DNA from: Planctomycetota bacterium | GTDB lineage: Bacteria > Planctomycetota > MHYJ01 > WSZJ01 | Direction: 5' to 3' | Length of the DNA: 64,000 nucleotides | Assembly (NCBI GenBank): GCA_038060895.1 | Contig: JBBTCT010000022.1 | Location: forward strand, 32,001-96,000 | In this document: positions 1 through 64,000 of the stretch, one piece after another | Position numbering within the stretch: position 1 is the first letter of the stretch | Layout of the letters: each line of letters starts with the position of its first letter | Program-made: the position numbers and the translations under genes | The notes under the pieces: generated by a model | Database searches by the model: none | Told to the model about the DNA's origin: nothing | The model's input: only the letters and a program-made list of their open reading frames with translations

Positions 1-282
1 ATCGTGGAAGGATTCCGCGAGGCGTCCATTCCCCGGGTGCGGGTCTTCGGCAGCTCGGAGCTGCCTTCCGTCAAGGCCGGTGACACGGACGTCATCGCAT
101 TCGTTTCCCGCACCCCGGCTGCTGCCCTCGCCGCGCCCGTCTTCGCGCTGACCGACGAGCAGGGCCTGTCTGATTTCCTCGTGCGCCACCTCGGGCTCGA
201 GCTTCGGGCGCCGGCCCCGCACGAGACGACCCTGCTGCGCCACGAGAGAGTCGGCACCCGCTCTTCGAGGCTTTCCGGATAG
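1..282 (+). CDS. 3' end of a MobB-like molybdopterin-guanine dinucleotide biosynthesis protein (partial)
   Basis: IVEGFR..SIPRVRVF resembles the MobB C-terminal LVEGFK..PKIEV motif; adjacent to a Mo-bisPGD enzyme operon. Confidence 0.45.
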   Translation: MVEGFREASIPRVRVFGSSELPSVKAGDTDVIAFVSRTPAAALAAPVFALTDEQGLSDFLVRHLGLELRAPAPHETTLLRHERVGTRSSRLSG

Positions 283-311
283 GACGGGCGGAGGGAACAC
301 GCGTCGAACCA

Positions 312-1910
312 CTAGGTGAGCGCGCCGGCGCGGCGACCGTTCGTCGGCTCCGTGGGGAGTTCCGTCGGAAGCGTGATTTTGACTTCCGTCCCTTTCCCCA
401 TCTCGCTTTCGATCTCCAGTCTCCCGCCATGCGCTTCGATCATGCGCTTGGAGATCGCAAGACCCAGGCCTGTGCCGCGCGTCTTGGTCGTGAAAAAGGG
501 CGAGAAGAGCCGTGCCTGGTGCTCGGGTGCGATTCCGGTCCCGGTATCCCGGACGCGCACGATTGCCGAATCGGCGGGGCTTTCGACTTCCACGCTCAGG
601 TTCCCTCCCCGCGGCATGGCGTCTACGGCGTTCTGGAAGATATTGAAGAGGACCTCCTGGAGGAGGCGCGGGTCGGCGGACAGAACGAGCGACGGCGGTC
701 CTTCGCAGCGCAATGAGATGGACGCCATGCGGTCCTGTTGCTTCACGATCGTCGTCACGCGCCCGATGAGCTCGACCAGGTCGACCACCTGGGGTTCCGG
801 CGTCCACGGGCGCGCGAAGACCAGGAGGTCCCGGACCGTCTCGTCGAGCCGTCGCACCTGCGCCAGGATCTCCGCGACGATTTCGCGACGCGGGTCCCGC
901 GCGGGGATCGCATCGGCAATCACCTGGATCGCCCCGCTGATCCCGGCGAGCGGGTTCTTGATCTCGTGCGCCACCGTCGCCGCCAGCTCGCCTACCACCG
1001 CCAGGCTTTGCGTCCTCACCAGGTCCGACTGCAGCCGCTTCACTTTCGTCATGTCCCGCACGATCGAACACCGGCCCGTGATTTTGCCCGCCTTGTCCCT
1101 CATCACCGAACTCGTGATGTTCACGGCCAGGCGGCGGCCGTCACTCGAGAAGCGCATCGTCTCCAGCCCCTGCAGAAAGCCGTCGCGCTCCACGACCTCG
1201 CGGATCTTCTTCAATTCGCCGGCGGCGCGCAGCTCCTCCGGGACGAGGATGTCGACCGATTGGCCAATGATCTCTGAAGCAGGCCAGCCGAACATCCGTT
1301 CGGCGCCGCGGTTCCAGCTTCGGATCAGGTCGCCCTGGTCCACGGTCAGGATCGCATCCACCGAGTTCTCGAGGATGCTCTCGAGGCGCTCCTTGCTGGC
1401 CCGCAGCTCCTCCAGCAGAAGAGACCGTTCCAGCGCGACGGACAGGTGGCCGGCCAGAGTGCGCGTGAAGATCGCATGCTCCCGGGTGTAGGCATTCCGC
1501 TCCCGGGAAGAGAAAAACAGGACGCCGAAGGGGTTGCCGCGGGCGATCAGCGGCAGCGAAAGTGACGAAAGCATCCCCTCCCGCACGATGAGCCGCGTCG
1601 CTTCCGACCCCGGGTTCTGCACCAGGTATTCTTCGAGGTCGGCGATAATGCGGGGCTCGCCGGTGCGAAGAAGCGGCTCGAGGCTGGAACCACCCAGGCG
1701 GGCGCTGTACCCGACATTGAGGACGGTCGCGCCATCGCTGCGGCAGGCGTGCAGCGTGAGCAGGTCGCGCGCGGGATCGTAGATCGAAACGGCCATCCGG
1801 TTGGACGGCACGACGCCGTGCATCCGCGCGTAGATCGAGTCGAAGATGTCCTGGAAGCCGCGGCCGGCGTTCAGGTCCTGGACGATCTCGTTGAAGATGT
1901 CGCTGCTCAA
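312..1910 (-). CDS. GAF-PAS sensor histidine kinase (NtrB/AtoS-like)
   Basis: AHEIKNPL H-box, NAVDAM N-box, DTGTGI and GTGLGL G-boxes, PAS motif WNRGAERMFG. Start placed at TTG 1910 because the upstream extension runs through a hairpin and a sigma54-like motif. Confidence 0.88.
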   Translation of the reverse strand: MSSDIFNEIVQDLNAGRGFQDIFDSIYARMHGVVPSNRMAVSIYDPARDLLTLHACRSDGATVLNVGYSARLGGSSLEPLLRTGEPRIIADLEEYLVQNPGSEATRLIVREGMLSSLSLPLIARGNPFGVLFFSSRERNAYTREHAIFTRTLAGHLSVALERSLLLEELRASKERLESILENSVDAILTVDQGDLIRSWNRGAERMFGWPASEIIGQSVDILVPEELRAAGELKKIREVVERDGFLQGLETMRFSSDGRRLAVNITSSVMRDKAGKITGRCSIVRDMTKVKRLQSDLVRTQSLAVVGELAATVAHEIKNPLAGISGAIQVIADAIPARDPRREIVAEILAQVRRLDETVRDLLVFARPWTPEPQVVDLVELIGRVTTIVKQQDRMASISLRCEGPPSLVLSADPRLLQEVLFNIFQNAVDAMPRGGNLSVEVESPADSAIVRVRDTGTGIAPEHQARLFSPFFTTKTRGTGLGLAISKRMIEAHGGRLEIESEMGKGTEVKITLPTELPTEPTNGRRAGALT

Positions 1911-1944
1911 GGAACCGCTTTCACGAGAGAGGTTTGAAGACAGA

Positions 1945-1960
1945 AGCAAGGCGCGGGCCG
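1945..1960 (-). promoter_or_regulatory. sigma54-like -24/-12 promoter of the kinase gene
   Basis: minus strand CGGCCCGCGCCTTGCT (GG-N8-TTGC). Confidence 0.45.
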
Positions 1961-2051
1961 GATCATTGACGCGCGGAAGCGCTTTGGAAGGGCTCCCGTT
2001 GTGTCGTTTCGCGCGAATTCCCGTCTTTTTCCGGGCCGGGTCATGTCCTTC

Positions 2052-2218
2052 CTCCGCTTTCGCTTTGGAGAGGGTCGGGAGCGAAGGAGGCGGGCGGGGC
2101 GAAGCGACACGACGGCGCTCTGCAGGCTCCACATGGAATCAACGCCTCGGTGCGCCGTCGTGTCGCGAAGCTCCGCCCGCCTCCGCAGCTCCCGACCCTC
2201 TCCAAAGCGAAAGCGGAG
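2052..2218. repeat. long imperfect inverted repeat (about 67-bp arms), REP/MITE-like hairpin
   Basis: CTCCGCTTTCGCTTTGGAGAGGGTCGGGAGC... pairs with ...GCTCCCGACCCTCTCCAAAGCGAAAGCGGAG. Confidence 0.85.
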
Positions 2219-2260
2219 CCGGCACCCGCCACAGATGCCGGCTCCTGAAGCGACAGCGGT

Positions 2261-3028
2261 TTACGCTCCGCAGCCGCTGCTTTCGATTTCTTCGGGATCG
2301 TCCTCATCGACCGCCTGAGGTTCCGGCGGAATCGGGACCGGCTCCGCGCTGACCTGCCCTGGCGTCACGCCGAGGCGCTTCACGTCCGCTCTCAGGAGGG
2401 CTGCCAGAAGCGCTCCATACGCCTGATGCAGCGGGGAAGGCGCCTTCTTGGCGAGGATCTCGCCGAAGACGGGTCCCCACCGCCCGATGTGGTCCTTCAG
2501 GAACCCACGCGCGGCCTCAAGCGTCCGCTCGGCCCCTTCCGTCTCGCCGCGTTCCAGCGCCAGAAGCTGCTTCACCGCGAGGAAATGCACGAACTCGAGT
2601 TCCAGCCAGGCGTGATCGACGCGTTCCCCGGTGCCGGGCCGCACGCGCAGGCCGAAGGCGCCGTAGAAGGCCGAGACATCCGCGAGGTCCTGCGTCTCCT
2701 GGAACGGATGCGAACTGCCGTATCTCGTTTCGTGAGGCGGGAAGGTTTCAGAAATTGTGTGCCCGTACGTCATGACATGGAGGGACTCCAGCTGTTCGTC
2801 GGTCATATCGCGAAGCTCGCGGCCCACCGCCTCAACGGCGGCTTGCACATCCGCCGCCGCGGCGTCCTCCCACAGTTGCGACAGCGCCGCGCTCGGCAAC
2901 TCTTCTCGAAGGATCTCCGCCAGGCCGGGGCGCGGGTACGCGAAAACACGTGAGAGGAACCGGTAATACGCAGCACGGGCAAAAGCGAGGTCGGACTCCA
3001 GGGCGAGATGGGCGAGCGTGGCGGTCAT
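2261..3028 (-). CDS. TorD/DmsD-family chaperone for the type II DMSO-reductase-family enzyme
   Basis: PPHETRY, LADVSAFYGAFG, ERVDHAWLELEF and FLKDHIGRW motifs; last gene of the nxr operon. Confidence 0.9.
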   Translation of the reverse strand: MTATLAHLALESDLAFARAAYYRFLSRVFAYPRPGLAEILREELPSAALSQLWEDAAAADVQAAVEAVGRELRDMTDEQLESLHVMTYGHTISETFPPHETRYGSSHPFQETQDLADVSAFYGAFGLRVRPGTGERVDHAWLELEFVHFLAVKQLLALERGETEGAERTLEAARGFLKDHIGRWGPVFGEILAKKAPSPLHQAYGALLAALLRADVKRLGVTPGQVSAEPVPIPPEPQAVDEDDPEEIESSGCGA

Positions 3029-3078
3029 GGATGTCTCCCTCAGGGGTCAACCCCGGCCAGGAAAAGTCCCGGCCTGGT

Positions 3079-4353
<1,275 letters not shown>

Positions 4354-4366
4354 GGGTGGAGCCTCC

Positions 4367-4639
4367 TTAGTTGCCCGCCTGCGGAGACGGGCTCCATTCG
4401 CGGAGCACGCCGTCGATCACCCGTTCCACGAACTCCTGCCCTCGCTCGGCCCACACCCTGTGGGTGCCGGCGTAGAACGGGTCCTGAAAGAGCCGGACCA
4501 GCCGCTCGCGGTCGAACCCGGTCAGCAGGAATTCTTCGACCACGGCCTTCGTCATTTCCTCGTCGGCCTTGGGGCCGGCGGGGATGGACATCCCGACGAA
4601 CTCCAGCGGGTCGTCCTCTTCGAATTCCTTTTCCGGCAT
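4367..4639 (-). CDS. small hypothetical protein between nxrA and nxrB
   Basis: 90-aa ORF with RBS, in operon; DDPLEFVG..EEF..LFQDPFYAGTH. Confidence 0.75.
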   Translation of the reverse strand: MPEKEFEEDDPLEFVGMSIPAGPKADEEMTKAVVEEFLLTGFDRERLVRLFQDPFYAGTHRVWAERGQEFVERVIDGVLREWSPSPQAGN

Positions 4640-4723
4640 GGTCGTTTCCCTCAGGAAAGGGCCTTTTTCCGACGTGCGCCCCGGTTCCAGGGCGCCCGGC
4701 GCTTCCTACTTCAAAACCGGTGC

Positions 4724-7700
4724 CTATCCCTTCGTCACCTTGCCCAGCACGTACTTCTTCATGAAGTCGCTCTCGCCGCCCGGCGCGAACCCGCTGGCCG
4801 CCGGCGCCCAGACTCCCTGGCCGTTCATGCCGCCGTTCTCCGCCTTCGTCACCTTGACCAGCGTCTCTTTCGGGACTGTGTTGACGGCATGGTTGTCCGC
4901 CTCGCCGCCGAAGATGAAGCCCATCCTGGCCTTGGCCTTGTGGAAGAGCGAGTCCAGCTGGTGCATCGGCATGAGCCAGCCGCGCGTGACGGACTGCTGC
5001 GAGCCGTACCGGAAGCTCGACTGGTAGCCGGTCCCGTCGGACTGCGCGCGGCCGTCTTCGCGCGTCTCGTGCGCCTTCACGGACTTCTCAGTCGCGATGA
5101 AGGGGGCGTGCTTCATCATCACGGCGCTGTACGGATAGGCCGCGTTGTACTTGGCGCGCAGCATCAGGCGACCGACCTTGTATTGCGGGTCGTCAGGCTT
5201 CCACCCGATGAACGGCCGATCCGCCGGATTCGCGTCCACGTAAACGTAGTCGCCGTCGGCAATCCCCAGGTCCTTCGCTGCCGCCGGGTTGATGTGCATC
5301 TGGTGCTCGCCCACCCCCGGTTGACGCTTGTCGCGCCGGTACGGGTCGCCGAACTGGTTGTTCCAGATGAAGTGCCAGTCCGTGACCTGCCACTGCGAGT
5401 GCGTCGAGTGGCGGGACTTCGGCGTGATGCAGTAGAACTTGAACCCCGCTTCCCACAGCGGATTCTTCGAGTTTTTCACCTCGCTCCACGGCTTCTTGAT
5501 GTTGCGAACCTGCCGTTCGTCCGCGCCCATCGCGGACTCCGGGATCCCGTACGATTCCGGCCGCACCCACGGGTTCGAACTCACGATCACGTTCGGCAGG
5601 TACGGCGTCGCTTCCGGCCCCTCGCGGTGCACGATGAAGTTCTCGCCGTACTCGATGACCTCGTCCTCGTCGTTGTAGGACTGAAGCCGGCCCGTGGGCG
5701 TGTAGAAGGGGAGGCTGTCCGCGATCTGTTCGTAGAACGGGATGCGCGGGTAGGTGCGGAAGAGGAAGAGCGCCGCGCCCGGCTCGCCGTACTTGCCGGC
5801 CATGATGTCCGAGCACTTGTAGCCGCGCGTCGTCGAGCACCCGTCGAGCAGGCGCTGGATGTAGACCTCGTTCCGGCCTTCCCGGGCGAACTTCCAGAGG
5901 TCCCCGACCCGCTGGTCCCCGATCTCGTCGCCAACGGCCTTCGCCGCGAGCGCCATGATCATCGTGTCGTCTTTGGTGTCGTAAACAGGCTTCGTCCCGC
6001 CCTTCCAGATCTGGATGAACGGATTCGAGCAGCATCCGGTGATCTCGAGGTCCTCGAACTCCAGCCAGGTGTTCGCCGCAAAGATGAGATCCGAGTACTC
6101 GACCGTCGAGTTCATCTCGATGTCCGTCCCCACGATCATCTCGATCTTCGTGTTCGTCCGCATGAGCATCTGGTACGCCCACTTTGCGTTGTTGAAGATG
6201 TTCACGTTCGTGTACCAGAGGAACTTCGTCGGCGTCGGCATGTGCGTCGCGCCCGTGAAGGACTTGCGTCCCTTGCCGGGCGTCTCAACAACGAGCGGCT
6301 TGTCGTCGTAGTTCCAGTACGCGGGTTCCTCGTCCTGCGAGTAACCGTGCGCGTGGACGTCCTTCCCGTCGATCTTGTCGTCCATCTCCGGGTGGAAGGG
6401 GTCCTCGGCGATCCAGCCCTTGAACCCGGGCCCGGACCAGGACGAGCCCTGGAAGAGCGCTGCCTTGTAGTTGCCGGCCCACGTATGCGACCCGGCGCCG
6501 GGCAGGCCGATGTTCCCGGTCAGCATGAGCGGCAAGTAGCTGGCCCGGTTCACCTCGGTCGCATGGAACCAGTGATTGATCCCTTCTCCCGTGTGGATCG
6601 CGACCGGCTTGATGGTCGCGATGTCGTCGGTCAGGCGACGGATCAACTCCTTCGGCGCACGGGTGATTTCGTGCACGCTGTCGAGGTCGTAGTCCTTCAG
6701 GTGGACGTTCTTGTAGAGGTCGAAGAGCGGCCGGACCTCGACTTCCTTCCCGTCCACCGTCTTCACCTTGAATGTTCCCTCGAGCGCCGGCTCCACGCCG
6801 AGCTTGTCCCAGAGAGCTCCGACGTCGTCGCGCGTCACGACCTTCGGCCCGTTCGACTTCGTGTCCCAGACCACGAAATCCCCGAGTTTCACGTACTGCT
6901 CCTGCGTCAGCCCGTGCTTCGTGAAACTCGCGCCCTTGCTGATGTCCGGCGAGGCGTAGTCCTTCAAGATGTCCTTCGCCTGCAGCCGCTTCAGCGTGTC
7001 CTGCCGGACGAGCAGCGGGAAATCGGTGAAGCGCTTCACGAACGCCTCGTCGTACTTCTTCTCGTCCATCATGAGCTTGGTGATCCCGAGGAGCAGCGCG
7101 GTGTCGCTGTTCGGGCGGATCGGGAGCCAGTAGTCGGCCTTGGTCGACGGCGGCCCGTATTCGGGCGCGATGACGACAATCTTCGCGCCGCGCTCCATGC
7201 ACTCGACGAAGAAGTGGTTGTCGGCGCGCTTGTTCTCGATGAGGTTTTTGCCGAGCTGGATATGGAGCTTGGTGAAGCGGAAGTCGTTCATGTCGGTGTC
7301 CGAGGTCTGGAGGCCGTGCACGAACGGCTGGCCCGGGGCCTGGTCGCCGTGCCAGGTGTAGTTCGACCAGCTGCGGGCGCCCTTGGCTTCCTTCGCGTCC
7401 ACGCCACGGATCTTCGCGTCCACGAGGGCGAGCGAATTGCCGAAACGGTACATGCCGTACTTGCCGATGACGCCGAGGAGGCCCATGCCGCCGCGGACCT
7501 TGCAGACGCGCGTGCCGGCGCCGCCGTGGTGCAGCAGCATTTCCTCGGCGTACCCCTGCGCGCGGAGCTTGTTCTTCCCTTCTTCGCCGCTGTACCGCTT
7601 GCTGATGTTCACGAGTCCCCTGGCGAAGTACTTGAAAGCGTCGTCCCAGCCGATCTTCACGAGCTCGTCAGTCCCGCGCGAATCGAACTTGTACTTCTTG

Positions 7701-8164
7701 TGGTTGTCGGGAGTGAGCTCGGGGAAGCCGTCGTCCGCCCATTGCTTCCACATCTTGCGGATGAGCGGGTACCGCATCCGGTACGGGCCGTACATCCGGC
7801 GTTGCATGGTGAATCCGTTTGAGCAGCCGCGCGGGTTCCAGTTCACCGTCGCCTTGTTGCCGTAGACATCGCCGATCCGCCCGCTGTCGTAGTTCTGCTC
7901 GCTGCGCAGCACGACCCCGTTGCGGACAAAGGCCTTCATGCGGCACGCGTGCGTGCAGTTGGGCGAGCACACCCAGGTGAAGCTCGAGTCGTACCGGAAC
8001 TGCTCGCGGTAGACCTTCTCCCAGTCGCGCGCTGGATACCCCGCCAGCGGGTCGATGTCCGGGAACGGTTCAAAGGCCCCGAGGTTGAGGCCGCCGGAAG
8101 CGAGGAATGCGGCACTTCCCGCAAGACCTGCGGACTTCAGGAAGTCGCGACGGTTAATGGACAT
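4724..8164 (-). CDS. nxrA: nitrite oxidoreductase / periplasmic nitrate reductase alpha subunit (Mo-bisPGD, Tat-exported)
   Basis: 1146 aa from MSINRRDFLK (twin-arginine); CSPNCTHAC...NPRGC Fe-S motif; WSNYTWHGDQAPG with the Asp Mo ligand. Confidence 0.92.
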   Translation of the reverse strand: MSINRRDFLKSAGLAGSAAFLASGGLNLGAFEPFPDIDPLAGYPARDWEKVYREQFRYDSSFTWVCSPNCTHACRMKAFVRNGVVLRSEQNYDSGRIGDVYGNKATVNWNPRGCSNGFTMQRRMYGPYRMRYPLIRKMWKQWADDGFPELTPDNHKKYKFDSRGTDELVKIGWDDAFKYFARGLVNISKRYSGEEGKNKLRAQGYAEEMLLHHGGAGTRVCKVRGGMGLLGVIGKYGMYRFGNSLALVDAKIRGVDAKEAKGARSWSNYTWHGDQAPGQPFVHGLQTSDTDMNDFRFTKLHIQLGKNLIENKRADNHFFVECMERGAKIVVIAPEYGPPSTKADYWLPIRPNSDTALLLGITKLMMDEKKYDEAFVKRFTDFPLLVRQDTLKRLQAKDILKDYASPDISKGASFTKHGLTQEQYVKLGDFVVWDTKSNGPKVVTRDDVGALWDKLGVEPALEGTFKVKTVDGKEVEVRPLFDLYKNVHLKDYDLDSVHEITRAPKELIRRLTDDIATIKPVAIHTGEGINHWFHATEVNRASYLPLMLTGNIGLPGAGSHTWAGNYKAALFQGSSWSGPGFKGWIAEDPFHPEMDDKIDGKDVHAHGYSQDEEPAYWNYDDKPLVVETPGKGRKSFTGATHMPTPTKFLWYTNVNIFNNAKWAYQMLMRTNTKIEMIVGTDIEMNSTVEYSDLIFAANTWLEFEDLEITGCCSNPFIQIWKGGTKPVYDTKDDTMIMALAAKAVGDEIGDQRVGDLWKFAREGRNEVYIQRLLDGCSTTRGYKCSDIMAGKYGEPGAALFLFRTYPRIPFYEQIADSLPFYTPTGRLQSYNDEDEVIEYGENFIVHREGPEATPYLPNVIVSSNPWVRPESYGIPESAMGADERQVRNIKKPWSEVKNSKNPLWEAGFKFYCITPKSRHSTHSQWQVTDWHFIWNNQFGDPYRRDKRQPGVGEHQMHINPAAAKDLGIADGDYVYVDANPADRPFIGWKPDDPQYKVGRLMLRAKYNAAYPYSAVMMKHAPFIATEKSVKAHETREDGRAQSDGTGYQSSFRYGSQQSVTRGWLMPMHQLDSLFHKAKARMGFIFGGEADNHAVNTVPKETLVKVTKAENGGMNGQGVWAPAASGFAPGGESDFMKKYVLGKVTKG

Positions 8165-9137
8165 TGGAACCCTCCTGAACCTGGGTGTTGGCGCAGCTTG
8201 CCCGGCTTGGAGCAAACCGCGTGCGAAAGACATAGGAGTCAAGGCACTGCCGGCACGCCCCGTCCGCGGGATCCCATCGCGGGAAGTCGGCGCGGACCAT
8301 GCCCAGCGTGATTTCGGGAAGAGCGGCGGCGTTGTCGTGCCACTCGAAGGTAGGGAAGCTGCAGAGCGGGCAGAGCGAGCCCGGGCCGCACGGCGATTCG
8401 GCTGCATCGATGCCGCAGAACCGGAGGAGTTTCTTCGGATGAAGCGAAAGTTCGATAAGGAGAGGCCAGGTGGCTTCCGGCGAGTTCCAGAGAGTTGCGA
8501 GGATTCGCTCGCGCGCCTCGGCGGGGAAGCCGGGATAGTTCCTCGTCACCATCGTCGCCCACTCTTCTTTCTTCGCCGCGCCGCGCTTCCCGGATCGTTC
8601 GATCGCGCCGGCAGCGACGAGATTCCAGAGAACACGAAGCCGGGCGCGGACGAGGTTTTCCTCGGCCGGGCGCGCCGCAATCCGGCCCAGCGCGCGGTAT
8701 TCGAATGCAGGCCGGAGCATGTCCTCGACGTGCTGCAGCTCGTGCCGGAAAAAACCCTCCAGCGCCGATGGGTCGTCCAGGCGGTGCACCCGGAAGAGAA
8801 TGCGAACGTGGGGTTTGCTGCCCGCCGTGACGCACAGATCGGCTCCCTCGTCAGACGCCGTCGCGCAGCGGTCGAGGACCAGCTCTTCTACCGCCGGGCC
8901 CAGCGTCGGATATCCGGCAACGGCCGCTTCCAGCGACCGGGCGAGGCCCAGCTGGCGATAGAAAACCGCGTTGGCGTCGCGGAAACCCGCGTTTCGCTCC
9001 GTCTCCTGCATGGCGTAGAACGGGTCCGTCACGACGTGGAAATCGCGGCTCCATGCGGCGTCCCCGGCGGTTTCGCGCCGGAGGATCTCCCGCGCAACCG
9101 CTTCTTCCAGCAACTCGGGGGCGTATCGCAGTTCCAC
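8154..9137 (-). CDS. hypothetical protein with HExxH motif and C-terminal CxxC pairs, in the nxr operon
   Basis: GTG start after AGGAGAG; RHELQHVEDML, CPLC and CRQC; overlaps the nxrA start. Confidence 0.75.
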   Translation of the reverse strand: MELRYAPELLEEAVAREILRRETAGDAAWSRDFHVVTDPFYAMQETERNAGFRDANAVFYRQLGLARSLEAAVAGYPTLGPAVEELVLDRCATASDEGADLCVTAGSKPHVRILFRVHRLDDPSALEGFFRHELQHVEDMLRPAFEYRALGRIAARPAEENLVRARLRVLWNLVAAGAIERSGKRGAAKKEEWATMVTRNYPGFPAEARERILATLWNSPEATWPLLIELSLHPKKLLRFCGIDAAESPCGPGSLCPLCSFPTFEWHDNAAALPEITLGMVRADFPRWDPADGACRQCLDSYVFRTRFAPSRASCANTQVQEGSNVH

Positions 9138-9148
9138 GGTTCTCTCCT

Positions 9149-10810
9149 CTACTTCAGGACCAGGCGGTACCACGTCGTGACGGACTTCTGTCCGGCGCGA
9201 TCGCCCGCGGCGCCGTCCCAGACGGCGAAGGCGAGCGGAACTTCCGTTCCCGCCTTGAGGGCGATGCAGCATTCGTCCGGCGAAGCGAGCGAGCGGCTCA
9301 TCTGGATCGCCCAGCGACCGTCTTTCCACACTCCCTTGCCCGCGACCGACTGCTTGTCGCTCTTGAGGCTCGTCAGCGTCCCGAATCCTGCGGCGACCGC
9401 ATCCTCAACCGGCGACTTGCGCCCGGGTTCCGAGAACGGGTTTCCCGCGGCACGCCCCGACTGGTACGCGGGATCGTGATCGGGCATCCCGGAAGGCCTG
9501 TTGCCCTTGTTCTCCGTCGTCTTGTCACCCTTCTCGAACGGATACATCTCCACCGCCATCCCCGGGTGGATCGTCTCCACGTCCTTCCACTTCTCGAGGT
9601 CGATCTGCCAGTCCGCCTTCCAGCTCCACACGTTCACCGGCTGGTCCTTCGAGCCCATCGTCACAGGCGTGTCCATGCCCTTCAGCGCGAACATCAGCGC
9701 CGCCGCATCCCGGAAATCCTCGGCGCGAAGCGGCACGTTGTTGTCGGCGCTGTCCTGCCACGAAAGCTGGAAGGCCACCGCCTTTCCGTCGTGTGCGGCG
9801 CGGACCCGGAGCAGGCGCGGGGCCGTGATGCGGCTGAAGAGCAGCATGAGGGGCACGTCGACCGCCGGGATCGAGTCCCAGGCCGCGTCCGCAGGGTCCT
9901 TCGGGAGAGCGGATACCTTGGCGGCGACGAGTTCGCTTCCGGCCGGAAGCGCCGCCGCGAGGGCTTTCGGCGCTTCGCCCGCCAGCGACTGCACGTAGTG
10001 CACGAGGGCCCAGCGCTGTTCGTCGTTCATCTGGTCGGCGCCGTAGGCGGGCATGGGTGTGCCGGACATGCCGGTGGCGAAGCGGAGGTAGATGTCTTTC
10101 GCTGTCGATCCGCCGCGATAAATGCCCTGGGTGAAGTCGTTCGGGCGGATTGGCTGGTCCCAGTCGTCCTTGAGGCCGGCGGCGGAGGGTCCGTCAGAGC
10201 GCCCGGTTTCGCCGTGGCACTTGACGCACCCCGCCTTCACGTACATCTCCTTGCCGAGCGTGCGGGATTTTTCATTGTCTGCGGGCTCGGCGGGGACGGC
10301 GACGGGGGTGCCGGCGCCGCGTTCCTTGAAGAAGTTGTACGGGGCGTCCATCTCGCTGTCCTGGTACTGCGCGAGCTCCTTGACGCGTTCCACGAGCGCC
10401 TTTCGGTCCGCTTCCGGGAGGTGCCGCCACGAGGGCATCGAAGTCCCGGGCATGCCGTTGGTGACGCTGGCGAGGAGGTCTTCGTCGGTCGGGAGCGACC
10501 CGCTGGGCGTCGAGCGGATCTTGAATTTCCCCTTCGAGAAGTCGCGGGGGCGCGGCCAGAGAAGGTAGGCCGCCGTACCGTCGCCCCTGCCGAGGGTGCC
10601 GTGGCAGACGGCACAGTTCGATTCGAAGAGTGCCTTGCCGTCGGCGGCCGCGTTGCCGCCGGCGCCGCCGCCCGCGCCATCACCGCCGAGCGAAACGGGA
10701 GAGGGACCCGACGGAGGTGCGGGGCGCTGCTGGCAGGCCGCGATCCAGAAGACGGACGAAGCGAAGACGGCTAGGGCCGTTTTGTTCAAGAGACTGGTTC
10801 TGCTCGTCAT
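9149..10810 (-). CDS. lipoprotein: diheme cytochrome c fused to an EbdC/NxrC-like heme b domain (candidate gamma subunit)
   Basis: lipobox IAAC; CAVCH and CVKCH; C-terminal MG..PVNVWSWKA and AVWDG..DRAGQK (Met/Lys heme ligands); RBS GGAGGAGG. Confidence 0.85.
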   Translation of the reverse strand: MTSRTSLLNKTALAVFASSVFWIAACQQRPAPPSGPSPVSLGGDGAGGGAGGNAAADGKALFESNCAVCHGTLGRGDGTAAYLLWPRPRDFSKGKFKIRSTPSGSLPTDEDLLASVTNGMPGTSMPSWRHLPEADRKALVERVKELAQYQDSEMDAPYNFFKERGAGTPVAVPAEPADNEKSRTLGKEMYVKAGCVKCHGETGRSDGPSAAGLKDDWDQPIRPNDFTQGIYRGGSTAKDIYLRFATGMSGTPMPAYGADQMNDEQRWALVHYVQSLAGEAPKALAAALPAGSELVAAKVSALPKDPADAAWDSIPAVDVPLMLLFSRITAPRLLRVRAAHDGKAVAFQLSWQDSADNNVPLRAEDFRDAAALMFALKGMDTPVTMGSKDQPVNVWSWKADWQIDLEKWKDVETIHPGMAVEMYPFEKGDKTTENKGNRPSGMPDHDPAYQSGRAAGNPFSEPGRKSPVEDAVAAGFGTLTSLKSDKQSVAGKGVWKDGRWAIQMSRSLASPDECCIALKAGTEVPLAFAVWDGAAGDRAGQKSVTTWYRLVLK

Positions 10811-10873
10811 GCTGCGCCTCCTCCGGATGGTGAATCGCGATTTCTGCGCGCGGAATGCCCGGTGAGGGGCGGA

Positions 10874-10889
10874 CGCAAATGGTGCGCCG
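10874..10889 (-). promoter_or_regulatory. sigma54-like promoter of the nxr operon
   Basis: minus strand CGGCGCACCATTTGCG. Confidence 0.55.
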
Positions 10890-10964
10890 CGGGCATTCCG
10901 CGAGTGGGGAGGGAGGTGGCGCCGGGAAGTGTGAGCGCGGGACTCCGCGAAAGGCGTGGAAAAA

Positions 10965-10983
10965 TACTTAATGCCATTAACTA
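10965..10983. promoter_or_regulatory. operator palindrome, site 1 (nxr/cox divergent region)
   Basis: TACTTAA-TGCCA-TTAACTA. Confidence 0.8.
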
Positions 10984-11270
10984 TTACTCCGGCCGCTGCC
11001 GCGAGGAGCGAGGCCAACAAAAAGGCCCGGCGCCCCGACCGGCGGGATCGGAGACGCAGGGCCGGGCGGGAGGTCCCGCCCCACTGCTATCCCGGCTGCG
11101 AAACCGGGAGGGGATTTGATTCAGTGAGGGCTCGCTCCGCAAATGCCGGGCCCTCTTCCGCCGGGAAGCGACCCGCGGGGCGCCGTGTGATTCCGCGGAA
11201 TCTTCCCCGCACGCGGCGGACTATTTCCCATCCGGCGCCGATTCCCCCTGCGCAGGTCCACAAGCCGCCC

Positions 11271-11286
11271 CGGTCCCGGATTTGCG
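11271..11286 (+). promoter_or_regulatory. sigma54-like promoter of the oxidase operon
   Basis: CGGTCCCGGATTTGCG. Confidence 0.5.
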
Positions 11287-11366
11287 ATGCCGCTCTCTGA
11301 CAATTCCACAGCTGCGCAGGACAGTCCCCGCGCGAGCACCATCAACTCCTGGAGGGCTCTTCCATC

Positions 11367-12167
11367 ATGATCCGCATGTCCCAGCTTGCCCCTGCCGTCC
11401 TTTCCCTGGCGATCGCAATTCTGGCCTCCGGCTGCGGCGATTCGAGCAGCGAACCCGGCGCGGGCGAAGGCAAGCCGGCCGACGGCGCCGGGCAACCGAC
11501 CGGTCCGGAAGTGAAAGTAGACACCGCCACCGCAGGCACGATCTCAGGCGCCGTGAAATTCGAAGGAGCGGCCCCGACCGAGCGCGTCAACTCCGCCGAG
11601 GCAGACGCCTTCTGCCACTCGAAACACCCGGAAGGGATCAAGAGCGAATCGGCCGTCATCGGCGCCGGCGGAGAACTCGCCAACGTCTTCGTCTGGATCA
11701 AAAAGGGAATCACCGGCAAATTCCCGCTTCCGTCAGAACCCGCCGTGCTCACGCAGAGCGGCTGCCGCTACGAGCCGCATGTGCTGGGGCTCCGGAACGG
11801 ACAGGATCTCGTCGTCAAGAACGACGACGACACCATGCATAACGTCCACTCCCTGCCGAAGGCCAACGAGGAATTCAACTTCGCGCAGACGAAGAAGGGG
11901 GACGAAGCGCGGAAGAAGTTCTCTTCGCAGGAAGTGATGGTCAAGTTCAAGTGCGACGCGCACGGGTGGATGAGCTGCTACGTCGGCGTCGTCAATCACC
12001 CCTACTTCGCGGTCACCGCCGCTGACGGAAAATTCGAGCTCAAGAACGTGCCGCCCGGCGAGTACGAAGTCGAGGCGTGGCACGAGAAGTTCGGGAAGCA
12101 GTCCCTGAGCGCAAAGGTTGAGTCGAAGGGGACCGCCACTCTCACCTTCACCCTGAAGGAGAAATAG
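11367..12167 (+). CDS. lipoprotein with cupredoxin-like and carboxypeptidase-regulatory-like domains
   Basis: lipobox ASGC; GCRYEPHV, HNVH and KCDAHGWM (Cys/His/Met copper-type motif). Confidence 0.8.
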   Translation: MIRMSQLAPAVLSLAIAILASGCGDSSSEPGAGEGKPADGAGQPTGPEVKVDTATAGTISGAVKFEGAAPTERVNSAEADAFCHSKHPEGIKSESAVIGAGGELANVFVWIKKGITGKFPLPSEPAVLTQSGCRYEPHVLGLRNGQDLVVKNDDDTMHNVHSLPKANEEFNFAQTKKGDEARKKFSSQEVMVKFKCDAHGWMSCYVGVVNHPYFAVTAADGKFELKNVPPGEYEVEAWHEKFGKQSLSAKVESKGTATLTFTLKEK

Positions 12168-12171
12168 CCGG

Positions 12172-12993
12172 ATGCCCAACAAGCGCGGAGCGGTCTCGGC
12201 CTGGCTGCTGGCCTCGCTTCTGATCCTGTTCACGATCCTCACGGTGGGCGCGTTCTTCGTCCTGAAGTGGCGCCCGGACGTGGCGAGCGAGCACGGGAAA
12301 GGCGTGGACAAGATGATCCTGTACATCATCTTTGCCGCGGGGTTCATCTTCGTCGTCGGGCACCTCGTCCTCTCCGCTTTCCTTGTGAAATTCGGCGGCA
12401 AGAACGGGGCGACCTACAAACCGATGACGCACAGGGCCGAGATGCTCTTCACGATCGGCCCGGTCGTCTTCATGGTCGCGGTGTCGGAGCTGGGAGTCCT
12501 CGCGATCGGCGGACCGGTGTGGAACCAGGTGTACACCCACCAGTCCGGCGACCTCGTCGTCGAGATCACGGCCAAGCAGTACGAGTGGATCTCGCGGTAT
12601 CCGGGGAAGGACGGGAAGTTCGGCCGAAAGCGCCCGGACCTTTTCGACGACCAGGAGAATCCGCTCGGTCTCGACCCGAAGGACCCGGATGCGAAGGACG
12701 ACATCGTGATCCGCGGCGCCGTGTACCTGCCCGTGGGGAAGGGCGCCTGGTTCAACATCCAGTCGTGGGACGTCCTGCACAGCTTCAACGTCCCGGTGCT
12801 CCGCTCGAAGCAGGACGCCGTTCCCGGATTGACGACCCACACGAGGATTCTTCCGACCGTGATCGGGCGTTACGAGATCTCCTGCGCGGAAATCTGCGGG
12901 CCCGGCCACTACAAGATGCGCGGGTTCGTGAACGTGAAGTCGGAAGCGGATTTTTATAAGTGGCTGAAATCGCAGGTGGGCTGGTTCGAGTAA
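12172..12993 (+). CDS. coxB: cytochrome c oxidase subunit II
   Basis: two TM helices; DVLHSF and CAEICGPGHYKM CuA motif. Confidence 0.95.
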   Translation: MPNKRGAVSAWLLASLLILFTILTVGAFFVLKWRPDVASEHGKGVDKMILYIIFAAGFIFVVGHLVLSAFLVKFGGKNGATYKPMTHRAEMLFTIGPVVFMVAVSELGVLAIGGPVWNQVYTHQSGDLVVEITAKQYEWISRYPGKDGKFGRKRPDLFDDQENPLGLDPKDPDAKDDIVIRGAVYLPVGKGAWFNIQSWDVLHSFNVPVLRSKQDAVPGLTTHTRILPTVIGRYEISCAEICGPGHYKMRGFVNVKSEADFYKWLKSQVGWFE

Positions 12994-13115
12994 CACTTCG
13001 ACTCGCCATGCGGGCTCTCTCGGGGCAGGGCCATTCCGTCGGGAAGGGCAATTCCTGAGTTCGTCGCGCCGTTCGAAGTTTTCAGCGGGATGCAGGACAG
13101 ATAGGGAGAAGCAAC

Positions 13116-14861
13116 TTGGCGATCGCGCAAGCGGCAAGGCCGGGGACTCACGAGTCTCACGTGCACGACGGTGGGCACTCGATCGGATTCGTCCGCAAAT
13201 ACATCTTCAGCACGGATCACAAGGTGATCGCCGTCCAGTACATCCTCATGGCGATGCTCATGAGCGTCGTCGGGCTGGGGCTGTCGCTCCTGTTCCGGAT
13301 CCAGCTGGCCTGGCCCGGGAAGGCAGGAATGACGCCGGAGCAGTACGTGAGCTACGTGACGATGCACGGCACGATCATGATCTTCTTCGTCGTGTCGCTG
13401 GCGCTGTCCAGCGGCCTGGGGAACTTCAGCATCCCGCTGCAGGTCGGCGCGCGCGACATGGCTTACCCGCTGCTGAACATGCTGTCCTTCTGGGTCATCG
13501 TCCCCGCGGCCGCCATCATGATCCTCTCGTTTTTCGTCGAGGGCGGAGCCGCCGCCGGCGGGTGGACCGCTTACCCGCCTCTCAGCGCGCTCTCAGGATT
13601 CGGGAAAGTCCCGAGGGGCTCGCCCGGCTCGGGGATGGGCCAGACGCTGTGGCTCCTCGCTATGGCGCTCTTCATCGTCTCCTTCACGATGGGAGGCCTG
13701 AATTACGTCGCCACGATCCTGAACCTGCGCGCCCGCGGGATGAGCCTCATGCGCATGCCGCTCACGGTGTGGACCTGGTTCATCGCGGCCCTCCTCGGGC
13801 TCCTCAGCTTCCCTGCACTTACGGCGGCCGCGATCATGCTGCTTCTCGATCGCCACCTGGGCACGAGCTTCTTCCTGCCGTCAGGGCTCGTCGTCTCCGG
13901 CCAGCAGGCCGTCAACGCAGGGGGCACGCCTCTCCTCTTCCAGCACCTCTTCTGGTTCCTCGGACACCCGGAGGTCTACGTCCTCGTCCTCCCGGCCATC
14001 GGCATCGCCTTTGACGTCCTCGCCGCCTTCTCGCGGCGCCCGCCGCATGGCTATAAATACAGCGTCGGAGCCCTGCTGATCATCGCCTTCCTCGGCATGA
14101 TCGTCTGGGGCCATCACATGTTCACCAGCGGCATGAACCCGTTCCTCGGGAAGTACTTCTCGATCTCCACGCTCCTGATCACCGCGCCTTTCGCGATACT
14201 CGGCGTCAATCTTCTCGCCTCCCTCTGGCGCGCCCGCATCCGCTTCACGACCGCCATGCTCTTCGCCCTCGGGCTCATCTCCGCCGTAGGCACGGGCGGC
14301 ATCGGCGGCCTCTTCCTCGCCACCGCGACCGCCGACCTCCACTTCCACGACACCTACTTCGTTGTCGGCCACTTCCACCTCATGATCGGCGTCGTCACCA
14401 TGACCGGCACGTTCGCCGGGATCTACTACTGGTTCCCCAAGATGTTCGGGCGCTACATGAACGAAACCCTCGGCAAGCTCCACTTCTGGGGCACGTTCAT
14501 CGGCGCCTTCGCCGTCTTCGTCATCCAGCACTTCCAGGGCTTCGGCGGCATGACCCGCCGCTACTTCGAATACTCCGCCGACTACGTCAAGCCCGCCGTG
14601 GCCCTCAATCCGGCCGTCACCGTCTTCGCGTTCCTCGCCATCGCCGCGCAGCTCCCGTTCTTCTTCAACTTCTTCTGGAGCATGTTCAAGGGGAAGAAGG
14701 CCGAAGCGAATCCGTGGGAAGCGACGACGCTGGAGTGGACGACGGCGACGCCGGTGCCGCACGGGAACTGGGACCGCTTGCCGGTCGTGTCGGGCGATCC
14801 GTACGGGTACGCGGCGGGGCCGGACGGCAACGCGCACCGCATGCAGAATGCGGAGGGGTAA
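13116..14861 (+). CDS. coxA: cytochrome c oxidase subunit I, A1 type
   Basis: TDHKVI, TMHGTIM, FWFLGHPEVY, WGHHM, HDTYFVVGHFH. Confidence 0.97.
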   Translation: MAIAQAARPGTHESHVHDGGHSIGFVRKYIFSTDHKVIAVQYILMAMLMSVVGLGLSLLFRIQLAWPGKAGMTPEQYVSYVTMHGTIMIFFVVSLALSSGLGNFSIPLQVGARDMAYPLLNMLSFWVIVPAAAIMILSFFVEGGAAAGGWTAYPPLSALSGFGKVPRGSPGSGMGQTLWLLAMALFIVSFTMGGLNYVATILNLRARGMSLMRMPLTVWTWFIAALLGLLSFPALTAAAIMLLLDRHLGTSFFLPSGLVVSGQQAVNAGGTPLLFQHLFWFLGHPEVYVLVLPAIGIAFDVLAAFSRRPPHGYKYSVGALLIIAFLGMIVWGHHMFTSGMNPFLGKYFSISTLLITAPFAILGVNLLASLWRARIRFTTAMLFALGLISAVGTGGIGGLFLATATADLHFHDTYFVVGHFHLMIGVVTMTGTFAGIYYWFPKMFGRYMNETLGKLHFWGTFIGAFAVFVIQHFQGFGGMTRRYFEYSADYVKPAVALNPAVTVFAFLAIAAQLPFFFNFFWSMFKGKKAEANPWEATTLEWTTATPVPHGNWDRLPVVSGDPYGYAAGPDGNAHRMQNAEG

Positions 14862-14863
14862 GC

Positions 14864-15424
14864 ATGCTGATGAAAATCGAAGCGTGGGGAAGGGAAGAGA
14901 GGGACTCGGCGGAGCTGCCGGAGTCGGTGCGGGCTGAGACGTGGCAGACGCTCACGTACCTGATGATTGCCGGCGGGATCATGCTGTTCACGACGTTCAC
15001 GGCCTCGTACCTGGTGCGGCGGCAGAGTCCCGACTGGGCTCCGGTGCGGTTGCCCGCGCTCGTCTGGGCGAATCTCGCGGTGGTCGGCCTGGCGAGCGTC
15101 ACGATGGAACTGGCCCGTCGCGGCCGCGCCTCGGCTCGCCCGTGGCTGGGTGCGACGATCGGGCTAGGCCTGCTCTTTGTCGCCGGACAGGCCCTGGCCT
15201 GGCGCCAGCTCGCGGCCCAGGGAGTGTTCTTGACGACTTCGCCGCAGGCCTCTTTCTTCTACATGCTCACCGCCGTGCACGCGGCGCACGTCGCGGCAGG
15301 GCTCGCCGTGCTCCTGGCCGCGTTGCGGCGCGCCGGCACGAAGCCGCTCGGCCTGTGCGCCGCCTGGTGGCACTTCGTCGGCGCCGCCTGGGCCTGGGTC
15401 GTGATGCTGCTGAACTTCTTCTAG
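14864..15424 (+). CDS. cytochrome c oxidase subunit III-like protein (first copy)
   Basis: FFYMLTAVHAAHV, WWHFVG; hydrophobic. Confidence 0.85.
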   Translation: MLMKIEAWGREERDSAELPESVRAETWQTLTYLMIAGGIMLFTTFTASYLVRRQSPDWAPVRLPALVWANLAVVGLASVTMELARRGRASARPWLGATIGLGLLFVAGQALAWRQLAAQGVFLTTSPQASFFYMLTAVHAAHVAAGLAVLLAALRRAGTKPLGLCAAWWHFVGAAWAWVVMLLNFF

Positions 15425-15427
15425 GGG

Positions 15428-16048
15428 ATGGCGATGAACCCGACCGCTGTGACGGGGCATGAAGCGGCGTCCGAGGAATCGGAACCCGGTTTCTACGGGA
15501 CGTCGTGGCAGAAGCTGATGATGTGGTGGTTCATCATCGGGGATGCCATCCTCTTCGGCAGTTTCCTCGCCGCCTACGGCTTCGCCCGCATCTCCGCCGG
15601 GAGCTGGCCCGACCGGACGCAGATGTTCAGCATGAACTTCATCACGGTGATGACGTTCACCCTCATCACCTCCAGCGCGACCATGGCCACCGCCGTCGCC
15701 GCTTCCCGCCGCGGCGACCGCAAGGCAGCCTTCAACTTCACGATGGCCACGGCCATCGGAGGCATCGCCTTTCTCGGGATGCAGGCGTACGAGTGGTACC
15801 ACCTGATCCACAACGGCGCGCGCATGGGCACCAACCCCTGGGGCGCCCCCGCGTTCGGCGCGTACTTCTTCACGATCACCGGCTTCCACGGCTCCCATGT
15901 CGCCTCCGGCGTGCTGATCCTGCTCATCACCGCGTGGAATGCGAAGCGCGGGAAGAGCGGACCCGAGGGCGTCGAGCTCACAGGGTTGTACTGGCACTTC
16001 GTCGACCTCGTCTGGGTATTCGTCTTCGGCTGCTTCTACCTCATCTAG
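15428..16048 (+). CDS. coxC: cytochrome c oxidase subunit III
   Basis: FFTITGFHGSHV, GLYWHFVDLVW. Confidence 0.93.
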   Translation: MAMNPTAVTGHEAASEESEPGFYGTSWQKLMMWWFIIGDAILFGSFLAAYGFARISAGSWPDRTQMFSMNFITVMTFTLITSSATMATAVAASRRGDRKAAFNFTMATAIGGIAFLGMQAYEWYHLIHNGARMGTNPWGAPAFGAYFFTITGFHGSHVASGVLILLITAWNAKRGKSGPEGVELTGLYWHFVDLVWVFVFGCFYLI

Positions 16049-16056
16049 GACGCGAC

Positions 16057-16323
16057 ATGAGCGACACCCACCCGGAAGCGAGCTACAGGTCGTACTGGAT
16101 TGCCTGGGGAATCCTGCTGGTCCTGACCCTGGTGATGATCTCGATTTCGAGCAAGGCGCTCCTGCTCGGCGGGATCCTGGTGAAGTCCGTCATCATCGGG
16201 GCGTGGTTCATGCACCTGAAGCACGAGCGCGCGATCCTGATCTGGAGCGTGATCGCGGGAGTCCTGTTCGCAGGGTTCCTGTTCTTCCTGATCTCGTTCG
16301 ACGCGGGGGTGTCGGTCCTGTGA
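16057..16323 (+). CDS. cytochrome c oxidase subunit IV
   Basis: three TM helices with K..I..WFMHLKHE motif. Confidence 0.85.
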   Translation: MSDTHPEASYRSYWIAWGILLVLTLVMISISSKALLLGGILVKSVIIGAWFMHLKHERAILIWSVIAGVLFAGFLFFLISFDAGVSVL

Positions 16324-16574
16324 AGCGGCTCCTTCCCATTGCGCTGTGGCTGTTGCTGGCTCCGGCGGCGTGGGCGGGGAGCTGATGAAAAGGGGACGAC
16401 CCGGGTCCGGCGGACCTGGAACCGGCGCAGCGCTCGCGACTCGGGACGCTGATGCTGATGACGGTTCCCTACCCGCTCATGGCCGGGTTCATGGCGCTGG
16501 CGTGGTGGCAGCAGCGGAAGCGGCGCGCTGCCTCCGCAGAGACAATTTGCGTGGACGGTTCCGGGGACAAGTAG
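16320..16574 (+). CDS. candidate selenoprotein (two tandem in-frame UGA), small exported membrane-anchored protein
   Basis: GTGA overlap with subunit IV; signal peptide ending AWA; TGA-TGA at 16383-16388; frame stays open through a TM helix and RKRR to TAG at 16572-16574. Confidence 0.6.
16401..16419 (+). promoter_or_regulatory. bacterial SECIS-like hairpin
   Basis: CCGGGTCC-GGC-GGACCTGG; the G-starting loop begins 20 nt after the second UGA. Confidence 0.5.
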
Positions 16575-16590
16575 TAAAGTGCATTAACTA
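16572..16590. promoter_or_regulatory. operator palindrome, site 2
   Basis: TAGTAAA-GTGCA-TTAACTA, 15 bp upstream of the start at 16606. Confidence 0.8.
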
Positions 16591-16605
16591 ATCAGGAGCC
16601 ACCTC

Positions 16606-17004
16606 TTGCGCGTCGCCATTCCGGTCACGACAGGCCAGATTCCCAATCACCTGGGCCACTGCACCTCGTTTCTCTTCGCCGACGTGGAAGAGGGCCGCGT
16701 GCTGCGCGAAGAGCTCCTTCCCAATCCCGGCCACGGCCCCGGGGGCCCTCCGCCCGCCTTCCTGGCCCGCAGCGGCGTGACGCACCTGCTGGCTTGGGGA
16801 TGCCCGCCTCCCGCCCTTGAGATGTTCGACGAGGTCGGGATCAAAGTCGCGCTCGGCGCGACGGGGGACGCGAAGGCTGCCCTGCGCGCCTGGCTCGAAG
16901 GGACCCTGAAGCCCGTTTCCGATGGCCTGGACGCCGGAGGCGGGTGCGGCCCGAGCTCTTTGGATGAGGGAAAGGTGCGCGGAGGATGCGCCGGCGGCCA
17001 TTGA
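16606..17004 (+). CDS. NifB/NifX-family (FeMo-cofactor-binding-like) protein
   Basis: RVAIP..HLGHC..F, NPGH, and a Cys/Gly-rich tail. Confidence 0.8.
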   Translation: MRVAIPVTTGQIPNHLGHCTSFLFADVEEGRVLREELLPNPGHGPGGPPPAFLARSGVTHLLAWGCPPPALEMFDEVGIKVALGATGDAKAALRAWLEGTLKPVSDGLDAGGGCGPSSLDEGKVRGGCAGGH

Positions 17005-18724
17005 GTTTCTCAGCCGCGCCGGCTTCCTGCGCGTTGTCCCCACACCCGAGGAGATCGAAGCCCTGTCACCGAAGCGCCGGAAAAAAGTCCTCCTGACCAG
17101 CGTGTGCCGCCCCCTTGGGGAAAGCGCCGGGGACTCCCCGAGCGTAGGCTACGAACTCCTCCACTGCCAGGTCACCCGCGCCCAGGGCATCTTCAGCCCC
17201 CGGTCTCACCACATTCACTTCTCCCTCGAGTACATCGCGCAGAATCTCGAAGCGCCGACGGTGGTGCTTCAGTACCCGTCGAAGCGCGAACTGATCCGTG
17301 AGCTCAGGAAGGGCTATGACGTCGTCGGGGTGTCCTTCGTCATGCCGACTTTTCACCGGATGAAGGAGGTCGTCGCCCTCATTCGGGCGCACTCGCCCGA
17401 CGCGCAGATCGTTCTCGGCGGCTACGGAACTGTCCTCGGGGAGCAGGTCCTGCGGCCGTGGTGCGACCACATTTGCCGCGAGGAGGGCGTCGGGTTCATG
17501 CGCCGTCTCCTTGGCGAGACGGAGATTCCGCTTCCGTACGACCACCCGATGATCGTCAACCCGCTCCGGGTTTTCGGAAAGCAGGTCGGGCGGACGGGAA
17601 TCGTGTTCGGCGGGCTGGGTTGCCCGCACGGTTGCGATTTCTGCTGCACTTCTCATTTCTTCGCCCGCAAACACATTCGCCTTCTTCCCACCGGTGCGGA
17701 CATCTACGGCGTGATCCGGCGGTACCTCGACGTGGATCCGAACATGTCGATCCTCGTGATCGACGAGGATTTCCTCCTGAACCGCAAGAGGGCCATGGAA
17801 CTGCGCGAGTGCGTGCAGGCGGGCGGCGTTCCGCTGAGCATCTTCGTGTTCGCGAGCATCAAGGCGCTCACCCAGTACTCGGTGACGGAAATCATGGAAA
17901 TGGGAATCGACGGGATGTGGATCGGCTATGAAGGGACGCGCTCGGGGTACTCCAAGCAGCAGGGACGGCCCGTGGGGGATATCTTCCGCGAGTTTCGCGC
18001 GCATGGGATCAGCATCCTGGCGTCGATGATCGTCGGATTCCCCTACCAGACGCCGGAGATCATTGAGGAAGAGCTGACGGGGCTTCTCGATCTGCACCCT
18101 GACCTGGGGCAATTCCTGATCTACGGCCCGTCCCCCGGGACGCCGTTCTACGAATCCGTCAAAAAGCAGGGGCTGTTCCACCAGGAGTACGTCGATGACC
18201 CCGAGCTGTACTACAAAAAAGCCAGCGGCTTCTTCTCCATGGTCCGGCATCCGACGATGTCCGCCGGCCAGATCGAGGCCGAACAGAGACGTTGCTTCGA
18301 CGAGGACTTCCGCCGTCTCGGCCCTTCGATCTTTCGCGCGCTTGAAACCTGGCTTCTGGGCCATCTGAAGCTGAAAGACTCTCCCAGCGCCTACCTGCGC
18401 GCGAAGGCGGCCAGTTTCGCCGCGGACTTGCGCAGGTCCTACCCCGTCTTTCTCGCCGGCCGCCTGCTCGGCCCGAACCGGAAGGTCCGCCGCTGGATCG
18501 GCGAGCTGGAAGCGCGAATCCACGCCGCGCTGGGAAAGCCGACACTTCTGGAGCGCGTGCAATCCGTGGCGGCGATCGGTGCGGCGGCGTGGACGGGAAT
18601 CAAACTCAAGCTGGGGCTGTTCCAGCACGTGCCGCTGAAGCGCGGCGAGTGGCGGATGGAAGAGACCCGTCGGTCCCTGTCGGCGCCCTCACCCGAAGTC
18701 CGCGTCGCCGCAGGGACGCCCTAG
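16964..18724 (+). CDS. cobalamin-binding radical SAM protein (start uncertain)
   Basis: GCPHGCDFC (CxxxCxxC); N-terminal B12-binding-like domain (DVVGVSF..IVLGG). Confidence 0.85.
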   Translation: MRERCAEDAPAAIEFLSRAGFLRVVPTPEEIEALSPKRRKKVLLTSVCRPLGESAGDSPSVGYELLHCQVTRAQGIFSPRSHHIHFSLEYIAQNLEAPTVVLQYPSKRELIRELRKGYDVVGVSFVMPTFHRMKEVVALIRAHSPDAQIVLGGYGTVLGEQVLRPWCDHICREEGVGFMRRLLGETEIPLPYDHPMIVNPLRVFGKQVGRTGIVFGGLGCPHGCDFCCTSHFFARKHIRLLPTGADIYGVIRRYLDVDPNMSILVIDEDFLLNRKRAMELRECVQAGGVPLSIFVFASIKALTQYSVTEIMEMGIDGMWIGYEGTRSGYSKQQGRPVGDIFREFRAHGISILASMIVGFPYQTPEIIEEELTGLLDLHPDLGQFLIYGPSPGTPFYESVKKQGLFHQEYVDDPELYYKKASGFFSMVRHPTMSAGQIEAEQRRCFDEDFRRLGPSIFRALETWLLGHLKLKDSPSAYLRAKAASFAADLRRSYPVFLAGRLLGPNRKVRRWIGELEARIHAALGKPTLLERVQSVAAIGAAAWTGIKLKLGLFQHVPLKRGEWRMEETRRSLSAPSPEVRVAAGTP

Positions 18725-18737
18725 TGGTGAGTCAGCA

Positions 18738-18782
18738 TTGATTTCGGGGGTCGCGTCCGAAGGGCGCGACCCCCGGAATCAA
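18738..18782. terminator. GC-rich stem-loop after the radical SAM gene
   Basis: TTGATTTCGGGGGTCGCG...CGCGACCCCCGGAATCAA. Confidence 0.6.
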
Positions 18783-18917
18783 GCGCGTCGAACTATTAGC
18801 CGCACCCGCAATTTTCCGCATCCCCGTGTGGAATTCCCCGCTTCAGGAACCCTTCGCTCCTGAATTCAACCGGGCACGCATTTGCAGGGTCTACGCGTGC
18901 CTCTTGAGGAGAATGAC

Positions 18918-19967
18918 GTGAGAGACTTCGCGCCGCTGCCAGACGACACCCGCTTCCAGGACATCCTCTACGTGAAGTCGGACGGCGTGGCCACGGTCAC
19001 AATCAACCGTGCCGCCGCGCACAACTCCTACTCGACGCACTGCCTCGTCGAACTCGAGAGGGCGTTTACCGACGCTTCTCGGGACGACCGCGTCGCCGTC
19101 GTGGTCTTCACGGGCGCCGGAACCCGGGCGTTCTGTACGGGTGGAGACGTGAAGGAGTACGCGACGGAATACGTGAAGCGGCCGCGCGACTACTGGAAGT
19201 ACATGGGGTTGTTCCGGGCGTACATCGAATCGATCATGCACTGCGGCAAGCCGGTGATCGCCCGCATCAACGGCATGGCGGCCGGCGGCGGCAACGAATC
19301 GCAGCTCGCCTGCGACCTCGGAGTGATCGCAGAGCACGCCTGGGTCGGCCAGGTCGGCACCTCCGTCGGCTCCGTCGCCTGCGGCGGCGCCACGCAATGG
19401 CTGCCGCTGGTCGTGGGAGACCGTCGCGCCCGCGAGATGCTCCTGCTCAATCCGCGAATCCCCGCCCGCAAGGCGCTGGACTGGGGACTCGTCAACGCCG
19501 TCGTGCCCAGCGTCACGCACGAAGGGAAGTTCGTCGAGGGCGCTTCGGAAGAACAGATCCGTCTCGCCCAGGACGGGAAGGAAGGCTGGAGGATCGACCT
19601 GTCGCGGCTCGACCAGAAGGTGGCGGAGTACGTGAAGAGCCTGAAGGAGAAGTTTCCGGAGTGCCTGCGTTATACGAAGGCGCAGACGAACCAGAACAAG
19701 GAAGCGATCTGGCACGCGACGGTGTCTCATGCGCAGGAGTGGCTGGCGCTGCATTTCACCAGCCCGGAGCCGCAGGAGGGGATGAAGGCCTTCGCGGAGA
19801 AGCGGCCGGTGGACTGGGTTGGGGTCCGGTCCAAGTGGGCCGACGACCGGTCGCCCGAGTATGCGTGGGGAGCGCCGGGGGCGAAGTGCGGCCAGTGCGG
19901 GTCGAATTCCATGCCCGAGGGATTCTCCTTCTGCGGGAAGTGCGGCCATGAGCTCAAAGCCCGCTGA
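18918..19967 (+). CDS. oah: 6-oxocyclohex-1-ene-1-carbonyl-CoA hydrolase (Oah/BamA)
   Basis: crotonase fold with AFCTGG.VKEYA and GGGNE; C-terminal CxxC..FCGKCG; GTG start after GAGGAG; clustered with dch and had. Confidence 0.85.
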   Translation: MRDFAPLPDDTRFQDILYVKSDGVATVTINRAAAHNSYSTHCLVELERAFTDASRDDRVAVVVFTGAGTRAFCTGGDVKEYATEYVKRPRDYWKYMGLFRAYIESIMHCGKPVIARINGMAAGGGNESQLACDLGVIAEHAWVGQVGTSVGSVACGGATQWLPLVVGDRRAREMLLLNPRIPARKALDWGLVNAVVPSVTHEGKFVEGASEEQIRLAQDGKEGWRIDLSRLDQKVAEYVKSLKEKFPECLRYTKAQTNQNKEAIWHATVSHAQEWLALHFTSPEPQEGMKAFAEKRPVDWVGVRSKWADDRSPEYAWGAPGAKCGQCGSNSMPEGFSFCGKCGHELKAR

Positions 19968-20646
19968 CCGCGGCGCGATCGTCACCGGCGGCGCTTCGGG
20001 AATCGGCGCCTGCGCCTCGAAAGCGCTCGAGAGCGAGGGCTACGTCGTCTGCCGCGTCGATCTCGCGGAGCCCGGGGACGTGCTGGGGGACGTGCGCGCC
20101 GAAGGGACGGCGCGGCGGGCGCTCGACTGGCTCCGGGAGAAGGGGACCGGACCGGACGTGCTGGTGAACTGCGCCGGGATCACGCGCGGCGCGGCGATGC
20201 CGAAGCTGACGCAGGAGGACTGGGATCTCGTCATCGGGGTGGACCTGACCGGGGCGTTCGTGTTCACGAAGGCGGTCTCGCCCGTGATGGCGGAGCGCGG
20301 CGGCGGCCGGATCGTGAACGTCGCTTCGACGCTTGCGCTGCGCGCGCGACGAGGGACGGCGGCGTACGCGGCGGCGAAGGCGGGGTTGCTCGGGTTCACG
20401 CGAGCCTGCGCGCGCGACCTCGGGCCGAAGAACATCAACGTCAACGCGGTTGCGCCGGGGCTCGTGCTGACGCGGTTGGCGGACGAGATCCCGGCGGAGA
20501 CGCGAGAGAAGCTGCTCGCGGAGACCGCGCTGGGCCGCTTTGCCACCCCGGAGGACGTCGCGGGAGTGATCGTCTTTCTCTGCTCGCCTGCTGCGCGCCA
20601 TGTCACGGGCGAAACCATCCGCGTCGATGGAGGACAACTCGCATGA
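19948..20646 (+). CDS. short-chain dehydrogenase (possible 3-hydroxypimeloyl-CoA dehydrogenase)
   Basis: TGGASGIG, NCAG, YAAAK. Confidence 0.85.
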   Translation: MSSKPADRGAIVTGGASGIGACASKALESEGYVVCRVDLAEPGDVLGDVRAEGTARRALDWLREKGTGPDVLVNCAGITRGAAMPKLTQEDWDLVIGVDLTGAFVFTKAVSPVMAERGGGRIVNVASTLALRARRGTAAYAAAKAGLLGFTRACARDLGPKNINVNAVAPGLVLTRLADEIPAETREKLLAETALGRFATPEDVAGVIVFLCSPAARHVTGETIRVDGGQLA

Positions 20647-21401
20647 GCCTGGTGACCGTCGTCCGGCAGGATCACATCGTGACCTGCTCGATTGGCAACC
20701 CGCCGCTCAACATCCTCACCTGCGCGGTCATGAACGAACTCTGCGCCGCCCTCCGGGAGACGCGGCCGGACGACCGCGTCATCGTCATCCGGGGAGCGGG
20801 AAAGCACTTTTGCGCTGGCGCCGACATTGCCGAGCACCTGCCGGAGAAGGGGCCCGCGATGCTCGAGACGCTCGGGAGGCTGTTCACCACGCTGAACGAC
20901 GTCCCCGTCCCCACGGTGGCCGTCGTGCGCGGAGCATGCATGGGCGCGGGGCTGGAGCTCGCCGCCGCCTGCGATTTCATCATCGCCGCGGAGGACGCAA
21001 AACTCGGCGTCCCGGAAATCTCGCTGGGCGTCGTCGCCCCGGTCGCCTCGGTCGACCTGCCGCGGAAAATCGGCGAAACGCGGGCCGCGGAACTTCTCTT
21101 CCTCGGCAAACCCATCTCCGGCCGGCAGGCGGGGGAGTGGGGCCTGGCCGTCGAGGTCGCGGTGGAAGCGGATCTCGACGCCCGCGCCGACATCCTGGCC
21201 GCGAAACTCGCGGCCCACTCCGGAGCAGCGCTTCGATCCACGAAGCGTTGCCTGCGCGCGGCGGGGGCAAGGCCTGTTCATGCGGACGCGCTTTCCGCGG
21301 CGCTTGGCATCTACAAGGCGGACGTCCTGCCGAGCGCGGACGGCCTGGAGGGGTTGAAGGCGTTCCTGGAGAAGCGGCAGGCCAAGTGGAGGGACCAGTG
21401 A
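20643..21401 (+). CDS. dch: cyclohexa-1,5-dienecarbonyl-CoA hydratase
   Basis: crotonase motifs HFCAGADIAEHLP and LGVPEISLGV; context. Confidence 0.8.
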   Translation: MSLVTVVRQDHIVTCSIGNPPLNILTCAVMNELCAALRETRPDDRVIVIRGAGKHFCAGADIAEHLPEKGPAMLETLGRLFTTLNDVPVPTVAVVRGACMGAGLELAAACDFIIAAEDAKLGVPEISLGVVAPVASVDLPRKIGETRAAELLFLGKPISGRQAGEWGLAVEVAVEADLDARADILAAKLAAHSGAALRSTKRCLRAAGARPVHADALSAALGIYKADVLPSADGLEGLKAFLEKRQAKWRDQ

Positions 21402-22423
21402 TGAAAGCGGCTGTCTACTATGCGGGCGCGAAAGGTCTCGAGATCAAGGACGTCCCGGTTCCCGAGCCGGCGCCCGGGGAAGCGCGGGTGAAGGTGGCCG
21501 CGTGCGGGCTCTGCCATACGGACCTGCACTATCTCGACCATGGCGTCCCGACGTTCAAGAAGCCGCCGATCATCCTGGGGCACGAGCCCGCGGGTCATGT
21601 GGACGCGCTGGGCGCCGGGGTGACGAACGTGAAGCCGGGCCAGGCCGTGCTCGTCCCGGCGGTTCTCACCTGCGGCGAGTGCACCCTCTGCCGGACGGGC
21701 CGGTCGAACATCTGCGAGCGGATGCAGATGCTCGGGAACCACATTGACGGAGCGTTCGCGGAGTTCGTGTGCGTCCGCGCGCGCGACCTGGTTCCGCTTC
21801 CCGCCGGGCTCGATCCCGTGGAAGCCTCGATCGTGGCCGACGCGGTGACGACGGCGTTTCACGCGGTCGTGCACAGGGCGCAGGTCCGGCCCGGCGAGAC
21901 GGTGGCGATTTTCGGGTGCGGCGGAGTGGGTCTGTCGGCGGTGCAGTTCGCGGCGCTGGCCGGCGCCTACGTCATCGCCGTGGATCTTGACCCGGCGAAA
22001 CTCCTGCTGGCGCGCCAGCTGGGCGCCGCCGACACGGTCGATGCGAAGGCGGATCCCGAGCCCGCGAAGACGATCAAGAAGAAGACTGGCGGCGGCGTGG
22101 ACAAGGCGATGGAGTGCATCGGCAGCCCGAAAGTCATCCCCGTGGCGCACAACTCCGTCCGCGCCGGGGGCCGGCTGGTCATCGTCGGGTTCGCCGACAA
22201 GCCGGTCGAACTCAATGCGGGGAAGATCATGTTCATGGAGCAGGAGGTCATCGGGTCCCTCGGTTGCCGGCCCGTGGATTTCCCGCGGGTCCTCGAAATG
22301 TGCGCCTCCGGCCGCTACAAGCTTGCTCCGCTCGTGACCTCGAGGCGCCCGCTCGAGCGCGTGAACGAAGCGCTGGACGAATTGAGAGCGGGAAAGAGCG
22401 TGAGAAGCGTCGTCATCCCCTGA
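21401..22423 (+). CDS. had: 6-hydroxycyclohex-1-ene-1-carbonyl-CoA dehydrogenase (Zn-ADH)
   Basis: CGLCHTDL, GHE, VPAVLTCGECTLCRTGRSNIC; context. Confidence 0.82.
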   Translation: MKAAVYYAGAKGLEIKDVPVPEPAPGEARVKVAACGLCHTDLHYLDHGVPTFKKPPIILGHEPAGHVDALGAGVTNVKPGQAVLVPAVLTCGECTLCRTGRSNICERMQMLGNHIDGAFAEFVCVRARDLVPLPAGLDPVEASIVADAVTTAFHAVVHRAQVRPGETVAIFGCGGVGLSAVQFAALAGAYVIAVDLDPAKLLLARQLGAADTVDAKADPEPAKTIKKKTGGGVDKAMECIGSPKVIPVAHNSVRAGGRLVIVGFADKPVELNAGKIMFMEQEVIGSLGCRPVDFPRVLEMCASGRYKLAPLVTSRRPLERVNEALDELRAGKSVRSVVIP

Positions 22424-23132
22424 GAGCCCGCGCCCGGCCCGCGGATCCGCCCGACCTCCTGATTTCCCTCGTTGCGGGCCTGGAACGGCCGTACGTCTTG
22501 AATTTTGCGAGCAGTTCCGCGACGTCCGGCTCCGCCAGGATCACCGGCGAACCCGCCGACAGCGCGGCAAGGAACATCGCCGCCAGCACTTCCAGTTGCT
22601 GCGCCCACCTCAACGCCTCTTCCACGGTTTCACCGATGGCCACGATCCCGTGATTCGACATCAGGCAGGCTCTCCGGTCCTCCAGAGCCTGCACCGAAGC
22701 CCGGGCGAGCGCCTCCGTGCCGTACGGGGCGTACGGAGCGCAACGGATGTCGGCGCCGCCGAACATGGGCACGGAGTAATGGAACGCGGGAATGGCAAGG
22801 CGAAGGCACGCGACGGCCGAGGCATGAAGCGGGTGGGCATGAACGATTCCTTCCACGTCCGGCCGGGCCTCATAGATGGCCCGGTGGAGCCGCCACTCGG
22901 TTGAAGGCTCAGCTCCGTCATGCCAGGCGCCGGCGAGGGAAACCCGGGAAAGGCTCCCGGGGGCGACTTCGTCGTACGGCACCGCCGTCGGCGTGATCAC
23001 GAACATCCCCGGATCCTCGAGGCGCGCGGAGACGTTCCCGGAGGTTCCGTGGTTGATGCCGGAACGGTTCATCTCCAGGGCCGCTTCGACGACGCGGGTG
23101 CGGATGGTTCGGCCGGCTGACGGCGGGATCAC
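22413..23132 (-). CDS. class II aldolase, FucA-like (start uncertain)
   Basis: GTSGNVS, PSTEWRLH, HAH, NHG. Confidence 0.88.
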   Translation of the reverse strand: MIPPSAGRTIRTRVVEAALEMNRSGINHGTSGNVSARLEDPGMFVITPTAVPYDEVAPGSLSRVSLAGAWHDGAEPSTEWRLHRAIYEARPDVEGIVHAHPLHASAVACLRLAIPAFHYSVPMFGGADIRCAPYAPYGTEALARASVQALEDRRACLMSNHGIVAIGETVEEALRWAQQLEVLAAMFLAALSAGSPVILAEPDVAELLAKFKTYGRSRPATREIRRSGGSAGRARALRG

Positions 23133-23146
23133 GGATGCACGATATA

Positions 23147-23165
23147 TAGTAAATGCCATTAAATA
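23147..23165. promoter_or_regulatory. operator palindrome, site 3 (aldolase/DUF1800 divergent region)
   Basis: TAGTAAA-TGCCA-TTAAATA. Confidence 0.8.
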
Positions 23166-23224
23166 AATGGAAACCTTCGGGGCCCAGCCGGGTTTCCATC
23201 CCGGACGCCCTTCGGAGAACCCCG

Positions 23225-24712
23225 ATGCCCAATCCCCTCGCCCCGGTCACTACCTCTTCGTGGGACCGCTCCCGCGCCCGTCACCTCCTCAACCGCGCCG
23301 GTTTCGGGATCCCGCTTCATGAGGTAGATCGCCTCGCCGCCATGTCCCCTGAGGCCGCGGTCGCCCGCTTCGTCGAATTTGAGGCGCGCCCCGACTGGTT
23401 CCAGCCCCCCGACTTCCTCCCGGCACCGTTTGATTTCGCCGCAAAGCGCCGCGAAGTCGCCGGCCTCACCGAAGAAGAACGCAAGGATCTCTTCAAGGAA
23501 CGCATGCGCGAGGAACACCAGGCAATGGCGCAACTCCAGGACTGGTGGCTCGACCAGATGCTCACCACGCTTCAGCCCCTCCAGGCCAAGCTCACCCTGT
23601 TCTGGCACGGCCACTTCGCCACGTCCGCCCAGAAAGTAAAGTCCTGCCGCAACAACTGGCAGCTCTTCCAGGTGTTCCGCGAAAAGGCTGCAGGGAGTTT
23701 CCGGGAACTGGTCCGCAGCGTCGGGAAGTCGCCCGCCATGCTCGAGTACCTCGACAACGAGAAGAACAAGAAGGGGCACCCGAACGAGAACTGGGCCCGC
23801 GAGCTGATGGAGCTGTTCACGATGGGGCGCGGGAACTACACGGAGGACGACATCAAGGAAGCGGCGCGCGCATTCACGGGGTGGATGCGCGTCGGCGAGA
23901 AGTTCTGGTTCAACGCGCACGCGCACGACGACGGCGTGAAGACGGTCCTGGGCCGGAAGGGCGACTTCGACGGCGACCAGGTTGTGGACATCGTCGTGGA
24001 GAACCCCGCCACGGCGAAGTTCGTGGCGAAGAAGATGTGGGAGTTCTTCGCGTACGAGGAGCCCGAGACTGAGGTCGTCGAAGGGCTCGCGCGTGTTTTC
24101 ACGGAGGCGAAATTCGAGCTCAAGCCGCTTCTCCGGGCGATGTTTCTCTCGGAGGCGTTCTACTCGCCGCGCTCCGTTGGGAACCAGGTCAAGAGCCCGG
24201 TGCAGCTGGTGCTCGGGCTTCTGGACGGCCTGGACGTCCCGCTGGCGCTGGAGTCGGGGCGGTTCGCGCGGCTCATCCTGACCGGGCTGGGGCAGGATCT
24301 GTTCCACCCGCCGAACGTGAAGGGGTGGCCGGGGAACCGCGCGTGGATCGACACGAACACGCTGCTGCTGCGCTGCAACGCGGCGGGAATTCTCGTCAAC
24401 GGGCTCGACCCGGAAGACATGGCGGGAGGCGAGGGGGAGGGGGCGCGCCGGCGCGGGTTGCCGCGGCGGATCCGGTCGCCGTTCGAGGCGATGAAGTGGG
24501 CGGGGCGGCGGATGGCAGGGGCGAAGACGGCGGAGGAGGCGGCGGACCGTGTGACGGAGATCCTGCTGGGCCGCAGGCCGACGGCAGAGCAGCGCACCGT
24601 GCTGGCGCGCGCGCTGGGCGCCGGGACGGGGCAGGCCTGGAAAGCGAACGAGGATGGGGTGCGCGCGGTCGTGCACCTCGTGACGTCGATGGCGGAATAC
24701 CAACTCTGTTAG
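23225..24712 (+). CDS. DUF1800 family protein
   Basis: HLLNRAGFG, FWHGHFATS, PNENWARELMELFTMG, PPNVKGW. Confidence 0.92.
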   Translation: MPNPLAPVTTSSWDRSRARHLLNRAGFGIPLHEVDRLAAMSPEAAVARFVEFEARPDWFQPPDFLPAPFDFAAKRREVAGLTEEERKDLFKERMREEHQAMAQLQDWWLDQMLTTLQPLQAKLTLFWHGHFATSAQKVKSCRNNWQLFQVFREKAAGSFRELVRSVGKSPAMLEYLDNEKNKKGHPNENWARELMELFTMGRGNYTEDDIKEAARAFTGWMRVGEKFWFNAHAHDDGVKTVLGRKGDFDGDQVVDIVVENPATAKFVAKKMWEFFAYEEPETEVVEGLARVFTEAKFELKPLLRAMFLSEAFYSPRSVGNQVKSPVQLVLGLLDGLDVPLALESGRFARLILTGLGQDLFHPPNVKGWPGNRAWIDTNTLLLRCNAAGILVNGLDPEDMAGGEGEGARRRGLPRRIRSPFEAMKWAGRRMAGAKTAEEAADRVTEILLGRRPTAEQRTVLARALGAGTGQAWKANEDGVRAVVHLVTSMAEYQLC

Positions 24713-24713
24713 C

Positions 24714-24772
24714 GCCCTTCGACTCGCCCTTCGGGCTCGACCACTCTGAGCGAGCGGAGCGAGTCGAAGGGC
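24714..24772. repeat. REP-like intergenic inverted repeat
   Basis: GCCCTTCGACTCGC...GCGAGTCGAAGGGC. Confidence 0.65.
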
Positions 24773-24785
24773 TCAGGAGGTTTTG

Positions 24786-26015
24786 ATGTCCACGAACAAC
24801 GTCGTCTTCACCCGTCGCGAGTTCATGCGGACGTCGGCTGTCGTCAGCGCGGGGCTGACGCTTCCCGCATTCCTCACCGGATGGCGTGGCCTCGCGCAGG
24901 CTGAGGAACCCGGCGCGGGCGGGCGCATCCTCGTCGTCCTGCAGTTGGGAGGCGGCAATGACGGGCTGAACACGCTCGTCCCGTACACGGACGACGCCTA
25001 CCGCCGCGCGCGGCCGACGCTCGGTCTGGCGAAGGAGCGCGTGCTCGACATCGACGGCCGCTTCGGCTTCAACGATTCGCTCGCGGCTATTAAAGGCCTC
25101 TTCGACGACGGGAAAGTCGCCGTCGTCCACGGCGTCGGCTACCCCAACCCCGACCGGTCACACTTCCGCTCCATGGACATCTGGCACACCGCCTCTGACT
25201 CGGACCGCTACGAGACGACGGGCTGGCTCGGGAGGTACTTCCACAACTGCTGCGGCGGGAAGCCGGACCCCGTGACCGGGGTGAATGTGGGGGCGAAGAT
25301 GCCGATGGCGTTTGCGGGAAGCGACGTGGGGGTCTCCTTCACGAACCCGGCGTGGTTCCGGTGGCTGCCGGGGGACGGGGCGGACACGGAGAAGGCGTAC
25401 CGGGAGCTGAACGCGGGGAAGGGTGAGGGGACGCTCGACTACCTGCGGTCGGTTTCGGCGAGCGTGGTGGCGACTTCGGACAAGGTGCAGGCGGTGGCGC
25501 GGAAGCGGCGCGCGGCGGGGGAGTATCCGCAGAGCCGGTTCGCGGACGACCTGAAGACGGTCGCGAACATGATCCTGGGTGGGCTGCCGGCGCGGGTTTA
25601 CTACGTGTCGATGACGGGGTTCGACACGCACGCGGGGCAGGCGGGGACGCAGGATCGGCTGCTGAAGGAGTTCGCGGAGGGGGTGAAGGCGTTCCACGGC
25701 GACCTGGCGAAGGCCGGGGCTGCGGAGCGCGTGCTGATGATGAGCTTCAGCGAATTCGGCCGCCGGGTGGAGCAGAACGCCAGCGGCGGAACCGATCACG
25801 GGACGGCGGGGCCGATGTTCGTGATCGGGGAAGGGGCGTTGCCGGGGCTCAAGGGGACGCCGCCGAAGCTGACGGACCTGGAGCAGGGGGACCTGAAGCA
25901 CACGGCGGACTTCCGCGCGGTGTACGGCGAGGTCGTGTCGCGGTGGCTCGGGGGGGACGCGAAGCAGGTGCTCGGGCGCGACCTGCAGCCCCTGGGGGTC
26001 GTGCGGGCGGTGTAA
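24786..26015 (+). CDS. DUF1501 family Tat-exported protein
   Basis: TRREF twin-arginine; LGGGNDGLN, RSHFRSM, GFDTH, SEFGRR, GTDHG. Confidence 0.92.
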   Translation: MSTNNVVFTRREFMRTSAVVSAGLTLPAFLTGWRGLAQAEEPGAGGRILVVLQLGGGNDGLNTLVPYTDDAYRRARPTLGLAKERVLDIDGRFGFNDSLAAIKGLFDDGKVAVVHGVGYPNPDRSHFRSMDIWHTASDSDRYETTGWLGRYFHNCCGGKPDPVTGVNVGAKMPMAFAGSDVGVSFTNPAWFRWLPGDGADTEKAYRELNAGKGEGTLDYLRSVSASVVATSDKVQAVARKRRAAGEYPQSRFADDLKTVANMILGGLPARVYYVSMTGFDTHAGQAGTQDRLLKEFAEGVKAFHGDLAKAGAAERVLMMSFSEFGRRVEQNASGGTDHGTAGPMFVIGEGALPGLKGTPPKLTDLEQGDLKHTADFRAVYGEVVSRWLGGDAKQVLGRDLQPLGVVRAV

Positions 26016-26056
26016 ATCCCCCGGAATTCCGAAACGCGGGGGCACCCGCAGCTATA

Positions 26057-26075
26057 TAGTTAATCACCTTAACTA
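26057..26075. promoter_or_regulatory. operator palindrome, site 4 (perfect), upstream of the nod-like gene
   Basis: TAGTTAA-TCACC-TTAACTA. Confidence 0.88.
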
Positions 26076-26123
26076 ACGGGGCGCCTTCCGGCGCTCCGTC
26101 CGCCCTCCAGACAGGAGCCTTCC

Positions 26124-28535
26124 ATGAACATCGCCCGATGGCTTGACCGCCGCGAATCCTGGTGGAAGGTCTTCGTCGTCATCTTCGCAGTCAGCGTCAC
26201 CGTCGTCGGCTACATCGGGTACAAGACCTACCAGTACGCCCCGCCGGTCTGCGACTTCGTGGACGAGTCCGGCAAGACCGTCTTCTCCGGCGCCGACATC
26301 ACCGCGGGCCAGAAGGTCTTCCTCCGCTACGGCCTCATGGAATACGGCTCCTTCCTCGGCGACGGCGCCATGCGCGGGCCCGACTTCACCGCGGAGGCGC
26401 TTCACCAGACCGCCCTCTCCATGAACGCGCAGTACGACGCCGAGTGGAGCGTCCGTATCCCCGACCTGGTGCAGCGCAAGGCGATCGTCGAAGCGCTCGT
26501 GCAGAAGGACATCAAGGAGAACCGCTTCAAGGACGGCAAAGTCACGGTGAACGCGGCGCAGGCGGCGGCGTTTGAGCGCCTGCGGCTGTATTACTCGCAG
26601 AAATTCGGGGCCGGCGGCGAACTGGCGGGGAAGGAAGTCTTCAAACCGGAGAACTACATCACCGACCAGGAGAAAATCCGGCACCTCACGGCGTTTTTCT
26701 ACTGGGGAGGCTGGCTCTGCTCTGCCAAACGCCCCGGCTACGAGTACAGCTACACGCACAACTGGCCGTACGACCCGCTGGCGGGGAACGTCCCGCACGG
26801 CGGTCTCGTGATGTGGAGCGTGATCGGAACGCTGGTCGTGATCCTGACGATCGGCGTGATCTTCTACTACTACGGGCGAATGGACCGGGAAGCGGTGCTC
26901 GAGCAGCAGAAGGCGCACCTGCCGCCGCTCGCGACGTCGGATGTGGTGGACCGGTTCAAGCCGACGCCGACGCAGCGCGCGACCTACAAGTTCTTCGCGG
27001 TGGCCGCGCTCCTGTTCCTTTTCCAGGTCACTGCGGGCCTGCTCGCGATCTCGGATTTCGTGAATCTCGTGAGCTGGTTCGGGTTCGACCTGCGGGCGGC
27101 GATCCCCGTCACGATTTCGCGCATGTGGCACTCGCAGTTCTCGGTCCTGTGGATCGCGGTCTGCTGGTTCGCGGCGACGATCTGGGTGATGCCGCTCATC
27201 TGCCGCCCCGAACCTCGCGGCCAGCTCGGCTCGATCAACCTGCTTTTCGCCATGCTGGCGACCGTCGCGGCCGGCGCCATCTTCGGCATTCCCCTCGGCA
27301 TCCACGGCAAGCTCGACTACGGCGACGCGTGGCGCTGGTTCGGCCTGCAGGGCTGGGAGTTCATGCAGATCGGACGAGCGTTCCAGGCCGTGCTCTACTC
27401 GTCCTTCGTCCTCTGGCTCGTGATCATCACCCGCGGCGTCTGGCCCGCGCTCAAGCAGAAGCAGACCTGGTCGCTCCCCAACTGGATGGTCTACTCGATC
27501 GCCGGCATCATTTTCATGTTCAGCGCGTCGTGGGTCGCCAGCCCGGACACCAACTTCGTCATCGCCGACTTCTGGCGCTGGTGCACGATCCACATGTGGG
27601 TCGAAGCGTTCTTCGAGTTGTTTACGACGATCATCGTCGCCTACTTCCTCTACCTCATGGGGTTCGTGTCGCACCTCGTCGCGGCGCGCGTCGTGTACCT
27701 GTCGGCCGTGCTGTTCCTCGGAAGCGGCATGATCGGGATTTCGCACAACTTCTACTGGAACGCGAAGTCGATTGAGACGATCGCGCTCGGCGGCGTCCTC
27801 TCGTCGCTCCAGGTCGCGCCGCTCGTCCTGCTCACGATCGAGGCGTGGCGCTTCCGCCACCTTCCGCAGCACTCGCTCCGCGGCTCCACCCAGACGTTCG
27901 GCCTCGGGGAAGCCTTCCTCTTCCTCGTCGGCGTCAACTTCTGGAACTTCCTCGGCGCCGGCGTGATGGGATTCATGATCAACCTGCCGATCGTGAACTA
28001 CTACCAGCACGGGACGTACCTCACCGTCAACCACGGCCACGCCGCCCTCATGGGCGTCTACGGCAACCTAGCCGTCGCCGCCATGCTCTTCTGCTCCCGC
28101 TGGAACGTCGGCCCGTCTCGCTGGAACGCGAAGCTCCTGCGCACGTCGTTCTGGTCGCTCAACGCCGGCCTCATGTTCATGGTCGTCTTCGATCTCTTCC
28201 CGGTCGGCATCCACCAGCTCGCCGCGGCCATGAACCATGGCTACGCCTACGCGCGCTCGCAGGAGTACCTGTCCGGCACCGTCTTCCAGACCCTGACCTG
28301 GCTCCGTGGCATCGGCGTCGCGGTCTTCGTCACCGGCGGGGTCCTCCCGCTCACGTGGTTCATGGTCACTCGCTGGTTCAACCTCAAGCCGCCCCAGACG
28401 CGCGAAGAGCAGTTCATCGTGCCGCCCTCCGTCCTCGCCGTCTCCAGCCCGAGCGTCCTTACCGCCCGCGGCGTGCCGGACCGGGAGCCCGAAGGCGCCG
28501 GCTTGCTGCGCGACCCGGGGAAGGATCCGCTGTGA
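26124..28535 (+). CDS. qNor-family heme-copper-superfamily protein with NO-dismutase (Nod)-type substitutions
   Basis: GDGAMRGPDFTAEALH, YTHNWPYDP, HMWVEAFFE, GISHNFYW (HH to HN), SSLQVAPL (E to Q), NHGHAA. Confidence 0.85.
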   Translation: MNIARWLDRRESWWKVFVVIFAVSVTVVGYIGYKTYQYAPPVCDFVDESGKTVFSGADITAGQKVFLRYGLMEYGSFLGDGAMRGPDFTAEALHQTALSMNAQYDAEWSVRIPDLVQRKAIVEALVQKDIKENRFKDGKVTVNAAQAAAFERLRLYYSQKFGAGGELAGKEVFKPENYITDQEKIRHLTAFFYWGGWLCSAKRPGYEYSYTHNWPYDPLAGNVPHGGLVMWSVIGTLVVILTIGVIFYYYGRMDREAVLEQQKAHLPPLATSDVVDRFKPTPTQRATYKFFAVAALLFLFQVTAGLLAISDFVNLVSWFGFDLRAAIPVTISRMWHSQFSVLWIAVCWFAATIWVMPLICRPEPRGQLGSINLLFAMLATVAAGAIFGIPLGIHGKLDYGDAWRWFGLQGWEFMQIGRAFQAVLYSSFVLWLVIITRGVWPALKQKQTWSLPNWMVYSIAGIIFMFSASWVASPDTNFVIADFWRWCTIHMWVEAFFELFTTIIVAYFLYLMGFVSHLVAARVVYLSAVLFLGSGMIGISHNFYWNAKSIETIALGGVLSSLQVAPLVLLTIEAWRFRHLPQHSLRGSTQTFGLGEAFLFLVGVNFWNFLGAGVMGFMINLPIVNYYQHGTYLTVNHGHAALMGVYGNLAVAAMLFCSRWNVGPSRWNAKLLRTSFWSLNAGLMFMVVFDLFPVGIHQLAAAMNHGYAYARSQEYLSGTVFQTLTWLRGIGVAVFVTGGVLPLTWFMVTRWFNLKPPQTREEQFIVPPSVLAVSSPSVLTARGVPDREPEGAGLLRDPGKDPL

Positions 28536-28810
28536 AATGGTTTCCCTTCGGGCCCGCGGCGCAAGAGCCGGCGAAGAAACTCCCGGTCATCGACCGCGGT
28601 CTGTGCACGGGCTGCGGCCTGTGCCTCGCCGCCTGCACGAACGGCTGCCTCGCATTTTCGTGGAGCCTCGCCGACCTGAAGCGGCCCGAGTGCTGCACGA
28701 GCGAAGGGCATTGCGCGGCCGCCTGTCCCGATGGGTTCATCGAGATGAAGTGGGTCGCCGCAAAAGGGGAGCGCGGTATTGGTGAGTGGAGCGAAGGGGG
28801 AGTCGCATGA
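28532..28810 (+). CDS. 4Fe-4S dicluster ferredoxin
   Basis: CTGCGLCLAAC and CCTSEGHCAAACP; GTGA-coupled to the upstream gene. Confidence 0.8.
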   Translation: MKWFPFGPAAQEPAKKLPVIDRGLCTGCGLCLAACTNGCLAFSWSLADLKRPECCTSEGHCAAACPDGFIEMKWVAAKGERGIGEWSEGGVA

Positions 28811-29187
28811 CCCCCGCGCGCGTTCTCCTGGAAGAAGCGCTCGCGCTTCTCCGACTCACGGAGGACGCGCCGCTCTCGGAGCGCATCGACGCCGGGGGGA
28901 TGGCCGTCGTCGCGCAGCATCGGGCCGAGGTTCGCCTTGGCGCAAGGCTGCCCGGATGGCCGGACGTCCGGAGCGAGCTTGCCGAACTTTTCGGCGCTCC
29001 TCCTTCCGCCGCCCCTGACTTCGCTTCGTGGCTCGCCGCCCTCCACGCCCGCCTCCGCCCTTCGCACCCGCAGGCCTTCGCCATCGCCCTCCTGCGCCTC
29101 AACGGCCTCGACGATGCGGGCATCGCCGCGCGCCTCGGCCTCGGCGCCCGCCTCGTCCGCCGGATCCGTCAGGACGTCCCATGCTAG
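28807..29187 (+). CDS. truncated ECF-sigma-like HTH protein
   Basis: C-terminal IALLRLNG....IAARLG..R.VRR region-4-like HTH directly before a Ser/Thr kinase. Confidence 0.45.
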   Translation: MTPARVLLEEALALLRLTEDAPLSERIDAGGMAVVAQHRAEVRLGARLPGWPDVRSELAELFGAPPSAAPDFASWLAALHARLRPSHPQAFAIALLRLNGLDDAGIAARLGLGARLVRRIRQDVPC

Positions 29188-30356
29188 TCACGCTCGCCAC
29201 CGCCGCCTGCGCCCGCGCCCCGAGAGCCGCCGGGAGATATCAGGCGTGGGCCGAAGCGCTTGGCTCCATCCGGGCGGATCCGTCGCCGGCCCGCGTGTCC
29301 GAGTTGCTTGCGACCATCCCCGAAGACCAGCGCGCCGACGCCCTGGTGGACCTCCTGTCCGAAGCGCTTCAGATCGCCTGGCGCCGCGCCCCCGCTCCGC
29401 CGCTCGCCGCGTGGCTCGACGCCATTGCGCCCGGTTTCGAACCGCCCGCCGATCTCGTGGAAGCGGAGTTCGTCGCCCGCCACCAGCCGCCGCACGGCGA
29501 TGCGCCGGCTCCCGCAGATTCCTCGCGCCTGCTCGCCGAGGGCCGCTTCATCCTGCTCCGCCGTCTGGGCCGAGGCGCGATGGGAGAGGTGTGGGAAGCG
29601 CGGGACACGGCCGCGGGCAGACTTGTCGCCATCAAGCGCTCGATCGACATGGGGATGGGGGATCGCCTGGAGTGCGAGCGGGAAGTCACTGCCGCGCTCG
29701 ATCACCCCGCCGTCCTCTCCATTCGAGAGATCGGGCGCGACCCGCAGGGCCGCCCCTTCGCGGTCATGCCTCTCGCCTCCGGCCCCAATTTTGACGAGAG
29801 CATCGCCGGCCTTCACCGGATCGCCGGCGACCCGCGGACCCTCCTCGCTCCGTTCCTCGCCGCCTGCGACGCGGTCGCCCATGCGCACTCCCGCGGCGTC
29901 CTGCACCGGGACCTTAAGCCCGCCCACATCGTCCCCGGCGCCGGCGTCCTCGACTGGGGCGTCGCGCGCCGAGCGTCCGCCCCCGACGGTCTCGTCGCGG
30001 GCACCCCCGAGTACATGGCTCCCGAGCAGGCCGACGGCCGCGCCGACGAACGAAGCGACGTCTTCGCGCTCGGCGGAGTTCTCTTTCACATTCTCACCGG
30101 CCGTCCTCCGCGCGCCTGGCCGGACGCGGTGCGACCCGCCTCGTGGGCCGAATTCGTACGCTCGGTACCACTGACCGTGCCAGGCGGATCGCATGCAGCC
30201 CTGCGGCGCGTCTGCCGGCAGGCGATGAACCCCGATCCGCGGGAACGGTTCCTTTCCGCAGGCGCATTCGCCGACCGGCTCCGTCGTTCGAGCGACGCCG
30301 CGCCGTCGTTCTGGCGGCACGTACTGGCCTGGGTGCAGGCCCCTGCCTGTTCATAG
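29181..30356 (+). CDS. Hanks-type Ser/Thr protein kinase
   Basis: LGRGAMGEV, VAIK, HRDLKP, DWG, GTPEYMAPEQ, SDVFALG. Confidence 0.88.
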   Translation: MLVTLATAACARAPRAAGRYQAWAEALGSIRADPSPARVSELLATIPEDQRADALVDLLSEALQIAWRRAPAPPLAAWLDAIAPGFEPPADLVEAEFVARHQPPHGDAPAPADSSRLLAEGRFILLRRLGRGAMGEVWEARDTAAGRLVAIKRSIDMGMGDRLECEREVTAALDHPAVLSIREIGRDPQGRPFAVMPLASGPNFDESIAGLHRIAGDPRTLLAPFLAACDAVAHAHSRGVLHRDLKPAHIVPGAGVLDWGVARRASAPDGLVAGTPEYMAPEQADGRADERSDVFALGGVLFHILTGRPPRAWPDAVRPASWAEFVRSVPLTVPGGSHAALRRVCRQAMNPDPRERFLSAGAFADRLRRSSDAAPSFWRHVLAWVQAPACS

Positions 30357-30391
30357 CCTCCGCCGGCCGCGCCATTCGTTAGGATCTCCCC

Positions 30392-31774
30392 ATGGACCGC
30401 TTCCGAATCCCGCCGGATTCATCCTGCCCGTGCGGCAGCGGACTCGCTTTCAGAATCTGCTGCCTTCGCCGCTGGGGGTCCAGCAGGCCCCGCCGGCCTG
30501 GACCCAAACGCGTCCACAGGCCGCAGCCAGGAAGGCGCGGCGGCGCGCCAACGCCGTCGCAGGTCGCGTCCGGCGGATGGTTCACGCTCTGCCTGGTGAG
30601 CGACCTGGAAGTCGAAGTCGCGCGCCTTGGGAGCGATTCGACGCCGGATTCCATGAAGAGGCTCCAGTCCATCTTTCGGGACGAGAGCCAGCCCGAGACG
30701 ATCCGGCTGATCGCCGCCCATTCCCTCGAGATGAGAAATGCCCTTCAGGACGAGCCGTCGCCGCGCGTCCGCACCGACAGGCCGCTGCCGTTCGCCGAAG
30801 TTCCGTGTCACTGGCTGCGGTTCAGCCCGGTGATTCCCGAGAAATTGGAAGCGAGCTACCAGGAAGCGGCGGGGCTCTTCCGCGAGCAACGATTCGAAGA
30901 GGCGATCCGGTCCTGGGAAGCGCTCGTGCGGGACCATCCGGAAGTCTGCCAACTCCGGGTGCGCCTTGCGCAAGCGCTGGGGTTCGGGGGCAGGAATGCG
31001 GAGGGCATCGAGGTTCTGCGGCAATCGCTTCTTGATCTGCCGGGAGAGCTGACCCCCGCCGCGCTTTTGCTCGAGGGACTCGTCAAGGCCGGGGACCTGG
31101 TCGAATCGACCCGATTCGTGCGCAGCCTGCGGGCGCCGGCGGAGCTTCACGCGAACGGTTACCTCAAGCTGCAGTACGCCCTGGGCAACTGGGAAACCTC
31201 CCTGCAGTACACCCGTCGAGCCCGGGAGCGGCTCTTTTTCGTCCTCAAGGTCACAGAAAAGTCTGACTTTCAGCAGACCGTCATGAAAGCGCTGTCGGAA
31301 GCAAGCCTGACAGCAGGAATCATGGGCGCCCGGCATGAGCGGTGCCTGGAGCTGGCACGGCATCGAGTCCTGCGCGAGTGGCCCCTGCGCCGGTACCTGG
31401 CCCTGTGGAAGCGGGACGAGCTGGAGCTGGTCGGCGCGCAGCGCAATTCGGGGACGCCGGCACCGCAAGACCTCGGCGACCTGGTCGAGGCCGTCGCGGT
31501 CAAGCTCATCTCCCCCGAATTGGCGATGGAGACCTTCCTCGATCCTCTCGACGTCACGGCGCTGCGACACCTGCTCCGCGAGGACGGCCTGCTCCCCCTC
31601 GACGAGTTCCTCAGGCTCTACGCTCCCTTGGAGAATCTGCAGGACACGACGCCTCTCGTCAGCCTCCACCTCGCCGGCTTCCTCTGCACAGGCCGCGTTG
31701 ACGGCCGACGCAGCGTCCTTATCCCGCCCGACATGAAGCCGGTGGCGGAAGCGGTGTGCGCAGGGAACCCATGA
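30392..31774 (+). CDS. SEC-C motif / TPR-containing protein
   Basis: CPCGSG..F..CC at the N-terminus; TPR-like helices. Confidence 0.7.
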   Translation: MDRFRIPPDSSCPCGSGLAFRICCLRRWGSSRPRRPGPKRVHRPQPGRRGGAPTPSQVASGGWFTLCLVSDLEVEVARLGSDSTPDSMKRLQSIFRDESQPETIRLIAAHSLEMRNALQDEPSPRVRTDRPLPFAEVPCHWLRFSPVIPEKLEASYQEAAGLFREQRFEEAIRSWEALVRDHPEVCQLRVRLAQALGFGGRNAEGIEVLRQSLLDLPGELTPAALLLEGLVKAGDLVESTRFVRSLRAPAELHANGYLKLQYALGNWETSLQYTRRARERLFFVLKVTEKSDFQQTVMKALSEASLTAGIMGARHERCLELARHRVLREWPLRRYLALWKRDELELVGAQRNSGTPAPQDLGDLVEAVAVKLISPELAMETFLDPLDVTALRHLLREDGLLPLDEFLRLYAPLENLQDTTPLVSLHLAGFLCTGRVDGRRSVLIPPDMKPVAEAVCAGNP

Positions 31775-32388
31775 AGAGCCCCATTCAAATCCTGACGGTC
31801 GGGCACTCGAACCACCCCACCGAGAAGCTCATCGAGCTTCTCAGGACGCACGGAGTGACTGCAATTGCCGACGTCCGGTCCGCGCCTTTCAGCCGCCACT
31901 CGCCGCAATTCAACCGCGAGACGCTGGAAGCGATCCTGAAACGCGAGGAGCTCGAGTACGTCTTCCTCGGACGAGAGCTCGGCGCACGGTCCGACGATCG
32001 CTCGTGTTACGACGCGGCCGGGCAAGTGCAGTACGGGCGCCTGGCGTCAACGGACCTGTTTCGAAGCGGACTTCAGCGAGTGCTCGAAGGCGCCGAAAAA
32101 CACCGCCTCGCGCTGATGTGCGCGGAGAAAGAGCCGCTGGAGTGTCATCGGACCCTTCTGGTCAGCCTCGAGTTGGCGAAGCAGGGCGTCTCGATATTCC
32201 ACATCCTCGCGAGCGGTCAGCTCGAATCGCACGACGAAACGCTGGATCGGTTGCTGCAGATGGAAAAACTGGGCGGAGCCGATCTCTTCCGGTCCAGAGC
32301 GGACAAGCTCTCGGAGGCCTGCGCGCGGCAGGAAAAACGCATCGCGTACGCCACTGATCCGAATGCCGCCCCGCAAGAAATGCCATGA
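31771..32388 (+). CDS. DUF488 family protein
   Basis: TVGHSNH, DVRSAPFSR, LMCAEK.P..CHR. Confidence 0.9.
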   Translation: MKSPIQILTVGHSNHPTEKLIELLRTHGVTAIADVRSAPFSRHSPQFNRETLEAILKREELEYVFLGRELGARSDDRSCYDAAGQVQYGRLASTDLFRSGLQRVLEGAEKHRLALMCAEKEPLECHRTLLVSLELAKQGVSIFHILASGQLESHDETLDRLLQMEKLGGADLFRSRADKLSEACARQEKRIAYATDPNAAPQEMP

Positions 32389-32455
32389 AAGTGTTAAAAA
32401 CGGGTTCACAAAGAAGTCCGCCGAAGGATGACCTCGCCATCCTCGAGCGGCATGC

Positions 32456-32923
32456 TCAGGCCCCGGCGCGTGCGGTGTCGATCGCGGTCAGCTCGACAAA
32501 GGGAGCCAGGCTCGTAACTCGTCCGTGGCGATCTCGATCCGGATCAGTTCCGACCCACGTCCACGTGGCCTCACCATCGTCGCGAATTTCGACTTCGAGC
32601 GACACGTCACCCGAAGTCCATGCGAGTCCGACGCTGCCTTCAGGTGAAGCGGCGACGAGCGGGCTTGCGAGTCCTGGGATTCCCGCGAGATCAAACACCA
32701 GTTCCCTCGCAACTCGAATGGCCTCCGCGCTAACCGGTGATCCACCGTAGCTATCCCAGTTCTCGAGGACGTTCCCCAACTCCCGGAGTTTTCGATCCAC
32801 CGAAATCTGCCACGCGGCCCACACGCGTTGAGGGTGCGCCTCAAGGCTCGGAGCTACGACCGCCGCCGGACGCACATAGCGGTTCGCGGGCAACTCTCCC
32901 GAAGTCATCGGGGGCACGCTCAT
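32456..32923 (-). CDS. hypothetical protein
   Basis: ATG with RBS; NWDSYGG..A motif. Confidence 0.55.
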   Translation of the reverse strand: MSVPPMTSGELPANRYVRPAAVVAPSLEAHPQRVWAAWQISVDRKLRELGNVLENWDSYGGSPVSAEAIRVARELVFDLAGIPGLASPLVAASPEGSVGLAWTSGDVSLEVEIRDDGEATWTWVGTDPDRDRHGRVTSLAPFVELTAIDTARAGA

Positions 32924-33392
32924 GAGTCTTTCCTTCCCTAGCGCTCGCGCTGGAACACTTCCGTAGTCGTGGCCAGGAACCCGTGAAGACGCGAGCCGGA
33001 GTCGCCGCCCTCGAGCAACTCCTCGAGGCCACCCGAAGCCTGCCTTGGCAGAAGGCCGACCCGGTTGGCGAAGGCGACGAGTACCGCGCTCAGCAGGGCG
33101 AGAGGGTCTTCGTCTCCGCGCTGACGCTCGGGGAAGCGCCGGTGCATGTCAGCGTGGTGGTGGCCGGATGGGTGAATCTGACGGGAACGGGGAGACACGC
33201 GGGCACTGGCCACAACCCTCCAGAACTTCGGGGTCCTCGACCGGAACGACAGAGAAGATGCGCGACGTATGCGCCAAGGCGGGGATTTCGCCGCCCGACG
33301 GGGATTCCGCGTGAGCGCAGACGATGGCGGCGTTCGACGCGTACAGAACTCGAGACGAGACTCATGACTTCATCTGCGACTTCCCCCGCGAA

Positions 33393-33464
33393 TTGTCGGG
33401 TGACTTGTCGGGTGACTTGTCGGGTGACTTGCCGGGTGACTTGCCGGGTGACTTGTCGGGTGAC
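33393..33464. repeat. 12-bp tandem repeat, six copies (TTGYCGGGTGAC)
   Basis: read directly; encodes (TRQV)n on the minus strand. Confidence 0.95.
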
Positions 33465-33489
33465 GACACCTTCGAGTTCCTCCGCGGCA

Positions 33490-34025
33490 GGTTTTGACCG
33501 TGGCACCGCCCCTCCAGGGTTCTCCCCTGCTCGGTCAGCCGGTACTTCTGCCGGCTGCTCCTCGGCTTGTCCGGAATGGTGCGCTCCACCCAGTTCTCGC
33601 TCAGAAGTTGATCGAGGTAGTTCCGCTGAAAAGTCTCGCGATCGCGCAACCCCGTCGCCACCTGAAGCTCCCCACTGCTCAGCGGGCCATCGATGCATGC
33701 GCTCAGGGCACGTCGTACCCAGGCGTCGACTTGTCCGGTCGCTTGTCCGGTCACGGCGACGCTGGTGCGCCCGGGACTTCGCCGGATGGTCGCGGCGAAT
33801 CCATCCGTCAGCGCGAATCCCGGATCCTCAAGTCCCGCTCGCCGGCACCGCTCGATCATGTCGCCGATCCCAGTTCCCATCCGCTCGATGTACTTCGTGA
33901 GGTAGAGCGCCTCAGCGAGAAGCGGGTTGCCGGGAACCGAAGCATGGGGACGGCGCAGTTGCGGGAGAGTGAGCGATGGCGGAAGCGTCCCGGGGTTCCA
34001 GACCTCCAATCGGTCAGTGAAAATT
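33490..34025 (-). pseudogene. C-terminal fragment of an ATP-binding (RecG-C-like) winged-HTH protein
   Basis: DRLEVWNPG.LP, NPLLAEAL..YIERMGTG, TIPDKPRS..QKY; N-terminus missing; limits approximate. Confidence 0.75.
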
Positions 34026-34203
34026 CGCCGACAAACCGGTTCGCGCAGCAGGGCACTCGAATCTCCTTCAGCCTTCTCTCCTTGATGTGGCTGTAGCCGA
34101 TCACTTTGTGGCCCTCGGCGATCATGGACGCGTCGGACTTCAACGCCCCCGCCGAAACGATGCCCGGGAGATTCTCGATGGGAGTGATGTGGTAGACCGG
34201 CAT
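34021..34203 (-). pseudogene. N-terminal fragment of a DarT (DUF4433) DNA ADP-ribosyltransferase toxin
   Basis: VYHITPIENLPGI..GALKSD..IGYSHIKERRL..VGEF, broken where VPFYF is expected. Confidence 0.7.
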
Positions 34204-34254
34204 TCTTCTGATCAGGGGCGTCACGCCGGAGAGCTTGAGGATGTCTGCCTGCAA

Positions 34255-34432
34255 AATCAAGTCGTTGCGTGTCACGAACGCGGATGGCGAGGCCGAGGAC
34301 TAGCTCGAGGATTTCGTGGTCGTCGAGGGCGTCGAGACTGGCGCGGGAGAGGCGGGCGCGGAGGCGCTGGCGGTGGCCTTGCGCGTCGTGGCGTTTGCGA
34401 GGGGCCGGCTCGACGGAGTGCTGAGTCTGCAT
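34255..34432 (-). pseudogene. N-terminal fragment of RadC
   Basis: GHRQRLRARL...LDDHEILELVL..AI..RDT; JAB domain absent. Confidence 0.7.
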
Positions 34433-34608
34433 GGCCCGAGAGCTTGCGCCGATCATTGATTTTCTCCTGAGGCCTTTCCGATTCCCCTCCGATCATTGAA
34501 CCCGGCGCAGGCTCCATATGTTCACGAAAACTTCTGTTTTGCAGAATTTATGCCTTGAAATCTGATGAAGATAGGTTATTGTTAATCCATCTGAACGAGG
34601 AGGACGGC

Positions 34609-35721
34609 ATGCCTTTGGGCGACCGGCTGCGCTTTGCACGGGAACGATCTGGACTCACGCAGTCCGAGGTGTCGCTTCGAACCGAAGTCGGGGAATCCTC
34701 GCTCTCCGAGTTTGAGAGCGGACGGCGGGAGCCAAGCCTCGGACAGCTGGAAACGCTCGCAAAGGCGTATCACCGGCCGTGGACCTGGTTCGTGGAGTCG
34801 ACACCCGTCGAGTCCGCTCCCCTCGTTCTCTGGAGACACAAGCCAACATCGGGGGCGTCCGAAGTCGAGGCGCACTTCCTCGAATTGTGCCACGCGTTCC
34901 GCCGGCTGGAGATTCTCGAAAAGGAACCGGAGGGGCCAGGGTTGCTGATGGTTCTCCGAAAAGCCGACAAGTGGACTTACTCCGACGCAATAGACCTGGC
35001 GCGGAGAGTTCGCAATTCCCTCGCGCTCGGCGACCGTCCCGGTCCTTCACTGCTGCGCGTGCTCGAAGAAGTCTGGAAACTCAAGATCTTCCACCTGGAC
35101 TTCGAGCCTGAGGGAACGGCGGCATCCCATTTTTCCGACGAGATCGGGGGCTCGATTCTTCTGAATCGCCGAAGCGTCCGGTGGCGGAGGAACCACGACC
35201 TGGCGCACGAGCTGTTTCATCTGCTCACGTGGAAGGCCTTTCACTGCGACGGCCAGGCGCCGACGGAAGATGAGTGGCGACACGAGGAGAAGCTGGCGAC
35301 AAGCTTCGCCGCGGCGCTTCTTCTTCCGGAAGAGCCGTTCCGCGCGGCAATCGCCGAGCACAGCCATGGCGGCCGAATTGATGTGGATGCACTTCATGAC
35401 GTCGCACGGTCCTTCGATGTCTCCGTAGAATCCGCAATCTGGCGATTGCACATCCTCTTCAAAGGCCCGGACGAGAGCGACGACACGCGTCGACTGATCG
35501 AGAAGGCGAAGGCTCTGAAGTCCACGCTGTCGCTACGCCAGGATTCGCCCGCCCCGGAGTTCCCGGCGAGATACGAAGCTCTGGCCTGGCGTGCCCTCAG
35601 AAGTGGGAGGCTTTCCGTGGGAGCTTTCTCACGGACGATGAATTTGCCGCGGGCAAGAGTTCTGCGGCTTCTTGGCGAGGACGAATGGAATGGCGAAGAA
35701 ATTCCGATTCCTTCTCCTTGA
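34609..35721 (+). CDS. XRE HTH plus ImmA/IrrE-family metallopeptidase
   Basis: N-terminal HTH (LRFARERSGLTQ..ESGRREP); LAHELFH; FAAALLLP. Confidence 0.9.
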   Translation: MPLGDRLRFARERSGLTQSEVSLRTEVGESSLSEFESGRREPSLGQLETLAKAYHRPWTWFVESTPVESAPLVLWRHKPTSGASEVEAHFLELCHAFRRLEILEKEPEGPGLLMVLRKADKWTYSDAIDLARRVRNSLALGDRPGPSLLRVLEEVWKLKIFHLDFEPEGTAASHFSDEIGGSILLNRRSVRWRRNHDLAHELFHLLTWKAFHCDGQAPTEDEWRHEEKLATSFAAALLLPEEPFRAAIAEHSHGGRIDVDALHDVARSFDVSVESAIWRLHILFKGPDESDDTRRLIEKAKALKSTLSLRQDSPAPEFPARYEALAWRALRSGRLSVGAFSRTMNLPRARVLRLLGEDEWNGEEIPIPSP

Positions 35722-36214
35722 TGCCGACGTCCTGATCGAGTTGTGGCGGCGCGGCGTGTGGAAACATCTCCTGACGCTCTGCGATGTCACGATCGTCGAG
35801 ACAGTGCGCCATGAGGCGCGCTTCTTTGAAGATGCCGAGGGAAGCCGGCATGACATCGACCTGGACCCGGACATCGCGTCCGGAGACGTGAAGGTCGTTC
35901 AGGTTCCGATCGCGGAAATCCAGAAGCTGATGGAAGACATTCCTGTCTCCTGGCACCCCGACATGAATCCTGGTGAAACCGCTTCGCTTGCGTGGCTGCT
36001 GGCACAGCCTCCGGAACCGGCGTACCTGGTCTGCTCTGCGGACCACATCACGTTTCGCGTGCTCGGAATGAAACGAAGATCCGCGGCCGGGATTTCACTC
36101 GAGGAAGTTCTCGCTTCAATCGGGCGCGTCCAGAAGCTCGCGAGGCACTTCACGAAGCAGTACCGCGAGGACATCAGTCGACAGGGTTTCGCGGATGGAA
36201 TCACGGCGAGCTAG
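35690..36214 (+). CDS. PIN-domain-like protein (putative toxin)
   Basis: LLLDADVLI, GE.ASLA, SAD; overlaps the IrrE-like gene. Confidence 0.7.
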   Translation: MAKKFRFLLLDADVLIELWRRGVWKHLLTLCDVTIVETVRHEARFFEDAEGSRHDIDLDPDIASGDVKVVQVPIAEIQKLMEDIPVSWHPDMNPGETASLAWLLAQPPEPAYLVCSADHITFRVLGMKRRSAAGISLEEVLASIGRVQKLARHFTKQYREDISRQGFADGITAS

Positions 36215-36313
36215 CCCGCAGACCTCGCTTCACGCATTGATTTCTTCCGCGGGGCGCGGGTGATGGTGCGATTCCCCGACCCGAACAGATTCCCGGCTAC
36301 GATGACCACGAAC

Positions 36314-37120
36314 CTACCGGCAAGCCGCCGCTTCCGCCATCCGCTTCTTCGCCCTCTGCATCCCCAGCACCGCTGCGCCGAGGGCCGCCGCGAACTGCGG
36401 GTGCTCGGGGAGGTTCACGGGGATGGCGAACTTGCGTTTGCAGGCCTCGACGAAGCCGCTCTGAAGAGCGACGCCGCCGACGAGGGTGACGGGACCGTTC
36501 AGGCCGACTTTTCGCAACTGCCCCACGGCGCGGTCGGCCATGGACTCGTGCATGCCGCGGGCGATGTCGCCGATCGGGACGTTCTCGGAAACGTGGTTGA
36601 TGATTTCGGACTCCGCGAGGACGGCGCAGACGCTCGAGATCGGCTGGATCCCTTTCGCGTCGACGGAGAGCTTGCCGAGCGAATCGAGCGGAACCTCAAG
36701 GTACTTCGCGGCCCGCACCAGGAACGCCCCGCCGCCGGCCGCGCACTTTTCGTTCGTGTGGAATTCCTTCACCTTGCCGTTGTCGCGCAGGTGGATCGCG
36801 CGGGTGCTCTGCGCGCCCACGTCGAGGACGAAGGAGGCTTTGGGGAAGAGCGTCCACGCGCCGCGGGCGGCGGCGGTGATTTCGGTGACCTGGATGTCGC
36901 GGAAGGTGACGGCGTAGCGGCCGAGGCCCGTCGTGCAGGTGTAGGCGACGTCGGAAGGCGACACCTTTGCGAGGGCAAGCGCCTCGTCCAGCACGTCGCG
37001 CGCGCCCTTGTCGAAGTCCGCGCGCGTCTTGGTGATCGCGCGCGCGAGCACCACGCCGTCGTCGCGGTAGAGGACGGCCTTCGAGAAGCCGCTTCCCAGG
37101 TCAATTCCCGCGCTGATCAT
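36314..37120 (-). CDS. bcrD: class I benzoyl-CoA reductase ATPase subunit (BcrD/BzdP-like)
   Basis: [24 protein letters not shown]. Confidence 0.75.
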
Positions 37121-37968
37121 CGTTTCGTGTCCTGAAGGCCGTCTTCCCACCCGCCGAGCACCGCTTCCTCGCACTTGCCCCTGGAAGCGGTTTCCGCGCG
37201 TTCGAGGGCGAAGAGTGCGGCGCCGATGGCGCCCATGTAGTGCGAATCCGCGCTGATGTTCAGGGGCGCCTTCAGTTTTTCCTCGAGGGCGGCGACCATG
37301 CCGACGTTGCGGGTGACGCCGCCGGTCATGGAGTACTCGGGGCCCAGGCCGATGCGCTGGAGGAGGGACATGGTGCGCGCGGCGATCGCGCGGTGGACGC
37401 CGGCGAGGATGTCGGGGACTTTCTTTCCCTGCGCGAGGTAGGACATGATGTCGGATTCGACGAAGACGGTGCAGACGGTCGAGAGGCGGACGGGGTCTTT
37501 TCCTTCGAGGGCGAGCGGGCCGATCTTCTCCAGCGGAAGGTCGAGAACCTCGGCGGAGGCCGACAGGAAGCGGCCGGTGCCTGCGGCGCACTTGTCGTTC
37601 ATGGCGAAGTCGACGACTTCACCATTTGCGCCGACGCGGATCGCCTTGGTGTCCTGGCCGCCGATGTCGATGACGGTGCGGGTGCCGGGGAACATGAAAT
37701 GGGCGCCGCGGGCGTGGCAGGAGATTTCGGTGACCTGCGAGTCGCCGAACGTGACCTTGTAGCGGCCGTAGCCTGTGCCGATGACGTAGCCGATCTGCTC
37801 GCGCTTGAGTCCCGACGAGGCGAGCGCTTCGTTGAACATCTTCTCCGCGGCTTTCGACACGTTTGCGCCGGTCATTGCGAGCGCCCGGCCGACGATTTCG
37901 CGATTGGAGTCGAGGATGACGGCTTTGGTCTGCGTGGACCCGACATCGACGCCGGCGCCGTAGATCAT
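37117..37968 (-). CDS. bcrA: class I benzoyl-CoA reductase ATPase subunit (short BcrA/BzdQ-like)
   Basis: [33 protein letters not shown]. Confidence 0.75.
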
Positions 37969-39215
37969 TGCGCCCCCCTCAGCAGTTTGCGGTGCTCCAG
38001 CGACTCAAAGAACGCGTCGATCCGGTTTTTCATCATCGCCTGCGCGTAGTAGCGAGGGTCTTCGAGGTCTGATTCGACCAGCAGCGTCGGGACTCCCAGC
38101 TCGTTGGCGAAGTAGTCGCGCATGTCGCCCTGGCCGGCGGAGAAGAGGCGGCAGCTCTTGACTGAGTGGATGACGAGCGCGTCCGCCTTCCATTCTTCGA
38201 CGTACCGGCGGATCTGCTTGTACCGGTCGAGCAGCGAGCGGTTGCAGAGGTTTTCCATGAGCATCTGTTCGGCGATCGACTCGAGCGGATTCTTCGGGTC
38301 GTGCCGGAAGCCGAACTCCCAGATGCCCCCGACCGTCGAGTAGGTGGACTGCACGGCAACGGCGTTCCACGCGGCAAACAGGTCGCGGAACTGGCGGTAG
38401 AACGGGTACGGCGGCGGCCCTTCCACGACGATGCGGAACTTCTCGATCGGGATGGGGCCCTTCTTCTCCTTTACGAGCGTCTCGTATTCCCTCACGGCGA
38501 CGTCGAAGAAATCCACGGCATCCTGCGTCCCGCGCAGGACGTTGATCGGGCCCATCAGGTTGATTGCGTCGAAGTAGGCATCCATCGGCGAGGGCGTGTT
38601 CTTGCACAGGTCCTTGCAGCGCTGCCAGCCGTCCTCGGCCTTCGCCGACAGGGCGCAGATGCCGCGCAGCTTGTCGATGTCGAACTTCTTCCCGGTCGCC
38701 TTCTCGCAGTCCGCGATCAGTTTCTTCAGCTGCGAGACGACGTATCGCACGTCCCCGTCGCTGGGCCGGTCGCTTCGCACGAACGGCACGTCGATCATGG
38801 TCAGGGGCACGCCCAGGAACTCGGAGCAGTGCTCGAACCACTTGATGTAGACGTTGCAGCCCACGAAGTTGCAGACGATGAAATTCGGCTTCGGGATCTT
38901 GCCGACTCCGGGCGCGCCTTCCCCGAACGTGAACCCGGCGTCCGCCTTCACATAGGCGCAGTTGTCGCTCGAGTAGCCCATTTCCTCGGCCTTGAGGATG
39001 AGGGGAAGCGACTGTTTGCGGATGGCGAGCTGAAGAGCGTTGACCTCGGGGAACACGGGCTCGATGTCGAACGCCCGCAGGATCTCGACGCAATTGCCGG
39101 AGATCATGAGGTACGCCGTCGGCGCGCCCGACTTCGCCGCCGCCGCGAGCCGGTCATACCACGCGCTCATCGCTTTACGCGACGCCTCGTGCACCGCCGT
39201 GCCGTATTCCGCCAT
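37965..39215 (-). CDS. bcrB: class I benzoyl-CoA reductase catalytic subunit
   Basis: [36 protein letters not shown]. Confidence 0.85.
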
Positions 39216-39278
39216 GTTCCAACCTCCGCGCCGCCGTTTTCGCACCATCCCGATCCCCATCCCGATTCCGGCCGTTCT

Positions 39279-40421
39279 TCAGTCGAACAGCAACGACTCG
39301 ACGAAGGTCTCCACCTCTCCCCGCGTCCGTTCGAAGGTCCACATCTTCTCCTCGAACTCCACCATGAGGTGGGGGATGTTCTCCTTCTCCAGCTCGCGGC
39401 GGAAAATCACGTAGTCGAACAGCGCCGGTTCGCAGAACTTTGCGGGCATGAAGAGCACCGCCTGTGCGCCGGTTTCACGCACGCGCCGGACGAGGTCCTT
39501 GTGCCGGGGATTGTCGGGGTTGTAACGCGTCGAGGACGCGCGGCCGTGTTCGAGCCACGCGCGGGCGAGCTGCCGCACCGGGTCCGGGCCTTCCGGCACG
39601 TCGGTCGAGAACCACCGCCATCCCGCGCAGAAATCGTCGTCCACGACGTAGCACCCCGCGCCCTCCAGCGTCTCGATCAGCCCGACCGGCGGCTGCTCGC
39701 AGAACGCTCCTTCCACCACGACTTTCACCCGGTCCATGCGGCGGGGCTTCCTCGCGACGAATTCCTCCTTCGCCGATTCAAGCAGCCGGGCGTGCTCGTC
39801 GGGCGGCAGCATGGTCCCCGCGCGGACGAGAGGGAACAACTCGGCCGCCCCGATCCGCTCCGGTTCCTTCGAACGCATCGCGTACAGTTCCCGCATGAGT
39901 CGCCGCGGCCGGTTGTACTCGCGGATCGCCGCCGCCACCGCCGCGTCGTCGATGCGCCGCCCCGTGCGCGCCTCGAGCCCGGTCATGACGCGCCGGTACT
40001 CGGTGACAAGGTAGTCTTCCGTTTCCGGCCCCGCCGCGTTCTGCGGCAGGTGGATGTACTCGATGTGCATCGCCGGGAAGTTCCGCTTGAACACGCTCGC
40101 GAGATTCCGCGCGACGTCGCAGATCGAGTGGAATACCGCCCCTTCCATCCCCGTAAGCCGCTTCTGCAACCCCAGTTCCAGCGAGGTCTTCGCGATGGAA
40201 CAGACGAAGCTCTGGAAGCGCGCGTCCGCGTGGACGATGTCGATGGAGGCGCCGGCGCCCATGAGGCCGACCGGAAGTAGCCCGGCGGCGCGGATGATTT
40301 CGTAAGGGGAGTAGACGGGGAAGCAGCCGAACGCGGGGGCGTCACTGCGTTTCAGGACGGGGGCCAGCCCGGCGGACACGATGGCCTTGGCCTGCTCGAC
40401 GGCTTGGGAAGTGCGTCCCAC
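39279..40421 (-). CDS. bcrC: class I benzoyl-CoA reductase subunit C (start uncertain)
   Basis: QSFVCSI, SICDVARNL, GAFCEQPP, KFCEPAL, ETFVES. Confidence 0.85.
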   Translation of the reverse strand: MGRTSQAVEQAKAIVSAGLAPVLKRSDAPAFGCFPVYSPYEIIRAAGLLPVGLMGAGASIDIVHADARFQSFVCSIAKTSLELGLQKRLTGMEGAVFHSICDVARNLASVFKRNFPAMHIEYIHLPQNAAGPETEDYLVTEYRRVMTGLEARTGRRIDDAAVAAAIREYNRPRRLMRELYAMRSKEPERIGAAELFPLVRAGTMLPPDEHARLLESAKEEFVARKPRRMDRVKVVVEGAFCEQPPVGLIETLEGAGCYVVDDDFCAGWRWFSTDVPEGPDPVRQLARAWLEHGRASSTRYNPDNPRHKDLVRRVRETGAQAVLFMPAKFCEPALFDYVIFRRELEKENIPHLMVEFEEKMWTFERTRGEVETFVESLLFD

Positions 40422-40457
40422 AACGGCGGTGGCAGAGATTTCCACGGCGAATTGCGT

Positions 40458-40473
40458 TGCAAGCGGGATGCCG
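40458..40473 (-). promoter_or_regulatory. sigma54-like promoter of bcrCBAD
   Basis: minus strand CGGCATCCCGCTTGCA. Confidence 0.6.
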
Positions 40474-40545
40474 TGCAGAGTCGAACGGTGGAGTAGAAGG
40501 TCAGGAGTGACTCCTGACAAGCTCAGGGCAACTTTCCCCTCACGG

Positions 40546-41103
40546 TCACGGTTTCGCGGCCGAGCAGCTCTCTGTCGGGCAGGAGAACCCGTGCTGCCGA
40601 ATGACGCAATTGGGAGATTCGTAGGCACCGCAATGGAGGCACATTTCCTTGCCGCTCGGCTTTTCCGTAAGAAGCAGGTCGATCGCCGCTTCCAGCCCCT
40701 GCGCGACGATCCGACGCTTCACCTCCGGAAGACCCGCCCAGAGCCTTTCGATGCGGCGCATTTTGAGCGCCTCGTGCCGGCGGACGAGGGCACGGGCCCG
40801 CGGCGTGATGAAGAGATCCTCCGCGCGGCCGTCGGACAGGCTGGGACGGCTCTTCACCAGGCCCTTGCGGCGCAGCCGGCCGATGAGCTGAGTCGCGGCG
40901 GGGGCTGACGAAGAGAGGTACTTCGCGACGTCCTGAGCCCGGCGGGGCCCTGCGGAATCGAGCCACTTCAGGATGACGATCTGGGTGAACGAGGCGCCCT
41001 CTCCGTCGGCGGCGTTGACGTCGGATTCCAGGATGCGGCGGGTCAGGTCTGCGAGCATGTGGAGGTCCCGGGCGATGCGGCGGGCATGGGGTTCGTGGGT
41101 CAT
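40546..41103 (-). CDS. MarR-family regulator with a Cys-rich C-terminal tail
   Basis: wHTH (AATQLIGRL..KGLV..DGR..IT); CLHC..NC..SC..SC tail. Confidence 0.85.
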   Translation of the reverse strand: MTHEPHARRIARDLHMLADLTRRILESDVNAADGEGASFTQIVILKWLDSAGPRRAQDVAKYLSSSAPAATQLIGRLRRKGLVKSRPSLSDGRAEDLFITPRARALVRRHEALKMRRIERLWAGLPEVKRRIVAQGLEAAIDLLLTEKPSGKEMCLHCGAYESPNCVIRQHGFSCPTESCSAAKP

Positions 41104-41176
41104 GGGGCTCCTGAGGCGGGGGATCCTGATGCCGTCGCCAGCATGTCAGGAGGTGTGTTCGCGGACCCGGTGATTT

Positions 41177-41195
41177 TACTTAACGGCATTAGCCA
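41177..41195. promoter_or_regulatory. operator palindrome, site 5 (marR/thiolase-operon divergent region)
   Basis: TACTTAA-CGGCA-TTAGCCA. Confidence 0.65.
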
Positions 41196-41413
41196 GGGAC
41201 AGCGTGAAGTTGCGCAGAAGGTGCGGGAAACCGCGCGAGCGCCGGATGTCAGAATCCGCACTTTTGCCGGGGATTCGGCGTTCACGGCCGTTTCCGGTCC
41301 TCTCCTTTCGTGGCTCGGAATTTCCATGAGCATCGCGGGATCGCAGAGATTGCGCAGGTCCGGGTGAAAGACCTCGGACGCGCCCGCCGTCGAACCAGGA
41401 GGCCCGTCAAACG

Positions 41414-42730
41414 ATGACGATTTCGGAAGGGCCTTCGATCCTGGCCGTCGCGGCCCGGATTCCCCCGTACGAATTGCGGGCCGCCGACGTCGCGCGGGCG
41501 TGCGGCCGGCCCCCGGGACCCGGATCCCGCCGGTTCGGGTCATGGGACGAGGACGCATTCACCCTGGCCTTCGCCGCGGCCGATCGGTGCCTCGACGTCG
41601 CGGGCCGTCCGGAAGTGCGTTCCCTGCTTGTTGCGTCCACCACCTGGCCCCAGGCCGTCGCACCGCAGGCCGAACGCCTCGCGACCGCGCTGGACCTGAA
41701 GCCCGACGTCGAGACCGCAACCCTCGCCGGATCTCTCCGCGGCGGAGTCGCGGCCCTTCGCATCGCCCTGGGCGGCGCGCGGCTCCCGGCCCTCGTGGTT
41801 GCAGCCGAGCGCATGGACCGGCCAGCGGGAAACGACGCGGAAGCGTCCGTGGGCGACGCCGGAGTCGCCATCCTCGTCGGCCACGGCGGATTCGCGCGGC
41901 TGGAGCGATGGACGACTCGAAGCGAGGCGGCGGCGTGGGACTCCGCCGATGTGCGCTTCCTGCAGGAGCAGGCGGCGCGGCTCGTCTCCGGGGCGCCTCG
42001 CGAAGGATGTTCGCGCGCGGCGATCTCGGCGCCCGGGAGCCGCCTCGCTCGTGCGGCGGCGCAGAAACTCGGACTGCCGGGCACCGACGCGGCGATGGAC
42101 CGGATTGGTTTCTGCGGCGCGGCGCACCCGCTTCTGGCGCTCGTGGAAGCGATGGAAGGCGCGCGCCCGGGCGAACCGGTGCTGTGGGCGGCCTGCACGG
42201 AGGGACTCGACGCCGCGGTCCTGCACGTTACCGGGGCGGCGGTCGGGAAGTCCTTTGCCGAAGGGCTGGAGCGGGCGACGCCCGTGGCGGAATACGGGAA
42301 GTGGCTCGCCTCGAGGCGCTTCTTTGAAACGGAAGCATCGCGGGAGGTGTTCCGTTCTCCTGCGATGGAACATCGCGACGAAGAGCATCTCCTGCGGCTG
42401 CACGCGGCGAAGTGCAAGGCGTGCGGCCGGCTGGACGCCTTGCCCGGGCCCTGCTGTCCCGCGTGCGGCGAACCGCGCGGGACCGGGCGCGTTCCGCTTC
42501 GCAGGACGGGAACGGTCTTCACGTTCACGCACGAGTCGTACGTGCCGACGCCGTGGCCGCCGGTGACCATGGCGGTGGTGGACCTGGACGGCGGCGGCAG
42601 GATCCTGGTCCCGGCCGCGGACGTTTCTCCGGAAGCCGTGCGCATCGGCCTGCGAGTCCGGCTCGTGCTCCGGCGCCTGCACATGGGCGGCGGGGTGCCG
42701 AACTACTACTGGAAGGCGGTCCCCGAATGA
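41414..42730 (+). CDS. HMG-CoA-synthase-like domain fused to a DUF35 Zn-ribbon/OB-fold domain
   Basis: DEDAFTLA near the N-terminus; CKACG..CPAC, GTVFTFT and YYWKA at the C-terminus. Confidence 0.82.
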   Translation: MTISEGPSILAVAARIPPYELRAADVARACGRPPGPGSRRFGSWDEDAFTLAFAAADRCLDVAGRPEVRSLLVASTTWPQAVAPQAERLATALDLKPDVETATLAGSLRGGVAALRIALGGARLPALVVAAERMDRPAGNDAEASVGDAGVAILVGHGGFARLERWTTRSEAAAWDSADVRFLQEQAARLVSGAPREGCSRAAISAPGSRLARAAAQKLGLPGTDAAMDRIGFCGAAHPLLALVEAMEGARPGEPVLWAACTEGLDAAVLHVTGAAVGKSFAEGLERATPVAEYGKWLASRRFFETEASREVFRSPAMEHRDEEHLLRLHAAKCKACGRLDALPGPCCPACGEPRGTGRVPLRRTGTVFTFTHESYVPTPWPPVTMAVVDLDGGGRILVPAADVSPEAVRIGLRVRLVLRRLHMGGGVPNYYWKAVPE

Positions 42731-43899
42731 GCGGCCGCGTGGCCATCGTCGGTGCGGGGTGCACGCCCTTCGGCGAGCATTTCGATCTCAGCTACACGGA
42801 CCTCGCCGCCGCGGCGTGCCGCGAAGCGCTGGGCGAGGCGGGAATGCGGCCGCGCGACGTCGGCGCGGCGTGGCTCGGGACGGCGTTTCCGGATGTCGGC
42901 GTCTTCCGCGGGCGATCGGGGATGGATCTGGTGGAAGCGCTGGGGCTCGGGGCGTGCCCTGTGACGCGCGTCTCGAACTACTGCGCGACCGGCGGCGACG
43001 CGATCCGTAACGCGGCGAATGCGCTTCTCGCAGGGGACTGCGACATCGCGCTCGCGGTGGGGGTGGAGAAGCAGAGGGATCGCCCGCCGCAGGAGAGCAT
43101 CGTCAAGCTGATGGTGGAGACCGGGCATCCCTACTACCAGAAGGGTTTCACGGCGGCGGGGACGTTCGCGGTGTTCGCGGTGCGGCGGATGAAGGAGTTC
43201 GGGCTGAAGCGCGAGGATCTCGCGGCGGTCTCGGTGAAAAATCATGCGCATGCGGCGGGGAATCCGCGGGCGCACCACAGGAAAGCGGTCACGGTGGAAC
43301 AGGTGCTCGCGTCCGCGCCCGTCGCCTGGCCGCTGACTCTTCTCGACTGCTGTCCGACGACCGACGGCGCGGCGGCGGTGGTGCTGGTGCGGGAGGAGGA
43401 CGCGAAGAAGTATCCGGGTCGTGTGCTCGTCGCAGGAGTGGGGTTTGCGGTGACGTCGGGGTGGGACGCGCCGTTCCACGATCCGGCGTTTGATTTCATT
43501 GGATTCCCGGCGGTCCGCGAGGCGGCGCGGATCGCGTACGCGCGCGCGGGGATCGGCAACCCGGCGCGGGACGTGCACGTCGCGGAAGTGCACGACTGCT
43601 TCACGATCAACGAACTGATCGCGTGCGAGGACCTCGGGTTCTGCGGGCGCGGGGAGTCGGCGAAGCTGATCGCGGACGGGGTGACGAAGCTGGGCGGGAA
43701 ACTGCCGGTGAATCCCGGCGGCGGGCTGCTCTCGTGCGGGCATCCCGTGGGCGCGACCGGCGTGCGCATGGTGCACGACGTCGTGAGGCAGCTTCAGGGG
43801 AAGGCGGGGAAGTGCCAGGTGCCCGGCGCGCGGGTCGGGCTGACGCAGAACATCGGTGGGCCGGGGGCGGTGGCGTTCGTGTCGGTGCTGACCACATGA
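42727..43899 (+). CDS. SCP2/archaeal-type thiolase (IaaA-like)
   Basis: NYCATG, EVHDCF, GHPVGATG. Confidence 0.9.
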   Translation: MSGRVAIVGAGCTPFGEHFDLSYTDLAAAACREALGEAGMRPRDVGAAWLGTAFPDVGVFRGRSGMDLVEALGLGACPVTRVSNYCATGGDAIRNAANALLAGDCDIALAVGVEKQRDRPPQESIVKLMVETGHPYYQKGFTAAGTFAVFAVRRMKEFGLKREDLAAVSVKNHAHAAGNPRAHHRKAVTVEQVLASAPVAWPLTLLDCCPTTDGAAAVVLVREEDAKKYPGRVLVAGVGFAVTSGWDAPFHDPAFDFIGFPAVREAARIAYARAGIGNPARDVHVAEVHDCFTINELIACEDLGFCGRGESAKLIADGVTKLGGKLPVNPGGGLLSCGHPVGATGVRMVHDVVRQLQGKAGKCQVPGARVGLTQNIGGPGAVAFVSVLTT

Positions 43900-44324
43900 C
43901 GAAACCCCCTTCCGGCGCGCGTCCGCCGCGCGTCCTCGTCGCCAAGCCCGGCCTCGACGGGCACGACAAGGGCGCGAAGGTGGTCGTGCAGGCTCTTCGC
44001 GACGCAGGGATGGAGGTCATCTACTCGGGTCTGCACGCGTCGCCTGAGGCGGTCGTGAAGGCGGCGATCGAGGAGGACGTGGACGTGGTCGGGCTGAGCG
44101 TGCTGTCAGGGGCGCACCTGCCGATCTGCCGGCGCGTCTGCGACGGCCTCCGCGGGACCGGAAAGGCGGTGGTGCTCGGCGGCGTGGTGCCGCAGGGCGA
44201 CGAGGCCGAGTTGCGCGCGATGGGGGTCGAAGCGGTGTTCCGCATGGGCGCCCCGTTCGAGGAGATCGCCGAGTGGATCCGTCACAGGACCGGAAAGTCG
44301 TCGCCGAGTCCGGCTTCGAAATAA
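43896..44324 (+). CDS. acyl-CoA mutase cobalamin-binding subunit
   Basis: KPGLDGHDKG (DxHxxG), GLSVLSGAH. Confidence 0.93.
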   Translation: MTKPPSGARPPRVLVAKPGLDGHDKGAKVVVQALRDAGMEVIYSGLHASPEAVVKAAIEEDVDVVGLSVLSGAHLPICRRVCDGLRGTGKAVVLGGVVPQGDEAELRAMGVEAVFRMGAPFEEIAEWIRHRTGKSSPSPASK

Positions 44325-45862
44325 AGCCGGTCTACACGGCCGCCGACGCCGCGGGACTCGATCCCGGACGGCCGGGGGAGTTTCCGTTCACGCGCGGCAT
44401 CCACCCGCAGATGTACCGGAAGCAGCCGTGGACGATGCGCCAGTACGCGGGGTTCGGGACGCCCGCGCAGACCAACGAGCGGTTCCGCTCCCTCATCGCG
44501 CACGGGCAGAACGCCCTGAACGTGGCGTTCGATCTTCCGACGCAGCTCGGGCTCGACTCGGACGACCCGCGGGCGGAAGGAGAGGTCGGGCGGGTCGGGA
44601 TGGCCGTGGACACGCTGGACGACATGGAGCGGGCCTTCGAGGGGATCCCGCTCGGCAAAGTGTCGACGGCGCTGACCATCAACGCGCCGGCCCTCGTCAT
44701 GCTCGCGATGCACCTCGCGGCGGCGGAGAAACAGGGCGTCCCGGCCACCGAGGTCCGCGGAACGCTTCAGAATGACATCCTCAAGGAGTTCATCGGCCGC
44801 GGCGCCTGGATCTACCCCGCGGGTCCCTCGGTCCGCCTCGTCGCCGACTCGATCGAGTACTGCGCGAAGTCCGCGCCGAAATACAACGCCGTCTCCGTCT
44901 GCGGTTACCACCTGCGCGAGAGCGGCGCGACCCCGGCCGAGGAAATGGCGCTCGCGTTCGAAATCGCCCGCGCCTACCTCGACTCCGCGATCGCCCGCGG
45001 CGTCACCGTCGACGACGTGGCCGGCAAGATCACCTTCAACCTCAACGTCTTCGGCAACCTCTGGGAACAGGTCGCGAAATTCCGGGCGGGGCGGAAGCGA
45101 TGGGCCTCGATCGTGCGCGACGAGTACCGCGCGAAGGAACCGAAGTCCGCGCAGCTGCGCATGCTCGCGGGCGGCGGCGGCGGCGGCCTGACCATCGAGG
45201 AGCCCGAGAACAACATCGTCCGCGGCGCCTATTACGCCCTCGCCGCGGCCCTCGGCGGCGCGCAGACGATGGCCCTCTGCTGCTACGACGAGGCCTACAG
45301 CATCCCCACCGAAAAGGCGTCCCTCCTCTCTCTCCGCACCATGCAGATCCTCGCCGAGGAGGTCGGCCTCTGCGACACCGCGGACCCGCTCGGCGGATCG
45401 TATTTCGTGGAAGCGCTGACGGCGGAGATGGAGAAGAAGATCGTCGCGGCCGAGAAAGAAGTGCGTGCGCTGGGAGGCGTGGTGAAAGCGATCGAAGACG
45501 GGACGATCCAGCGGAAGCTCGCGCGCCAGGCCTACGAGTCGGAGAAGCGGCTCCGCTCGGGCGAGACGCCGAAAGTGGGGGTCAACCGCCACGCCGTCGC
45601 GGGCGCGCCCGCGCCGAAGGTCGAGACGCACCCGTACGACTCCGCCTCCGCAGACCGGAAAATCGGCGACCTGCGTGCCCTTCGCGCCCGCCGTTCGTCC
45701 GACGCGGTCCGCGCTTCCCTCGACGCCGTCCGCCGCGCCGCGGCCGGAACGGCAAACCTGGTGCCGCCGATCCTCGAGGCCGTGAAGGCCCGCGCGACCG
45801 TGGGCGAAATCTGCGGCACGCTCAAGGACGTCTTCGGCGAATTCCGGGAGCCGAGATTCTGA
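44273..45862 (+). CDS. B12-dependent acyl-CoA mutase large subunit (IaaG/H-like)
   Basis: WTMRQYAGF, FDLPTQ, QNDILKEF, GYHLRE, DPLGGSY. Confidence 0.92.
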   Translation: MDPSQDRKVVAESGFEIKPVYTAADAAGLDPGRPGEFPFTRGIHPQMYRKQPWTMRQYAGFGTPAQTNERFRSLIAHGQNALNVAFDLPTQLGLDSDDPRAEGEVGRVGMAVDTLDDMERAFEGIPLGKVSTALTINAPALVMLAMHLAAAEKQGVPATEVRGTLQNDILKEFIGRGAWIYPAGPSVRLVADSIEYCAKSAPKYNAVSVCGYHLRESGATPAEEMALAFEIARAYLDSAIARGVTVDDVAGKITFNLNVFGNLWEQVAKFRAGRKRWASIVRDEYRAKEPKSAQLRMLAGGGGGGLTIEEPENNIVRGAYYALAAALGGAQTMALCCYDEAYSIPTEKASLLSLRTMQILAEEVGLCDTADPLGGSYFVEALTAEMEKKIVAAEKEVRALGGVVKAIEDGTIQRKLARQAYESEKRLRSGETPKVGVNRHAVAGAPAPKVETHPYDSASADRKIGDLRALRARRSSDAVRASLDAVRRAAAGTANLVPPILEAVKARATVGEICGTLKDVFGEFREPRF

Positions 45863-47034
45863 TGCTCAAAGGATTCCGCATCCTCGACCTGACCCGCATG
45901 CTGGCGGGCCCGTACGCTTCCATGATCCTCGGCGATCTCGGCGCGGAGGTCGTGAAGATCGAGCCCCCCGAAGGCGACGAGATCCGGAAGATGGGGCCGC
46001 CGTTCGTGAAGGGGGAGTCCGCGTACTTCATGGCGGTCAACCGAAACAAGAAGTCCGTCGTGCTCGACCTGCGCGACCCGGCCGCGCGCGCCGCCTTCGA
46101 CCGGCTCGCCGCGAAAGCGGACGTCGTCCTCGATAACTTCCGCCCCGGAGTCATGGACCGTCTCGGGATCGGCCACACCCGCCTCCATGAGGTAAACCCG
46201 CGCCTCGTCCTCTGCTCGCTCACGTCGTTCGGCGAGGAAGGCCCGATGCGCGATCTTCCCGCGTTCGACCTCATCGTGCAGGCCTGGTCGGGAGCGCTTT
46301 CGCTGACGGGCGAGCCGGGCGGTTCCCCAGCGCGGCTCGGCATCCCGATGGGAGATCTCGCCGGCGGCATGTACTCCACAGTCGCGATCCTCGGGGCGCT
46401 TCTCGAGCGCACGAAAACCGGCAAGGGCCGCAGGCTGGAACTCTCGCTTCTCGACTGTCTCACCGCCATGACGACGTACCTCGCCCAGTACTGGTTCGCC
46501 GACGGAAAAGTCCCGGGCCCGCAGGGGACCCGGCACCTCTCCGTCGTCCCCTACGGCGCGTACGAGGCCGCCGACGGCTGCCTCGTGGTCGGCGTCTTCA
46601 CGGAGCGCTTCTGGCAGGGTTTCTGCCGCGCGCTCGGTCGGCCGGAGTGGGAGCTGGATCCGCGCTGGAGCGCGAACGAGTTGCGCGTGAAGAACCGGAA
46701 GGAACTCGAAGCGCTGATTGCGGAAACGCTCGCGGCGCTTCCCGTTCAGGAATGGCTGACGCGCCTCAATGCGGAAGGGGTTCCTGCCGCGCCTGTCCTC
46801 ACTCTCGACCGGACGCTCGGCCTCGAACAGCTCCTCCTGCGGGGCATGGTCCAGCGCTTCACACACCCGGTCGCCGGAGACGTCCCGACGCTGGGCGACC
46901 CGATCCTCCGGGGGCGCCCGGGGCCGCCGCCGCTGCTGGGGGAGCACACCGAATCCGTACTTCGCGAAATCGCGGGACTGTCCGCGGCCGAAGCGGCGGC
47001 GCTCGCGAAAGGGGGGCGCGCCGCGGCGCGTTGA
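45862..47034 (+). CDS. family III (CaiB/BaiF) CoA transferase
   Basis: DLTRMLAGP, NRNKKS, NFRPG, PAFD. Confidence 0.93.
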   Translation: MLKGFRILDLTRMLAGPYASMILGDLGAEVVKIEPPEGDEIRKMGPPFVKGESAYFMAVNRNKKSVVLDLRDPAARAAFDRLAAKADVVLDNFRPGVMDRLGIGHTRLHEVNPRLVLCSLTSFGEEGPMRDLPAFDLIVQAWSGALSLTGEPGGSPARLGIPMGDLAGGMYSTVAILGALLERTKTGKGRRLELSLLDCLTAMTTYLAQYWFADGKVPGPQGTRHLSVVPYGAYEAADGCLVVGVFTERFWQGFCRALGRPEWELDPRWSANELRVKNRKELEALIAETLAALPVQEWLTRLNAEGVPAAPVLTLDRTLGLEQLLLRGMVQRFTHPVAGDVPTLGDPILRGRPGPPPLLGEHTESVLREIAGLSAAEAAALAKGGRAAAR

Positions 47035-47040
47035 CCCCGA

Positions 47041-47059
47041 TGATGAAGCACATTAACCT
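47041..47059. promoter_or_regulatory. operator palindrome, site 6 (degenerate)
   Basis: TGATGAA-GCACA-TTAACCT; the reverse complement shares TTAATGTGCTT with site 7. Confidence 0.5.
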
Positions 47060-47098
47060 TCTTGTGAGGCGGCGGCCCGCAACATTCCGGAGCCCGGC

Positions 47099-49150
47099 AT
47101 GCGCATAGGAATCGACGTCGGCGGCACATTCACGGACGTCATCGGGATCGACCGCGAAGCCCGGGTGACGGTGCGGAAGACGTACACCACGCCGGCGGAC
47201 CCGTCGGAGGGAGTCGTGACGGGGATCGGGAAGCTGCTGGCGGCCGCCGGCGCGACGGCCCGTGACGCGGAGCTCGTCGTGCACGGGACGACGATCGGCA
47301 CCAACGCGCTCCTGACGCGGAACGGCGTGAAGACGGGCATGCTCACGACGGCCGGCTTTCGCGACGTCCTCGAGATCGGCCGGGTGCAGCGCCCCGCCGC
47401 GGGCCTGTACGACATCAACGTGGACAATCCTCCGCCTCTCGTACCCCGGGCGCTCCGGCTTGAGGCCGTCGAGCGTGTCGGGAGCAAAGGCGAGGTGGTC
47501 ACGCCGCTCGACGAGGCGTCCGTCCGCGTCGCGGCCGGTGTCTTCCGCGTCGAAAAAGTCCGCGCCGTCGCCGTCTGCTTCCTCTTCTCGTTTCTCAATC
47601 CGTCGCACGAAAGACGCGCCCGCGAGATCCTCGCGAAGGAACTCCCCGGGGTTTACGTCGCGATTTCGAGCGACGTGTGCCCCGAGTTCCGCGAATTCGA
47701 GCGCTCTTCGACCGTCGTGATCAGCGCTTACCTCGCGCCGATCGTGGAGTCGTACGTGGAAAGGCTGTCGAAACGCCTTGCGGACAGCTACCCGTCGACG
47801 CAACTGCGGCTGGTGCAGGCGAACGGCGGCGCGATGCGGGCGGCGGCGGCGAAGGGACGCGCGGTGCACCTCGTCAATTCGGGGCCGGCCGGGGGCGCGA
47901 CGGCGGCGGCCTGGCTCGGGCGGCTGACCGACGAACCGCAGATCGTCGCGGTGGACATGGGCGGGACATCGTTCGACATCAGCCTCATCGCGGAGGGAGT
48001 GGCGCACGTCACGACGACCGCGAAGTTCGACGGCTACCCGATCAAGATCGCCATGGACGACGTCAACGTCATCGGCGCCGGCGGCGGGTCGATCGCCTGG
48101 GTCGACCGCGGCGGCGCCCTCTGCGTCGGCCCCCAGAGCGCCTCCGCTGTCCCCGGCCCCGCCTGCTACGGCCGCGGCGGCGCCGAGCCCACCGTCACCG
48201 ACGCCAACGTCGCCCTCGGCCGCATCAGCCCCGGGTACTTCCTCGGCGGCGAAATCGCCCTCCGAAAGGACCTCGCCGAGAAAGTCATCCGCGACCGCGT
48301 CGCCGGACCCCTCGGCCTTTCCTTCGAGGAGGCCGCCTTCGGAATCCTCCGCGTCGTCAACGCGAACATGGCCAAGGGCATCGCCGCCGTCTCCACACAG
48401 CGCGGCCACGACCCCCGCGAGTTCTCCCTCCTCGCCTTCGGCGGCGCAGGGCCGCTTCACGCGGTAGAAATGGGCCTGGACCTGGCCATGAAGCGCGTCC
48501 TGATCCCGCCTTACCCGGGCGCCTTCTCGGCGTTCGGGTTGCTCGTCGCGGACACGCGCCACGATTTCACCCGCACGGTGATGATTTCGCAGGAAGACCT
48601 GGACCCGGCCGCCCTCGGGAGGACTTTCGCAGAGCTGGAGGAACGCGGCGTCGCGGAGCTGGAAGCGGACGGGATCGCGAGGAAGGACCGCCGGGTGCTC
48701 TGGTCCGCGGACCTGCGCTTCGAGGGACAGTCGTACGAGCTGAACGTGCCGGTGGGGCGGAAACCGAAGCCCGACGTGGAGTCGATGCTGACGGAGTTCG
48801 AGAAGCTGCACGAGCGGATCTACGCGTTCAAGGCCGTGGACGAACGGACGGTGGTGGTGAACCTGCGCGTCACGGCGATCGGCGTCACGCCGGAGATCGA
48901 CCTGCCGCGGCCGGCGAAGGGCACGAAGGACGCGAAAGGGGCGTTGAAGGGGAGGCGGAAGGTGTACTTCGGCGGGAAAGGGTGGGTGGACTCGGGGATC
49001 TACGAGCGGGCGAAGCTGAAGGCGGGGAACGTCGTCGCCGGCCCCGCCGTGGTGGAGGAGGAAATCTCATGCACCGTGGTGCCGCCGGGACTGTCGCTGC
49101 TCGTGGACGCGTTCGGGGTGCTGGTCGTGGACCTGGAGGGAACGCGATGA
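47099..49150 (+). CDS. hydantoinase/oxoprolinase subunit A (ATP-dependent lactam hydrolase)
   Basis: DVGGTFTD, SGPAGG, DMGGTSFD, GAGGGS, PTVTDAN. Confidence 0.93.
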   Translation: MRIGIDVGGTFTDVIGIDREARVTVRKTYTTPADPSEGVVTGIGKLLAAAGATARDAELVVHGTTIGTNALLTRNGVKTGMLTTAGFRDVLEIGRVQRPAAGLYDINVDNPPPLVPRALRLEAVERVGSKGEVVTPLDEASVRVAAGVFRVEKVRAVAVCFLFSFLNPSHERRAREILAKELPGVYVAISSDVCPEFREFERSSTVVISAYLAPIVESYVERLSKRLADSYPSTQLRLVQANGGAMRAAAAKGRAVHLVNSGPAGGATAAAWLGRLTDEPQIVAVDMGGTSFDISLIAEGVAHVTTTAKFDGYPIKIAMDDVNVIGAGGGSIAWVDRGGALCVGPQSASAVPGPACYGRGGAEPTVTDANVALGRISPGYFLGGEIALRKDLAEKVIRDRVAGPLGLSFEEAAFGILRVVNANMAKGIAAVSTQRGHDPREFSLLAFGGAGPLHAVEMGLDLAMKRVLIPPYPGAFSAFGLLVADTRHDFTRTVMISQEDLDPAALGRTFAELEERGVAELEADGIARKDRRVLWSADLRFEGQSYELNVPVGRKPKPDVESMLTEFEKLHERIYAFKAVDERTVVVNLRVTAIGVTPEIDLPRPAKGTKDAKGALKGRRKVYFGGKGWVDSGIYERAKLKAGNVVAGPAVVEEEISCTVVPPGLSLLVDAFGVLVVDLEGTR

Positions 49151-50787
49151 AATCCGACCCGGTCACGACGCAGGTCATCCGCTACCGCATGGAGTCGATC
49201 GCCGACGAAATGGGATTCACGCTCGTGCGGACGTCCCGCTCCACGGTGATCAAGGAAATCGAGGACATCTCGTGCGCGGTGTTCGACCGGCGCGGACGGA
49301 CGATCGCGCAGGGGCACCACGCGCCGATGCTGTTGACGGGATTCGAATTCACGATGGCCGCGCTCCTGGAACGCGTGAAGGACTGGGAGGAAGGGGACGT
49401 CGTGCTGTCGAACGACCCGTACCTCGGCGGGCAGCACCTGACGGACCTGCAGACGTTCTCGCCGGTTTTCTACAAAGGGAAGCTGTCGGGGTTCGTCGGC
49501 AACATCGCGCACCACTCGGACGTCGGCGGCTCTGCTCCCGGCACCGTCACCGGCGGGCTCACCGAGATCTTCCAGGAGGGCCTGCGCCTCCCGATGGTCA
49601 AGCTGTACCGCGCCGGCGTCGAAGCGCCGGACATCTTCGGCATCCTGCGCGCCAACATCCGCGTTCCCGACAAGACACTGGGCGACCTGCGCGCCCAGGC
49701 GGCGGCCGGATTCGTTGGCGTCCGGCGCCTCAAGGAAACGCTCGAGCGCTACGGCCCCGGCGTCGTCGAGGCCGCGACGGAAGAACTCATGGCCCACTCG
49801 GAGAAGCGGATCCGGGCGGCGCTTCGAGAAATCCCCGACGGGACCTACTCTGGCGAGGATTTCGTCGACGACGACGGGATCTCAGACCAGCCGATCCGGA
49901 TCTGCGTGAACGTCCGGAAAAAGGGCGACGGCGCGACTGTGGACTTCACCGGGTCGAGCCCGCAGGTGGTGGGAAACCTGAATTGCCCGATCGCGACGGC
50001 GCACGCCGCCGTCTACTACGCGCTGATCGCCGTCCTCGATCCCCACGTGCCGCCCAATTCCGGCTGCTACCGCCCCTTCAAGGTGGTCGCCGAAGAAGGA
50101 CTCGTCATGAACCCCCGCCCTCCCGCGGCGGTCCAGGCCCGCACGAACACCTCCCAGAAGATTTCCGAGGCCACGCTCCGCGCCCTCGCGCTCGCACTTC
50201 CCGACCGCGTCACGGCCGGCTCGCACGGGAACATCATGACCAACGCCTTCGCAGGCTGGTACCCGGGGACCCACAAGCGCTTCGTCTGCATCGACATCCA
50301 GGGCGGCGGCGCTGGTGCGCGCCCCACCAAGGACGGGCGCGACGGGCAGGACTCCCACCTCGCGCGCTTTATGAATACGCCCACCGAGGCCCAGGAACTG
50401 GAATACCCGCTTCGCGTCGAGCGGTACGAGTTCATCCCCGATACAGGCGGTGCCGGGAAGTACCGCGGCGCCCTCGCTCTCCGCCGCGACATCCGCGCCC
50501 TCTCGGACATGACCTTCTCGCGCTACGCCGACCGGCAGAAGTTCCCGCCCTTCGGCGTGCTGGGCGGCAAGGACGGCTCGTGCGGCGAAACGCGCATCAA
50601 CGGGAAAAAGACGAAAGCGAAGGGGATCGACCGCCTGAAGGCCGGTGACGTCGTGAGCCTTCTCACGCCCGGCGCGGGCGGCTACGGGAAGCCGGGCGAG
50701 CGCGATCCCGAGGCGGTCCGACGCGACGTCCGCGACGGAAAGGTCACCGCAGAAGCCGCTCGGCGCGATTACGGAATCGACTCATGA
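49147..50787 (+). CDS. hydantoinase B / oxoprolinase subunit
   Basis: NDPYLGGQHLTD, HHSDVGG, EIFQEGL, GGAGKYRG. Confidence 0.93.
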   Translation: MKSDPVTTQVIRYRMESIADEMGFTLVRTSRSTVIKEIEDISCAVFDRRGRTIAQGHHAPMLLTGFEFTMAALLERVKDWEEGDVVLSNDPYLGGQHLTDLQTFSPVFYKGKLSGFVGNIAHHSDVGGSAPGTVTGGLTEIFQEGLRLPMVKLYRAGVEAPDIFGILRANIRVPDKTLGDLRAQAAAGFVGVRRLKETLERYGPGVVEAATEELMAHSEKRIRAALREIPDGTYSGEDFVDDDGISDQPIRICVNVRKKGDGATVDFTGSSPQVVGNLNCPIATAHAAVYYALIAVLDPHVPPNSGCYRPFKVVAEEGLVMNPRPPAAVQARTNTSQKISEATLRALALALPDRVTAGSHGNIMTNAFAGWYPGTHKRFVCIDIQGGGAGARPTKDGRDGQDSHLARFMNTPTEAQELEYPLRVERYEFIPDTGGAGKYRGALALRRDIRALSDMTFSRYADRQKFPPFGVLGGKDGSCGETRINGKKTKAKGIDRLKAGDVVSLLTPGAGGYGKPGERDPEAVRRDVRDGKVTAEAARRDYGIDS

Positions 50788-51269
50788 GCGCGATTCCCGA
50801 CGGCCTCGCCTTCGAACCCGGCCGCATCACCCTTCGCGGCGTCCGCTTCCTCCTCGTCCGCCCCGAGACCCTCGTCGGTTTCCAGAAGGCGGTCGAGCAT
50901 GAAGCGGGTGAGATTGCGAAGCGCAGTCTGATGGCCGGCGGCATCGACGGCGGCGGCCGGTCCGCGCGGCGCCTGCGCGACGGCGGGCTGAAGGGCCGGG
51001 AGGTTGTCGAGGCGATGTGCCGCATGGGAACCGAGATCGGTTGGGGGAGGTTCCGCATCGAAGGATTCGCGGACGGCGGGTTCGAAATGGCGATCGAGTC
51101 GTCGCCGTACGCCGAGGCCTACGGGCCCTCGCCACATCCCGTCTGCCATTTCCTCGCGGGAGTCGCGCAGGGCATCGGGGAAGCGGTGTACGGCGCGGCG
51201 GCGGCCGAGGAGATCGCGTGCGCGAGTGCCGGGGCGCCGGCGTGCCGGTTCGAGGTGAAGAAGCGATGA
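50784..51269 (+). CDS. stand-alone V4R-domain protein
   Basis: GWGRF, PVCHF..G, EIACASAGAPACRF. Confidence 0.85.
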   Translation: MSAIPDGLAFEPGRITLRGVRFLLVRPETLVGFQKAVEHEAGEIAKRSLMAGGIDGGGRSARRLRDGGLKGREVVEAMCRMGTEIGWGRFRIEGFADGGFEMAIESSPYAEAYGPSPHPVCHFLAGVAQGIGEAVYGAAAAEEIACASAGAPACRFEVKKR

Positions 51270-52390
51270 TCGAATTCTCCCCGGAAGAAACCGAGTTCCG
51301 CGCTTCAGTTGCGCGCTTCGTGGACGCCGAGATCGTCCCGGCCGCCGCGGCGCTGGACGAGCGGCAGGAATTTCCGCGCGAGCTGTTTCTGCGCATCGGC
51401 CGGCTCGAGTATTTCGGCCTGCGGTACCCCGAGGCCGCGGGCGGCAGCGGCGCGGGGTTCGCGACGTACTGCATTCTCGCGGAAGAGCTGGCGCGCGGCT
51501 CGATGAGCGTCGCGGCGATGACGGCGATGCAGGCGATGATGGGGACGGACTTCCTGTTCCGCTTCGGCACGCCCGACCAGCACGAGCGGCTCTTCAAGCC
51601 CGCGCTGCGTGGGGAGAAGATCGGCGCGTTCTGCCTGACCGAACCGGACGCGGGGTCGGACCTCGCGAGGATCGCGACGACGGCGAAGGAGACGCCTGCG
51701 GGCTGGCGGCTCTCGGGGAGCAAGTTCTGGGTCACGAGCGGGACCGTCGCGGACTTCTTCACGGTCGCCGCTTCGGTCGACAGGACGAAAGGGCTCAAGG
51801 GGCTGAAGTTCTTCCTGGTCGAGCGCGGCGCGCCCGGGCTCGTCGTCGGGCGCAAAATAAAAACATTGGGCAACTGGGGGGGCGAGACGACCGAGCTGTC
51901 GCTCGACGACGCGCCCGCCGCGAAACTCGGCGACGCCGGTCTCGAAGATCTCGGCAAACTCCTCAACCAGATCCGCGTCATGACCGGCGCGCTGTCCCTC
52001 GGCCTCGCCCGCGCCGCGCTCGACGAAGCCACCCGTTACTCGAAGGAACGCATCTGCTTCGGCCAGCCGATCGCGAATTTCCAGGCTCTCCGCCACCTCA
52101 TCGCCCAGTCCTGGGCCGACCTCGAAACCTCCCGCCTCGCGGTTTACCAGGCCGCGCGCATGATCGAGCGCAACCAGAAGTGCGGCGCCCAGGCCGCCGC
52201 CGCGAAACTCGTGGCCTCCGAAATGGCCAACCGCGCTGCCGACACCGCCCTGCGCGTCCTCGGCGGCGCCGGATTCGCCATGGAGCACGCCGCGCAGCGG
52301 TATTATCGCGACGCGCGGTTCCTGCTCATCGGCGGCGGAACGTCCGAAATCCTCCGGAACGTCATTGCGAAAGAACTGCTCGGCGACTGA
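51266..52390 (+). CDS. acyl-CoA dehydrogenase (IaaF-like)
   Basis: FCLTEPDAGSD, GSKFWVT, R..FGQPI, YRDAR..IGGGTSEI. Confidence 0.93.
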   Translation: MIEFSPEETEFRASVARFVDAEIVPAAAALDERQEFPRELFLRIGRLEYFGLRYPEAAGGSGAGFATYCILAEELARGSMSVAAMTAMQAMMGTDFLFRFGTPDQHERLFKPALRGEKIGAFCLTEPDAGSDLARIATTAKETPAGWRLSGSKFWVTSGTVADFFTVAASVDRTKGLKGLKFFLVERGAPGLVVGRKIKTLGNWGGETTELSLDDAPAAKLGDAGLEDLGKLLNQIRVMTGALSLGLARAALDEATRYSKERICFGQPIANFQALRHLIAQSWADLETSRLAVYQAARMIERNQKCGAQAAAAKLVASEMANRAADTALRVLGGAGFAMEHAAQRYYRDARFLLIGGGTSEILRNVIAKELLGD

Positions 52391-52441
52391 AGCGCAGACA
52401 AGAGACTCGCCATTCCCGCCATCCCTGTTTCGAGGTTCACC

Positions 52442-53146
52442 ATGACGCCGGAAATCGCCGCTCTCAAGCCTGCCCCCGTCCAGGTTTTCGTCGTCCCTCC
52501 CATCCCACCGCCGCAGCGCCACCCGATGATCTTCGGCGCGTTCGAGAAACTCGCTCCCGGGGAATCGGTCGTGCTCGTCAACGACCACGACCCTCGCCCT
52601 CTCCACATGCAATTCCAGACCCGCTGCGCCGGTCGCTTCGAATGGCTCTACCTCGAGTCAGGTCCTTCGCGCTGGCAGGTCCGGATTCTGTGCACGGCGG
52701 CGGCGCCCGCCGGGGCCGCGCCAGCGCCGGCTCTCGCAGGAGGTTGCGGTGGCCATGGACCCGCGGCCCCGCCGGCGGCGCCGACCGTCTTTCGTCCCGC
52801 GGACCGCGCGCAATACCGGCCGGAGAAGTTCAACCCGCTCGTTCTCGCGCAGACGCCGCGCATGAAAGTCGTCCTGGCGTGCTTCGAGCCGGGCCAGTTC
52901 ATCCCCGTTCATTCACCCGGAATCGATCTGGCGCTCTATGTCATCGAGGGGCGCGGCACCTGCCAGGTCGGCCCTGAAGAACGCGCCGTCCAGGCGGGGG
53001 ACCTCGTCTGGGTGCCGGCGGGCGAGAAGCGCGGCATCCGCGCGGAGACCCGGATGTCGGTGCTGCACATGGTCGCTCCGCCGCCGACCGACGCGGACCA
53101 CTCCGAAGTGCACACGGGAATTGCCCGGGGGACCTGGAAGAGCTGA
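52442..53146 (+). CDS. DUF2249 plus cupin domain fusion protein
   Basis: RHPMIF..F..L.PGE...VNDHDPRPL; cupin motif FEPGQFIPVH. Confidence 0.82.
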   Translation: MTPEIAALKPAPVQVFVVPPIPPPQRHPMIFGAFEKLAPGESVVLVNDHDPRPLHMQFQTRCAGRFEWLYLESGPSRWQVRILCTAAAPAGAAPAPALAGGCGGHGPAAPPAAPTVFRPADRAQYRPEKFNPLVLAQTPRMKVVLACFEPGQFIPVHSPGIDLALYVIEGRGTCQVGPEERAVQAGDLVWVPAGEKRGIRAETRMSVLHMVAPPPTDADHSEVHTGIARGTWKS

Positions 53147-53320
53147 GCAAGCGAGGGGGGACGGAGGCCGCCGGATGCCGACGGCGAGTCCCGGCGACCC
53201 GTTCTCGAGCGGCCCTTCAGGGCGCCATGAAGAATGGGTGATGTTTTTCCCGATCCGGAAACCCGTACCGCTCCGCGCCTGTATGAGCGCGGTGGCGGAA
53301 TGAAAAACAAGGAACCTCAC

Positions 53321-54040
53321 ATGCGTGTTGCCGCTTCAGCTCTCCTTGTCCTGCTTCCCGTCACCCTGCTCGCCCAGGAGCCTCCCGCGCCTCCGTCCCA
53401 GAAGGAGGCCGACGCGCGCGTCGCCGCGCTGAAGGAGGCGTACAAGGGGGACTCCGACGCGGCGAAGAAAGAGGCGATCGCTGCGTGCGCCGACTGCCCG
53501 CACGCGACGGTCGCAGCCGCGCTTGCGCCGCTGCTGGTGTCCGGCGCCGACGAGCTTCGCATCGCCGTCGCCCAGGTCCTGGGGAAAATGGCGGGCTTCG
53601 CCGACGCCGCCAGGGCGCTTCACTCCGGCCTGAAACCCAACGAAAAGCAGGACAAAGTGCTGCGCGCCGTATTCGAAGGGATCGCCCGCGTCGGCCACGC
53701 CTCTTCGGTCGGCATTCTCGAAAAGTGGATCGACGACCGGCTCGACCTGCGCGACTCGGAAGAAGTGCCGGGCGTGATCCTGGCGTTCGACGTGCTGGGA
53801 TTCCTGAAGTTCAAGGCGAGCGTGGACGTCATCCTGGAGCTGTGCGACAAGAAGAAAGTCTCGGGCGAAGGGGCCGGGACCGGCGGCGGGTACAAGCTGA
53901 AATGCGGGAAACACGCGGAGGCCGCGCTCGTGCGCCTGACGGGGCAGGAAGCGTTCGGCGACGTGGAATTGTGGAGGGACTGGTGGAAGAAGCACGCCCG
54001 GGACTACAAGGACGACATGAGCCCGCGGGAAGGCAAGTAG
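53321..54040 (+). CDS. secreted HEAT-repeat-like protein
   Basis: signal peptide; helical repeats; LVRLTG..FG...W..WW tail. Confidence 0.7.
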   Translation: MRVAASALLVLLPVTLLAQEPPAPPSQKEADARVAALKEAYKGDSDAAKKEAIAACADCPHATVAAALAPLLVSGADELRIAVAQVLGKMAGFADAARALHSGLKPNEKQDKVLRAVFEGIARVGHASSVGILEKWIDDRLDLRDSEEVPGVILAFDVLGFLKFKASVDVILELCDKKKVSGEGAGTGGGYKLKCGKHAEAALVRLTGQEAFGDVELWRDWWKKHARDYKDDMSPREGK

Positions 54041-54087
54041 GGAGGATCTCCCGACTTGTTGCGGGCGGCGCGCGAAGAAGGGCCAGT

Positions 54088-54168
54088 CGGTAGGGGGTAG
54101 TTGGTAGGGGGTAGGTATGTCTCCTGCGACAGCGGTCGTTCCTACCCACTACCCCCTACCCCCTGCCG
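54088..54168. repeat. inverted arrays of heptamer repeats, (GGGTAGG)x4 and (CCTACCC)x4, between convergent genes
   Basis: read directly; imperfect units. Confidence 0.8.
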
Positions 54169-54171
54169 TTC

Positions 54172-54612
54172 CTACTTTGCAGCGAATAGCTTCGCCCCCA
54201 CGATCTCCACCAGGATCTCCGGCTGCGGACACGCGTGACCTTCGCCGGAACCGCTTCCTTCTCCGCCCTTGGCCGCTCCCATCACGCGCACCACGCCCTG
54301 CACCAGCACGCGCTGCCCGACGCAGTCTTTGGGGAAGAGGACTGAATCGTTGAGGCTCTTCGCGATCGTCTTTCCCTTCCCGTCATCGACTTCCACCCAG
54401 CAGCCACGGCCCTGGCAGACGCCACGGACGGTGCCCTCGATCTGAACTTGCTTGCCCTTGAGCGCCTCGTTGAGGTCTGCCACCGGAGTGACGGTCCCCC
54501 TGTCGAACTTCGCGCCGCCTTCCCAGGCCGCCGCAGAGGGGGTTTCTTCCGTGGTGCTGCAGGCCGCGAGGACAAGCGCCGCCAGGCAGGCCGTTGCCGT
54601 TTTCAGTCTCAT
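54172..54612 (-). CDS. DUF4920-like lipoprotein
   Basis: lipobox LAAC; VCQGRGCW; FPKD. Confidence 0.75.
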   Translation of the reverse strand: MRLKTATACLAALVLAACSTTEETPSAAAWEGGAKFDRGTVTPVADLNEALKGKQVQIEGTVRGVCQGRGCWVEVDDGKGKTIAKSLNDSVLFPKDCVGQRVLVQGVVRVMGAAKGGEGSGSGEGHACPQPEILVEIVGAKLFAAK

Positions 54613-56612
54613 TCGTTTCTCCTTTGGAGGGAATCGTTGCGGATCACCAGCGCGTCCACGCCTTTCAGGCTTTTCGCGGAAGCGATCACAGGGTTGGCGT
54701 CAACTTCGAGAACATCGGGGTGCCTCTTCATCCAGCGCGCGAGCGCTGCGATCGCCCTGGCGACTGCGGGGATCGCTTCGGGAAGCCGCGCGGCGAGGCG
54801 TGCGCCCGCTTTTGTTTCGGCGATCATCGAACGCGCTTCGGCCGCCGTGACCGCGCCGACGCGGAGGGCGACGTCGCGAGTCTGTTCGGTCCAGATGCCA
54901 CCGCTTCCGAACATCACGACCGGGCCGAACGTGGGGTCGCGGCGGGCGCCGATCAGCAATTCGTGGCCGCCCGGAGGGAGCATTTCCTGCACGACGGCTC
55001 CGGCGCCGAAGGCGCGCTCGAGTTTTTTCCACGCGGCGGCGAGGGTCTTTTCCGTGACGCCGAGGAACACGCCGCCGCGTCCCGACTTGTGGGGGCCGGC
55101 GTGAAGAGCCTTGAGGGCGACGGTGCCGCCGAAGCGGCGGAGGAGGCGTCGGGCTTCGGCGAGGGAGGAGGCGGTGGCCTGGCGGCACATGGGGATGCCG
55201 GCGTTTTCGAGGAGCTTTGCAGACTCGTACGGGTCGGCGGCGCGGCCCGCGGCGGGCGCGGCGGGTTCGGCAGGCTGGCTCGCGCCCCGGTTCAGGAGGG
55301 CGAACGCGCGGACGGCGCGCTCGGGCGTCGGGAACACGGGGATGCCGGCGTCGGTGAAGGCTTTCTGGATCAACGGAACGTCGAGCGTGAACGCGAGCAC
55401 GGGGACTTTTGCCTTCGCCTGCGCGAACGCGGCGCCGAACTGCAACCGGTCGAGGCCGACGTTGATGGCAAGCAGGGCGCCGATCTGCGGGTCCGAGGCG
55501 ACGGCCGCGACGGCGGCGGGGAAGCGTTCCGGGTCGCACTGGGGTGTCATGTCCACGGGATTGCGGAGCGCGCCGAACTCGGGGACGAGCGCCTTGAGAG
55601 CGGTCTGCGTCCCGGGCCCCAGCTCCGGCATCCAGACGCCCGCTTCTTCCGCCGCGTCGGCCGCCGCGACGCACGGGCCTCCCGAGATCGTCACGACCGC
55701 GAGCCCCTTCCCCACGGAAAGCCCTTTCGGATACGCGCTGTACGCCGCGAGGGCGTCGAAGAATTCGTCGGTGTCGCGGGCGACGACGGCGCCCGCCTGC
55801 CGCAAGGCGGCTCGGACGACGTCGCCATCGCCGGCCATGGAGCCGGTGTGGGACTGTGCGGCGCGCCGGCCCGCGACGGTGCGGCCCACCTTGAAGGCGA
55901 CGACGGCCTTCGTGCGGCAAAGGCGGCGGCAGGTTTCGAGAAAACGCGGGCCGTCCTTGATCTCTTCGACGAAAAGGCCGACGACCTCGGTGCGAGGGTC
56001 CGACTCGAGCCAGTCCATCACGTCGGCGTGGGTGATGTCGGCCTGGTTGCCGATGGAGGCGAAGACCGAGACGCCGATCGAGCGCCGGCGGAGTTCGCCG
56101 AAGAGGAGCCCGCCGTAGGCGCCGGACTGCGAGACGAACGCGAGGTTCCCCTCGCGACGCGGCAACTCCCAGAAGTAGGTCGCGTTGAGCCGGCCGGGGA
56201 GGTTGTAGACGCCCATGCAGTTCGGTCCGAGGAGGCGCAGGCCGGACTTGCGGACTTCTTCCTGAAGAGCCTTTCCGTCGCCGCCCATCTCCCCGAATCC
56301 GCTTGCGAGAATGACGGCCGCCTTCGAACCGCGCGCGGCGGCGTCGCGGATTGCGCCGGGCACGCAGCGGTTGGGTATGGAGAGGAGCACGAGGTCGGGC
56401 GCGACCGGGAGCGAGCGGACGTCGGGGAAGACGGTTCTTCCGAGAATCTCGCCGCCGGACGGGTTGACGGGGAAGACCTCTCCTTCGAAACCGTAGTCGA
56501 GCACGTTCTTCAACAGGACGTGCCCCAGCTTGGCCGGGTCTCGGGAAGCGCCGACCACCGCGATGGAGCGCGGGCGAAACAGCGGGTCCAGCGCGCGCGA
56601 GGGCGCGGTCAT
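54609..56612 (-). CDS. ADP-forming acyl-CoA synthetase (CoA-binding plus ATP-grasp fusion)
   Basis: PRSIAVVGAS, GPNCMG, SQSG, SHTGS, DPTFGP. Confidence 0.92.
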   Translation of the reverse strand: MTAPSRALDPLFRPRSIAVVGASRDPAKLGHVLLKNVLDYGFEGEVFPVNPSGGEILGRTVFPDVRSLPVAPDLVLLSIPNRCVPGAIRDAAARGSKAAVILASGFGEMGGDGKALQEEVRKSGLRLLGPNCMGVYNLPGRLNATYFWELPRREGNLAFVSQSGAYGGLLFGELRRRSIGVSVFASIGNQADITHADVMDWLESDPRTEVVGLFVEEIKDGPRFLETCRRLCRTKAVVAFKVGRTVAGRRAAQSHTGSMAGDGDVVRAALRQAGAVVARDTDEFFDALAAYSAYPKGLSVGKGLAVVTISGGPCVAAADAAEEAGVWMPELGPGTQTALKALVPEFGALRNPVDMTPQCDPERFPAAVAAVASDPQIGALLAINVGLDRLQFGAAFAQAKAKVPVLAFTLDVPLIQKAFTDAGIPVFPTPERAVRAFALLNRGASQPAEPAAPAAGRAADPYESAKLLENAGIPMCRQATASSLAEARRLLRRFGGTVALKALHAGPHKSGRGGVFLGVTEKTLAAAWKKLERAFGAGAVVQEMLPPGGHELLIGARRDPTFGPVVMFGSGGIWTEQTRDVALRVGAVTAAEARSMIAETKAGARLAARLPEAIPAVARAIAALARWMKRHPDVLEVDANPVIASAKSLKGVDALVIRNDSLQRRNE

Positions 56613-56679
56613 TGCCGGATGTGCCGTTGCGCTGCCCGTCACTTGCGCCTCCGTTCTGAAAGGAACGAAACTCTCGCTT

Positions 56680-57066
56680 TTACAGGACGGCAAACCCCTC
56701 GATTTCCACCTTCGCTCCCGCTTCCACAAACCCCGCGACCTGCAGGCACGTCATCGCGGGATAGTGCTTCCCCATGATCCGTTTGTACTCGGGGCCGAGC
56801 GACTTGAGCGACGCGTTGTACTCGTCCTTCGAGCCGATGAAGATCGCCAGCCGGACGATGTTCTCCGCCCGCCCGCCCGCGGCCTTCACGACGTCCACCA
56901 CATTCTGAAGCGCCTGCGCGAACTGTTTCACGAAGTCGTCGCCGACGAGTTTCGAATCCTTGTCCCATCCCACCTGACCGGCGACCGCGAGGAACGTTCC
57001 CGTCGCCTTGACGCCGTTGTTGTATCCGAGCGGTTTCGCCCAGCCGGGCGGATTAACGATTTCCAC
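56680..57066 (-). CDS. RidA/YjgF family enamine/imine deaminase
   Basis: PPGWAKPLGY, AGQVGWD, HYPAM, VEIE. Confidence 0.9.
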   Translation of the reverse strand: MEIVNPPGWAKPLGYNNGVKATGTFLAVAGQVGWDKDSKLVGDDFVKQFAQALQNVVDVVKAAGGRAENIVRLAIFIGSKDEYNASLKSLGPEYKRIMGKHYPAMTCLQVAGFVEAGAKVEIEGFAVL

Positions 57067-59251
57067 GAAGGGCTCTCCACACTCTTTCAGGGGTCATCGG
57101 GAACTCGCGCATCCGGACGCCCGTCGCGTCCGCGATCGCATTTGCAATCGCCGGCCCGATCGGGACGATCGGCGCCTCGCCGATGCCCTTCGCGCCGAAC
57201 GGCCCTTCGGGATCGTTGGTCTCGACGAGGACGGTCTCGATCTCGGGGATGTCGCGCAGTCCGGGCATGCGGTAGTCGAGGAAGAACCCGTTCTGCATCT
57301 TGCCGTCTTTGAGGACGCACTCTTCGAACAGGGCGTAGCCGAGGCCCTGGATCACGCCGCCTTCGACCTGCCCTTCGGCGTGCATCGGGTTAATCGCCTT
57401 CCCGATGTCGTGAGCCGCGACGATGCGCTTTACCACGACCTGCCCGGTCTCGGTGTCCACCTCGACCTCGACGCCGTGGCAGCCCCAGGTGTAGGCGGCG
57501 GAGACGTTGCCGTGGTTCGCCTTGTCGACCATCGTCGTGGGCGGGTCGTAGAAGACGCTCGCGACGATGAGGCGGCCTTTCTGGCGGAAGTGCTCGGCGC
57601 GGACGACCTTGTCGATCGACGCGTCGGCGGGGAGTTTCAGCGCCGCGCGGGCGTCCTCGATCTGCTTCTTTGCTTCCTTGGCCGCAAGCCGCACGGCGTT
57701 GCCGGCGATGAAAGTCGTGCGGGAGGCGTGGACGCCGACGTCCCAGAGGCGGATGTCCGTGTCGGCTTGCGTGGCGACCCGGACCATGGACACGGGGACG
57801 CCGATTTCGTCCGCGGCGATCTGGGCCATCGCGGTCTCCATCCCCTGGCCGATGTCCGTCGCGCCGACGATGACGACGACCTTGCCGAAATCGTCCACCT
57901 TGACGGTCGCGCCGCAACCGTCGCTCCGGTAGATGCGCGCGCCGCCGCCGACGTGGAACACCGCCGCAATGCCGATCCCGCGCCGCAGGTGCGGCAGCGC
58001 TGAAGCGGCCGGCCGTTTGAGGCGCGTCCTCACCGCCTCCAGGACTTCCTTGAACCCGCACGACGTGATCCGCCCGCCCGCCGGCGTCGTCTCCTCGGAG
58101 CGGTTCGCGTTTTTCAGCCGGAAATCGATCGGGTCGATGTGAAGCGCCTTCGCCAGTTCGTCCATCTGGGATTCCATGGCGAAGAGGAGTTCGGGATTGC
58201 CGAAGCCGCGGAACGCGCCGGTGGGCTGCGTGTTCGTGCAGACGGTCCGCGCCTTGTAACGCGCTGCGGGGCACTGGTAGAAGTTCCCGAAGGTGTTGAC
58301 CATGACGACCGGCGTCATGGCGCCCCACGAGACGTACGCGCCGCAGTCCACGAGGATGTCGGCGTCGCGGCCGAGCAGCGTGCCGTCGGCGGCCGCGGCC
58401 GTGCGCAGGCGGACGACGGTCCGCGGCCGGACCGGGTCGGTCTGGAAGTCCTCGTCACGCGAGAAGACGATCCGGACGGGCGTTCCGGTTTTCTTCGCGA
58501 GAAGCGCGACGATCGCCTCGTGCGGGTAGAGGTCGAGGCGCGCGCCGAACGCGCCGCCGATGCACGGCTGGACGAGCCGGATGTCCGCCGGAGAAATGTC
58601 GAGGGCTTCCGCGAGGTCGCGCTGGACGAGGAACGGGATCTGCGTCGGGTCGTGGAGCGTCAGACGGCCGTTCGCGTCCCACTCGGCGATCGCTCCGGCC
58701 GGCCCGAGGCACCCGTGCTGCTGCGCCGGCAGGATGAACGTCCCTTCGACGATCTTCGCCGCGTTCGAGAACGCTTCCTCGATCTTCCCGTGCTCGTAGT
58801 GGTGCGTCTGGACGAGGTTCGACCCGCGCGCTTCGTGCAGGACTGGCGCCCCCGGCTCCAGCGCCGCCTCCATCTCGTACACCGCCGGAAGCGGCTCGAT
58901 CAGCACCTTGATCCGCTCGCACGCCTCGATCGCCGCTTCGATGTCCGTCGCCGCGACCGCCGCGAGCTCGTCGCCGATCCGTCTCACGCGGTCGCCTTTC
59001 AGTGCCACCTGGTCCTTCGAGTACCCCCACACCTTCGCCGGGATGTCCTTCGCCGTCAGGATCGCCCGCACTCCCGGCACCTTCCACGCCTCCGTCACGT
59101 CAATCGACACGATCCGCCCGTGCGGCACCTTGCTCCGCAGGATCTTCGCCTCGAGCATCCCCGCCAGCCGCAGGTCCTGGACATACCGCGACTTGCCGGT
59201 CGCTTTGTCCGCCGCGTCAAGCTTGGGGACGCGTTGTCCGACGCTCTTCAC
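57053..59251 (-). CDS. xanthine dehydrogenase-family molybdenum subunit (candidate indoleacetate hydroxylase)
   Basis: GGAFG, AFRGFG, DIGQG, GQVEGG, AKGIGE. Confidence 0.92.
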   Translation of the reverse strand: MKSVGQRVPKLDAADKATGKSRYVQDLRLAGMLEAKILRSKVPHGRIVSIDVTEAWKVPGVRAILTAKDIPAKVWGYSKDQVALKGDRVRRIGDELAAVAATDIEAAIEACERIKVLIEPLPAVYEMEAALEPGAPVLHEARGSNLVQTHHYEHGKIEEAFSNAAKIVEGTFILPAQQHGCLGPAGAIAEWDANGRLTLHDPTQIPFLVQRDLAEALDISPADIRLVQPCIGGAFGARLDLYPHEAIVALLAKKTGTPVRIVFSRDEDFQTDPVRPRTVVRLRTAAAADGTLLGRDADILVDCGAYVSWGAMTPVVMVNTFGNFYQCPAARYKARTVCTNTQPTGAFRGFGNPELLFAMESQMDELAKALHIDPIDFRLKNANRSEETTPAGGRITSCGFKEVLEAVRTRLKRPAASALPHLRRGIGIAAVFHVGGGARIYRSDGCGATVKVDDFGKVVVIVGATDIGQGMETAMAQIAADEIGVPVSMVRVATQADTDIRLWDVGVHASRTTFIAGNAVRLAAKEAKKQIEDARAALKLPADASIDKVVRAEHFRQKGRLIVASVFYDPPTTMVDKANHGNVSAAYTWGCHGVEVEVDTETGQVVVKRIVAAHDIGKAINPMHAEGQVEGGVIQGLGYALFEECVLKDGKMQNGFFLDYRMPGLRDIPEIETVLVETNDPEGPFGAKGIGEAPIVPIGPAIANAIADATGVRMREFPMTPERVWRALRGNR

Positions 59252-59654
59252 GGATCGCCTCCTGGATCTTCTTGTACCCCGTGCACCGGCACAGGTTCCC
59301 CTCCGGCACGTCCTCCGTCTTCGCCGCGAGGATCATCCCCGGCGTGCAGAACCCGCACTGGATCGCCCCCTTCGCGATGAACGCCTCCTGCATCGGGTCG
59401 AGCTTTCCATTCTTCGCAAGGCCTTCGATCGTCGTGATGGAAGCGCCTTCCGCGTCCGGGGCGAGAACGAGGCACGAGACGAGCGGCTTGCCGTTCACGA
59501 GCACGGTGCACGCGCCGCAGTCTCCGGTCGAGCAGCCTTCGCGCACTCCGGCGAGCCCGAGGTCGTTGCGGAGGACCTCGAGCAGCGTCCGGTGCGGCTC
59601 GATCTCGAGCGCGACAATGTTCCCGTTCACCGTCATCGTGAGACTCCGCTTCAT
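59217..59654 (-). CDS. XDH-family 2Fe-2S subunit
   Basis: GCSTGDCGAC, QCGFCTPG, NLCRCTGY. Confidence 0.93.
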   Translation of the reverse strand: MKRSLTMTVNGNIVALEIEPHRTLLEVLRNDLGLAGVREGCSTGDCGACTVLVNGKPLVSCLVLAPDAEGASITTIEGLAKNGKLDPMQEAFIAKGAIQCGFCTPGMILAAKTEDVPEGNLCRCTGYKKIQEAIREERRTTRPQA

Positions 59655-60427
59655 GAGGCCACCCTTTCCAGCGCCCGCCTCACGAGCACGCGCACCATCT
59701 CCCGCCGGTATTCCGCTGAGGCCCGGATGTCGTCGATCGGCGAACAACGCCTCACGGCCTCTTCCACCGAGGGCGGCACCCGGATCGGAGTCGGGGAGAC
59801 CGCGCCAAGCGCGAGCCGCACGTCCTTGCCGACCGCGGCGCACGCGACGCTCACGAACGCGAGGTCCATCGCGCGGCGCGTGCAGAACTTGATGAAGCAG
59901 CCCCTGGCCGTCGCCGCGGGGATGCGGATTTCTTTCAGGATCTCGTCGGGTCCCAGCGCAGTCTTCCCGGGTCCCAGGAAGAACTCCCTGAGCGGGATCA
60001 GCCGCTCCCCCCGTGTCCCCCACACGTTCAGCGTCGCGTCGAGGCAGAGCAGGGGAGGCGCGAGGTCCGCCGCGGGGGATGCATTGCACAGATTGCCGCC
60101 CGCCGTCGACATCGCCCGGACCTGCGGCGATCCCATCTCGTGCACGGTCTCCACGAGCATCGGCCAGCGATTCGCCACGATTTCCGATGCCGCCAGCTCG
60201 TCGAGCGTCGTGAGCGGCCCTACGAACACGTGATCGCCGCGCTCCTCGACCCCGCGCAGCCCACCGATCCGCTTCAGGTTGATCACCCGGTCCACCGTCC
60301 ACTCGCGCCGCTTCAGCCGCACGAGCAGGTCCGTGCCGCCCGCCAGCAACCGGTTTCGCCCGGGGCGCGCCATCAGCGCCGAGGCCTCTTCCAGCGTGCG
60401 CGGCTCTTCGTAGTCGAACGCTCTCAT
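59651..60427 (-). CDS. XDH-family FAD subunit
   Basis: AGGTDL, GGNLCNASPAAD, DDIRASAEYR. Confidence 0.92.
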   Translation of the reverse strand: MRAFDYEEPRTLEEASALMARPGRNRLLAGGTDLLVRLKRREWTVDRVINLKRIGGLRGVEERGDHVFVGPLTTLDELAASEIVANRWPMLVETVHEMGSPQVRAMSTAGGNLCNASPAADLAPPLLCLDATLNVWGTRGERLIPLREFFLGPGKTALGPDEILKEIRIPAATARGCFIKFCTRRAMDLAFVSVACAAVGKDVRLALGAVSPTPIRVPPSVEEAVRRCSPIDDIRASAEYRREMVRVLVRRALERVAS

Positions 60428-60948
60428 GCCTTCTCCGCGCCTTTGAGGAACGCCTGCCGGTTCGCTTCGACCGCTTTCGGCGGCGAGAGCTTCTCGAGGG
60501 CGGCGAGCAGGGAAGCGCGCGCCGGGAAGGCGCCAGGCGCGGCGGTGGACGAGAAGCCGAGGAGTGCGATGTTCGCCGCGCGGGTGGCGTTCAGCTCCCG
60601 GGCGATCGCCGACGCGTCGAGCGACCGCGCGCCTTCGGCCGCCGTCGCGTTCACGAAGCACGCGCCGCCTTCGCGCAGGAACGACCGCGCGTCCGCCAGC
60701 CGGGTCACGTCGATCGCGACCGTCACATCGGCTTTCCCGCGGCGCACCAGCGGCCCCTCGAACCCGCCGATCTTCACATGCGACTCGACGGCGCCGCCGC
60801 GCTGGGACATCCCGTGCGTCTCGCTGACGATGGCGTCGCGTCCCTCCATCTCCGCCGCTTCCGCGAGGAGCCGAGTGACGAAGAGAATCCCCTGGCCGCC
60901 GAGGCCGAAGATGACGATCTGGGAACGCGTCGCGGCGGCGGCGATCAC
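60424..60948 (-). CDS. iorB: indolepyruvate:ferredoxin oxidoreductase beta subunit
   Basis: GLGGQG, SETHGMSQRGG. Confidence 0.88.
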   Translation of the reverse strand: MIAAAATRSQIVIFGLGGQGILFVTRLLAEAAEMEGRDAIVSETHGMSQRGGAVESHVKIGGFEGPLVRRGKADVTVAIDVTRLADARSFLREGGACFVNATAAEGARSLDASAIARELNATRAANIALLGFSSTAAPGAFPARASLLAALEKLSPPKAVEANRQAFLKGAEKA

Positions 60949-62756
60949 GTGAGCGGGACCTCCTTCTTCAGCGGCAGGATCGCGTCGGACGGGCACATGT
61001 ACACACACTGGCCGCAGTCGATGCACTTCGTATGGTCGATCACCACCTTCCCCGTCGCCCGGTCCTTCACGAGTCCCGGGCACTCGCACATCTTGAGGCA
61101 GTAATCGCACCCGTCGCACAGTCCCGAGTCGATCTCCACGGGCGTCCGGACCTCGGGCGGCTGGTAGAGCGCGCAGGGACGCCGCGCGACGACGACTGCG
61201 ATCCCGCCCTCGGGTTCCTTCGTCCAGGCCCGCGCTTCCTTGAGAATCGCGATTCCGCCCTCGACGTCGTACGGGTCCGTCGTCCGGACCCATTTGACGC
61301 CCACGGCCCGGCAGATGGCCTCGATGCTCGCGCCGGCGTCCGCGGGCGTCGGCTGCGCGCCGGTCATGGCGACGATGCCGTTGTCGGAGACGACGCAGAC
61401 GAAGCGTGCGCGGGCGGCGACGGCGTTGAGAAGGGCGGGGATGCCGCTGTGGAAGAACGTGGAGTCGCCGATGATCGCGACGATCGGGATGTCTTTTCCA
61501 TCGAGCCGGTGCGCGCGCCAGAAACCTGTCGCCATGGTGATCGACGCCCCCATGTCGAGGCAGGTGTCGATCGCGCGCTGGTTGGTGCCGAGCGTGTAGC
61601 AACCGATGTCGCCTGCGAAGATGGCGCCCGGCATCGCCAGCTTGAGCTCGTAGAAAACCGAACGATGCCCGCACCCCGGGCAGAGGCGGGGGGGAAGCGG
61701 CGCCGACGGCGGCGCGGGGGGCGGCGGCCGGCAGCCGAGGAGGCGGGCGACGACCTCGGGGGTCAGCTCCCCGTGCCCGGGCACGTGGCCGGTCAGCCGT
61801 CCCTGGACATCGCGCCGGTCCGGGATCTGCATCTCGATCGCAGCATCCGGCTCCTCGATGACGAGCACGCGGTCGTGGCGCGCGACGAAGCGCGTGACGA
61901 GGCCGAGGGGAAGCGGGTACGGGGTCCCGATGCGGAGGACGGGGATGTCGAGCCCTTCTTCGGCCAGGACGTCGCTCACGGCGGCGGCCACGCAACCGCC
62001 GGCGATGATCCCGAACGGCGTCGGCCGCGGGTCTTCGACATTGAACGGCGACGTCTCGAACTCCGCGCGGATCGCCTCGAGCTTCGCGTTGAGCTCCGCG
62101 TGAAGCGGCAGCCGGAACCGCGGCGTCGCGGCCCAGCGTTCGGGGTCCTTCGAGAATTTCGCCGGCCGCGGCCGCCGGTCGAGCGGCCCGGCATCGATCG
62201 CCTGCCGCGAGTGGCAGACGCGCGTCGTCGGTCGCAGCAGGACCGGGAGCCGGTGCCGCTCCGACAATTCCATTGCCGCCATCGCCATCGCCCGCGCTTC
62301 CCGCGGTGTCGACGGGTCGAACACGGGGGTCTTCGCGAAGATCGCGAAGAGCCGCGTGTCCTGCTCCGTCTGCGACGAGTGCGGCCCGGGGTCGTCGGCT
62401 GCGACCACCACGAAGCCGCCTAGGCATCCGGTGTAGGCCGCCGAGAGCAGCGAGTCGCTCGCGACGTTCAGACCGACCTGCTTCATTGCCACCGCGGTGC
62501 GCTTCCCGCACATCGACGCCGCCAGAGCGACGTCGAACGCGATCTTTTCGTTCACGGACCATTCGGTGGCGACTGCGGCGCCGAGGGCGTCGCGCTGGCG
62601 CACGATCTCCTCGAGGATCTCGGTGCTGGGCGTCCCGGGGTACGCGGTCGCGACCTCGCAGCCGGCCTCGATCAGGCCGCGCGCAATGGCGCCGTTGCCG
62701 AGAAGGACTTCCCGGGCAGGCGCCGAAGTCTGTTTCAGGGACGTGTCGGGGTCCAC
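60945..62756 (-). CDS. iorA: indolepyruvate:ferredoxin oxidoreductase alpha subunit
   Basis: YPGTPSTE, SQTEQD, CPGCGH, GDSTFFHSG, two C-terminal 4Fe-4S motifs. Confidence 0.92.
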   Translation of the reverse strand: MDPDTSLKQTSAPAREVLLGNGAIARGLIEAGCEVATAYPGTPSTEILEEIVRQRDALGAAVATEWSVNEKIAFDVALAASMCGKRTAVAMKQVGLNVASDSLLSAAYTGCLGGFVVVAADDPGPHSSQTEQDTRLFAIFAKTPVFDPSTPREARAMAMAAMELSERHRLPVLLRPTTRVCHSRQAIDAGPLDRRPRPAKFSKDPERWAATPRFRLPLHAELNAKLEAIRAEFETSPFNVEDPRPTPFGIIAGGCVAAAVSDVLAEEGLDIPVLRIGTPYPLPLGLVTRFVARHDRVLVIEEPDAAIEMQIPDRRDVQGRLTGHVPGHGELTPEVVARLLGCRPPPPAPPSAPLPPRLCPGCGHRSVFYELKLAMPGAIFAGDIGCYTLGTNQRAIDTCLDMGASITMATGFWRAHRLDGKDIPIVAIIGDSTFFHSGIPALLNAVAARARFVCVVSDNGIVAMTGAQPTPADAGASIEAICRAVGVKWVRTTDPYDVEGGIAILKEARAWTKEPEGGIAVVVARRPCALYQPPEVRTPVEIDSGLCDGCDYCLKMCECPGLVKDRATGKVVIDHTKCIDCGQCVYMCPSDAILPLKKEVPLT

Positions 62757-62794
62757 GGGCGTGATTTTATCCTCGGGGGAACGGAGGCGATAGG

Positions 62795-62813
62795 TGATTA
62801 ATGTGCTTAATTA
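62795..62813. promoter_or_regulatory. operator palindrome, site 7, upstream of iorA
   Basis: TGATTAA-TGTGC-TTAATTA. Confidence 0.72.
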
Positions 62814-62823
62814 ATGTCTCGTG

Positions 62824-64000
62824 TCACAGGACCGCCTGCGGCGCGACGTCCCGGCCTGGAGTCGAAAGCCGCGCGGGCTCATGCCCCGGCAGGTGTGTTT
62901 CGCCGCGCCCGCCGCGGACTCCGGCGGGAGCTTTTGCGCGCGCCCGGAAAGTGGCAATTCCGAGCGTGGCGAAGAAGAAGACAATGGAGGCGGCGTTGAG
63001 GAGCCCGCCCCACTGGCGGCCGGGCATCCAGGCGGTCGCGTCGGCGACAAGCCGGACGGCGAGAGTTGCGTGGAGGCCGGCGAGAGGGAGGTACAGGAAG
63101 CGGGTCCAGGCGGCAGGGAGACCGGTGACCGCGGGGAGGATGACGGGTGCGTGTGCCATGATCATGCTGAAGACGAAACCCAGGAAAATGGCGTGGTAGG
63201 CGAAATCCCGGCTTAGCGCGTTGCGGGCGAGATCGGGCGCCCAGCCTGTGAGAAAGACGCCCGCGACGGCCAGCCAGGCATATCCGGAGAGAAGGCCGGT
63301 GGCGATGAAGCGCGGGAGGCCGGCGATGCGGACGGTGCGGCGTGCGACGTCGAAGCGCAACAACCAGACGGCGAGGACGGCGAAGACCACGCCGAGGGCG
63401 CGCAGGCCGTGCGGCGGGTCGACCGTCGCCCAGGCGAGTGTTGCGCCCAGCGCGGCGACGGCGGTCACGAATGAGATGGTCGCGAACCGCGTCAAGCGCG
63501 TCATCCGGCTGAGTTCGAGTCTTTCCGCGGCGATCGTCAGCACAAGGAACCCCATCCACCACGGCACGACCTTGCTGATCGGGCTCCCGAAGAACCACAG
63601 CGCGTTGCCGGCGAGCCAGCTGACGGCGCCCAGCGTGATCACGGCGGAATGCAGCACGGGTTGGCGAACCAGCACCACTCCCGTGACCAGCGACAGGATT
63701 GCCGCTTCGGCGACGAAGAACCCGCGGGCCCACCGAGGGTCAAGCGGGCTCACTTCCGGCAGAGTCCCGAAGAGAGCCACGGCGCCGAGGAGCGCGAAGA
63801 CGGGAGTCAGCCAGCCCCACCACCGGCCTAGCGCCACGGCCCGCTCCACGCCGATCACGCCGCCCAGGAATCCGCAGACGACCAGCGCGCCGTGAATTTC
63901 CGGCATCCGCTCCCACGGCACAGGCCATCCCCACCCGATCCGCACCAGCCCGCCCCAGAGCGCCGCCAGCAGCAGGACGACGAAGAGGCCCAGCAGCGGC
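62824..64000 (-). CDS. polytopic membrane protein, NnrS-like (5' end outside the window)
   Basis: HG.L.VCGFLG..I..ERAVAL, LTIAAERLEL, HAIFLGF..SMI.AH; many TM helices. Confidence 0.65.
   Translation of the reverse strand, partial: PLLGLFVVLLLAALWGGLVRIGWGWPVPWERMPEIHGALVVCGFLGGVIGVERAVALGRWWGWLTPVFALLGAVALFGTLPEVSPLDPRWARGFFVAEAAILSLVTGVVLVRQPVLHSAVITLGAVSWLAGNALWFFGSPISKVVPWWMGFLVLTIAAERLELSRMTRLTRFATISFVTAVAALGATLAWATVDPPHGLRALGVVFAVLAVWLLRFDVARRTVRIAGLPRFIATGLLSGYAWLAVAGVFLTGWAPDLARNALSRDFAYHAIFLGFVFSMIMAHAPVILPAVTGLPAAWTRFLYLPLAGLHATLAVRLVADATAWMPGRQWGGLLNAASIVFFFATLGIATFRARAKAPAGVRGGRGETHLPGHEPARLSTPGRDVAPQAVL

What the first reader, a model, noticed from the sequence alone, without database searches (positions are those of the whole stretch)
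2261..28810. NXR + Nod-like enzyme + aa3 oxidase in one locus: candidate oxygenic nitrogen-oxide respiration or nitrite dismutation module
Seen: a periplasmic Nitrospira/anammox-type nxr operon, an A1-type O2 reductase transcribed back-to-back with it, and a Nod-like gene about 10 kb downstream. The nxr/cox divergent region and the nod-like gene carry the same operator. Known: Nod is proposed to split 2 NO into N2 + O2, and nitrite dismutation to nitrate + N2 is a predicted metabolism. Inference: internally made O2 could be consumed by the oxidase using electrons from NXR. Alternatively, the NXR-type enzyme runs as a nitrate reductase for anaerobic aromatic oxidation and the oxidase only scavenges O2. 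No nitrite reductase or oxygenase gene is visible in this window.
Basis: partly seen in the sequence, partly recalled or inferred. Interest (0 to 1): 0.92.

Follow-up and report, generated by a model that had tools for sequence, protein, structure and literature searches.

The report
Anaerobic aromatic-degradation regulon with nitrogen-oxide enzymes
In an uncultured planctomycete, a nitrite/nitrate enzyme and a putative oxygen-making nitric-oxide enzyme share a control switch with genes for breaking down aromatic compounds without oxygen, which points to nitrate respiration plus nitric-oxide disposal rather than the proposed new oxygen-generating nitrite metabolism.

Summary
The three modules and the operator are real: an anammox-type periplasmic NXR, a divergent A1-type oxidase, and a Planctomycetia-type Nod with all NOD-type substitutions 9.8 kb further on.

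The operator (TAGTTAAT-N3-ATTAACTA) is not specific to nxr, cox and nod. It also precedes benzoyl-CoA pathway genes, a Cys-tailed MarR heading bcrCBAD-like genes, DUF1800/1501 pairs and a hydrazine-synthase-like/Rnf operon. It lies 154 nt from nxrC and 383 nt from cox.

No nirK, nirS or nosZ was found here or in 7 genus-mates; no carbon-fixation marker was found here. The only candidate NO source is an unlinked Rieske/cytochrome b/octahaem HAO-like complex. nxr-cox-nod linkage was seen in one other genome only; benzoyl-CoA reductase is in 8 of 8 genus genomes.

Best reading: an anoxic aromatic-degradation regulon, with NXR reducing nitrate and the Nod-like enzyme removing NO (product unknown). 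Nitrite dismutation is not excluded (about 6%).

Additional features: the oxidase lacks the K-channel lysine, and nod is followed by a conserved ferredoxin. The scan had noted NXR cassettes and this Nod branch on other DNA, and the HZS-like/Rnf operon just beyond this window.

The parts
2261..3028 (-). TorD/NarJ-type chaperone of the NXR operon
   Evidence: PF02613 E 1e-15; TIGR03482 below cut-off
3079..4353 (-). NxrB, iron-sulfur subunit
   Evidence: Fer4_11; TIGR03478 E 3e-77
4367..4639 (-). 90-aa conserved ORF of the NXR cassette, unknown function
   Evidence: present beside nxrA in 14 of 14 nxrA loci L020-L033, own included; no Pfam or NCBIfam hit
4724..8164 (-). NxrA, Tat-exported molybdo-subunit of the anammox/Nitrospira type
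   Evidence: 1773 bits to 7B04; twin-Arg N-terminus
8154..9137 (-). conserved ORF of unknown function between nxrC and nxrA (start inferred)
   Evidence: found in 9 of 14 nxrA loci, own included; no family hit
9149..10810 (-). NxrC: two c-type haem domains fused to an EB_dh haem-b domain; lipobox-like signal read from the sequence
   Evidence: PF00034, PF09459, TIGR03477
10965..10983 (.). operator, best site in the genome; 154 nt before nxrC, 383 nt before the cox operon
   Evidence: 35.5 bits; distances; also before nxrC in G002, G004, G007, not found in G003
11367..12167 (+). exported carboxypeptidase-regulatory-like domain protein heading the cox operon
   Evidence: PF13620; paralogues at the second cox operon on C27
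12172..12993 (+). Cox subunit II with CuA motif
   Evidence: PF00116, TIGR02866; CxxxCxxxHxxM in the sequence
13116..14861 (+). Cox subunit I, A1 motif (GHPEVY), D-channel Asp kept, K-channel Thr/Lys replaced by Phe359/Leu362
14864..16323 (+). two subunit-III genes (14864-15424, 15428-16048) and a small subunit-IV-like ORF (16057-16323)
   Evidence: the subunit-IV label is recalled, not from a family search
16572..16590 (.). operator before the NifB/NifX-domain gene and B12-binding radical SAM gene (16606-18724)
   Evidence: 30.2 bits
18882..22423 (+). oah-, SDR-, dch- and had-like genes of the anaerobic benzoyl-CoA ring-opening pathway
   Evidence: top NCBIfam hits TIGR03200 (oah) and TIGR03201 (had); TIGR03189 (dch) is second to a generic enoyl-CoA hydratase; all below cut-off
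23147..23165 (.). operator before DUF1800-DUF1501
   Evidence: 32.3 bits; also in G002 and G003
23153..26015 (+). DUF1800-DUF1501 pair, recurrent neighbour of this Nod family
   Evidence: both within the fetched flank in 25 of 80 nod loci
26057..26075 (.). operator 48 nt before the Nod-like gene
   Evidence: 31.1 bits; also before nod in G001, G002, G003, G007
26124..28535 (+). Nod-like qNor-family enzyme (Planctomycetia-type): H328>S310, E332>N314, H560>N542, E581>Q563, D746>V732; haem and other Fe ligands kept
28532..28810 (+). 2[4Fe-4S]-type ferredoxin overlapping the nod stop codon
   Evidence: follows nod in 14 of 34 close-clade loci with enough flank
36314..40628 (-). ATP-dependent benzoyl-CoA-reductase-like genes (C, B, A, D order)
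   Evidence: best equivalog hits TIGR02259-02263, below cut-off; B-like subunit in 8 of 8 genus genomes
40546..41103 (-). MarR regulator with conserved Cys-rich tail (CxxC-x5-C-x8-C); candidate operator-binding protein
   Evidence: PF01047; Cys tail conserved; weak site at 41177 (19.2 bits)
62795..62813 (.). operator 38 nt before the iorA-like 2-oxoacid:ferredoxin oxidoreductase gene
   Evidence: 23.4 bits

Best explanation
This is part of a roughly 70-kb anoxia-type regulon of a heterotrophic, facultatively anaerobic planctomycete. A Cys-tailed MarR repressor (inferred) binds TAGTTAAT-N3-ATTAACTA and co-controls four gene sets: benzoyl-CoA ring reduction and opening, the periplasmic NXR-type enzyme, the Nod-like enzyme with its ferredoxin and DUF1800/1501 pair, and an HZS-like/Rnf operon. 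Under anoxia the cell oxidises aromatic acyl-CoAs and passes electrons through quinol, a Rieske/cytochrome b complex and c-type haems to the NXR, run as a nitrate reductase (inferred). The Nod-like enzyme removes NO that comes from neighbours, from side reactions or from the octahaem HAO-like complex, and so protects Fe-S enzymes. Its product (N2O, or N2 + O2) is unknown; I lean to N2O. The K-channel-less oxidase is a genus-level neighbour of nxr that probably has its own promoter. Shown: genes, residues, operator sites, gene distributions. Inferred: regulator identity, inducing signal, NXR direction, Nod product.
For: Operator: a matrix built from relatives' sites puts 8 of its top 10 G000 hits in C22:42.9-112.8 kb, before nxrC, DUF1800, hzs-like, nod, nifB/rSAM, iorA, a second DUF1800 and marR. 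All 6 Cys-tailed MarR orthologues head bcr-like genes and have their best site 31-37 nt upstream (11-20.6 bits); 0 of 397 random upstream regions reach 15 bits. The bcrB-like gene is in 8 of 8 genus genomes, nxrA in 7 of 8, full-length nod in 5 of 8. Nod lies beside benzoyl-CoA genes in G001, G002, G003 and in L056; nxr lies beside them in G010 and G011 of another family. No nirK, nirS, nrfA, nosZ, bd oxidase, ACS or true RuBisCO was found in G000. Relatives carry this Nod in denitrifier-like sets: G008 has nxr, nirS, nosZ and nod as its only qNor-family match; G019 has nxr, nosZ and nod within 55 kb. nosZ occurs in 13 of 45 close-clade nod genomes and in 6 of the 13 that have nirS or nirK. 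The nitrate reducer Thermogutta is in this NXR clade (PMC10732223, passages). Fuchsman 2017 argued for N2O formation by these enzymes (PMC5723336, passages).
Against: NXR direction cannot be read from sequence. nxr and cox are back-to-back in 4 of 5 assessable genus genomes, which suggests selection for NXR-to-O2 coupling. All benzoyl-CoA hits are below the curated cut-offs, so the substrate may be another cyclic acyl-CoA. The Nod lacks the quinol site, so an electron entry for N2O formation is not shown. No fate for nitrite is evident unless it is the octahaem complex. 32 of 45 nod genomes gave no nosZ match. The training sites were picked with a consensus from G000, and a reversed-genome control gives 7 hits above 16 bits against 13 real ones, so weak sites, including the marR one, are near noise. 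Two of the six marR sites score under 13 bits.
Confidence: 0.55

Rival explanations
1. Auxiliary aerobic nitrite oxidation. NXR oxidises nitrite and feeds the adjacent K-channel-less oxidase through the NxrC dihaem, using external O2 (lithoheterotrophy). Nod is separate NO defence. This can coexist with the best explanation if the NXR is reversible.
For: nxr and cox are divergent in G000, G002, G003 and G004. A second, A2-type oxidase with an intact K-channel lies on C27 next to a multihaem gene, so the locus copy may be specialised. K-less A-family oxidases occur in acidophilic Fe2+ oxidisers, which also use a high-potential donor (bioRxiv 10.1101/2020.03.01.968255, passages). Suarez 2023 proposed nitrite oxidation for such Planctomycetota (PMC10732223, passages).
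Against: The operator groups nxr with anaerobic catabolic genes. No carbon-fixation marker was found. nxr-cox adjacency was seen in 0 of 8 genomes outside the genus and not in G006.
Confidence: 0.2
2. NO-fed micro-aerobic respiration. Nod dismutates externally supplied NO to N2 + O2, and the oxidase burns that O2 at once, which also protects the benzoyl-CoA reductase. NXR acts as nitrate reductase.
For: All NOD-type substitutions are present and match the published definition (PMC3413370 passages; PMC11549561 section 6). No nosZ in 8 of 8 genus genomes. The same scheme was proposed for Alphaproteobacteria with Nod, an A1 oxidase and no nitrite reductase (bioRxiv 10.1101/2023.11.21.568154, parts 1-3 of 5).
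Against: No Nod has been characterised biochemically. This clade is only 40-42% identical to the representative with the VEVTFEVF motif (linking that motif to Methylomirabilis is my recall). No bd or cbb3-type high-affinity oxidase was found. Making O2 under the same switch as an O2-labile reductase is costly (inference). Nod and cox are unlinked in G003.
Confidence: 0.12
3. First reader's module: intracellular nitrite dismutation, 5 NO2- + 2 H+ -> 3 NO3- + N2 + H2O. NXR supplies six electrons, two to an NO-forming nitrite reductase and four to the oxidase, which consumes the O2 made by Nod.
For: NXR, oxidase and Nod lie in one 26-kb stretch in G000 and G002, with operators at nxr and nod. A Rieske/cytochrome b/octahaem HAO-like cluster is at C24:36243-39604 and the octahaem is matched in 8 of 8 genus genomes; an HAO-like protein makes NO from nitrite in Kuenenia (PMC12758564, passages). 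With recalled potentials the NXR-to-oxidase step yields about -150 kJ per O2.
Against: No nirK or nirS in 8 of 8 genus genomes. The octahaem's closest solved relative is 4QO5, not the Kuenenia protein, and it has no operator site above 13 bits. No carbon-fixation marker was found. Synteny is not conserved. None of the 80 nod loci has a cox1 or an anammox-type nxrA in its flank of up to 10 kb, except a cox subunit-III end in the closest relative. Only 13 of 45 close-clade nod genomes have nirS or nirK.
Confidence: 0.06
4. Chance assembly. The modules were brought together by rearrangement in one lineage and are regulated only as generic anaerobic genes, with no metabolic link between them.
For: Neighbourhoods differ among genus-mates: nxr-cox, nod-bcr and hzs-rnf lie on three different contigs in G003.
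Against: The operator is kept before nod in 5 of 5 genus nod genes. Similar pairings recur in other families: nod with hzs-rnf in G008, and nxr, nosZ, marR and nod in G019.
Confidence: 0.07

Closest known systems
Kuenenia stuttgartiensis NXR-ABC (PDB 7B04) and the NXR-like operons of non-anammox Planctomycetota (PMC10732223)
   Same: Full-length NxrA match (1773 bits), Tat signal, NxrB, haem-b NxrC domain.
   Different: NxrC is fused to two c-haem domains; the host has no true HZS/HDH and no carbon-fixation marker; the operon shares an operator with benzoyl-CoA genes.
Planctomycetia-type Nod (OTU I of Fuchsman 2017; Elbon et al., bioRxiv 10.1101/2023.11.21.568154); NOD family of Ettwig 2012 and Ruff 2024
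   Same: His>Asn, Glu>Gln, lost quinol site; clusters with Scalindua, Planctomycetota and Verrucomicrobiota sequences (support 100, FastTree).
   Different: Elbon et al. found no functionally related neighbours for this type. Here it has an operator shared with nxr and bcr-like genes, a coupled ferredoxin and a DUF1800/1501 pair. It is only 40-42% identical to the VEVTFEVF-type branch.
A1-type haem-copper oxidase with a COX3 doublet (subtype a-III, PMC6431628) and K-channel-less oxidases of Fe2+ oxidisers (bioRxiv 10.1101/2020.03.01.968255)
   Same: GHPEVY, CuA, two subunit-III genes; Lys replaced by a hydrophobic residue.
   Different: The published K-less group is A2-type; this one has the A1 motif. 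The Lys is absent in 4 of the 80 related cox1 loci and in G002-G004, and kept in 76 of 80.
ATP-dependent (class I) benzoyl-CoA reductase pathway of facultative nitrate reducers such as Thauera (host example recalled)
   Same: BcrABCD-, Dch-, Had-, Oah-, Hcr- and Ior-like genes; MarR-type regulator ahead of the operon.
   Different: All hits are below equivalog cut-offs; the host is a planctomycete; the nitrate reductase would be a periplasmic NXR type and the NO sink a Nod type.
Nod plus A1 oxidase cryptic O2 cycle proposed for UBA11136 Alphaproteobacteria (Elbon et al.)
   Same: Nod, an A1 oxidase and no known nitrite reductase in one genome.
   Different: Different Nod branch; here NXR is added and the genes are physically close.

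Membership tests
Periplasmic anammox/Nitrospira-type NXR | Full-length NxrA closest to Kuenenia NXR rather than NarG, Pcr or Ebd | tested here: met
   1773 bits against 207 or less for the others
Periplasmic anammox/Nitrospira-type NXR | Tat signal, Fe-S beta subunit, haem-b gamma subunit, TorD chaperone | tested here: met
   (the Tat Pfam hit is weak, E 7e-4; twin-Arg motif visible)
Periplasmic anammox/Nitrospira-type NXR | Physiological direction is nitrite oxidation | not testable with these tools
   the enzyme class is bidirectional (PMC10732223, PMC12758564 passages)
NOD family | One non-haem metal His replaced by Asn; active-site Glu replaced by Gln | tested here: met
   N542 and Q563; Asn in all 79 of 80 loci that cover the site
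NOD family | Quinol site lost; haem ligands and the two other metal His kept; qNor fold | tested here: met
   S310, N314, V732; H336, H490, H541, H637, H639 kept; model matches 3AYF with TM 0.84/0.90
Methylomirabilis/HdN1-type Nod subclade | Falls in the branch of the O2-producing organisms | tested here: inconclusive
NOD family | Forms N2 + O2 from 2 NO | not testable with these tools
   no NOD is biochemically characterised (PMC11549561)
Canonical A1 aa3 cytochrome c oxidase | XGHPEVY, six His ligands, CuA, D-channel Asp | tested here: met
Canonical A1 aa3 cytochrome c oxidase | K-channel Thr and Lys in helix VIII | tested here: not met
   PTGIK of 6ADQ aligns to PFAIL; same in G002-G004
Canonical A1 aa3 cytochrome c oxidase | Haem a / a3 content | not tested
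   no haem A synthase search was run
Nitrite-dismutation module (predicted metabolism) | NO-forming nitrite reductase in the same cell | tested here: inconclusive
   nirK and nirS not found in 8 of 8 genus genomes; octahaem HAO-like candidate present
Nitrite-dismutation module (predicted metabolism) | Conserved linkage of nxr, oxidase and nod | tested here: not met
   seen in G000 and G002 only; broken in G003; nxr-cox adjacency in 0 of 8 genomes outside the genus
Nitrite-dismutation module (predicted metabolism) | Autotrophic carbon fixation | tested here: inconclusive
   RuBisCO-like protein only, no ACS; the ACL search had no positive control; genome 86.5% complete
Class I benzoyl-CoA reductase pathway | BcrABCD plus Dch, Had, Oah above curated cut-offs | tested here: inconclusive
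   complete gene set, all below cut-off
Anammox bacteria | True hydrazine synthase and hydrazine dehydrogenase | tested here: not met
   HZS-like genes only marginal (HZS_alpha 22.8 bits, cut-off 26.6); octahaem scores 72.5 of 900 against HDH

The most novel reading that the evidence does not exclude
The organism runs intracellular nitrite dismutation, or NO-driven oxygenic respiration, with non-canonical parts: a Rieske/cytochrome b/octahaem HAO-like complex (or the co-regulated HZS-like enzyme) makes NO, the Planctomycetia-type Nod makes N2 + O2, and a dedicated K-channel-less oxidase burns the O2 with electrons from NXR, all inside a heterotrophic aromatic degrader.
Probability: 0.06. Interest if true: 0.92.

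Novelty: new variant of a known kind. Interest (0 to 1): 0.45.

Why it matters
Whether Nod-type enzymes outside Methylomirabilis make O2 or N2O is an open question that affects nitrogen-loss budgets and claims of dark oxygen production. This locus gives the Planctomycetia-type Nod a regulatory and genomic context, which the one paper read that examined its neighbourhoods did not find: a defined operator, a candidate redox-sensing MarR, a coupled ferredoxin and a DUF1800/1501 pair. It also gives a regulatory argument for the direction of the widespread NXR-type cassette in heterotrophs. If the dismutation reading were true, it would be the first organism for a long-predicted metabolism. The comparison also points to better candidates for that test: two Verrucomicrobiota genomes with NXR, nirK and Nod and no nosZ match.

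Tried and rejected
Expression. Two aquifer metatranscriptome runs from one sample hold the nod stretch. Laid on window 8601-28600 they give only short contigs; the 16 listed pieces are 183-422 nt, at depth 2-3, near-identical, over cox, SDR/dch/had, the aldolase, DUF1800 and nod. Contigs cannot show level or strand and DNA carry-over is possible, so this is no evidence on co-expression.

Nod-ferredoxin complex prediction: no verdict, score 0.07 against a mark of 0.32. Not evidence either way.

NirK. The weak TIGR02376 hit on C9 is a copper-resistance multicopper oxidase.

Oxygenases. A PaaA-family diiron protein (C7) and a lone Rieske oxygenase alpha subunit (C42) exist, without operator sites or evident partner genes. 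Recalled AlkB motifs gave 0 hits among 12,237 ORFs. AMO/pMMO, chlorite dismutase and hybrid-cluster protein families were not searched.

Octahaem Tyr cross-link. Its presence could not be settled: the C-terminal region did not align to oxidative HAOs.

Regulator candidates. The two Rrf2 genes lie elsewhere with no operator site and were rejected. The sigma-70 scan of the divergent region found nothing.

Tree. The maximum-likelihood run timed out; FastTree was used instead (42 rows, chosen from about 90 loci and the top representatives).

Co-occurrence. Only 45 of the 80 nod loci (the close clade, 59% identity or more) were tested, and six of these genomes duplicate relatives counted elsewhere.

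Literature. Searches gave no paper describing this operator, the nod-DUF1800/1501 link or an nxr-cox-nod locus. The library lacks most subscription papers, and no supplements were read; those of Elbon et al. and Ruff et al. may list these genomes.

Full report
1. Observation. The genome is a Planctomycetota bin of 5.42 Mb, 86.5% complete; the window is C22:32001-96000. The minus-strand operon nxrC - ORF - nxrA - 90 aa - nxrB - torD-like spans 2261-10810. NxrA matches Kuenenia NXR 7B04 over its full length at 1773 bits, against 207 bits for the next PDB hit. NxrC joins two c-haem domains to an EB_dh haem-b domain. The oxidase operon starts 556 nt away on the plus strand, with a CuA subunit II, a GHPEVY subunit I, two subunit-III genes and a small subunit-IV-like ORF. 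The Nod-like gene (26124-28535) aligns to qNor 3AYF with H328>S, E332>N, H560>N, E581>Q and D746>V, and keeps the haem ligands and two metal His. These are the changes that define putative NOD (PMC3413370, passages; PMC11549561, passages and section 6). Its model superposes on 3AYF with TM 0.84/0.90.

2. The operator. The palindrome TAGTTAAT-N3-ATTAACTA has five strong sites in the whole genome, all on C22 within 54 kb; four are in the window, against none in 100 shuffles (the pattern was built from these sites). A matrix made from 11 sites of relatives ranks 8 of its top 10 G000 hits in C22:42.9-112.8 kb. These precede nxrC (35.5 bits), DUF1800 (32.3), an HZS-like/ApbE/Rnf operon just past the window (32.0), nod (31.1), the NifB-domain/radical SAM genes ahead of oah-dch-had (30.2), iorA (23.4), a second DUF1800 (22.6) and marR (19.2). 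A reversed-genome control gives 7 hits above 16 bits against 13 real, so only the strong sites are secure. The site in the divergent region is 154 nt from nxrC and 383 nt from cox. It is kept before nod in G001, G002, G003 and G007, and before nxrC in G002, G004 and G007, but was not found there in G003. The likely regulator is the MarR at 40546-41103, which has a conserved CxxC-x5-C-x8-C tail. All 6 orthologues found head bcr-like genes and have their best site 31-37 nt upstream (11-20.6 bits; two under 13), while 0 of 397 random upstream regions reach 15 bits. The assignment is inference.

3. The surroundings. Between and after the nitrogen genes lie oah-, dch-, had-, bcrCBAD-, hcr- and ior-like genes. 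All score below the NCBIfam cut-offs, so the exact substrate is open. The BcrB-like gene is in 8 of 8 genus genomes, nxrA (79% identity or more) in 7 of 8, full-length nod in 5 of 8. Ring reduction of this type is ferredoxin-driven and O2-labile (established knowledge, recalled).

4. Synteny. nxr, cox and nod share a contig in G000 and G002 only (93-96% identical proteins). In G003, nxr-cox, nod-bcr and hzs-rnf are on three contigs with unrelated flanks. nxr-cox adjacency holds in 4 of 5 assessable genus genomes and in 0 of 8 genomes of other families. None of the 80 nod loci carries a cox1 or an anammox-type nxrA in its flank of up to 10 kb, apart from a cox subunit-III end in the closest relative. 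What does recur beside nod is DUF1800 plus DUF1501 (25 of 80 loci; G000 has about six DUF1800 copies in 5.4 Mb). A distinct ferredoxin also recurs: directly downstream in 14 of 34 close-clade loci with enough flank, 1 of 34 far-clade loci, and 8 of fewer than 600 random windows. Kin are not independent in these counts.

5. Rest of the genome. No nirK, nirS, nrfA, nosZ, bd oxidase or ACS was found; the RuBisCO hit is a RuBisCO-like protein below all cut-offs; the ATP-citrate-lyase search had no positive control. nirK, nirS and nosZ were also not found in the 7 genus-mates (one weak partial PF02239 hit in G004 lies beside an HZS-like gene). Against my reading, there is a Rieske/cytochrome b/octahaem HAO-like cluster at C24:36243-39604. 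The octahaem is matched in 8 of 8 genus genomes (partially in two), is closest to 4QO5, and has the Kuenenia HAO-like 6H5L second. A Kuenenia HAO-like protein reduces nitrite to NO (PMC12758564, passages), so an internal NO source is possible. A second oxidase on C27 is A2-type with an intact K-channel.

6. The locus oxidase is unusual. Helix VIII reads PFAIL where 6ADQ has PTGIK. The same loss is in G002-G004 and in 4 of 80 related cox1 loci; 76 of 80 keep Lys. K-less A-family oxidases are described in acidophilic Fe2+ oxidisers (bioRxiv 10.1101/2020.03.01.968255, passages), so the loss does not rule out O2 reduction, but the label 'canonical aa3' is not met.

7. What the Nod branch does elsewhere. 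The protein groups with Scalindua, Planctomycetota and Verrucomicrobiota sequences (support 100) and apart from the branch with the VEVTFEVF motif (40-42% identity). That fits the Planctomycetia-type Nod of Elbon et al. (parts 1-3 of 5 read). Among 45 genomes of the close clade (45 of the 80 loci; six duplicate relatives), nosZ was matched in 13, nirS in 5, nirK in 10, nirS or nirK in 13, and an NXR of this type (55% identity or more) in 20. Six of the 13 nitrite-reductase bearers also have nosZ. G008 has nxr, nirS, nosZ and nod as its only qNor-family match; G019 has nxr, nosZ and nod within 55 kb. This leans to N2O as product, as Fuchsman et al. argued (PMC5723336, passages), but nosZ often occurs alone and other Nor types were not searched. 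Four genomes have NXR, nirK and nod with no nosZ match: two Scalinduaceae records and two Verrucomicrobiota records (L038, L046). The latter are better dismutation candidates than G000.

8. Mechanism. Most likely (0.55), the palindrome marks an anoxia regulon. Aromatic acyl-CoAs are reduced and oxidised; electrons go through quinol, a Rieske/cytochrome b complex and c-haems to the periplasmic NXR acting as nitrate reductase; the Nod-like enzyme clears NO. The coupled ferredoxin could replace quinol as electron donor; this is a hypothesis only. Rivals are aerobic nitrite oxidation through the adjacent oxidase (0.2, compatible with a reversible NXR), Nod-made O2 from external NO burned by the oxidase (0.12), full nitrite dismutation (0.06) and chance assembly (0.07). 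With recalled midpoint potentials, dismutation is feasible: +13.5 kJ for the NXR-to-nitrite-reductase step and about -150 kJ for NXR-to-oxidase. Nitrite dismutation is listed as one proposed explanation of anoxic nitrite oxidation (PMC11373643, passages). The Nod-to-A1-oxidase O2 cycle has already been proposed by Elbon et al.

9. Novelty. Each enzyme type is known: NXR-like operons in non-anammox Planctomycetota (PMC10732223, passages), Nod in Planctomycetota (PMC11828985, passages), K-less oxidases. The joint regulon, its operator, the Cys-tailed MarR and the nod-ferredoxin and nod-DUF1800/1501 links were not found in the nine paper searches. PMC11828985 does mention a 4Fe-4S protein near nod in one lineage. 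Also seen as passages: PMC8043111, PMC10286720, PMC6431628, PMC13608581. No supplements were read. Earlier scan notes cover NXR cassettes and this Nod branch in other genomes and the HZS-like/Rnf operon next door. Verdict: new variant of a known kind, interest 0.45.

Noticed in passing
G000:C22:96669-107700 (L014:2670-13684): HZS-beta/gamma-like, ApbE, HZS-alpha-like, multihaem and reduced Rnf genes carry a strong copy of the same operator; in G008 this operon lies within about 5 kb of nod.
   Followed up: partly
window 13116-14861: A1-motif oxidase without the K-channel; the same state in two Gemmatimonadota loci and one Acidobacteriota locus (L170, L171, L173), suggesting a small cross-phylum clade.
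   Followed up: partly
window 28532-28810: Trp-rich 2[4Fe-4S] ferredoxin family that follows the close-clade nod across Planctomycetota and Verrucomicrobiota; possible electron donor.
   Followed up: partly
window 23153-26015: DUF1800-DUF1501 pair near nod in 25 of 80 loci across phyla; only two held papers mention both domains.
   Followed up: partly
G000:C24:36243-39604: Rieske - cytochrome b - octahaem HAO-like cluster, conserved in the genus; candidate nitrite reductase.
   Followed up: partly
L038 and L046 (G045, G053): Verrucomicrobiota genomes with anammox-type NXR, nirK and Nod and no nosZ match: better candidates for nitrite dismutation.
   Followed up: no
G019:C14:38000-116000: Island with nxr, clade II nosZ, nod, a Cys-tailed MarR, DUF1800/1501 pairs, an HZS-alpha-like gene and an octahaem protein.
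   Followed up: partly
G000:C7:4436-5689: Lone PaaA/BoxB-like diiron protein with no NCBIfam match at E 1e-15 and no evident partner genes.
   Followed up: no
window 62824-63945 and 52442-53146: Membrane protein with no family hit that I labelled NnrS-like from recall, and a DUF2249-cupin fusion; possible NO-stress genes.
   Followed up: no
G000:C22:26645-34132: Globin-like sensor (label recalled), universal-stress-type genes, a MobB-like gene and a GAF-PAS histidine kinase lie next to the end of the nxr operon.
   Followed up: no
window 2052-2218: 67-nt inverted repeat, 90% complementary, just after the nxr operon; possible terminator or RNA structure.
   Followed up: no
window 33353-33472: 12-nt tandem repeat inside a lower-GC stretch (about 33-36 kb) that separates nod from the bcr-like genes.
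   Followed up: no
L124 and L125 (G003, G004): Relatives have a duplicated carboxypeptidase-regulatory-like gene and an extra subunit-IV-like ORF before cox2.
   Followed up: no
G001, G003, G004, G006, G007, G015: A second, 40-43% identical NXR-like molybdoenzyme occurs in several relatives but not in G000.
   Followed up: no

Follow-up and report, generated by a model that had tools for sequence, protein, structure and literature searches.

A conserved palindromic operator and a candidate four-cysteine MarR repressor predicted to link nitrogen-oxide respiration with anaerobic aromatic degradation in Planctomycetota

Introduction

FNR and AadR bring nitrate and NO respiration and anaerobic aromatic catabolism into a single regulon. 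PqrR of Pseudomonas aeruginosa is presumably a MarR-family protein with four C-terminal cysteines. By its description, PqrR is a repressor that carries an iron-containing redox group (passages of PMC8466533), and zinc sensors are named as the only characterised metalloregulatory MarRs in the consulted part of a 2024 review (PMC11672702). In Corynebacterium glutamicum, nar and hmp are repressed by ArnR, an NO sensor with a [4Fe-4S] cluster and three cysteines (179, 193 and 223); the excerpts of PMC12343034 report ArnR only from Actinobacteria. The benzoyl-CoA pathway genes of Rhodopseudomonas palustris and Aromatoleum sp. CIB are repressed by BadR, also a MarR protein, whose small local regulon includes no respiratory target in the passages concerned (PMC9795900). 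Finally, the iaa cluster of Aromatoleum aromaticum encodes a mutase, a CoA transferase, an acyl-CoA dehydrogenase and a CoA ligase feeding benzoyl-CoA reductase, and has iaaQ and iaaR as its regulators (excerpts of PMC8360864).

Here we analysed a 64,000-nucleotide window from the Planctomycetota bacterium genome GCA_038060895.1 (G000; contig JBBTCT010000022.1, C22, positions 32,001-96,000, forward strand). The candidate regulator encoded in it resembles ArnR as a winged-helix protein, probably a repressor, with C-terminal cysteines, and is predicted to control, as ArnR does, nitrate reductase and NO-removal genes, here through sites at nxr/nar and Nod-like genes; by description it is set apart by its Pfam MarR domain and four cysteines (155/158/166/175), and by a regulon that also takes in aromatic catabolism (compared with passages of PMC12343034). 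The operator probably overlaps the promoter, as that of BadR does, but is a 19-base 9-1-9 palindrome whereas BadR binds CAAN4TTG and answers to a CoA ester (excerpts of PMC9795900). The iaa-like genes resemble in composition the cluster described for Aromatoleum, but share their operator with respiratory genes (passages of PMC8360864). Regulon content is similar to that of FNR/CRP-family regulators, whose fold and box differ from those of the MarR operator system, and the geometry of the operator in the window suggests repression.

Results

Seven copies of TAGTTAA-N5-TTAACTA with 1, 1, 2, 0, 3, 5 and 3 mismatches had been proposed for this window, and all coordinates and mismatch counts were reproduced. 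Six sites with at most three mismatches were found against 0.06 expected, and none of 100 shuffles reached six; the 5.42-Mb genome holds 13 such sites, seven of them within C22:42965-96669. A scoring matrix was built from 27 sites of relatives, with which the window sites ranked 1, 3, 4, 5, 6, 10 and 24 genome-wide and nine sites of at least 18 bits were found in intergenic DNA against 0.12 in eight shuffles; since the training sites had been found via a pattern derived from the host genome, this test is only partly independent. Lack of enrichment upstream of genes, which would have told against the original prediction, was not what we observed. All seven window sites are intergenic, and among the 27 window gaps of at least 30 bases seven scored 14.0-32.5 bits and the other 20 at most 2.1. 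The sites mostly lie 15-90 bases before start codons, and the motif also precedes orthologous operons throughout the genus as well as in further families, as the prediction had proposed to check. The arms of the 7-5-7 layout held up but its free N5 spacer did not, the inner bases TG-N-CA being conserved so as to give a 9-1-9 palindrome. By eye, positions 8 and 12 appear shifted to C and G in distant families, and in 9 of 42 displayed sites the left arm shares bases with a -10-like hexamer. When the pattern was loosened, its reversed version was found as often as the forward one in most of the distant genomes, a reversed pattern being ill suited as a null at that looseness. Taken on sequence conservation, the palindrome is a real operator, to which protein binding is predicted.

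The site at 10965..10983 (32.5 bits; conserved in G002, G004 and G007) lies 154 bases upstream of an anammox-type NXR/NAR operon with a cytochrome c and a NarJ-like chaperone (2261..10810, minus strand; Pfam, gaps of at most 84 bases), the NxrA of which scored 1773 bits against PDB 7B04. It is also 384 bases upstream of a divergent A-family heme-copper oxidase unit (11367..16323, plus strand; COX1-4 domains, GHPEVY motif), which has no nearer site. The site had been assigned to nxr and cox together; the nxr half stands, and cox, weakly placed at that distance, is kept as an uncertain target and rejected as a direct one by the orthologue context, which points to nxr. Between 10750 and 11400, scanning for sigma-70 promoters gave none. 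The second site, at 16572..16590 (25.8 bits), is 15 bases before the nifX-like gene of a unit (16606..22423, plus strand) that continues with a B12 radical SAM gene and then oah-, SDR-, dch- and had-like genes, with a 193-base gap before oah and NCBIfam scores under the equivalog cut-offs; nifX-like orthologues in five relatives (G002, G003, G005, G006, G007) have an upstream site. At 23147..23165 (28.3 bits) the operator stands 59 bases before DUF1800 and DUF1501 genes (23225..26015, plus strand), a recurrent target across families. DUF1800 keeps its site, 58-61 bases upstream, in G002 and G003, where aldolase is missing; from an assignment to aldolase and DUF1800, only the latter was retained and aldolase was discarded as a direct target on orthologue context.

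The perfect palindrome at 26057..26075 (27.7 bits) is located 48 bases before a Nod-like qNor variant (26124..28535, plus strand), a putative NO dismutase. Alignment with 3AYF revealed His560 replaced by Asn, Glu581 by Gln and the loss of quinol-site residues (numbering counted from the alignment). The same His-to-Asn and Glu-to-Gln changes and lost quinol site serve as Nod criteria in the passages of PMC3413370, where the NO dismutase is likewise putative. A site precedes the Nod-like gene in 7/7 genomes carrying it.

The operator at 41177..41195 (20.2 bits), predicted to be autoregulatory, is 73 bases before marR. It is found before marR in 7/7 genus relatives and stays when the divergent gene differs; marR was accordingly retained from the proposed marR/thiolase pair, and the OB-fold/thiolase side was rejected as a direct target on orthologue context. 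That side opens an iaa-like arm (41414..53146, plus strand) encoding an OB-fold protein, thiolase, B12 mutase, CoA transferase, hydantoinase AB, V4R protein, acyl-CoA dehydrogenase and DUF2249 protein, and G006 has sites before its OB-fold and mutase genes. Within the arm, the weak operator at 47041..47059 (14.0 bits, rank 24 genome-wide) precedes hydantoinase A and overlaps a -35/17/-10-like arrangement (promoter geometry judged by eye); by itself it is not significant, as five mismatches also occur at 11 other window positions, and it has orthologous counterparts before hydA of G002 (19.9 bits) and of G003. The last site, 62795..62813 (22.8 bits), is 38 bases before iorA, the head of a unit encoding IorAB, a xanthine-oxidase-family molybdoenzyme, RidA and a CoA ligase (54609..62756, minus strand); iorA is preceded by a site in G002 and G006 as well. 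An eighth strong site, scoring 29.8 bits, falls 669 bases beyond the window (window-equivalent 64669).

No site had been noticed before bcrC or oah in the window. The bcrCBAD-like benzoyl-CoA reductase genes (36314..40445, minus strand) are likely co-transcribed behind marR, bcrC starting 100 bases after it, and relatives carry sites between marR and bcrC (G001, G003, G004, G005, G006) and before oah (G005, G006). Both bcr and oah thus probably belong to the regulon. Its wider predicted targets include glutaryl-CoA dehydrogenase, benzoate-CoA ligase, 2-oxoacid oxidoreductases, radical SAM, U32 and DUF1800/1501 proteins, with nirS-type cd1, HemN, hemerythrin, a cysteine desulfurase-like protein and an MFS transporter beside NxrA in other families. 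Its predicted gene content, which spans the benzoyl-CoA pathway, 2-oxoacid oxidoreductases, radical SAM enzymes, NXR/NAR and Nod, marks it as a regulon of anaerobiosis and not as one specific to indole. A single regulator had been proposed to join nitrogen-oxide and O2 respiration to indole catabolism; the link between nitrogen oxides and aromatics survives, the indole-specificity does not and the O2 link is weak.

The MarR-family regulator (40546..41103, minus strand; 185 aa; Pfam PF01047/PF12802 above cut-off) is the likely cognate regulator and predicted repressor. Its C-terminal tail carries an unannotated CxxC-x7-C-x8-C arrangement (C155-x2-C158-x7-C166-x8-C175), a conserved feature absent from the original prediction. 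Stated more generally, the spacing is C-x2-C-x7-C-x8/9-C. All four cysteines are invariant in 27 homologues; in 100 distant homologues three are invariant and the fourth is at least 90% conserved, and CxxC-x7-C is present in 145 of the top 151 50%-identity representatives. The predicted structure and Foldseek matches indicate a MarR fold, Foldseek covering the MarR core only, and the tail is modelled at low confidence (pLDDT 55-70), which counts against our preferred model. Nothing significant was found for the tail in Pfam, where PF12225 appeared below threshold (E 0.012, 1/15), and a weak resemblance to plant ferredoxin in the PDB (E 0.01 or worse, two cysteines covered) was taken as chance. 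Starting from a single protein, a related-locus search recovered six relatives within the genus, plus four distant matches with 25-27% identity. In the literature searched, with most subscription papers, supplements and regulon databases outside it, no description of this family (MarR-Cys hereafter) or its operator was found.

The motif was scored in the 150 bases before each regulator's own gene. Ranked against 2729 background gene heads, 18/22 MarR-Cys genes came within the top 5% and 12/22 within the top 0.5%, including one at 28% identity (G300); G167 was omitted (upstream DNA absent) and the G140 start is approximate. These results bear out the choice of the protein at 40546-41103 as the candidate for EMSA, its binding being predicted. 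Among plain MarR controls 1/10 had an upstream motif, 10/14 loci having given a gene (L062 is a neighbouring gene and two starts are truncated). Four of the 22 MarR-Cys genes (G022, G051, G120, G059) have no upstream site, which speaks against our model. Two or more strict sites were found in 12/16 MarR-Cys genomes against 2/18 GC-rich genomes without MarR-Cys, a contrast whose significance the Fisher p overstates because related genomes are not independent; AT-rich families, where the control pattern occurs in high numbers just as the forward one does, were omitted. Within genus g13, G019 carries MarR-Cys and 11 strict sites and the six other members have 0-1. G019 also provided an out-of-sample test, its nod gene having a 19.6-bit site 43 bases upstream, and G009 keeps bcr/iaa-like genes with no MarR-Cys match and a locus maximum of 3.8 bits. 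Also counting against the model, three MarR-Cys genomes (G015, G022, G048) have no strict site and the bcr loci of G015, G051 and G007 show none of at least 9 bits. Four RNA runs from one study contained small word shares, with short contigs at depth 2-3, too thin for starts, strand or level.

Discussion

The reading we favour, with a probability of roughly 55%, is that the conserved operator is bound by the four-cysteine MarR repressor, the Fe-S tail of which is predicted to sense NO or redox state. A dimer would very probably bind the 9-1-9 site, and repression would quite probably come about because the bound protein blocks the promoter or the point where transcription begins. The cysteine tail would be somewhat better explained by Fe or an Fe-S cluster than by Zn. 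More tentatively, the cluster-bound protein may repress in air and be released, in an ArnR-like manner, by NO or a changed cluster state under anoxic nitrate respiration. Release would turn on NXR/NAR and the Nod-like enzyme together with O2-sensitive Fe-S and radical enzymes, among them benzoyl-CoA reductase and the indoleacetate route. Several observations weigh against this model: many targets in G019 and G028 are secreted or unassigned proteins, of seven homologues from outside the class, four stand first in 2-oxoacid oxidoreductase operons in whose vicinity no nitrogen-oxide genes were recognised, and a search of G000, which is 86.5% complete, yielded neither NirS nor NirK as a source of NO.

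It would be a bold and rather unlikely extension that an undescribed, widespread family of Fe-S MarR repressors replaces FNR as master anaerobic switch in CRP/FNR-less Planctomycetota, wiring oxygenic denitrification to anaerobic aromatic degradation via one NO sensor. If true, nitrate reduction and an oxidase that scavenges O2 would be turned on together with a putative NO dismutase that generates O2 and with the O2-labile benzoyl-CoA reductase. The claim that the palindrome is not an FNR box was borne out by its odd-centred geometry, and HTH_Crp_2 was not found in 8/8 genus genomes (81-94% complete), nor Crp HTH in 14/16 MarR-Cys genomes. FNR/CRP was rejected as the regulator; the two weak Crp-HTH matches in G000 look DtxR/MntR-type and LexA-type on our own reading.

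For a planctomycete lineage that is uncultured, the analysis offers a predicted regulator together with its operator and a conserved regulon. It also defines a MarR subfamily by a cysteine tail to which, in our searches, neither Pfam models nor PDB chains extended. The 7/7 association of operator and Nod gives a handle on the inducing signal of a putative NO dismutase and on its co-expression with O2-sensitive enzymes, and the 185-residue MarR is testable in E. coli without culture of the host.

The same MarR and operator might instead answer to an aromatic CoA ester in the manner of BadR, with the four cysteines holding structural zinc, a reading we consider improbable although it fits the genomic setting: marR adjoins bcr or ring-opening genes in most carriers, bcrB is present in 14/16 of them (both points speaking against our own model), and benzoate-CoA ligase, oah and glutaryl-CoA dehydrogenase are among the targets. 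BadR is itself a MarR released by CoA esters, but its CAAN4TTG operator differs (excerpts of PMC9795900). Moreover, the regulon persists in G019, where bcrB had no match although the regulator is present along with 11 strict sites and a site at nod, five bcrB-carrying genomes have no MarR-Cys match, and many targets are unconnected to aromatics.

Less probable still is direct sensing of O2 or oxidants by this MarR, through labile iron or cysteine oxidation as in PqrR, with the oxidised or apo form repressing, or oxidation releasing it for Fe-S enzyme resupply. The targets are mainly O2-sensitive Fe-S and radical enzymes and include Fe-S assembly-type genes (DUF59, nifX-like, cysteine desulfurase-like), FNR-type proteins were not found in the genus, and a reference title within PMC8466533 calls PqrR an iron-containing redox-sensing repressor; the 7/7 Nod link and the nirS site, on the other hand, favour a nitrogen-oxide signal.

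It appears quite remote that the palindrome belongs to some other factor, be it Rrf2, LysR or one not recognised, with marR as just one target. The 19-base 7-5-7 layout is reminiscent of Rrf2/NsrR boxes, G000 has two Rrf2 genes, an Rrf2-like gene lies downstream of one G005 site and three MarR-Cys genomes have no strict site. However, the two G000 Rrf2 genes have no upstream motif (best scores 4.9 and -7.6 bits), on which ground Rrf2/NsrR was set aside, although this is compatible with non-autoregulated control; the motif also tracks MarR-Cys in genus g13, is absent at the G009 bcr/iaa locus and precedes marR homologues as low as 28% identity. Finally, AT-rich promoter elements or chance in a GC-rich genome are strongly disfavoured: -10-like hexamers do coincide with part of some sites, and at 47041 a -10 could be formed by the right arm, but both arms are conserved where the sequence between orthologues varies, and neither the shuffled intergenic DNA nor the 20 other window gaps approached the observed counts and scores.

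A conserved 9-1-9 palindrome

The original prediction placed seven copies of the palindrome TAGTTAA-N5-TTAACTA in the window, at 10965, 16572, 23147, 26057, 41177, 47041 and 62795. Six sites with ≤3 mismatches were found there, against 0.06 expected, and the seventh is present with 5 mismatches. The 19-bp palindrome stands, but its N5 spacer proved not to be free: the inner bases are TG-N-CA, which gives a 9-1-9 palindrome. The window is C22:32001-96000 of the source genome, G000 (5.42 Mb, 66% GC, 86.5% complete), in which 13 sites have ≤3 mismatches. Seven of these lie in C22:42965-96669, among them one past the window at window-equivalent 64669 (C22:96669), which has a DUF59 gene on one side and a 976-aa beta-propeller/di-heme gene on the other. 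Under a matrix built on 27 sites from relatives the window sites rank 1, 3, 4, 5, 6, 10 and 24; these training sites were located with the G000-derived pattern, and positional conservation is therefore stronger evidence than the ranks. The intergenic DNA of G000 holds 14 sites at ≥15 bits (1.0 in shuffles) and 9 at ≥18 bits (0.12 in shuffles), and among the window gaps 7 reach 14-32.5 bits, while 20 stay at ≤2.1. A 22-bit site at C1:268256, within the 3' part of a gene, is possibly due to chance or serves another promoter.

The motif was found at ≤3 mismatches in six of seven genus relatives, with zero control hits, and among orthologous operons it recurs before the nxr cytochrome (G002, G004, G007), nifX-like (G002, G003, G005, G006, G007), DUF1800 (G002, G003), iorA (G002, G006) and hydA (G002, G003) genes. 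Sites also precede the 976-aa gene orthologue (G001, G002, G007) and glutaryl-CoA dehydrogenase (G000 C9:343031, G003, G004, G005, G008, G048). Further recurrent targets, some labelled from blastp or N-terminal sequence, are benzoate-CoA ligase-like genes and oah (both G005, G006), a U32-family protein (G001-G003), a BcrA-like fusion (G003, G004, G006) and 2-oxoacid oxidoreductases; 9 of 51 scored sites were called inside genes. Other families have a variant motif with C/G at positions 8/12 (read by eye), whose targets include nod, cytochrome cd1, radical SAM, HemN-like, hemerythrin, aminotransferase-V and DUF1800 genes together with many secreted or unassigned proteins. The regulon is real and conserved. 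It has apparently not been described before, and no account of the regulator family or operator was found in a literature search that covered subscription journals thinly.

The Nod-like gene (26124..28535, +) is a qNor variant in which, compared with 3AYF, a His is replaced by Asn, a Glu by Gln, and the quinol-site residues are missing, a pattern described for putative NO dismutases by Ettwig et al. (PMC3413370). Of 56 class genomes, 7 have a close homologue (≥73% identity), and each of the seven carries the likely regulator MarR-Cys and has a site before nod. The site in G019 (19.6 bits, 43 bases upstream) was located only after having been predicted. Two distant qNor loci, in G030 and G009, score 5.3 and -2.2.

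The MarR-Cys protein and its probable pairing with the operator

MarR-Cys (40546-41103, -; 185 aa) has the C-terminal motif C155-x2-C158-x7-C166-x8-C175, which does not vary among 27 homologues. The structure model shows a MarR whose tail is predicted at low confidence, and among 60 PDB sequences listed none matched past profile position 146. When 1.84 billion representatives were searched with a profile, a broad family emerged, with CxxC-x7-C in 145 of 151 examined; an alignment of 100 sequences has three invariant cysteines and a fourth with ≥90% conservation. Close homologues are labelled Planctomycetia, Planctomycetes or Ca. Brocadiae, and the best Atlas clusters (a lead only) are MarRs rich in Pseudomonadota, Acidobacteriota and Actinomycetota. 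The gene is present in 16 of 56 class genomes and, with the best 8 candidates scored per genome, in at least 17 of 401 sampled phylum genomes.

Scored with a matrix from 43 non-marR sites, against 2729 gene heads as background, the regions upstream of MarR-Cys genes fell in the top 5% in 18 of 22 cases and the top 0.5% in 12 of 22 (plain MarRs, 1/10). The plain-MarR control drew on 14 loci, of which 10 yielded a gene, one of them a neighbour of the intended gene and two with a truncated start; G167, lacking upstream sequence, was excluded, and for G140 the start is approximate. The strict pattern gave 56 sites in 16 carriers versus 9 in 18 GC-rich non-carriers, and at least two sites in 12/16 versus 2/18, these genomes being related and not independent. 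G009, of the same order and lacking the regulator, keeps bcr/iaa-like genes with a maximum of 3.8 bits over 12 kb. Four MarR-Cys homologues have no upstream site, G015, G022 and G048 have zero strict sites, and the bcr loci of G015, G051 and G007 show nothing at ≥9 bits. Outside the class, 4 of 7 homologues head 2-oxoacid oxidoreductase operons, and G407 has zero genome-wide matches even to a loose pattern. The regulon therefore varies, and the predicted pairing is firm chiefly within the genus and in G008, G012, G019 and G028.

Proposed mechanism

MarRs usually act as repressors. Most sites lie 15-90 bases before the start codon. Read by eye, 9 of the 42 sites displayed have a -10-like hexamer that overlaps their left arm; the hydA site coincides in part with a -35/17/-10 arrangement in both G000 and G003, and the nxr site of G007 has one immediately before it. 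All of this suits a repressor. Four conserved cysteines in the tail, together with target genes for nitrogen-oxide enzymes and O2-sensitive Fe-S enzymes, suggest that a metal cluster acts as the sensor, and MarR-Cys is likely a new-variant MarR with predicted sensing chemistry. MarR-Cys would repress its targets by binding the operator at promoters, its tail would hold the cluster, and NO, as the single most likely signal, would release it from DNA. We give the pairing and the cluster sensing together a probability of roughly 0.55. The closest worked-out logic is that of ArnR, which carries an O2-stable [4Fe-4S] cluster, represses nar and hmp and comes off DNA when nitrosylated (PMC12343034); the regulon would work like those of ArnR and FNR, yet it is a member of neither.

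A CoA-ester effector, with the tail cysteines binding structural Zn, is a possible but distinctly less probable alternative. G019 has the regulator, 11 sites and nod but no bcrB match, and this weighs most against a signal that is aromatic alone. Direct sensing of O2 or oxidants, for which PqrR, titled an iron-containing redox-sensing repressor (cited in PMC8466533), offers a precedent, seems somewhat less probable still. That another factor binds the palindrome is improbable: the operator is not FNR's, as foreseen, with Crp HTH domains found in 0 of 8 genus genomes and only 2 of 16 carriers, and neither G000 Rrf2 gene has a site. A BadR regulon was ruled out by the BadR operator, CAAN4TTG, which differs from the 9-1-9 palindrome (PMC9795900). 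According to a 2024 review (PMC11672702), the metalloregulatory MarRs characterised so far are all Zn sensors. PMC9613470 treats MarRs of aerobic auxin loci and leaves the anaerobic iaa locus aside.

Other genes of the window and related loci

The molybdoenzyme of the nxr operon scores 1773 bits against the anammox NXR chain 7B04, and the oxidase is A-family; a second cox cluster (C27) has no site (7.7 bits). Neither NirS nor NirK was found in the 86.5% complete genome. For the bcr (36314..40445, -), dch, had and oah homologues the best-scoring models are those of the same names, at scores under the equivalog cut-offs. We assume that the hydantoinase and the xanthine-oxidase-family molybdoenzyme belong to an iaa-like set. 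The mutase, CoA transferase, acyl-CoA dehydrogenase and ligase together resemble the iaa cluster (PMC8360864).

The lower-GC, gene-poor stretch 32400-36300 separates the nod and bcr units, which lie near each other without it in G002 and G003, so it looks like an insertion. DUF1800/DUF1501 pairs (window 23225-26015; L092, L093, L094, L097, L101, L105) count among the best-conserved targets from family to family, with several paralogues per genome, often adjoining marR or nod. Downstream of C22:96669, the second-strongest site, lie the 976-aa gene, ApbE, multiheme cytochromes and Rnf/Nqr-like genes (L123:2757-13683), a unit that weakly matches the beta and gamma chains of hydrazine synthase. 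The membrane protein at 62824-64000 (-), presumably NnrS-like, has no Pfam or NCBIfam hit and lies downstream of DUF59, 332 bases from this eighth site.

In G007 a broken marR with four stops and no upstream site (L237, G007:C437:3702-4136) precedes a bcr operon whose similarity to the other genus members exceeds that of the remaining G007 genome; either gene and operator decayed together or the contig is mis-binned. A distant MarR-Cys clade (L167-L170; G407, G140, G365, G300) stands first in 2-oxoacid:ferredoxin oxidoreductase operons, behind which come large flavo/Fe-S genes that we take to be heterodisulfide-reductase-like in look. Near marR in several genomes (L041, L042, L050, L173) are genes whose N-terminus we read as tryptophanase/tyrosine phenol-lyase-like, which suggests aromatic amino acids as feed.

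Follow-up and report, generated by a model that had tools for sequence, protein, structure and literature searches.

Bacterial selenocysteine (Sec) insertion is taught as the reading of one UGA codon with the help of a single hairpin placed a short, set distance away. Vicinal redox-active pairs containing Sec are familiar from eukaryotes, where the C-terminal G-C-U-G of thioredoxin reductase and the UxxU diselenide of fish SelL place a selenenylsulfide or a diselenide in a large flavoenzyme or a thioredoxin-like fold. Membrane-tethered, periplasm-facing Cys pairs are encoded beside oxidase genes in the form of Sco, PCuAC, TlpA and Cox11, the assembly factors of the CuA and CuB centers of cytochrome c oxidase.

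The bacterial selenoproteins closest to the gene described here carry UxxC or CxxU motifs (DsbA-like, thiol:disulfide interchange and thioredoxin-like proteins). They are listed in PMC13188914, and share with the small gene an in-frame UGA at a redox or metal Cys position, the existence of Cys homologs, a SECIS directly downstream and a restriction to Sec-utilizing genomes. The same review lists selenoproteins with adjacent Cys and Sec residues (SaoC, MbdU, KCU-star, HgcA and SaoL), and suggests that some families (SaoB, SaoC and UXX-star) ligate metals or metalloids; in Table 1 of this 2026 review, the UU motif appears in none of the 119 families. Two consecutive Sec residues occur in the algal PDI_e, with its GUGUU motif, in PMC7539508, which claims the first discovery of a Sec-Sec sequence. 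PDI_e is described there as a eukaryotic protein of thioredoxin fold whose SECIS lies far off in the 3'-UTR and works irrespective of codon position.

The gene that we describe lies in a window of 64,000 nucleotides (the whole stretch of DNA analyzed) from the draft genome of a Planctomycetota bacterium, which comprises 47 contigs and is 86.5% complete. It follows the coxIV-like gene of a cytochrome c oxidase operon and contains two adjacent in-frame UGA codons. With a probability of roughly 0.8, this is a genuine gene, translationally coupled to coxIV, and both UGAs of the small gene would be decoded as Sec by SelB and Sec-tRNA-Sec via the single hairpin at 16401-16419. Judged from sequence comparison, the product very probably is a small membrane-anchored protein with two adjacent selenocysteines. 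The features of the locus, in window positions, are:

12172 to 16048, + strand: oxidase part of the operon, from COX2 to the second COX3-like gene (Pfam and NCBIfam; this gene order precedes the small gene in 17 of 19 genomes)
12172 to 12993, + strand: COX2 with CuA ligands (Pfam/NCBIfam; CuA motif read in the sequence)
13116 to 14861, + strand: COX1 (Pfam/NCBIfam)
14858 to 15424 and 15428 to 16048, + strand: two COX3-like genes (Pfam/NCBIfam)
16045 to 16323, + strand: coxIV-like gene, COX4_pro (Pfam PF03626, E 8.3e-6), its TGA stop overlapping the GTG of the small gene
16320 to 16574, + strand: candidate small selenoprotein gene of the B-type, 84 codons, GTG start, TAG stop then TAA (homologs in 19 genomes)
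16320 to 16376, + strand: predicted signal peptide with MKR, a hydrophobic core and A-W-A, cleavage site placed by the AxA rule
16383 to 16388, + strand: TGA-TGA dyad, read as Sec22-Sec23 (19 B-type genes and Cys-Cys library proteins)
16401 to 16419, + strand: SECIS-like hairpin, 8-bp stem and GGC triloop (folding, core shared with the selD SECIS, pairing in genus homologs)
16440 to 16508, + strand: transmembrane helix L41-W63 with conserved P-Y/F motif (family alignments; dN/dS 0.32 downstream of the UGAs)
16509 to 16571, + strand: basic stop-transfer stretch (QQRKRR) and short cytoplasmic tail (R/K-rich stretch conserved after the helix)

Compared with the UxxC and CxxU selenoproteins, the small protein has no thioredoxin fold or any other known domain, has about 65 predicted mature residues with one transmembrane helix and the dyad at the very N-terminus, and in the B-type lacks a spacer between its two residues. 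The CU members of the family resemble the vicinal C-U selenoproteins, but the NCBIfam models of the latter match no family member, their loci are mercury or arsenic loci rather than a cox operon, and in the B-type the Cys of the pair can itself become Sec. In contrast to algal PDI_e, the two codons of the bacterial gene have to be served by a hairpin that lies a short, set way downstream. The pairs of thioredoxin reductase and SelL do not sit in a membrane-tethered peptide, and relative to Sco, PCuAC, TlpA and Cox11 the small protein is far smaller, has no folded domain and shows no sequence relationship in Pfam or NCBIfam.

The original prediction had described a hidden gene with a tandem UGA in the oxidase operon, and this was confirmed: the frame reads V(GTG)KRLLPIALWLLLAPAAWAGS-TGA-TGA-KGDDPGP...GDK-TAG, with TAA next, and its start codon, the GTG at 16320, shares the sequence GTGA with the TGA that ends COX4_pro. 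The architecture that had been proposed, a signal peptide, the UGA pair, a transmembrane anchor with a PY motif and a basic stop-transfer tail, is read in frame in that order, with a linker between the UGA pair and the helix; the helix, its P-Y/F motif and the basic stretch are conserved in the alignments. The AxA rule is the guide to signal peptide cleavage, and most homologs likewise show an A-x-A-like end ahead of the dyad. A lipoprotein was considered and rejected, there being no lipobox before the dyad: the consensus is L-[AS]-[GA]-C with Cys as the first mature residue, whereas the residues preceding the dyad across homologs are A-G-S, A-A-D, G-K-S and A-Q-A. The homologs instead show, two or three residues ahead of this point, an end of AxA type that would suit signal peptidase I.

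UGA is an ordinary stop nearby, as had also been stated, for instance at the end of coxIV, and the TGATGA hexamer by itself is not diagnostic, with 2607 copies on both strands of the genome. As a common and efficient tandem stop, which truly ends COX4 in genome G014, it could close a leader-like peptide of 21 residues, to be followed by a separate transmembrane peptide of about 40 residues from the ATG at 16452, where an in-frame ORF extends to 16574. Automatic gene calling does split off the downstream parts, giving shortened library proteins such as P0046. Two separate ORFs are nevertheless very unlikely. Single uninterrupted Cys homologs align over both halves, protein-level conservation (D-P and G-F-R/K motifs) is seen in the region from the UGAs to the first Met, and that first in-frame Met falls inside the transmembrane helix. 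Furthermore, TGA forms are restricted to genomes with Sec machinery, and hairpins go with TGA forms only.

On comparison of homologs, the small gene is a member of a widespread unnamed family in which Cys and putative Sec swap at the same two positions. Two subfamilies are distinguished by sequence: the B-type, with motif [C/U][C/U], closes a COX2-COX1-COX3-COX3-COX4 operon, and the A-type has the motif [C/U]xx[C/U]. The small CxxC genes of cox operons that the original prediction had mentioned proved to be a real family without a name. The B-type gene was found at the same spot in 19 genomes, directly after COX3-COX3-COX4 in 17 of them; its first dyad position is Cys or TGA and its second always TGA. 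C-TGA occurs in five genomes (G003, G004, G005, G382 and G407) and TGA-TGA in 14 genomes of several families, at 20-76% identity. Within the genus, six of the seven other genomes have the gene, three with C-TGA and three with TGA-TGA, at 36-76% identity. Cys-Cys forms number five among the best 150 library proteins. The A-type sister subfamily comprises 36 CxxC, 35 UxxC and 5 CxxU genes, bringing the motif to 95 of the 96 loci examined (CxxC 36, UxxC 35, UU 14, CU 5, CxxU 5); the transmembrane helix is conserved across the family. The loci derive from 91 of 103 matches together with five further members from other searches, leaving aside four matches to the C-terminal half only (G030:C58, G022:C111, G019:C2 and G025:C106) and the eight weakest. 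The single locus without a Cys/Sec motif (L115, in G154) was excluded from the motif tally. The protein is short and compositionally simple, and E-values alone are therefore weak.

The source genome encodes a tRNA-Sec (71.7 bits, anticodon TCA), SelA and SelB, as well as a SelD that itself contains Sec, the in-frame TGA falling at the canonical site; the FdhA of the genome also has an in-frame TGA, at CNRT-U-HAPSV. TGA forms of the family are present in 49 of 401 genomes sampled from the phylum. Of the 54 genomes in which a TGA form occurs, 53 gave a strong SelA match and the 54th (67% complete) has SelB; all 16 genomes that contain the family but lack SelA have Cys forms and no TGA form. These counts include related and hence non-independent genomes. 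All comparison genomes are drafts or MAGs. No match near any cut-off was obtained in Pfam with 15 family members or in NCBIfam with 13, the named prokaryotic selenoprotein models included. The Sco, PCuAC, Cox11 and COX4 Pfam domains were not matched by the small protein, COX4_pro being the preceding gene. PDB sequences gave no usable match to the family (best E 0.19), Rfam matches were all far below gathering scores, and ESM Atlas matches were to 'hypothetical protein' clusters only. The literature covered, which did not extend to Table S9 of PMC4807772 (planctomycete selenoprotein candidates) or Table S2 of PMC12013277, contained no description of the family or of a bacterial UU motif.

In a draft genome whose site was checked in contigs rather than raw reads, the two stops might in principle come from assembly or sequencing error, or mark a pseudogene. 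We consider this the least credible explanation. TGA-TGA recurs in 14 genomes of several families, with C-TGA in five more, and chance double nonsense at precisely the two redox positions is implausible. Downstream of the UGAs, dN/dS is 0.32 (59 codons) and 0.28 (55 codons), indicating purifying selection. Contigs (not raw reads) from two other, independent studies cover the dyad and retain TGATGA: contig X3 is identical across 16331-16481, and contig X10, which spans 16332-16600, differs at 13 places, of which the 12 listed all fall outside TGATGA and the hairpin. Read against the frame, the X10 differences make seven codons synonymous and four non-synonymous.

The hairpin with a G-starting loop that had been noticed after the UGAs is also real. 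It consists of CCGGGUCC (16401-16408), the loop GGC (16409-16411) and GGACCUGG (16412-16419), forming a stem of 8 bp, one of them G-U, and the loop begins 20 nt past the second UGA and 23 nt past the first. The minimum free energy of the 22-nt hairpin is -13.7 kcal/mol, and one of 200 shuffles folds equally well; the 48-nt stretch after the first UGA folds no better than shuffles (z = -0.31, 76 of 200 as good). Folding energy alone is useless at 66% GC, and therefore the case rests on comparison. A GG-loop hairpin of at least 8 bp at +18 to +30 follows only 0.2% of 12,048 sampled genomic TGA triplets. The 15-nt core of the hairpin has exactly two copies in the 5.4-Mb genome, and the other copy is the selD SECIS. 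In the same genome the selD loop lies 17 nt and the fdhA loop 18 nt after the UGA, so that the loop of the small gene is 3 and 6 nt farther from its UGAs than that of selD (+20), and 2 and 5 nt farther than that of fdhA (+21). The bacterial SECIS consensus given in PMC13188914 has an apical loop of 3-9 nt, an upper stem of 4-16 bp, a G at loop position 1 or 2 (usually G[G|U]), a spacing of 16-37 nt and a minimum free energy at or below -7.5 kcal/mol; the small-gene hairpin falls within it in loop and stem size, loop G, spacing (20 and 23 nt) and energy.

Among the genus homologs the loops are GGC, GGA, GGU, and GAUU or GGAUUC. Their stem sequences differ, with the six inner pairs formed in all seven and two to four pair types at each, in a pairing table that was aligned manually at the loops and is thereby biased in favor of the structure. 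Because MAFFT misregistered three of the seven genus hairpins, the formal covariation analysis was moved to the 35 A-type UxxC genes, where covariation was 0.433, compared with 0.123 for shuffles (none of 500 reached the observed value) and at most 0.161 for slid controls. A GG-loop hairpin is present in 28 of these 35 genes, 27 times as GGUC at exactly +20, and in none of the 36 CxxC genes. Across single-Sec relatives the loop positions range from +20 to +29. B-type genes outside the genus have two hairpins, either of which may be the SECIS.

The spacing between SECIS and UGA is fairly strict in E. coli, and no single bacterial SECIS is known to serve two codons. Recoding efficiency in E. coli, given as 30-40% per UGA in PMC4513850, would make two successive events costly and predicts a low yield. 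The gene might thus be recoded without containing Sec-Sec, one UGA being read as Sec and the other by a near-cognate tRNA (Trp or Cys), or termination might predominate, with a minor, selenium-regulated full-length product. This is unlikely, though less so than the other two alternatives. Within the family, each of the two positions varies independently of the other, being either Cys or TGA (C-U, U-U and C-C), which is the signature of Sec at each. The loops of single-Sec relatives place both codons inside the tolerated range, and one SECIS for two codons is plausible because these relatives tolerate +20 to +29. The Sec-Sec reading of the original prediction, which had proposed to look for Sec machinery, Cys homologs, purifying selection and a bacterial SECIS, is supported on all four counts.

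If both UGAs are decoded as Sec, translation of the small gene would be coupled to that of coxIV, and the single hairpin at 16401-16419 would guide Sec insertion at both neighboring codons. After removal of the signal peptide behind A-W-A, the mature product would be a type-I membrane protein of about 65 residues with the periplasmic N-terminus G-S-Sec-Sec-K, a linker of about 17 residues, one transmembrane helix and a basic cytoplasmic tail. This would tether a vicinal selenol pair at the periplasmic face of the membrane beside the oxidase. The original prediction had suggested copper or redox handling in oxidase assembly. From position, topology and vicinal Cys/Sec chemistry we tentatively favor a role during assembly of the oxidase, either in handling Cu(I) or in maintaining the CuA cysteines in reduced form, though the odds for this particular function are somewhat below even; a redox-active or protective small subunit would be the next choice. 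Overall, we lean towards regarding this as the first natural bacterial Sec-Sec protein, from a family (A-type UxxC/CxxU, B-type CU/UU) that is widespread in the phylum and has so far gone without annotation, in which one SECIS would recruit SelB twice and a membrane-tethered periplasmic diselenol or diselenide would act on the copper centers or Cys ligands of an aa3-type oxidase.

A UGA-UGA pair conserved in 14 genomes and served by one hairpin would mean that a paused ribosome can have its SelB-SECIS complex loaded anew, and that recoding in bacteria tolerates a window of several nucleotides. It would set a natural bound on spacing tolerance that is useful for engineering diselenide-containing proteins. 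The family would be a previously unrecognized selenoprotein family, missed by gene callers, Pfam and NCBIfam. A Sec-bearing putative accessory peptide of cytochrome c oxidase would link selenium to aerobic respiration, and a vicinal Sec-Sec pair would be a motif of unusual chemistry in copper or redox biochemistry.

A search for PCuAC in the source genome, at 86.5% completeness, gave no match. The one RNA run, X11, covers only window positions 16000-16132 and so speaks neither for nor against expression of the small gene. The NifX-like and B12-radical-SAM genes downstream were considered as agents of a RiPP-like maturation, a reading that was rejected because these neighbors occur only in G000 and G002. 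The A-type paralog of the same genome sits in a Sco-COX2-COX1-COX3 locus.

The original prediction placed a hidden gene with tandem UGA codons and a hairpin in an oxidase operon, and the analysis confirmed it: the frame is the last gene of a cytochrome oxidase (cox) operon with the following features.

11367-12167, + strand, lipoprotein gene, first in the operon (L-A-S-G-C; type-1-copper-like H...C-x2-H-x2-M; C-terminal CarboxypepD_reg domain)
12172-12993, + strand, COX2, all CuA ligands present
13116-14861, + strand, COX1
14858-15424 and 15428-16048, + strand, two COX3-like genes
16045-16323, + strand, COX4 (COX4_pro)
16320-16574, + strand, small gene, GTG start, ending in TAG followed by TAA
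16383-16388, + strand, TGA-TGA dyad of the small gene
16401-16419, + strand, SECIS-like hairpin, 8 bp with a GGC loop, 20 nt past the second UGA and 23 nt past the first

The GTG start shares the tetranucleotide GTGA with the TGA stop of COX4. In translation, MKR, a hydrophobic core and A-W-A form a classic predicted signal peptide, followed by G-S and directly by the dyad. Beyond the dyad lies a linker rich in Pro and Asp, and the protein continues through a hydrophobic helix of 23 residues containing a P-Y motif into QQRKRR and a short tail. Comparative evidence supports well the reading of both TGA codons as selenocysteine (Sec), to which we assign a probability of about 0.8.

The gene content of the window's genome (G000; 5.4 Mb in 47 contigs, 86.5% complete) indicates that the organism is able to make selenoproteins. 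It encodes a tRNA-Sec (71.7 bits, anticodon TCA), SelA, SelB and SelD, and two of its genes are themselves interrupted by TGA: selD, at the canonical position, and the formate dehydrogenase gene fdhA, within a CNRT-U-HAPSV site. The selD SECIS is GGGUCC-GGC-GGACCU, its loop at +20 as counted from the UGA's U, and that of fdhA has a 7-bp stem and a GGUCU loop at +21.

When the small protein, with TGA read as Cys, was used as query, counterparts were found in six of the seven other genomes of the genus, three with TGA-TGA and three with TGC-TGA at the same two codons, with 36-76% identity and both flanks of the dyad aligned. A profile of the genus members found more TGA-TGA genes within the class, in families other than that of the genus, as well as stop-free relatives in which C-x-x-C replaces the dyad. 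When 401 genomes from across the phylum were scanned, 90 had matches; we examined 96 loci, comprising 91 of the 103 match rows of the scan and five members from earlier searches, and 95 show the motif: CxxC in 36, UxxC in 35, U-U in 14, C-U in 5 and CxxU in 5. Among 1.84 billion representative proteins the profile had 1652 matches at E <= 0.001, and the best 150 of these comprise 142 CxxC proteins, five with adjacent C-C and three truncated calls starting 3' of the TGA. The five C-C proteins continue with an L-G-D-D-P-like linker, as in the U-U genes. From the motif tally and the protein matches we recognize two subfamilies, A-type [C/U]xx[C/U] and B-type [C/U][C/U]. Cys and TGA interchange at each of the two motif positions, and homologues with Cys at the UGA positions of the small gene itself exist as TGC-TGA in the genus and as C-C among those best 150 proteins. 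Eight genomes carry both types, G000 included. The protein is short and hydrophobic, and the genomes of its relatives are drafts.

TGA forms occur in 54 of the 84 family-bearing genomes, and 53 of those 54 have a strong SelA match, counts that are given without a statistical test because related genomes are not independent. The 54th, 67% complete, encodes SelB. In the 16 genomes that bear the family yet match SelA weakly or not at all, Cys forms alone occur.

Purifying selection acts downstream of the UGAs, with dN/dS 3' of the dyad of 0.32 between G000 and G002 (59 codons) and 0.28 between G003 and G004 (55 codons). Contigs from two other studies span the TGA-TGA site. The first shows no differences and the second shows 13; of the 12 that are listed, none touches the TGATGA or the hairpin, and by our own reading of their positions against the frame these 12 alter seven codons synonymously and four non-synonymously.

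The published bacterial SECIS consensus has a loop of 3-9 nt, a G at loop position one or two, a spacing of 16-37 nt and an MFE <= -7.5 kcal/mol (PMC13188914). The predicted match of the small-gene hairpin to this geometry held for every constraint and for both UGAs, with an MFE of -13.7 kcal/mol. Its 15-nt core is identical to that of the selD hairpin and is absent elsewhere in G000. Among 12,048 sampled TGA triplets of that genome, a GG-loop hairpin at +18 to +30 follows 0.2% with a stem of at least 8 bp and 3.5% with at least 5 bp. The 48-nt stretch containing the dyad hairpin folds no better than shuffles. Across the genus the stems vary (CCGGGUCC, GGAUCA, GGCUUCGGA, CCCCGGA and others) and the loops are GGC, GGA, GGU or GAUU/GGAUUC; in a table fitted by hand (MAFFT put the sequences out of register), the six inner pairs form in all seven sequences, with two to four pair types per pair.

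It is plausible that one hairpin serves both UGAs. In the genus, the loop lies +26 to +29 from the UGA of C-U (single-Sec) genes. U-U genes have it +26 to +29 from their first UGA and hence +23 to +26 from their second; in selD, fdhA and UxxC genes it lies at +20 or +21. From these spacings, the local SelB system seems to tolerate roughly +20 to +29, a range that spans two neighbouring codons. A second SelB ternary complex would have to bind during the ribosome's pause at the second UGA. Recoding efficiency in E. coli is 30-40% per UGA (PMC4513850), and at similar efficiencies the yield of Sec-Sec product would be low. Outside the genus, B-type genes (L057, L059, L082, L087, L091, L117, L120, L125 and L141) show a pair of conserved hairpins 3' of the dyad; one has its loop at +16 and the other, with a GGN triloop, at +38. 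Taken singly, neither hairpin lies within the 16-37 nt consensus spacing from both UGAs.

The A-type UxxC protein, encoded at 35 loci (within L061-L131) of other genomes, is a widespread, unannotated predicted selenoprotein. Its signal peptide ends in A-F-G/A and is followed by U-P-x-C-K-E-A-V-A-S, and for the most part the conserved E-A-V-A-S peptide is the in-frame translation of the SECIS hairpin (6-7 bp stem, GGUC loop). A GG-loop hairpin is present in 28 of the 35 UxxC genes, in 27 of which GGUC begins precisely at +20, and at the homologous place in none of the 36 CxxC genes. When all 35 UxxC genes were aligned without gaps, pairing was formed in 88.6% of cells versus 70.2% in shuffles, double changes occurred in 30 cells versus 8.5, and the covariation score was 0.433 versus 0.123, a value reached by none of 500 shuffles (slid controls <=0.161). 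Five loci (L105, L112, L132, L133 and L134) have Sec at the second motif position, CxxU; all five scored negative under the strict GG-start loop criterion, and in two of them a 7-bp stem is capped by an AGGUC or AGGUG loop at +22.

The operon position of the B-type gene is conserved: 17 of 19 lie directly 3' of COX3-COX3-COX4 on the same strand, one of the others being at a contig end and one having no cox gene within 1.5 kb. In the comparison genome G014, an A-type CAMC gene fills the slot directly after COX4, so the two types share an operon slot. The COX4 stop that this gene overlaps (L152, G014:C24) is a genuine TGA-TGA tandem, and the hexamer alone is therefore no sign of Sec. A cox gene lies <=1.5 kb from 26 of 76 A-type genes by tblastn with the window proteins, an insensitive query. 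In G000, the A-type paralogue, a CSMC gene on a separate contig (G000:C27:22196-22423, - strand), follows Sco1, COX2, COX1 and COX3 on the opposite strand in a second aa3-type oxidase locus (G000:C27:14691-22423), the COX1 of which is 45% identical to that of the window. Three other genomes of the genus, G003, G004 and G005 (L146-L148, L153-L155), have two tandem cox operon copies about 5.5 kb apart, with the B-type (C-U) gene after the second copy only.

Signal cleavage at AxA and positive residues after a helix are established topology rules. From these features the dyad is predicted to lie on the periplasmic face, two or three residues from the N-terminus of the processed protein. The CuA site in the window COX2 leads us to favour, as a reasoned guess, an accessory role in handling copper(I) or reducing the CuA cysteines over a redox-active small subunit. 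The helix motif G-F/Y...M-P-F/Y is conserved family-wide and would fit docking on the oxidase. The lipoprotein encoded by the first gene may be a cupredoxin giving electrons to the oxidase. A search for PCuAC in the 86.5% complete G000 did not find it.

The family is unannotated. For the members tried, no Pfam or NCBIfam model came near its cut-off, the PDB has no relative and Rfam gave no match; neighbours in the Atlas are clusters labelled "hypothetical protein". In Table 1 of an inventory from 2026, which covers 119 prokaryotic selenoprotein families, several C-U and UxxU motifs are listed, and there is no U-U motif and no protein resembling the small gene product (PMC13188914). The texts of the deep-Sep study (PMC12013277) and of a 2006 survey (PMC1794560) do not mention the family. 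The only published consecutive Sec-Sec that we found is the GUGUU motif of algal PDI_e (PMC7539508); supplementary tables could hold an earlier listing. The algal protein is eukaryotic with a distant SECIS, in contrast to the hairpin 20 and 23 nt past the UGAs of the small gene. The predicted adjacent-Sec arrangement is new within bacterial Sec recoding.

About 30 nt 3' of the small gene are NifX/NifB-like (Nitro_FeMo-Co) and B12-binding radical SAM genes (16606-18724, + strand). They were rejected as part of the same unit, as the pairing is conserved in G000 and G002 only. A type II DMSO-reductase-family operon (2261-11020, - strand), of a build common to nitrate, nitrite, chlorate and selenate-type enzymes, is oriented divergently to the cox operon:

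9149-11020, - strand, gamma subunit with an EB_dh domain and two cytochrome c domains
4724-8407, - strand, molybdopterin alpha subunit
3079-4353, - strand, 4Fe-4S beta subunit
2261-3028, - strand, NarJ-like chaperone

A GAF-PAS histidine kinase gene lies at 312-2132.
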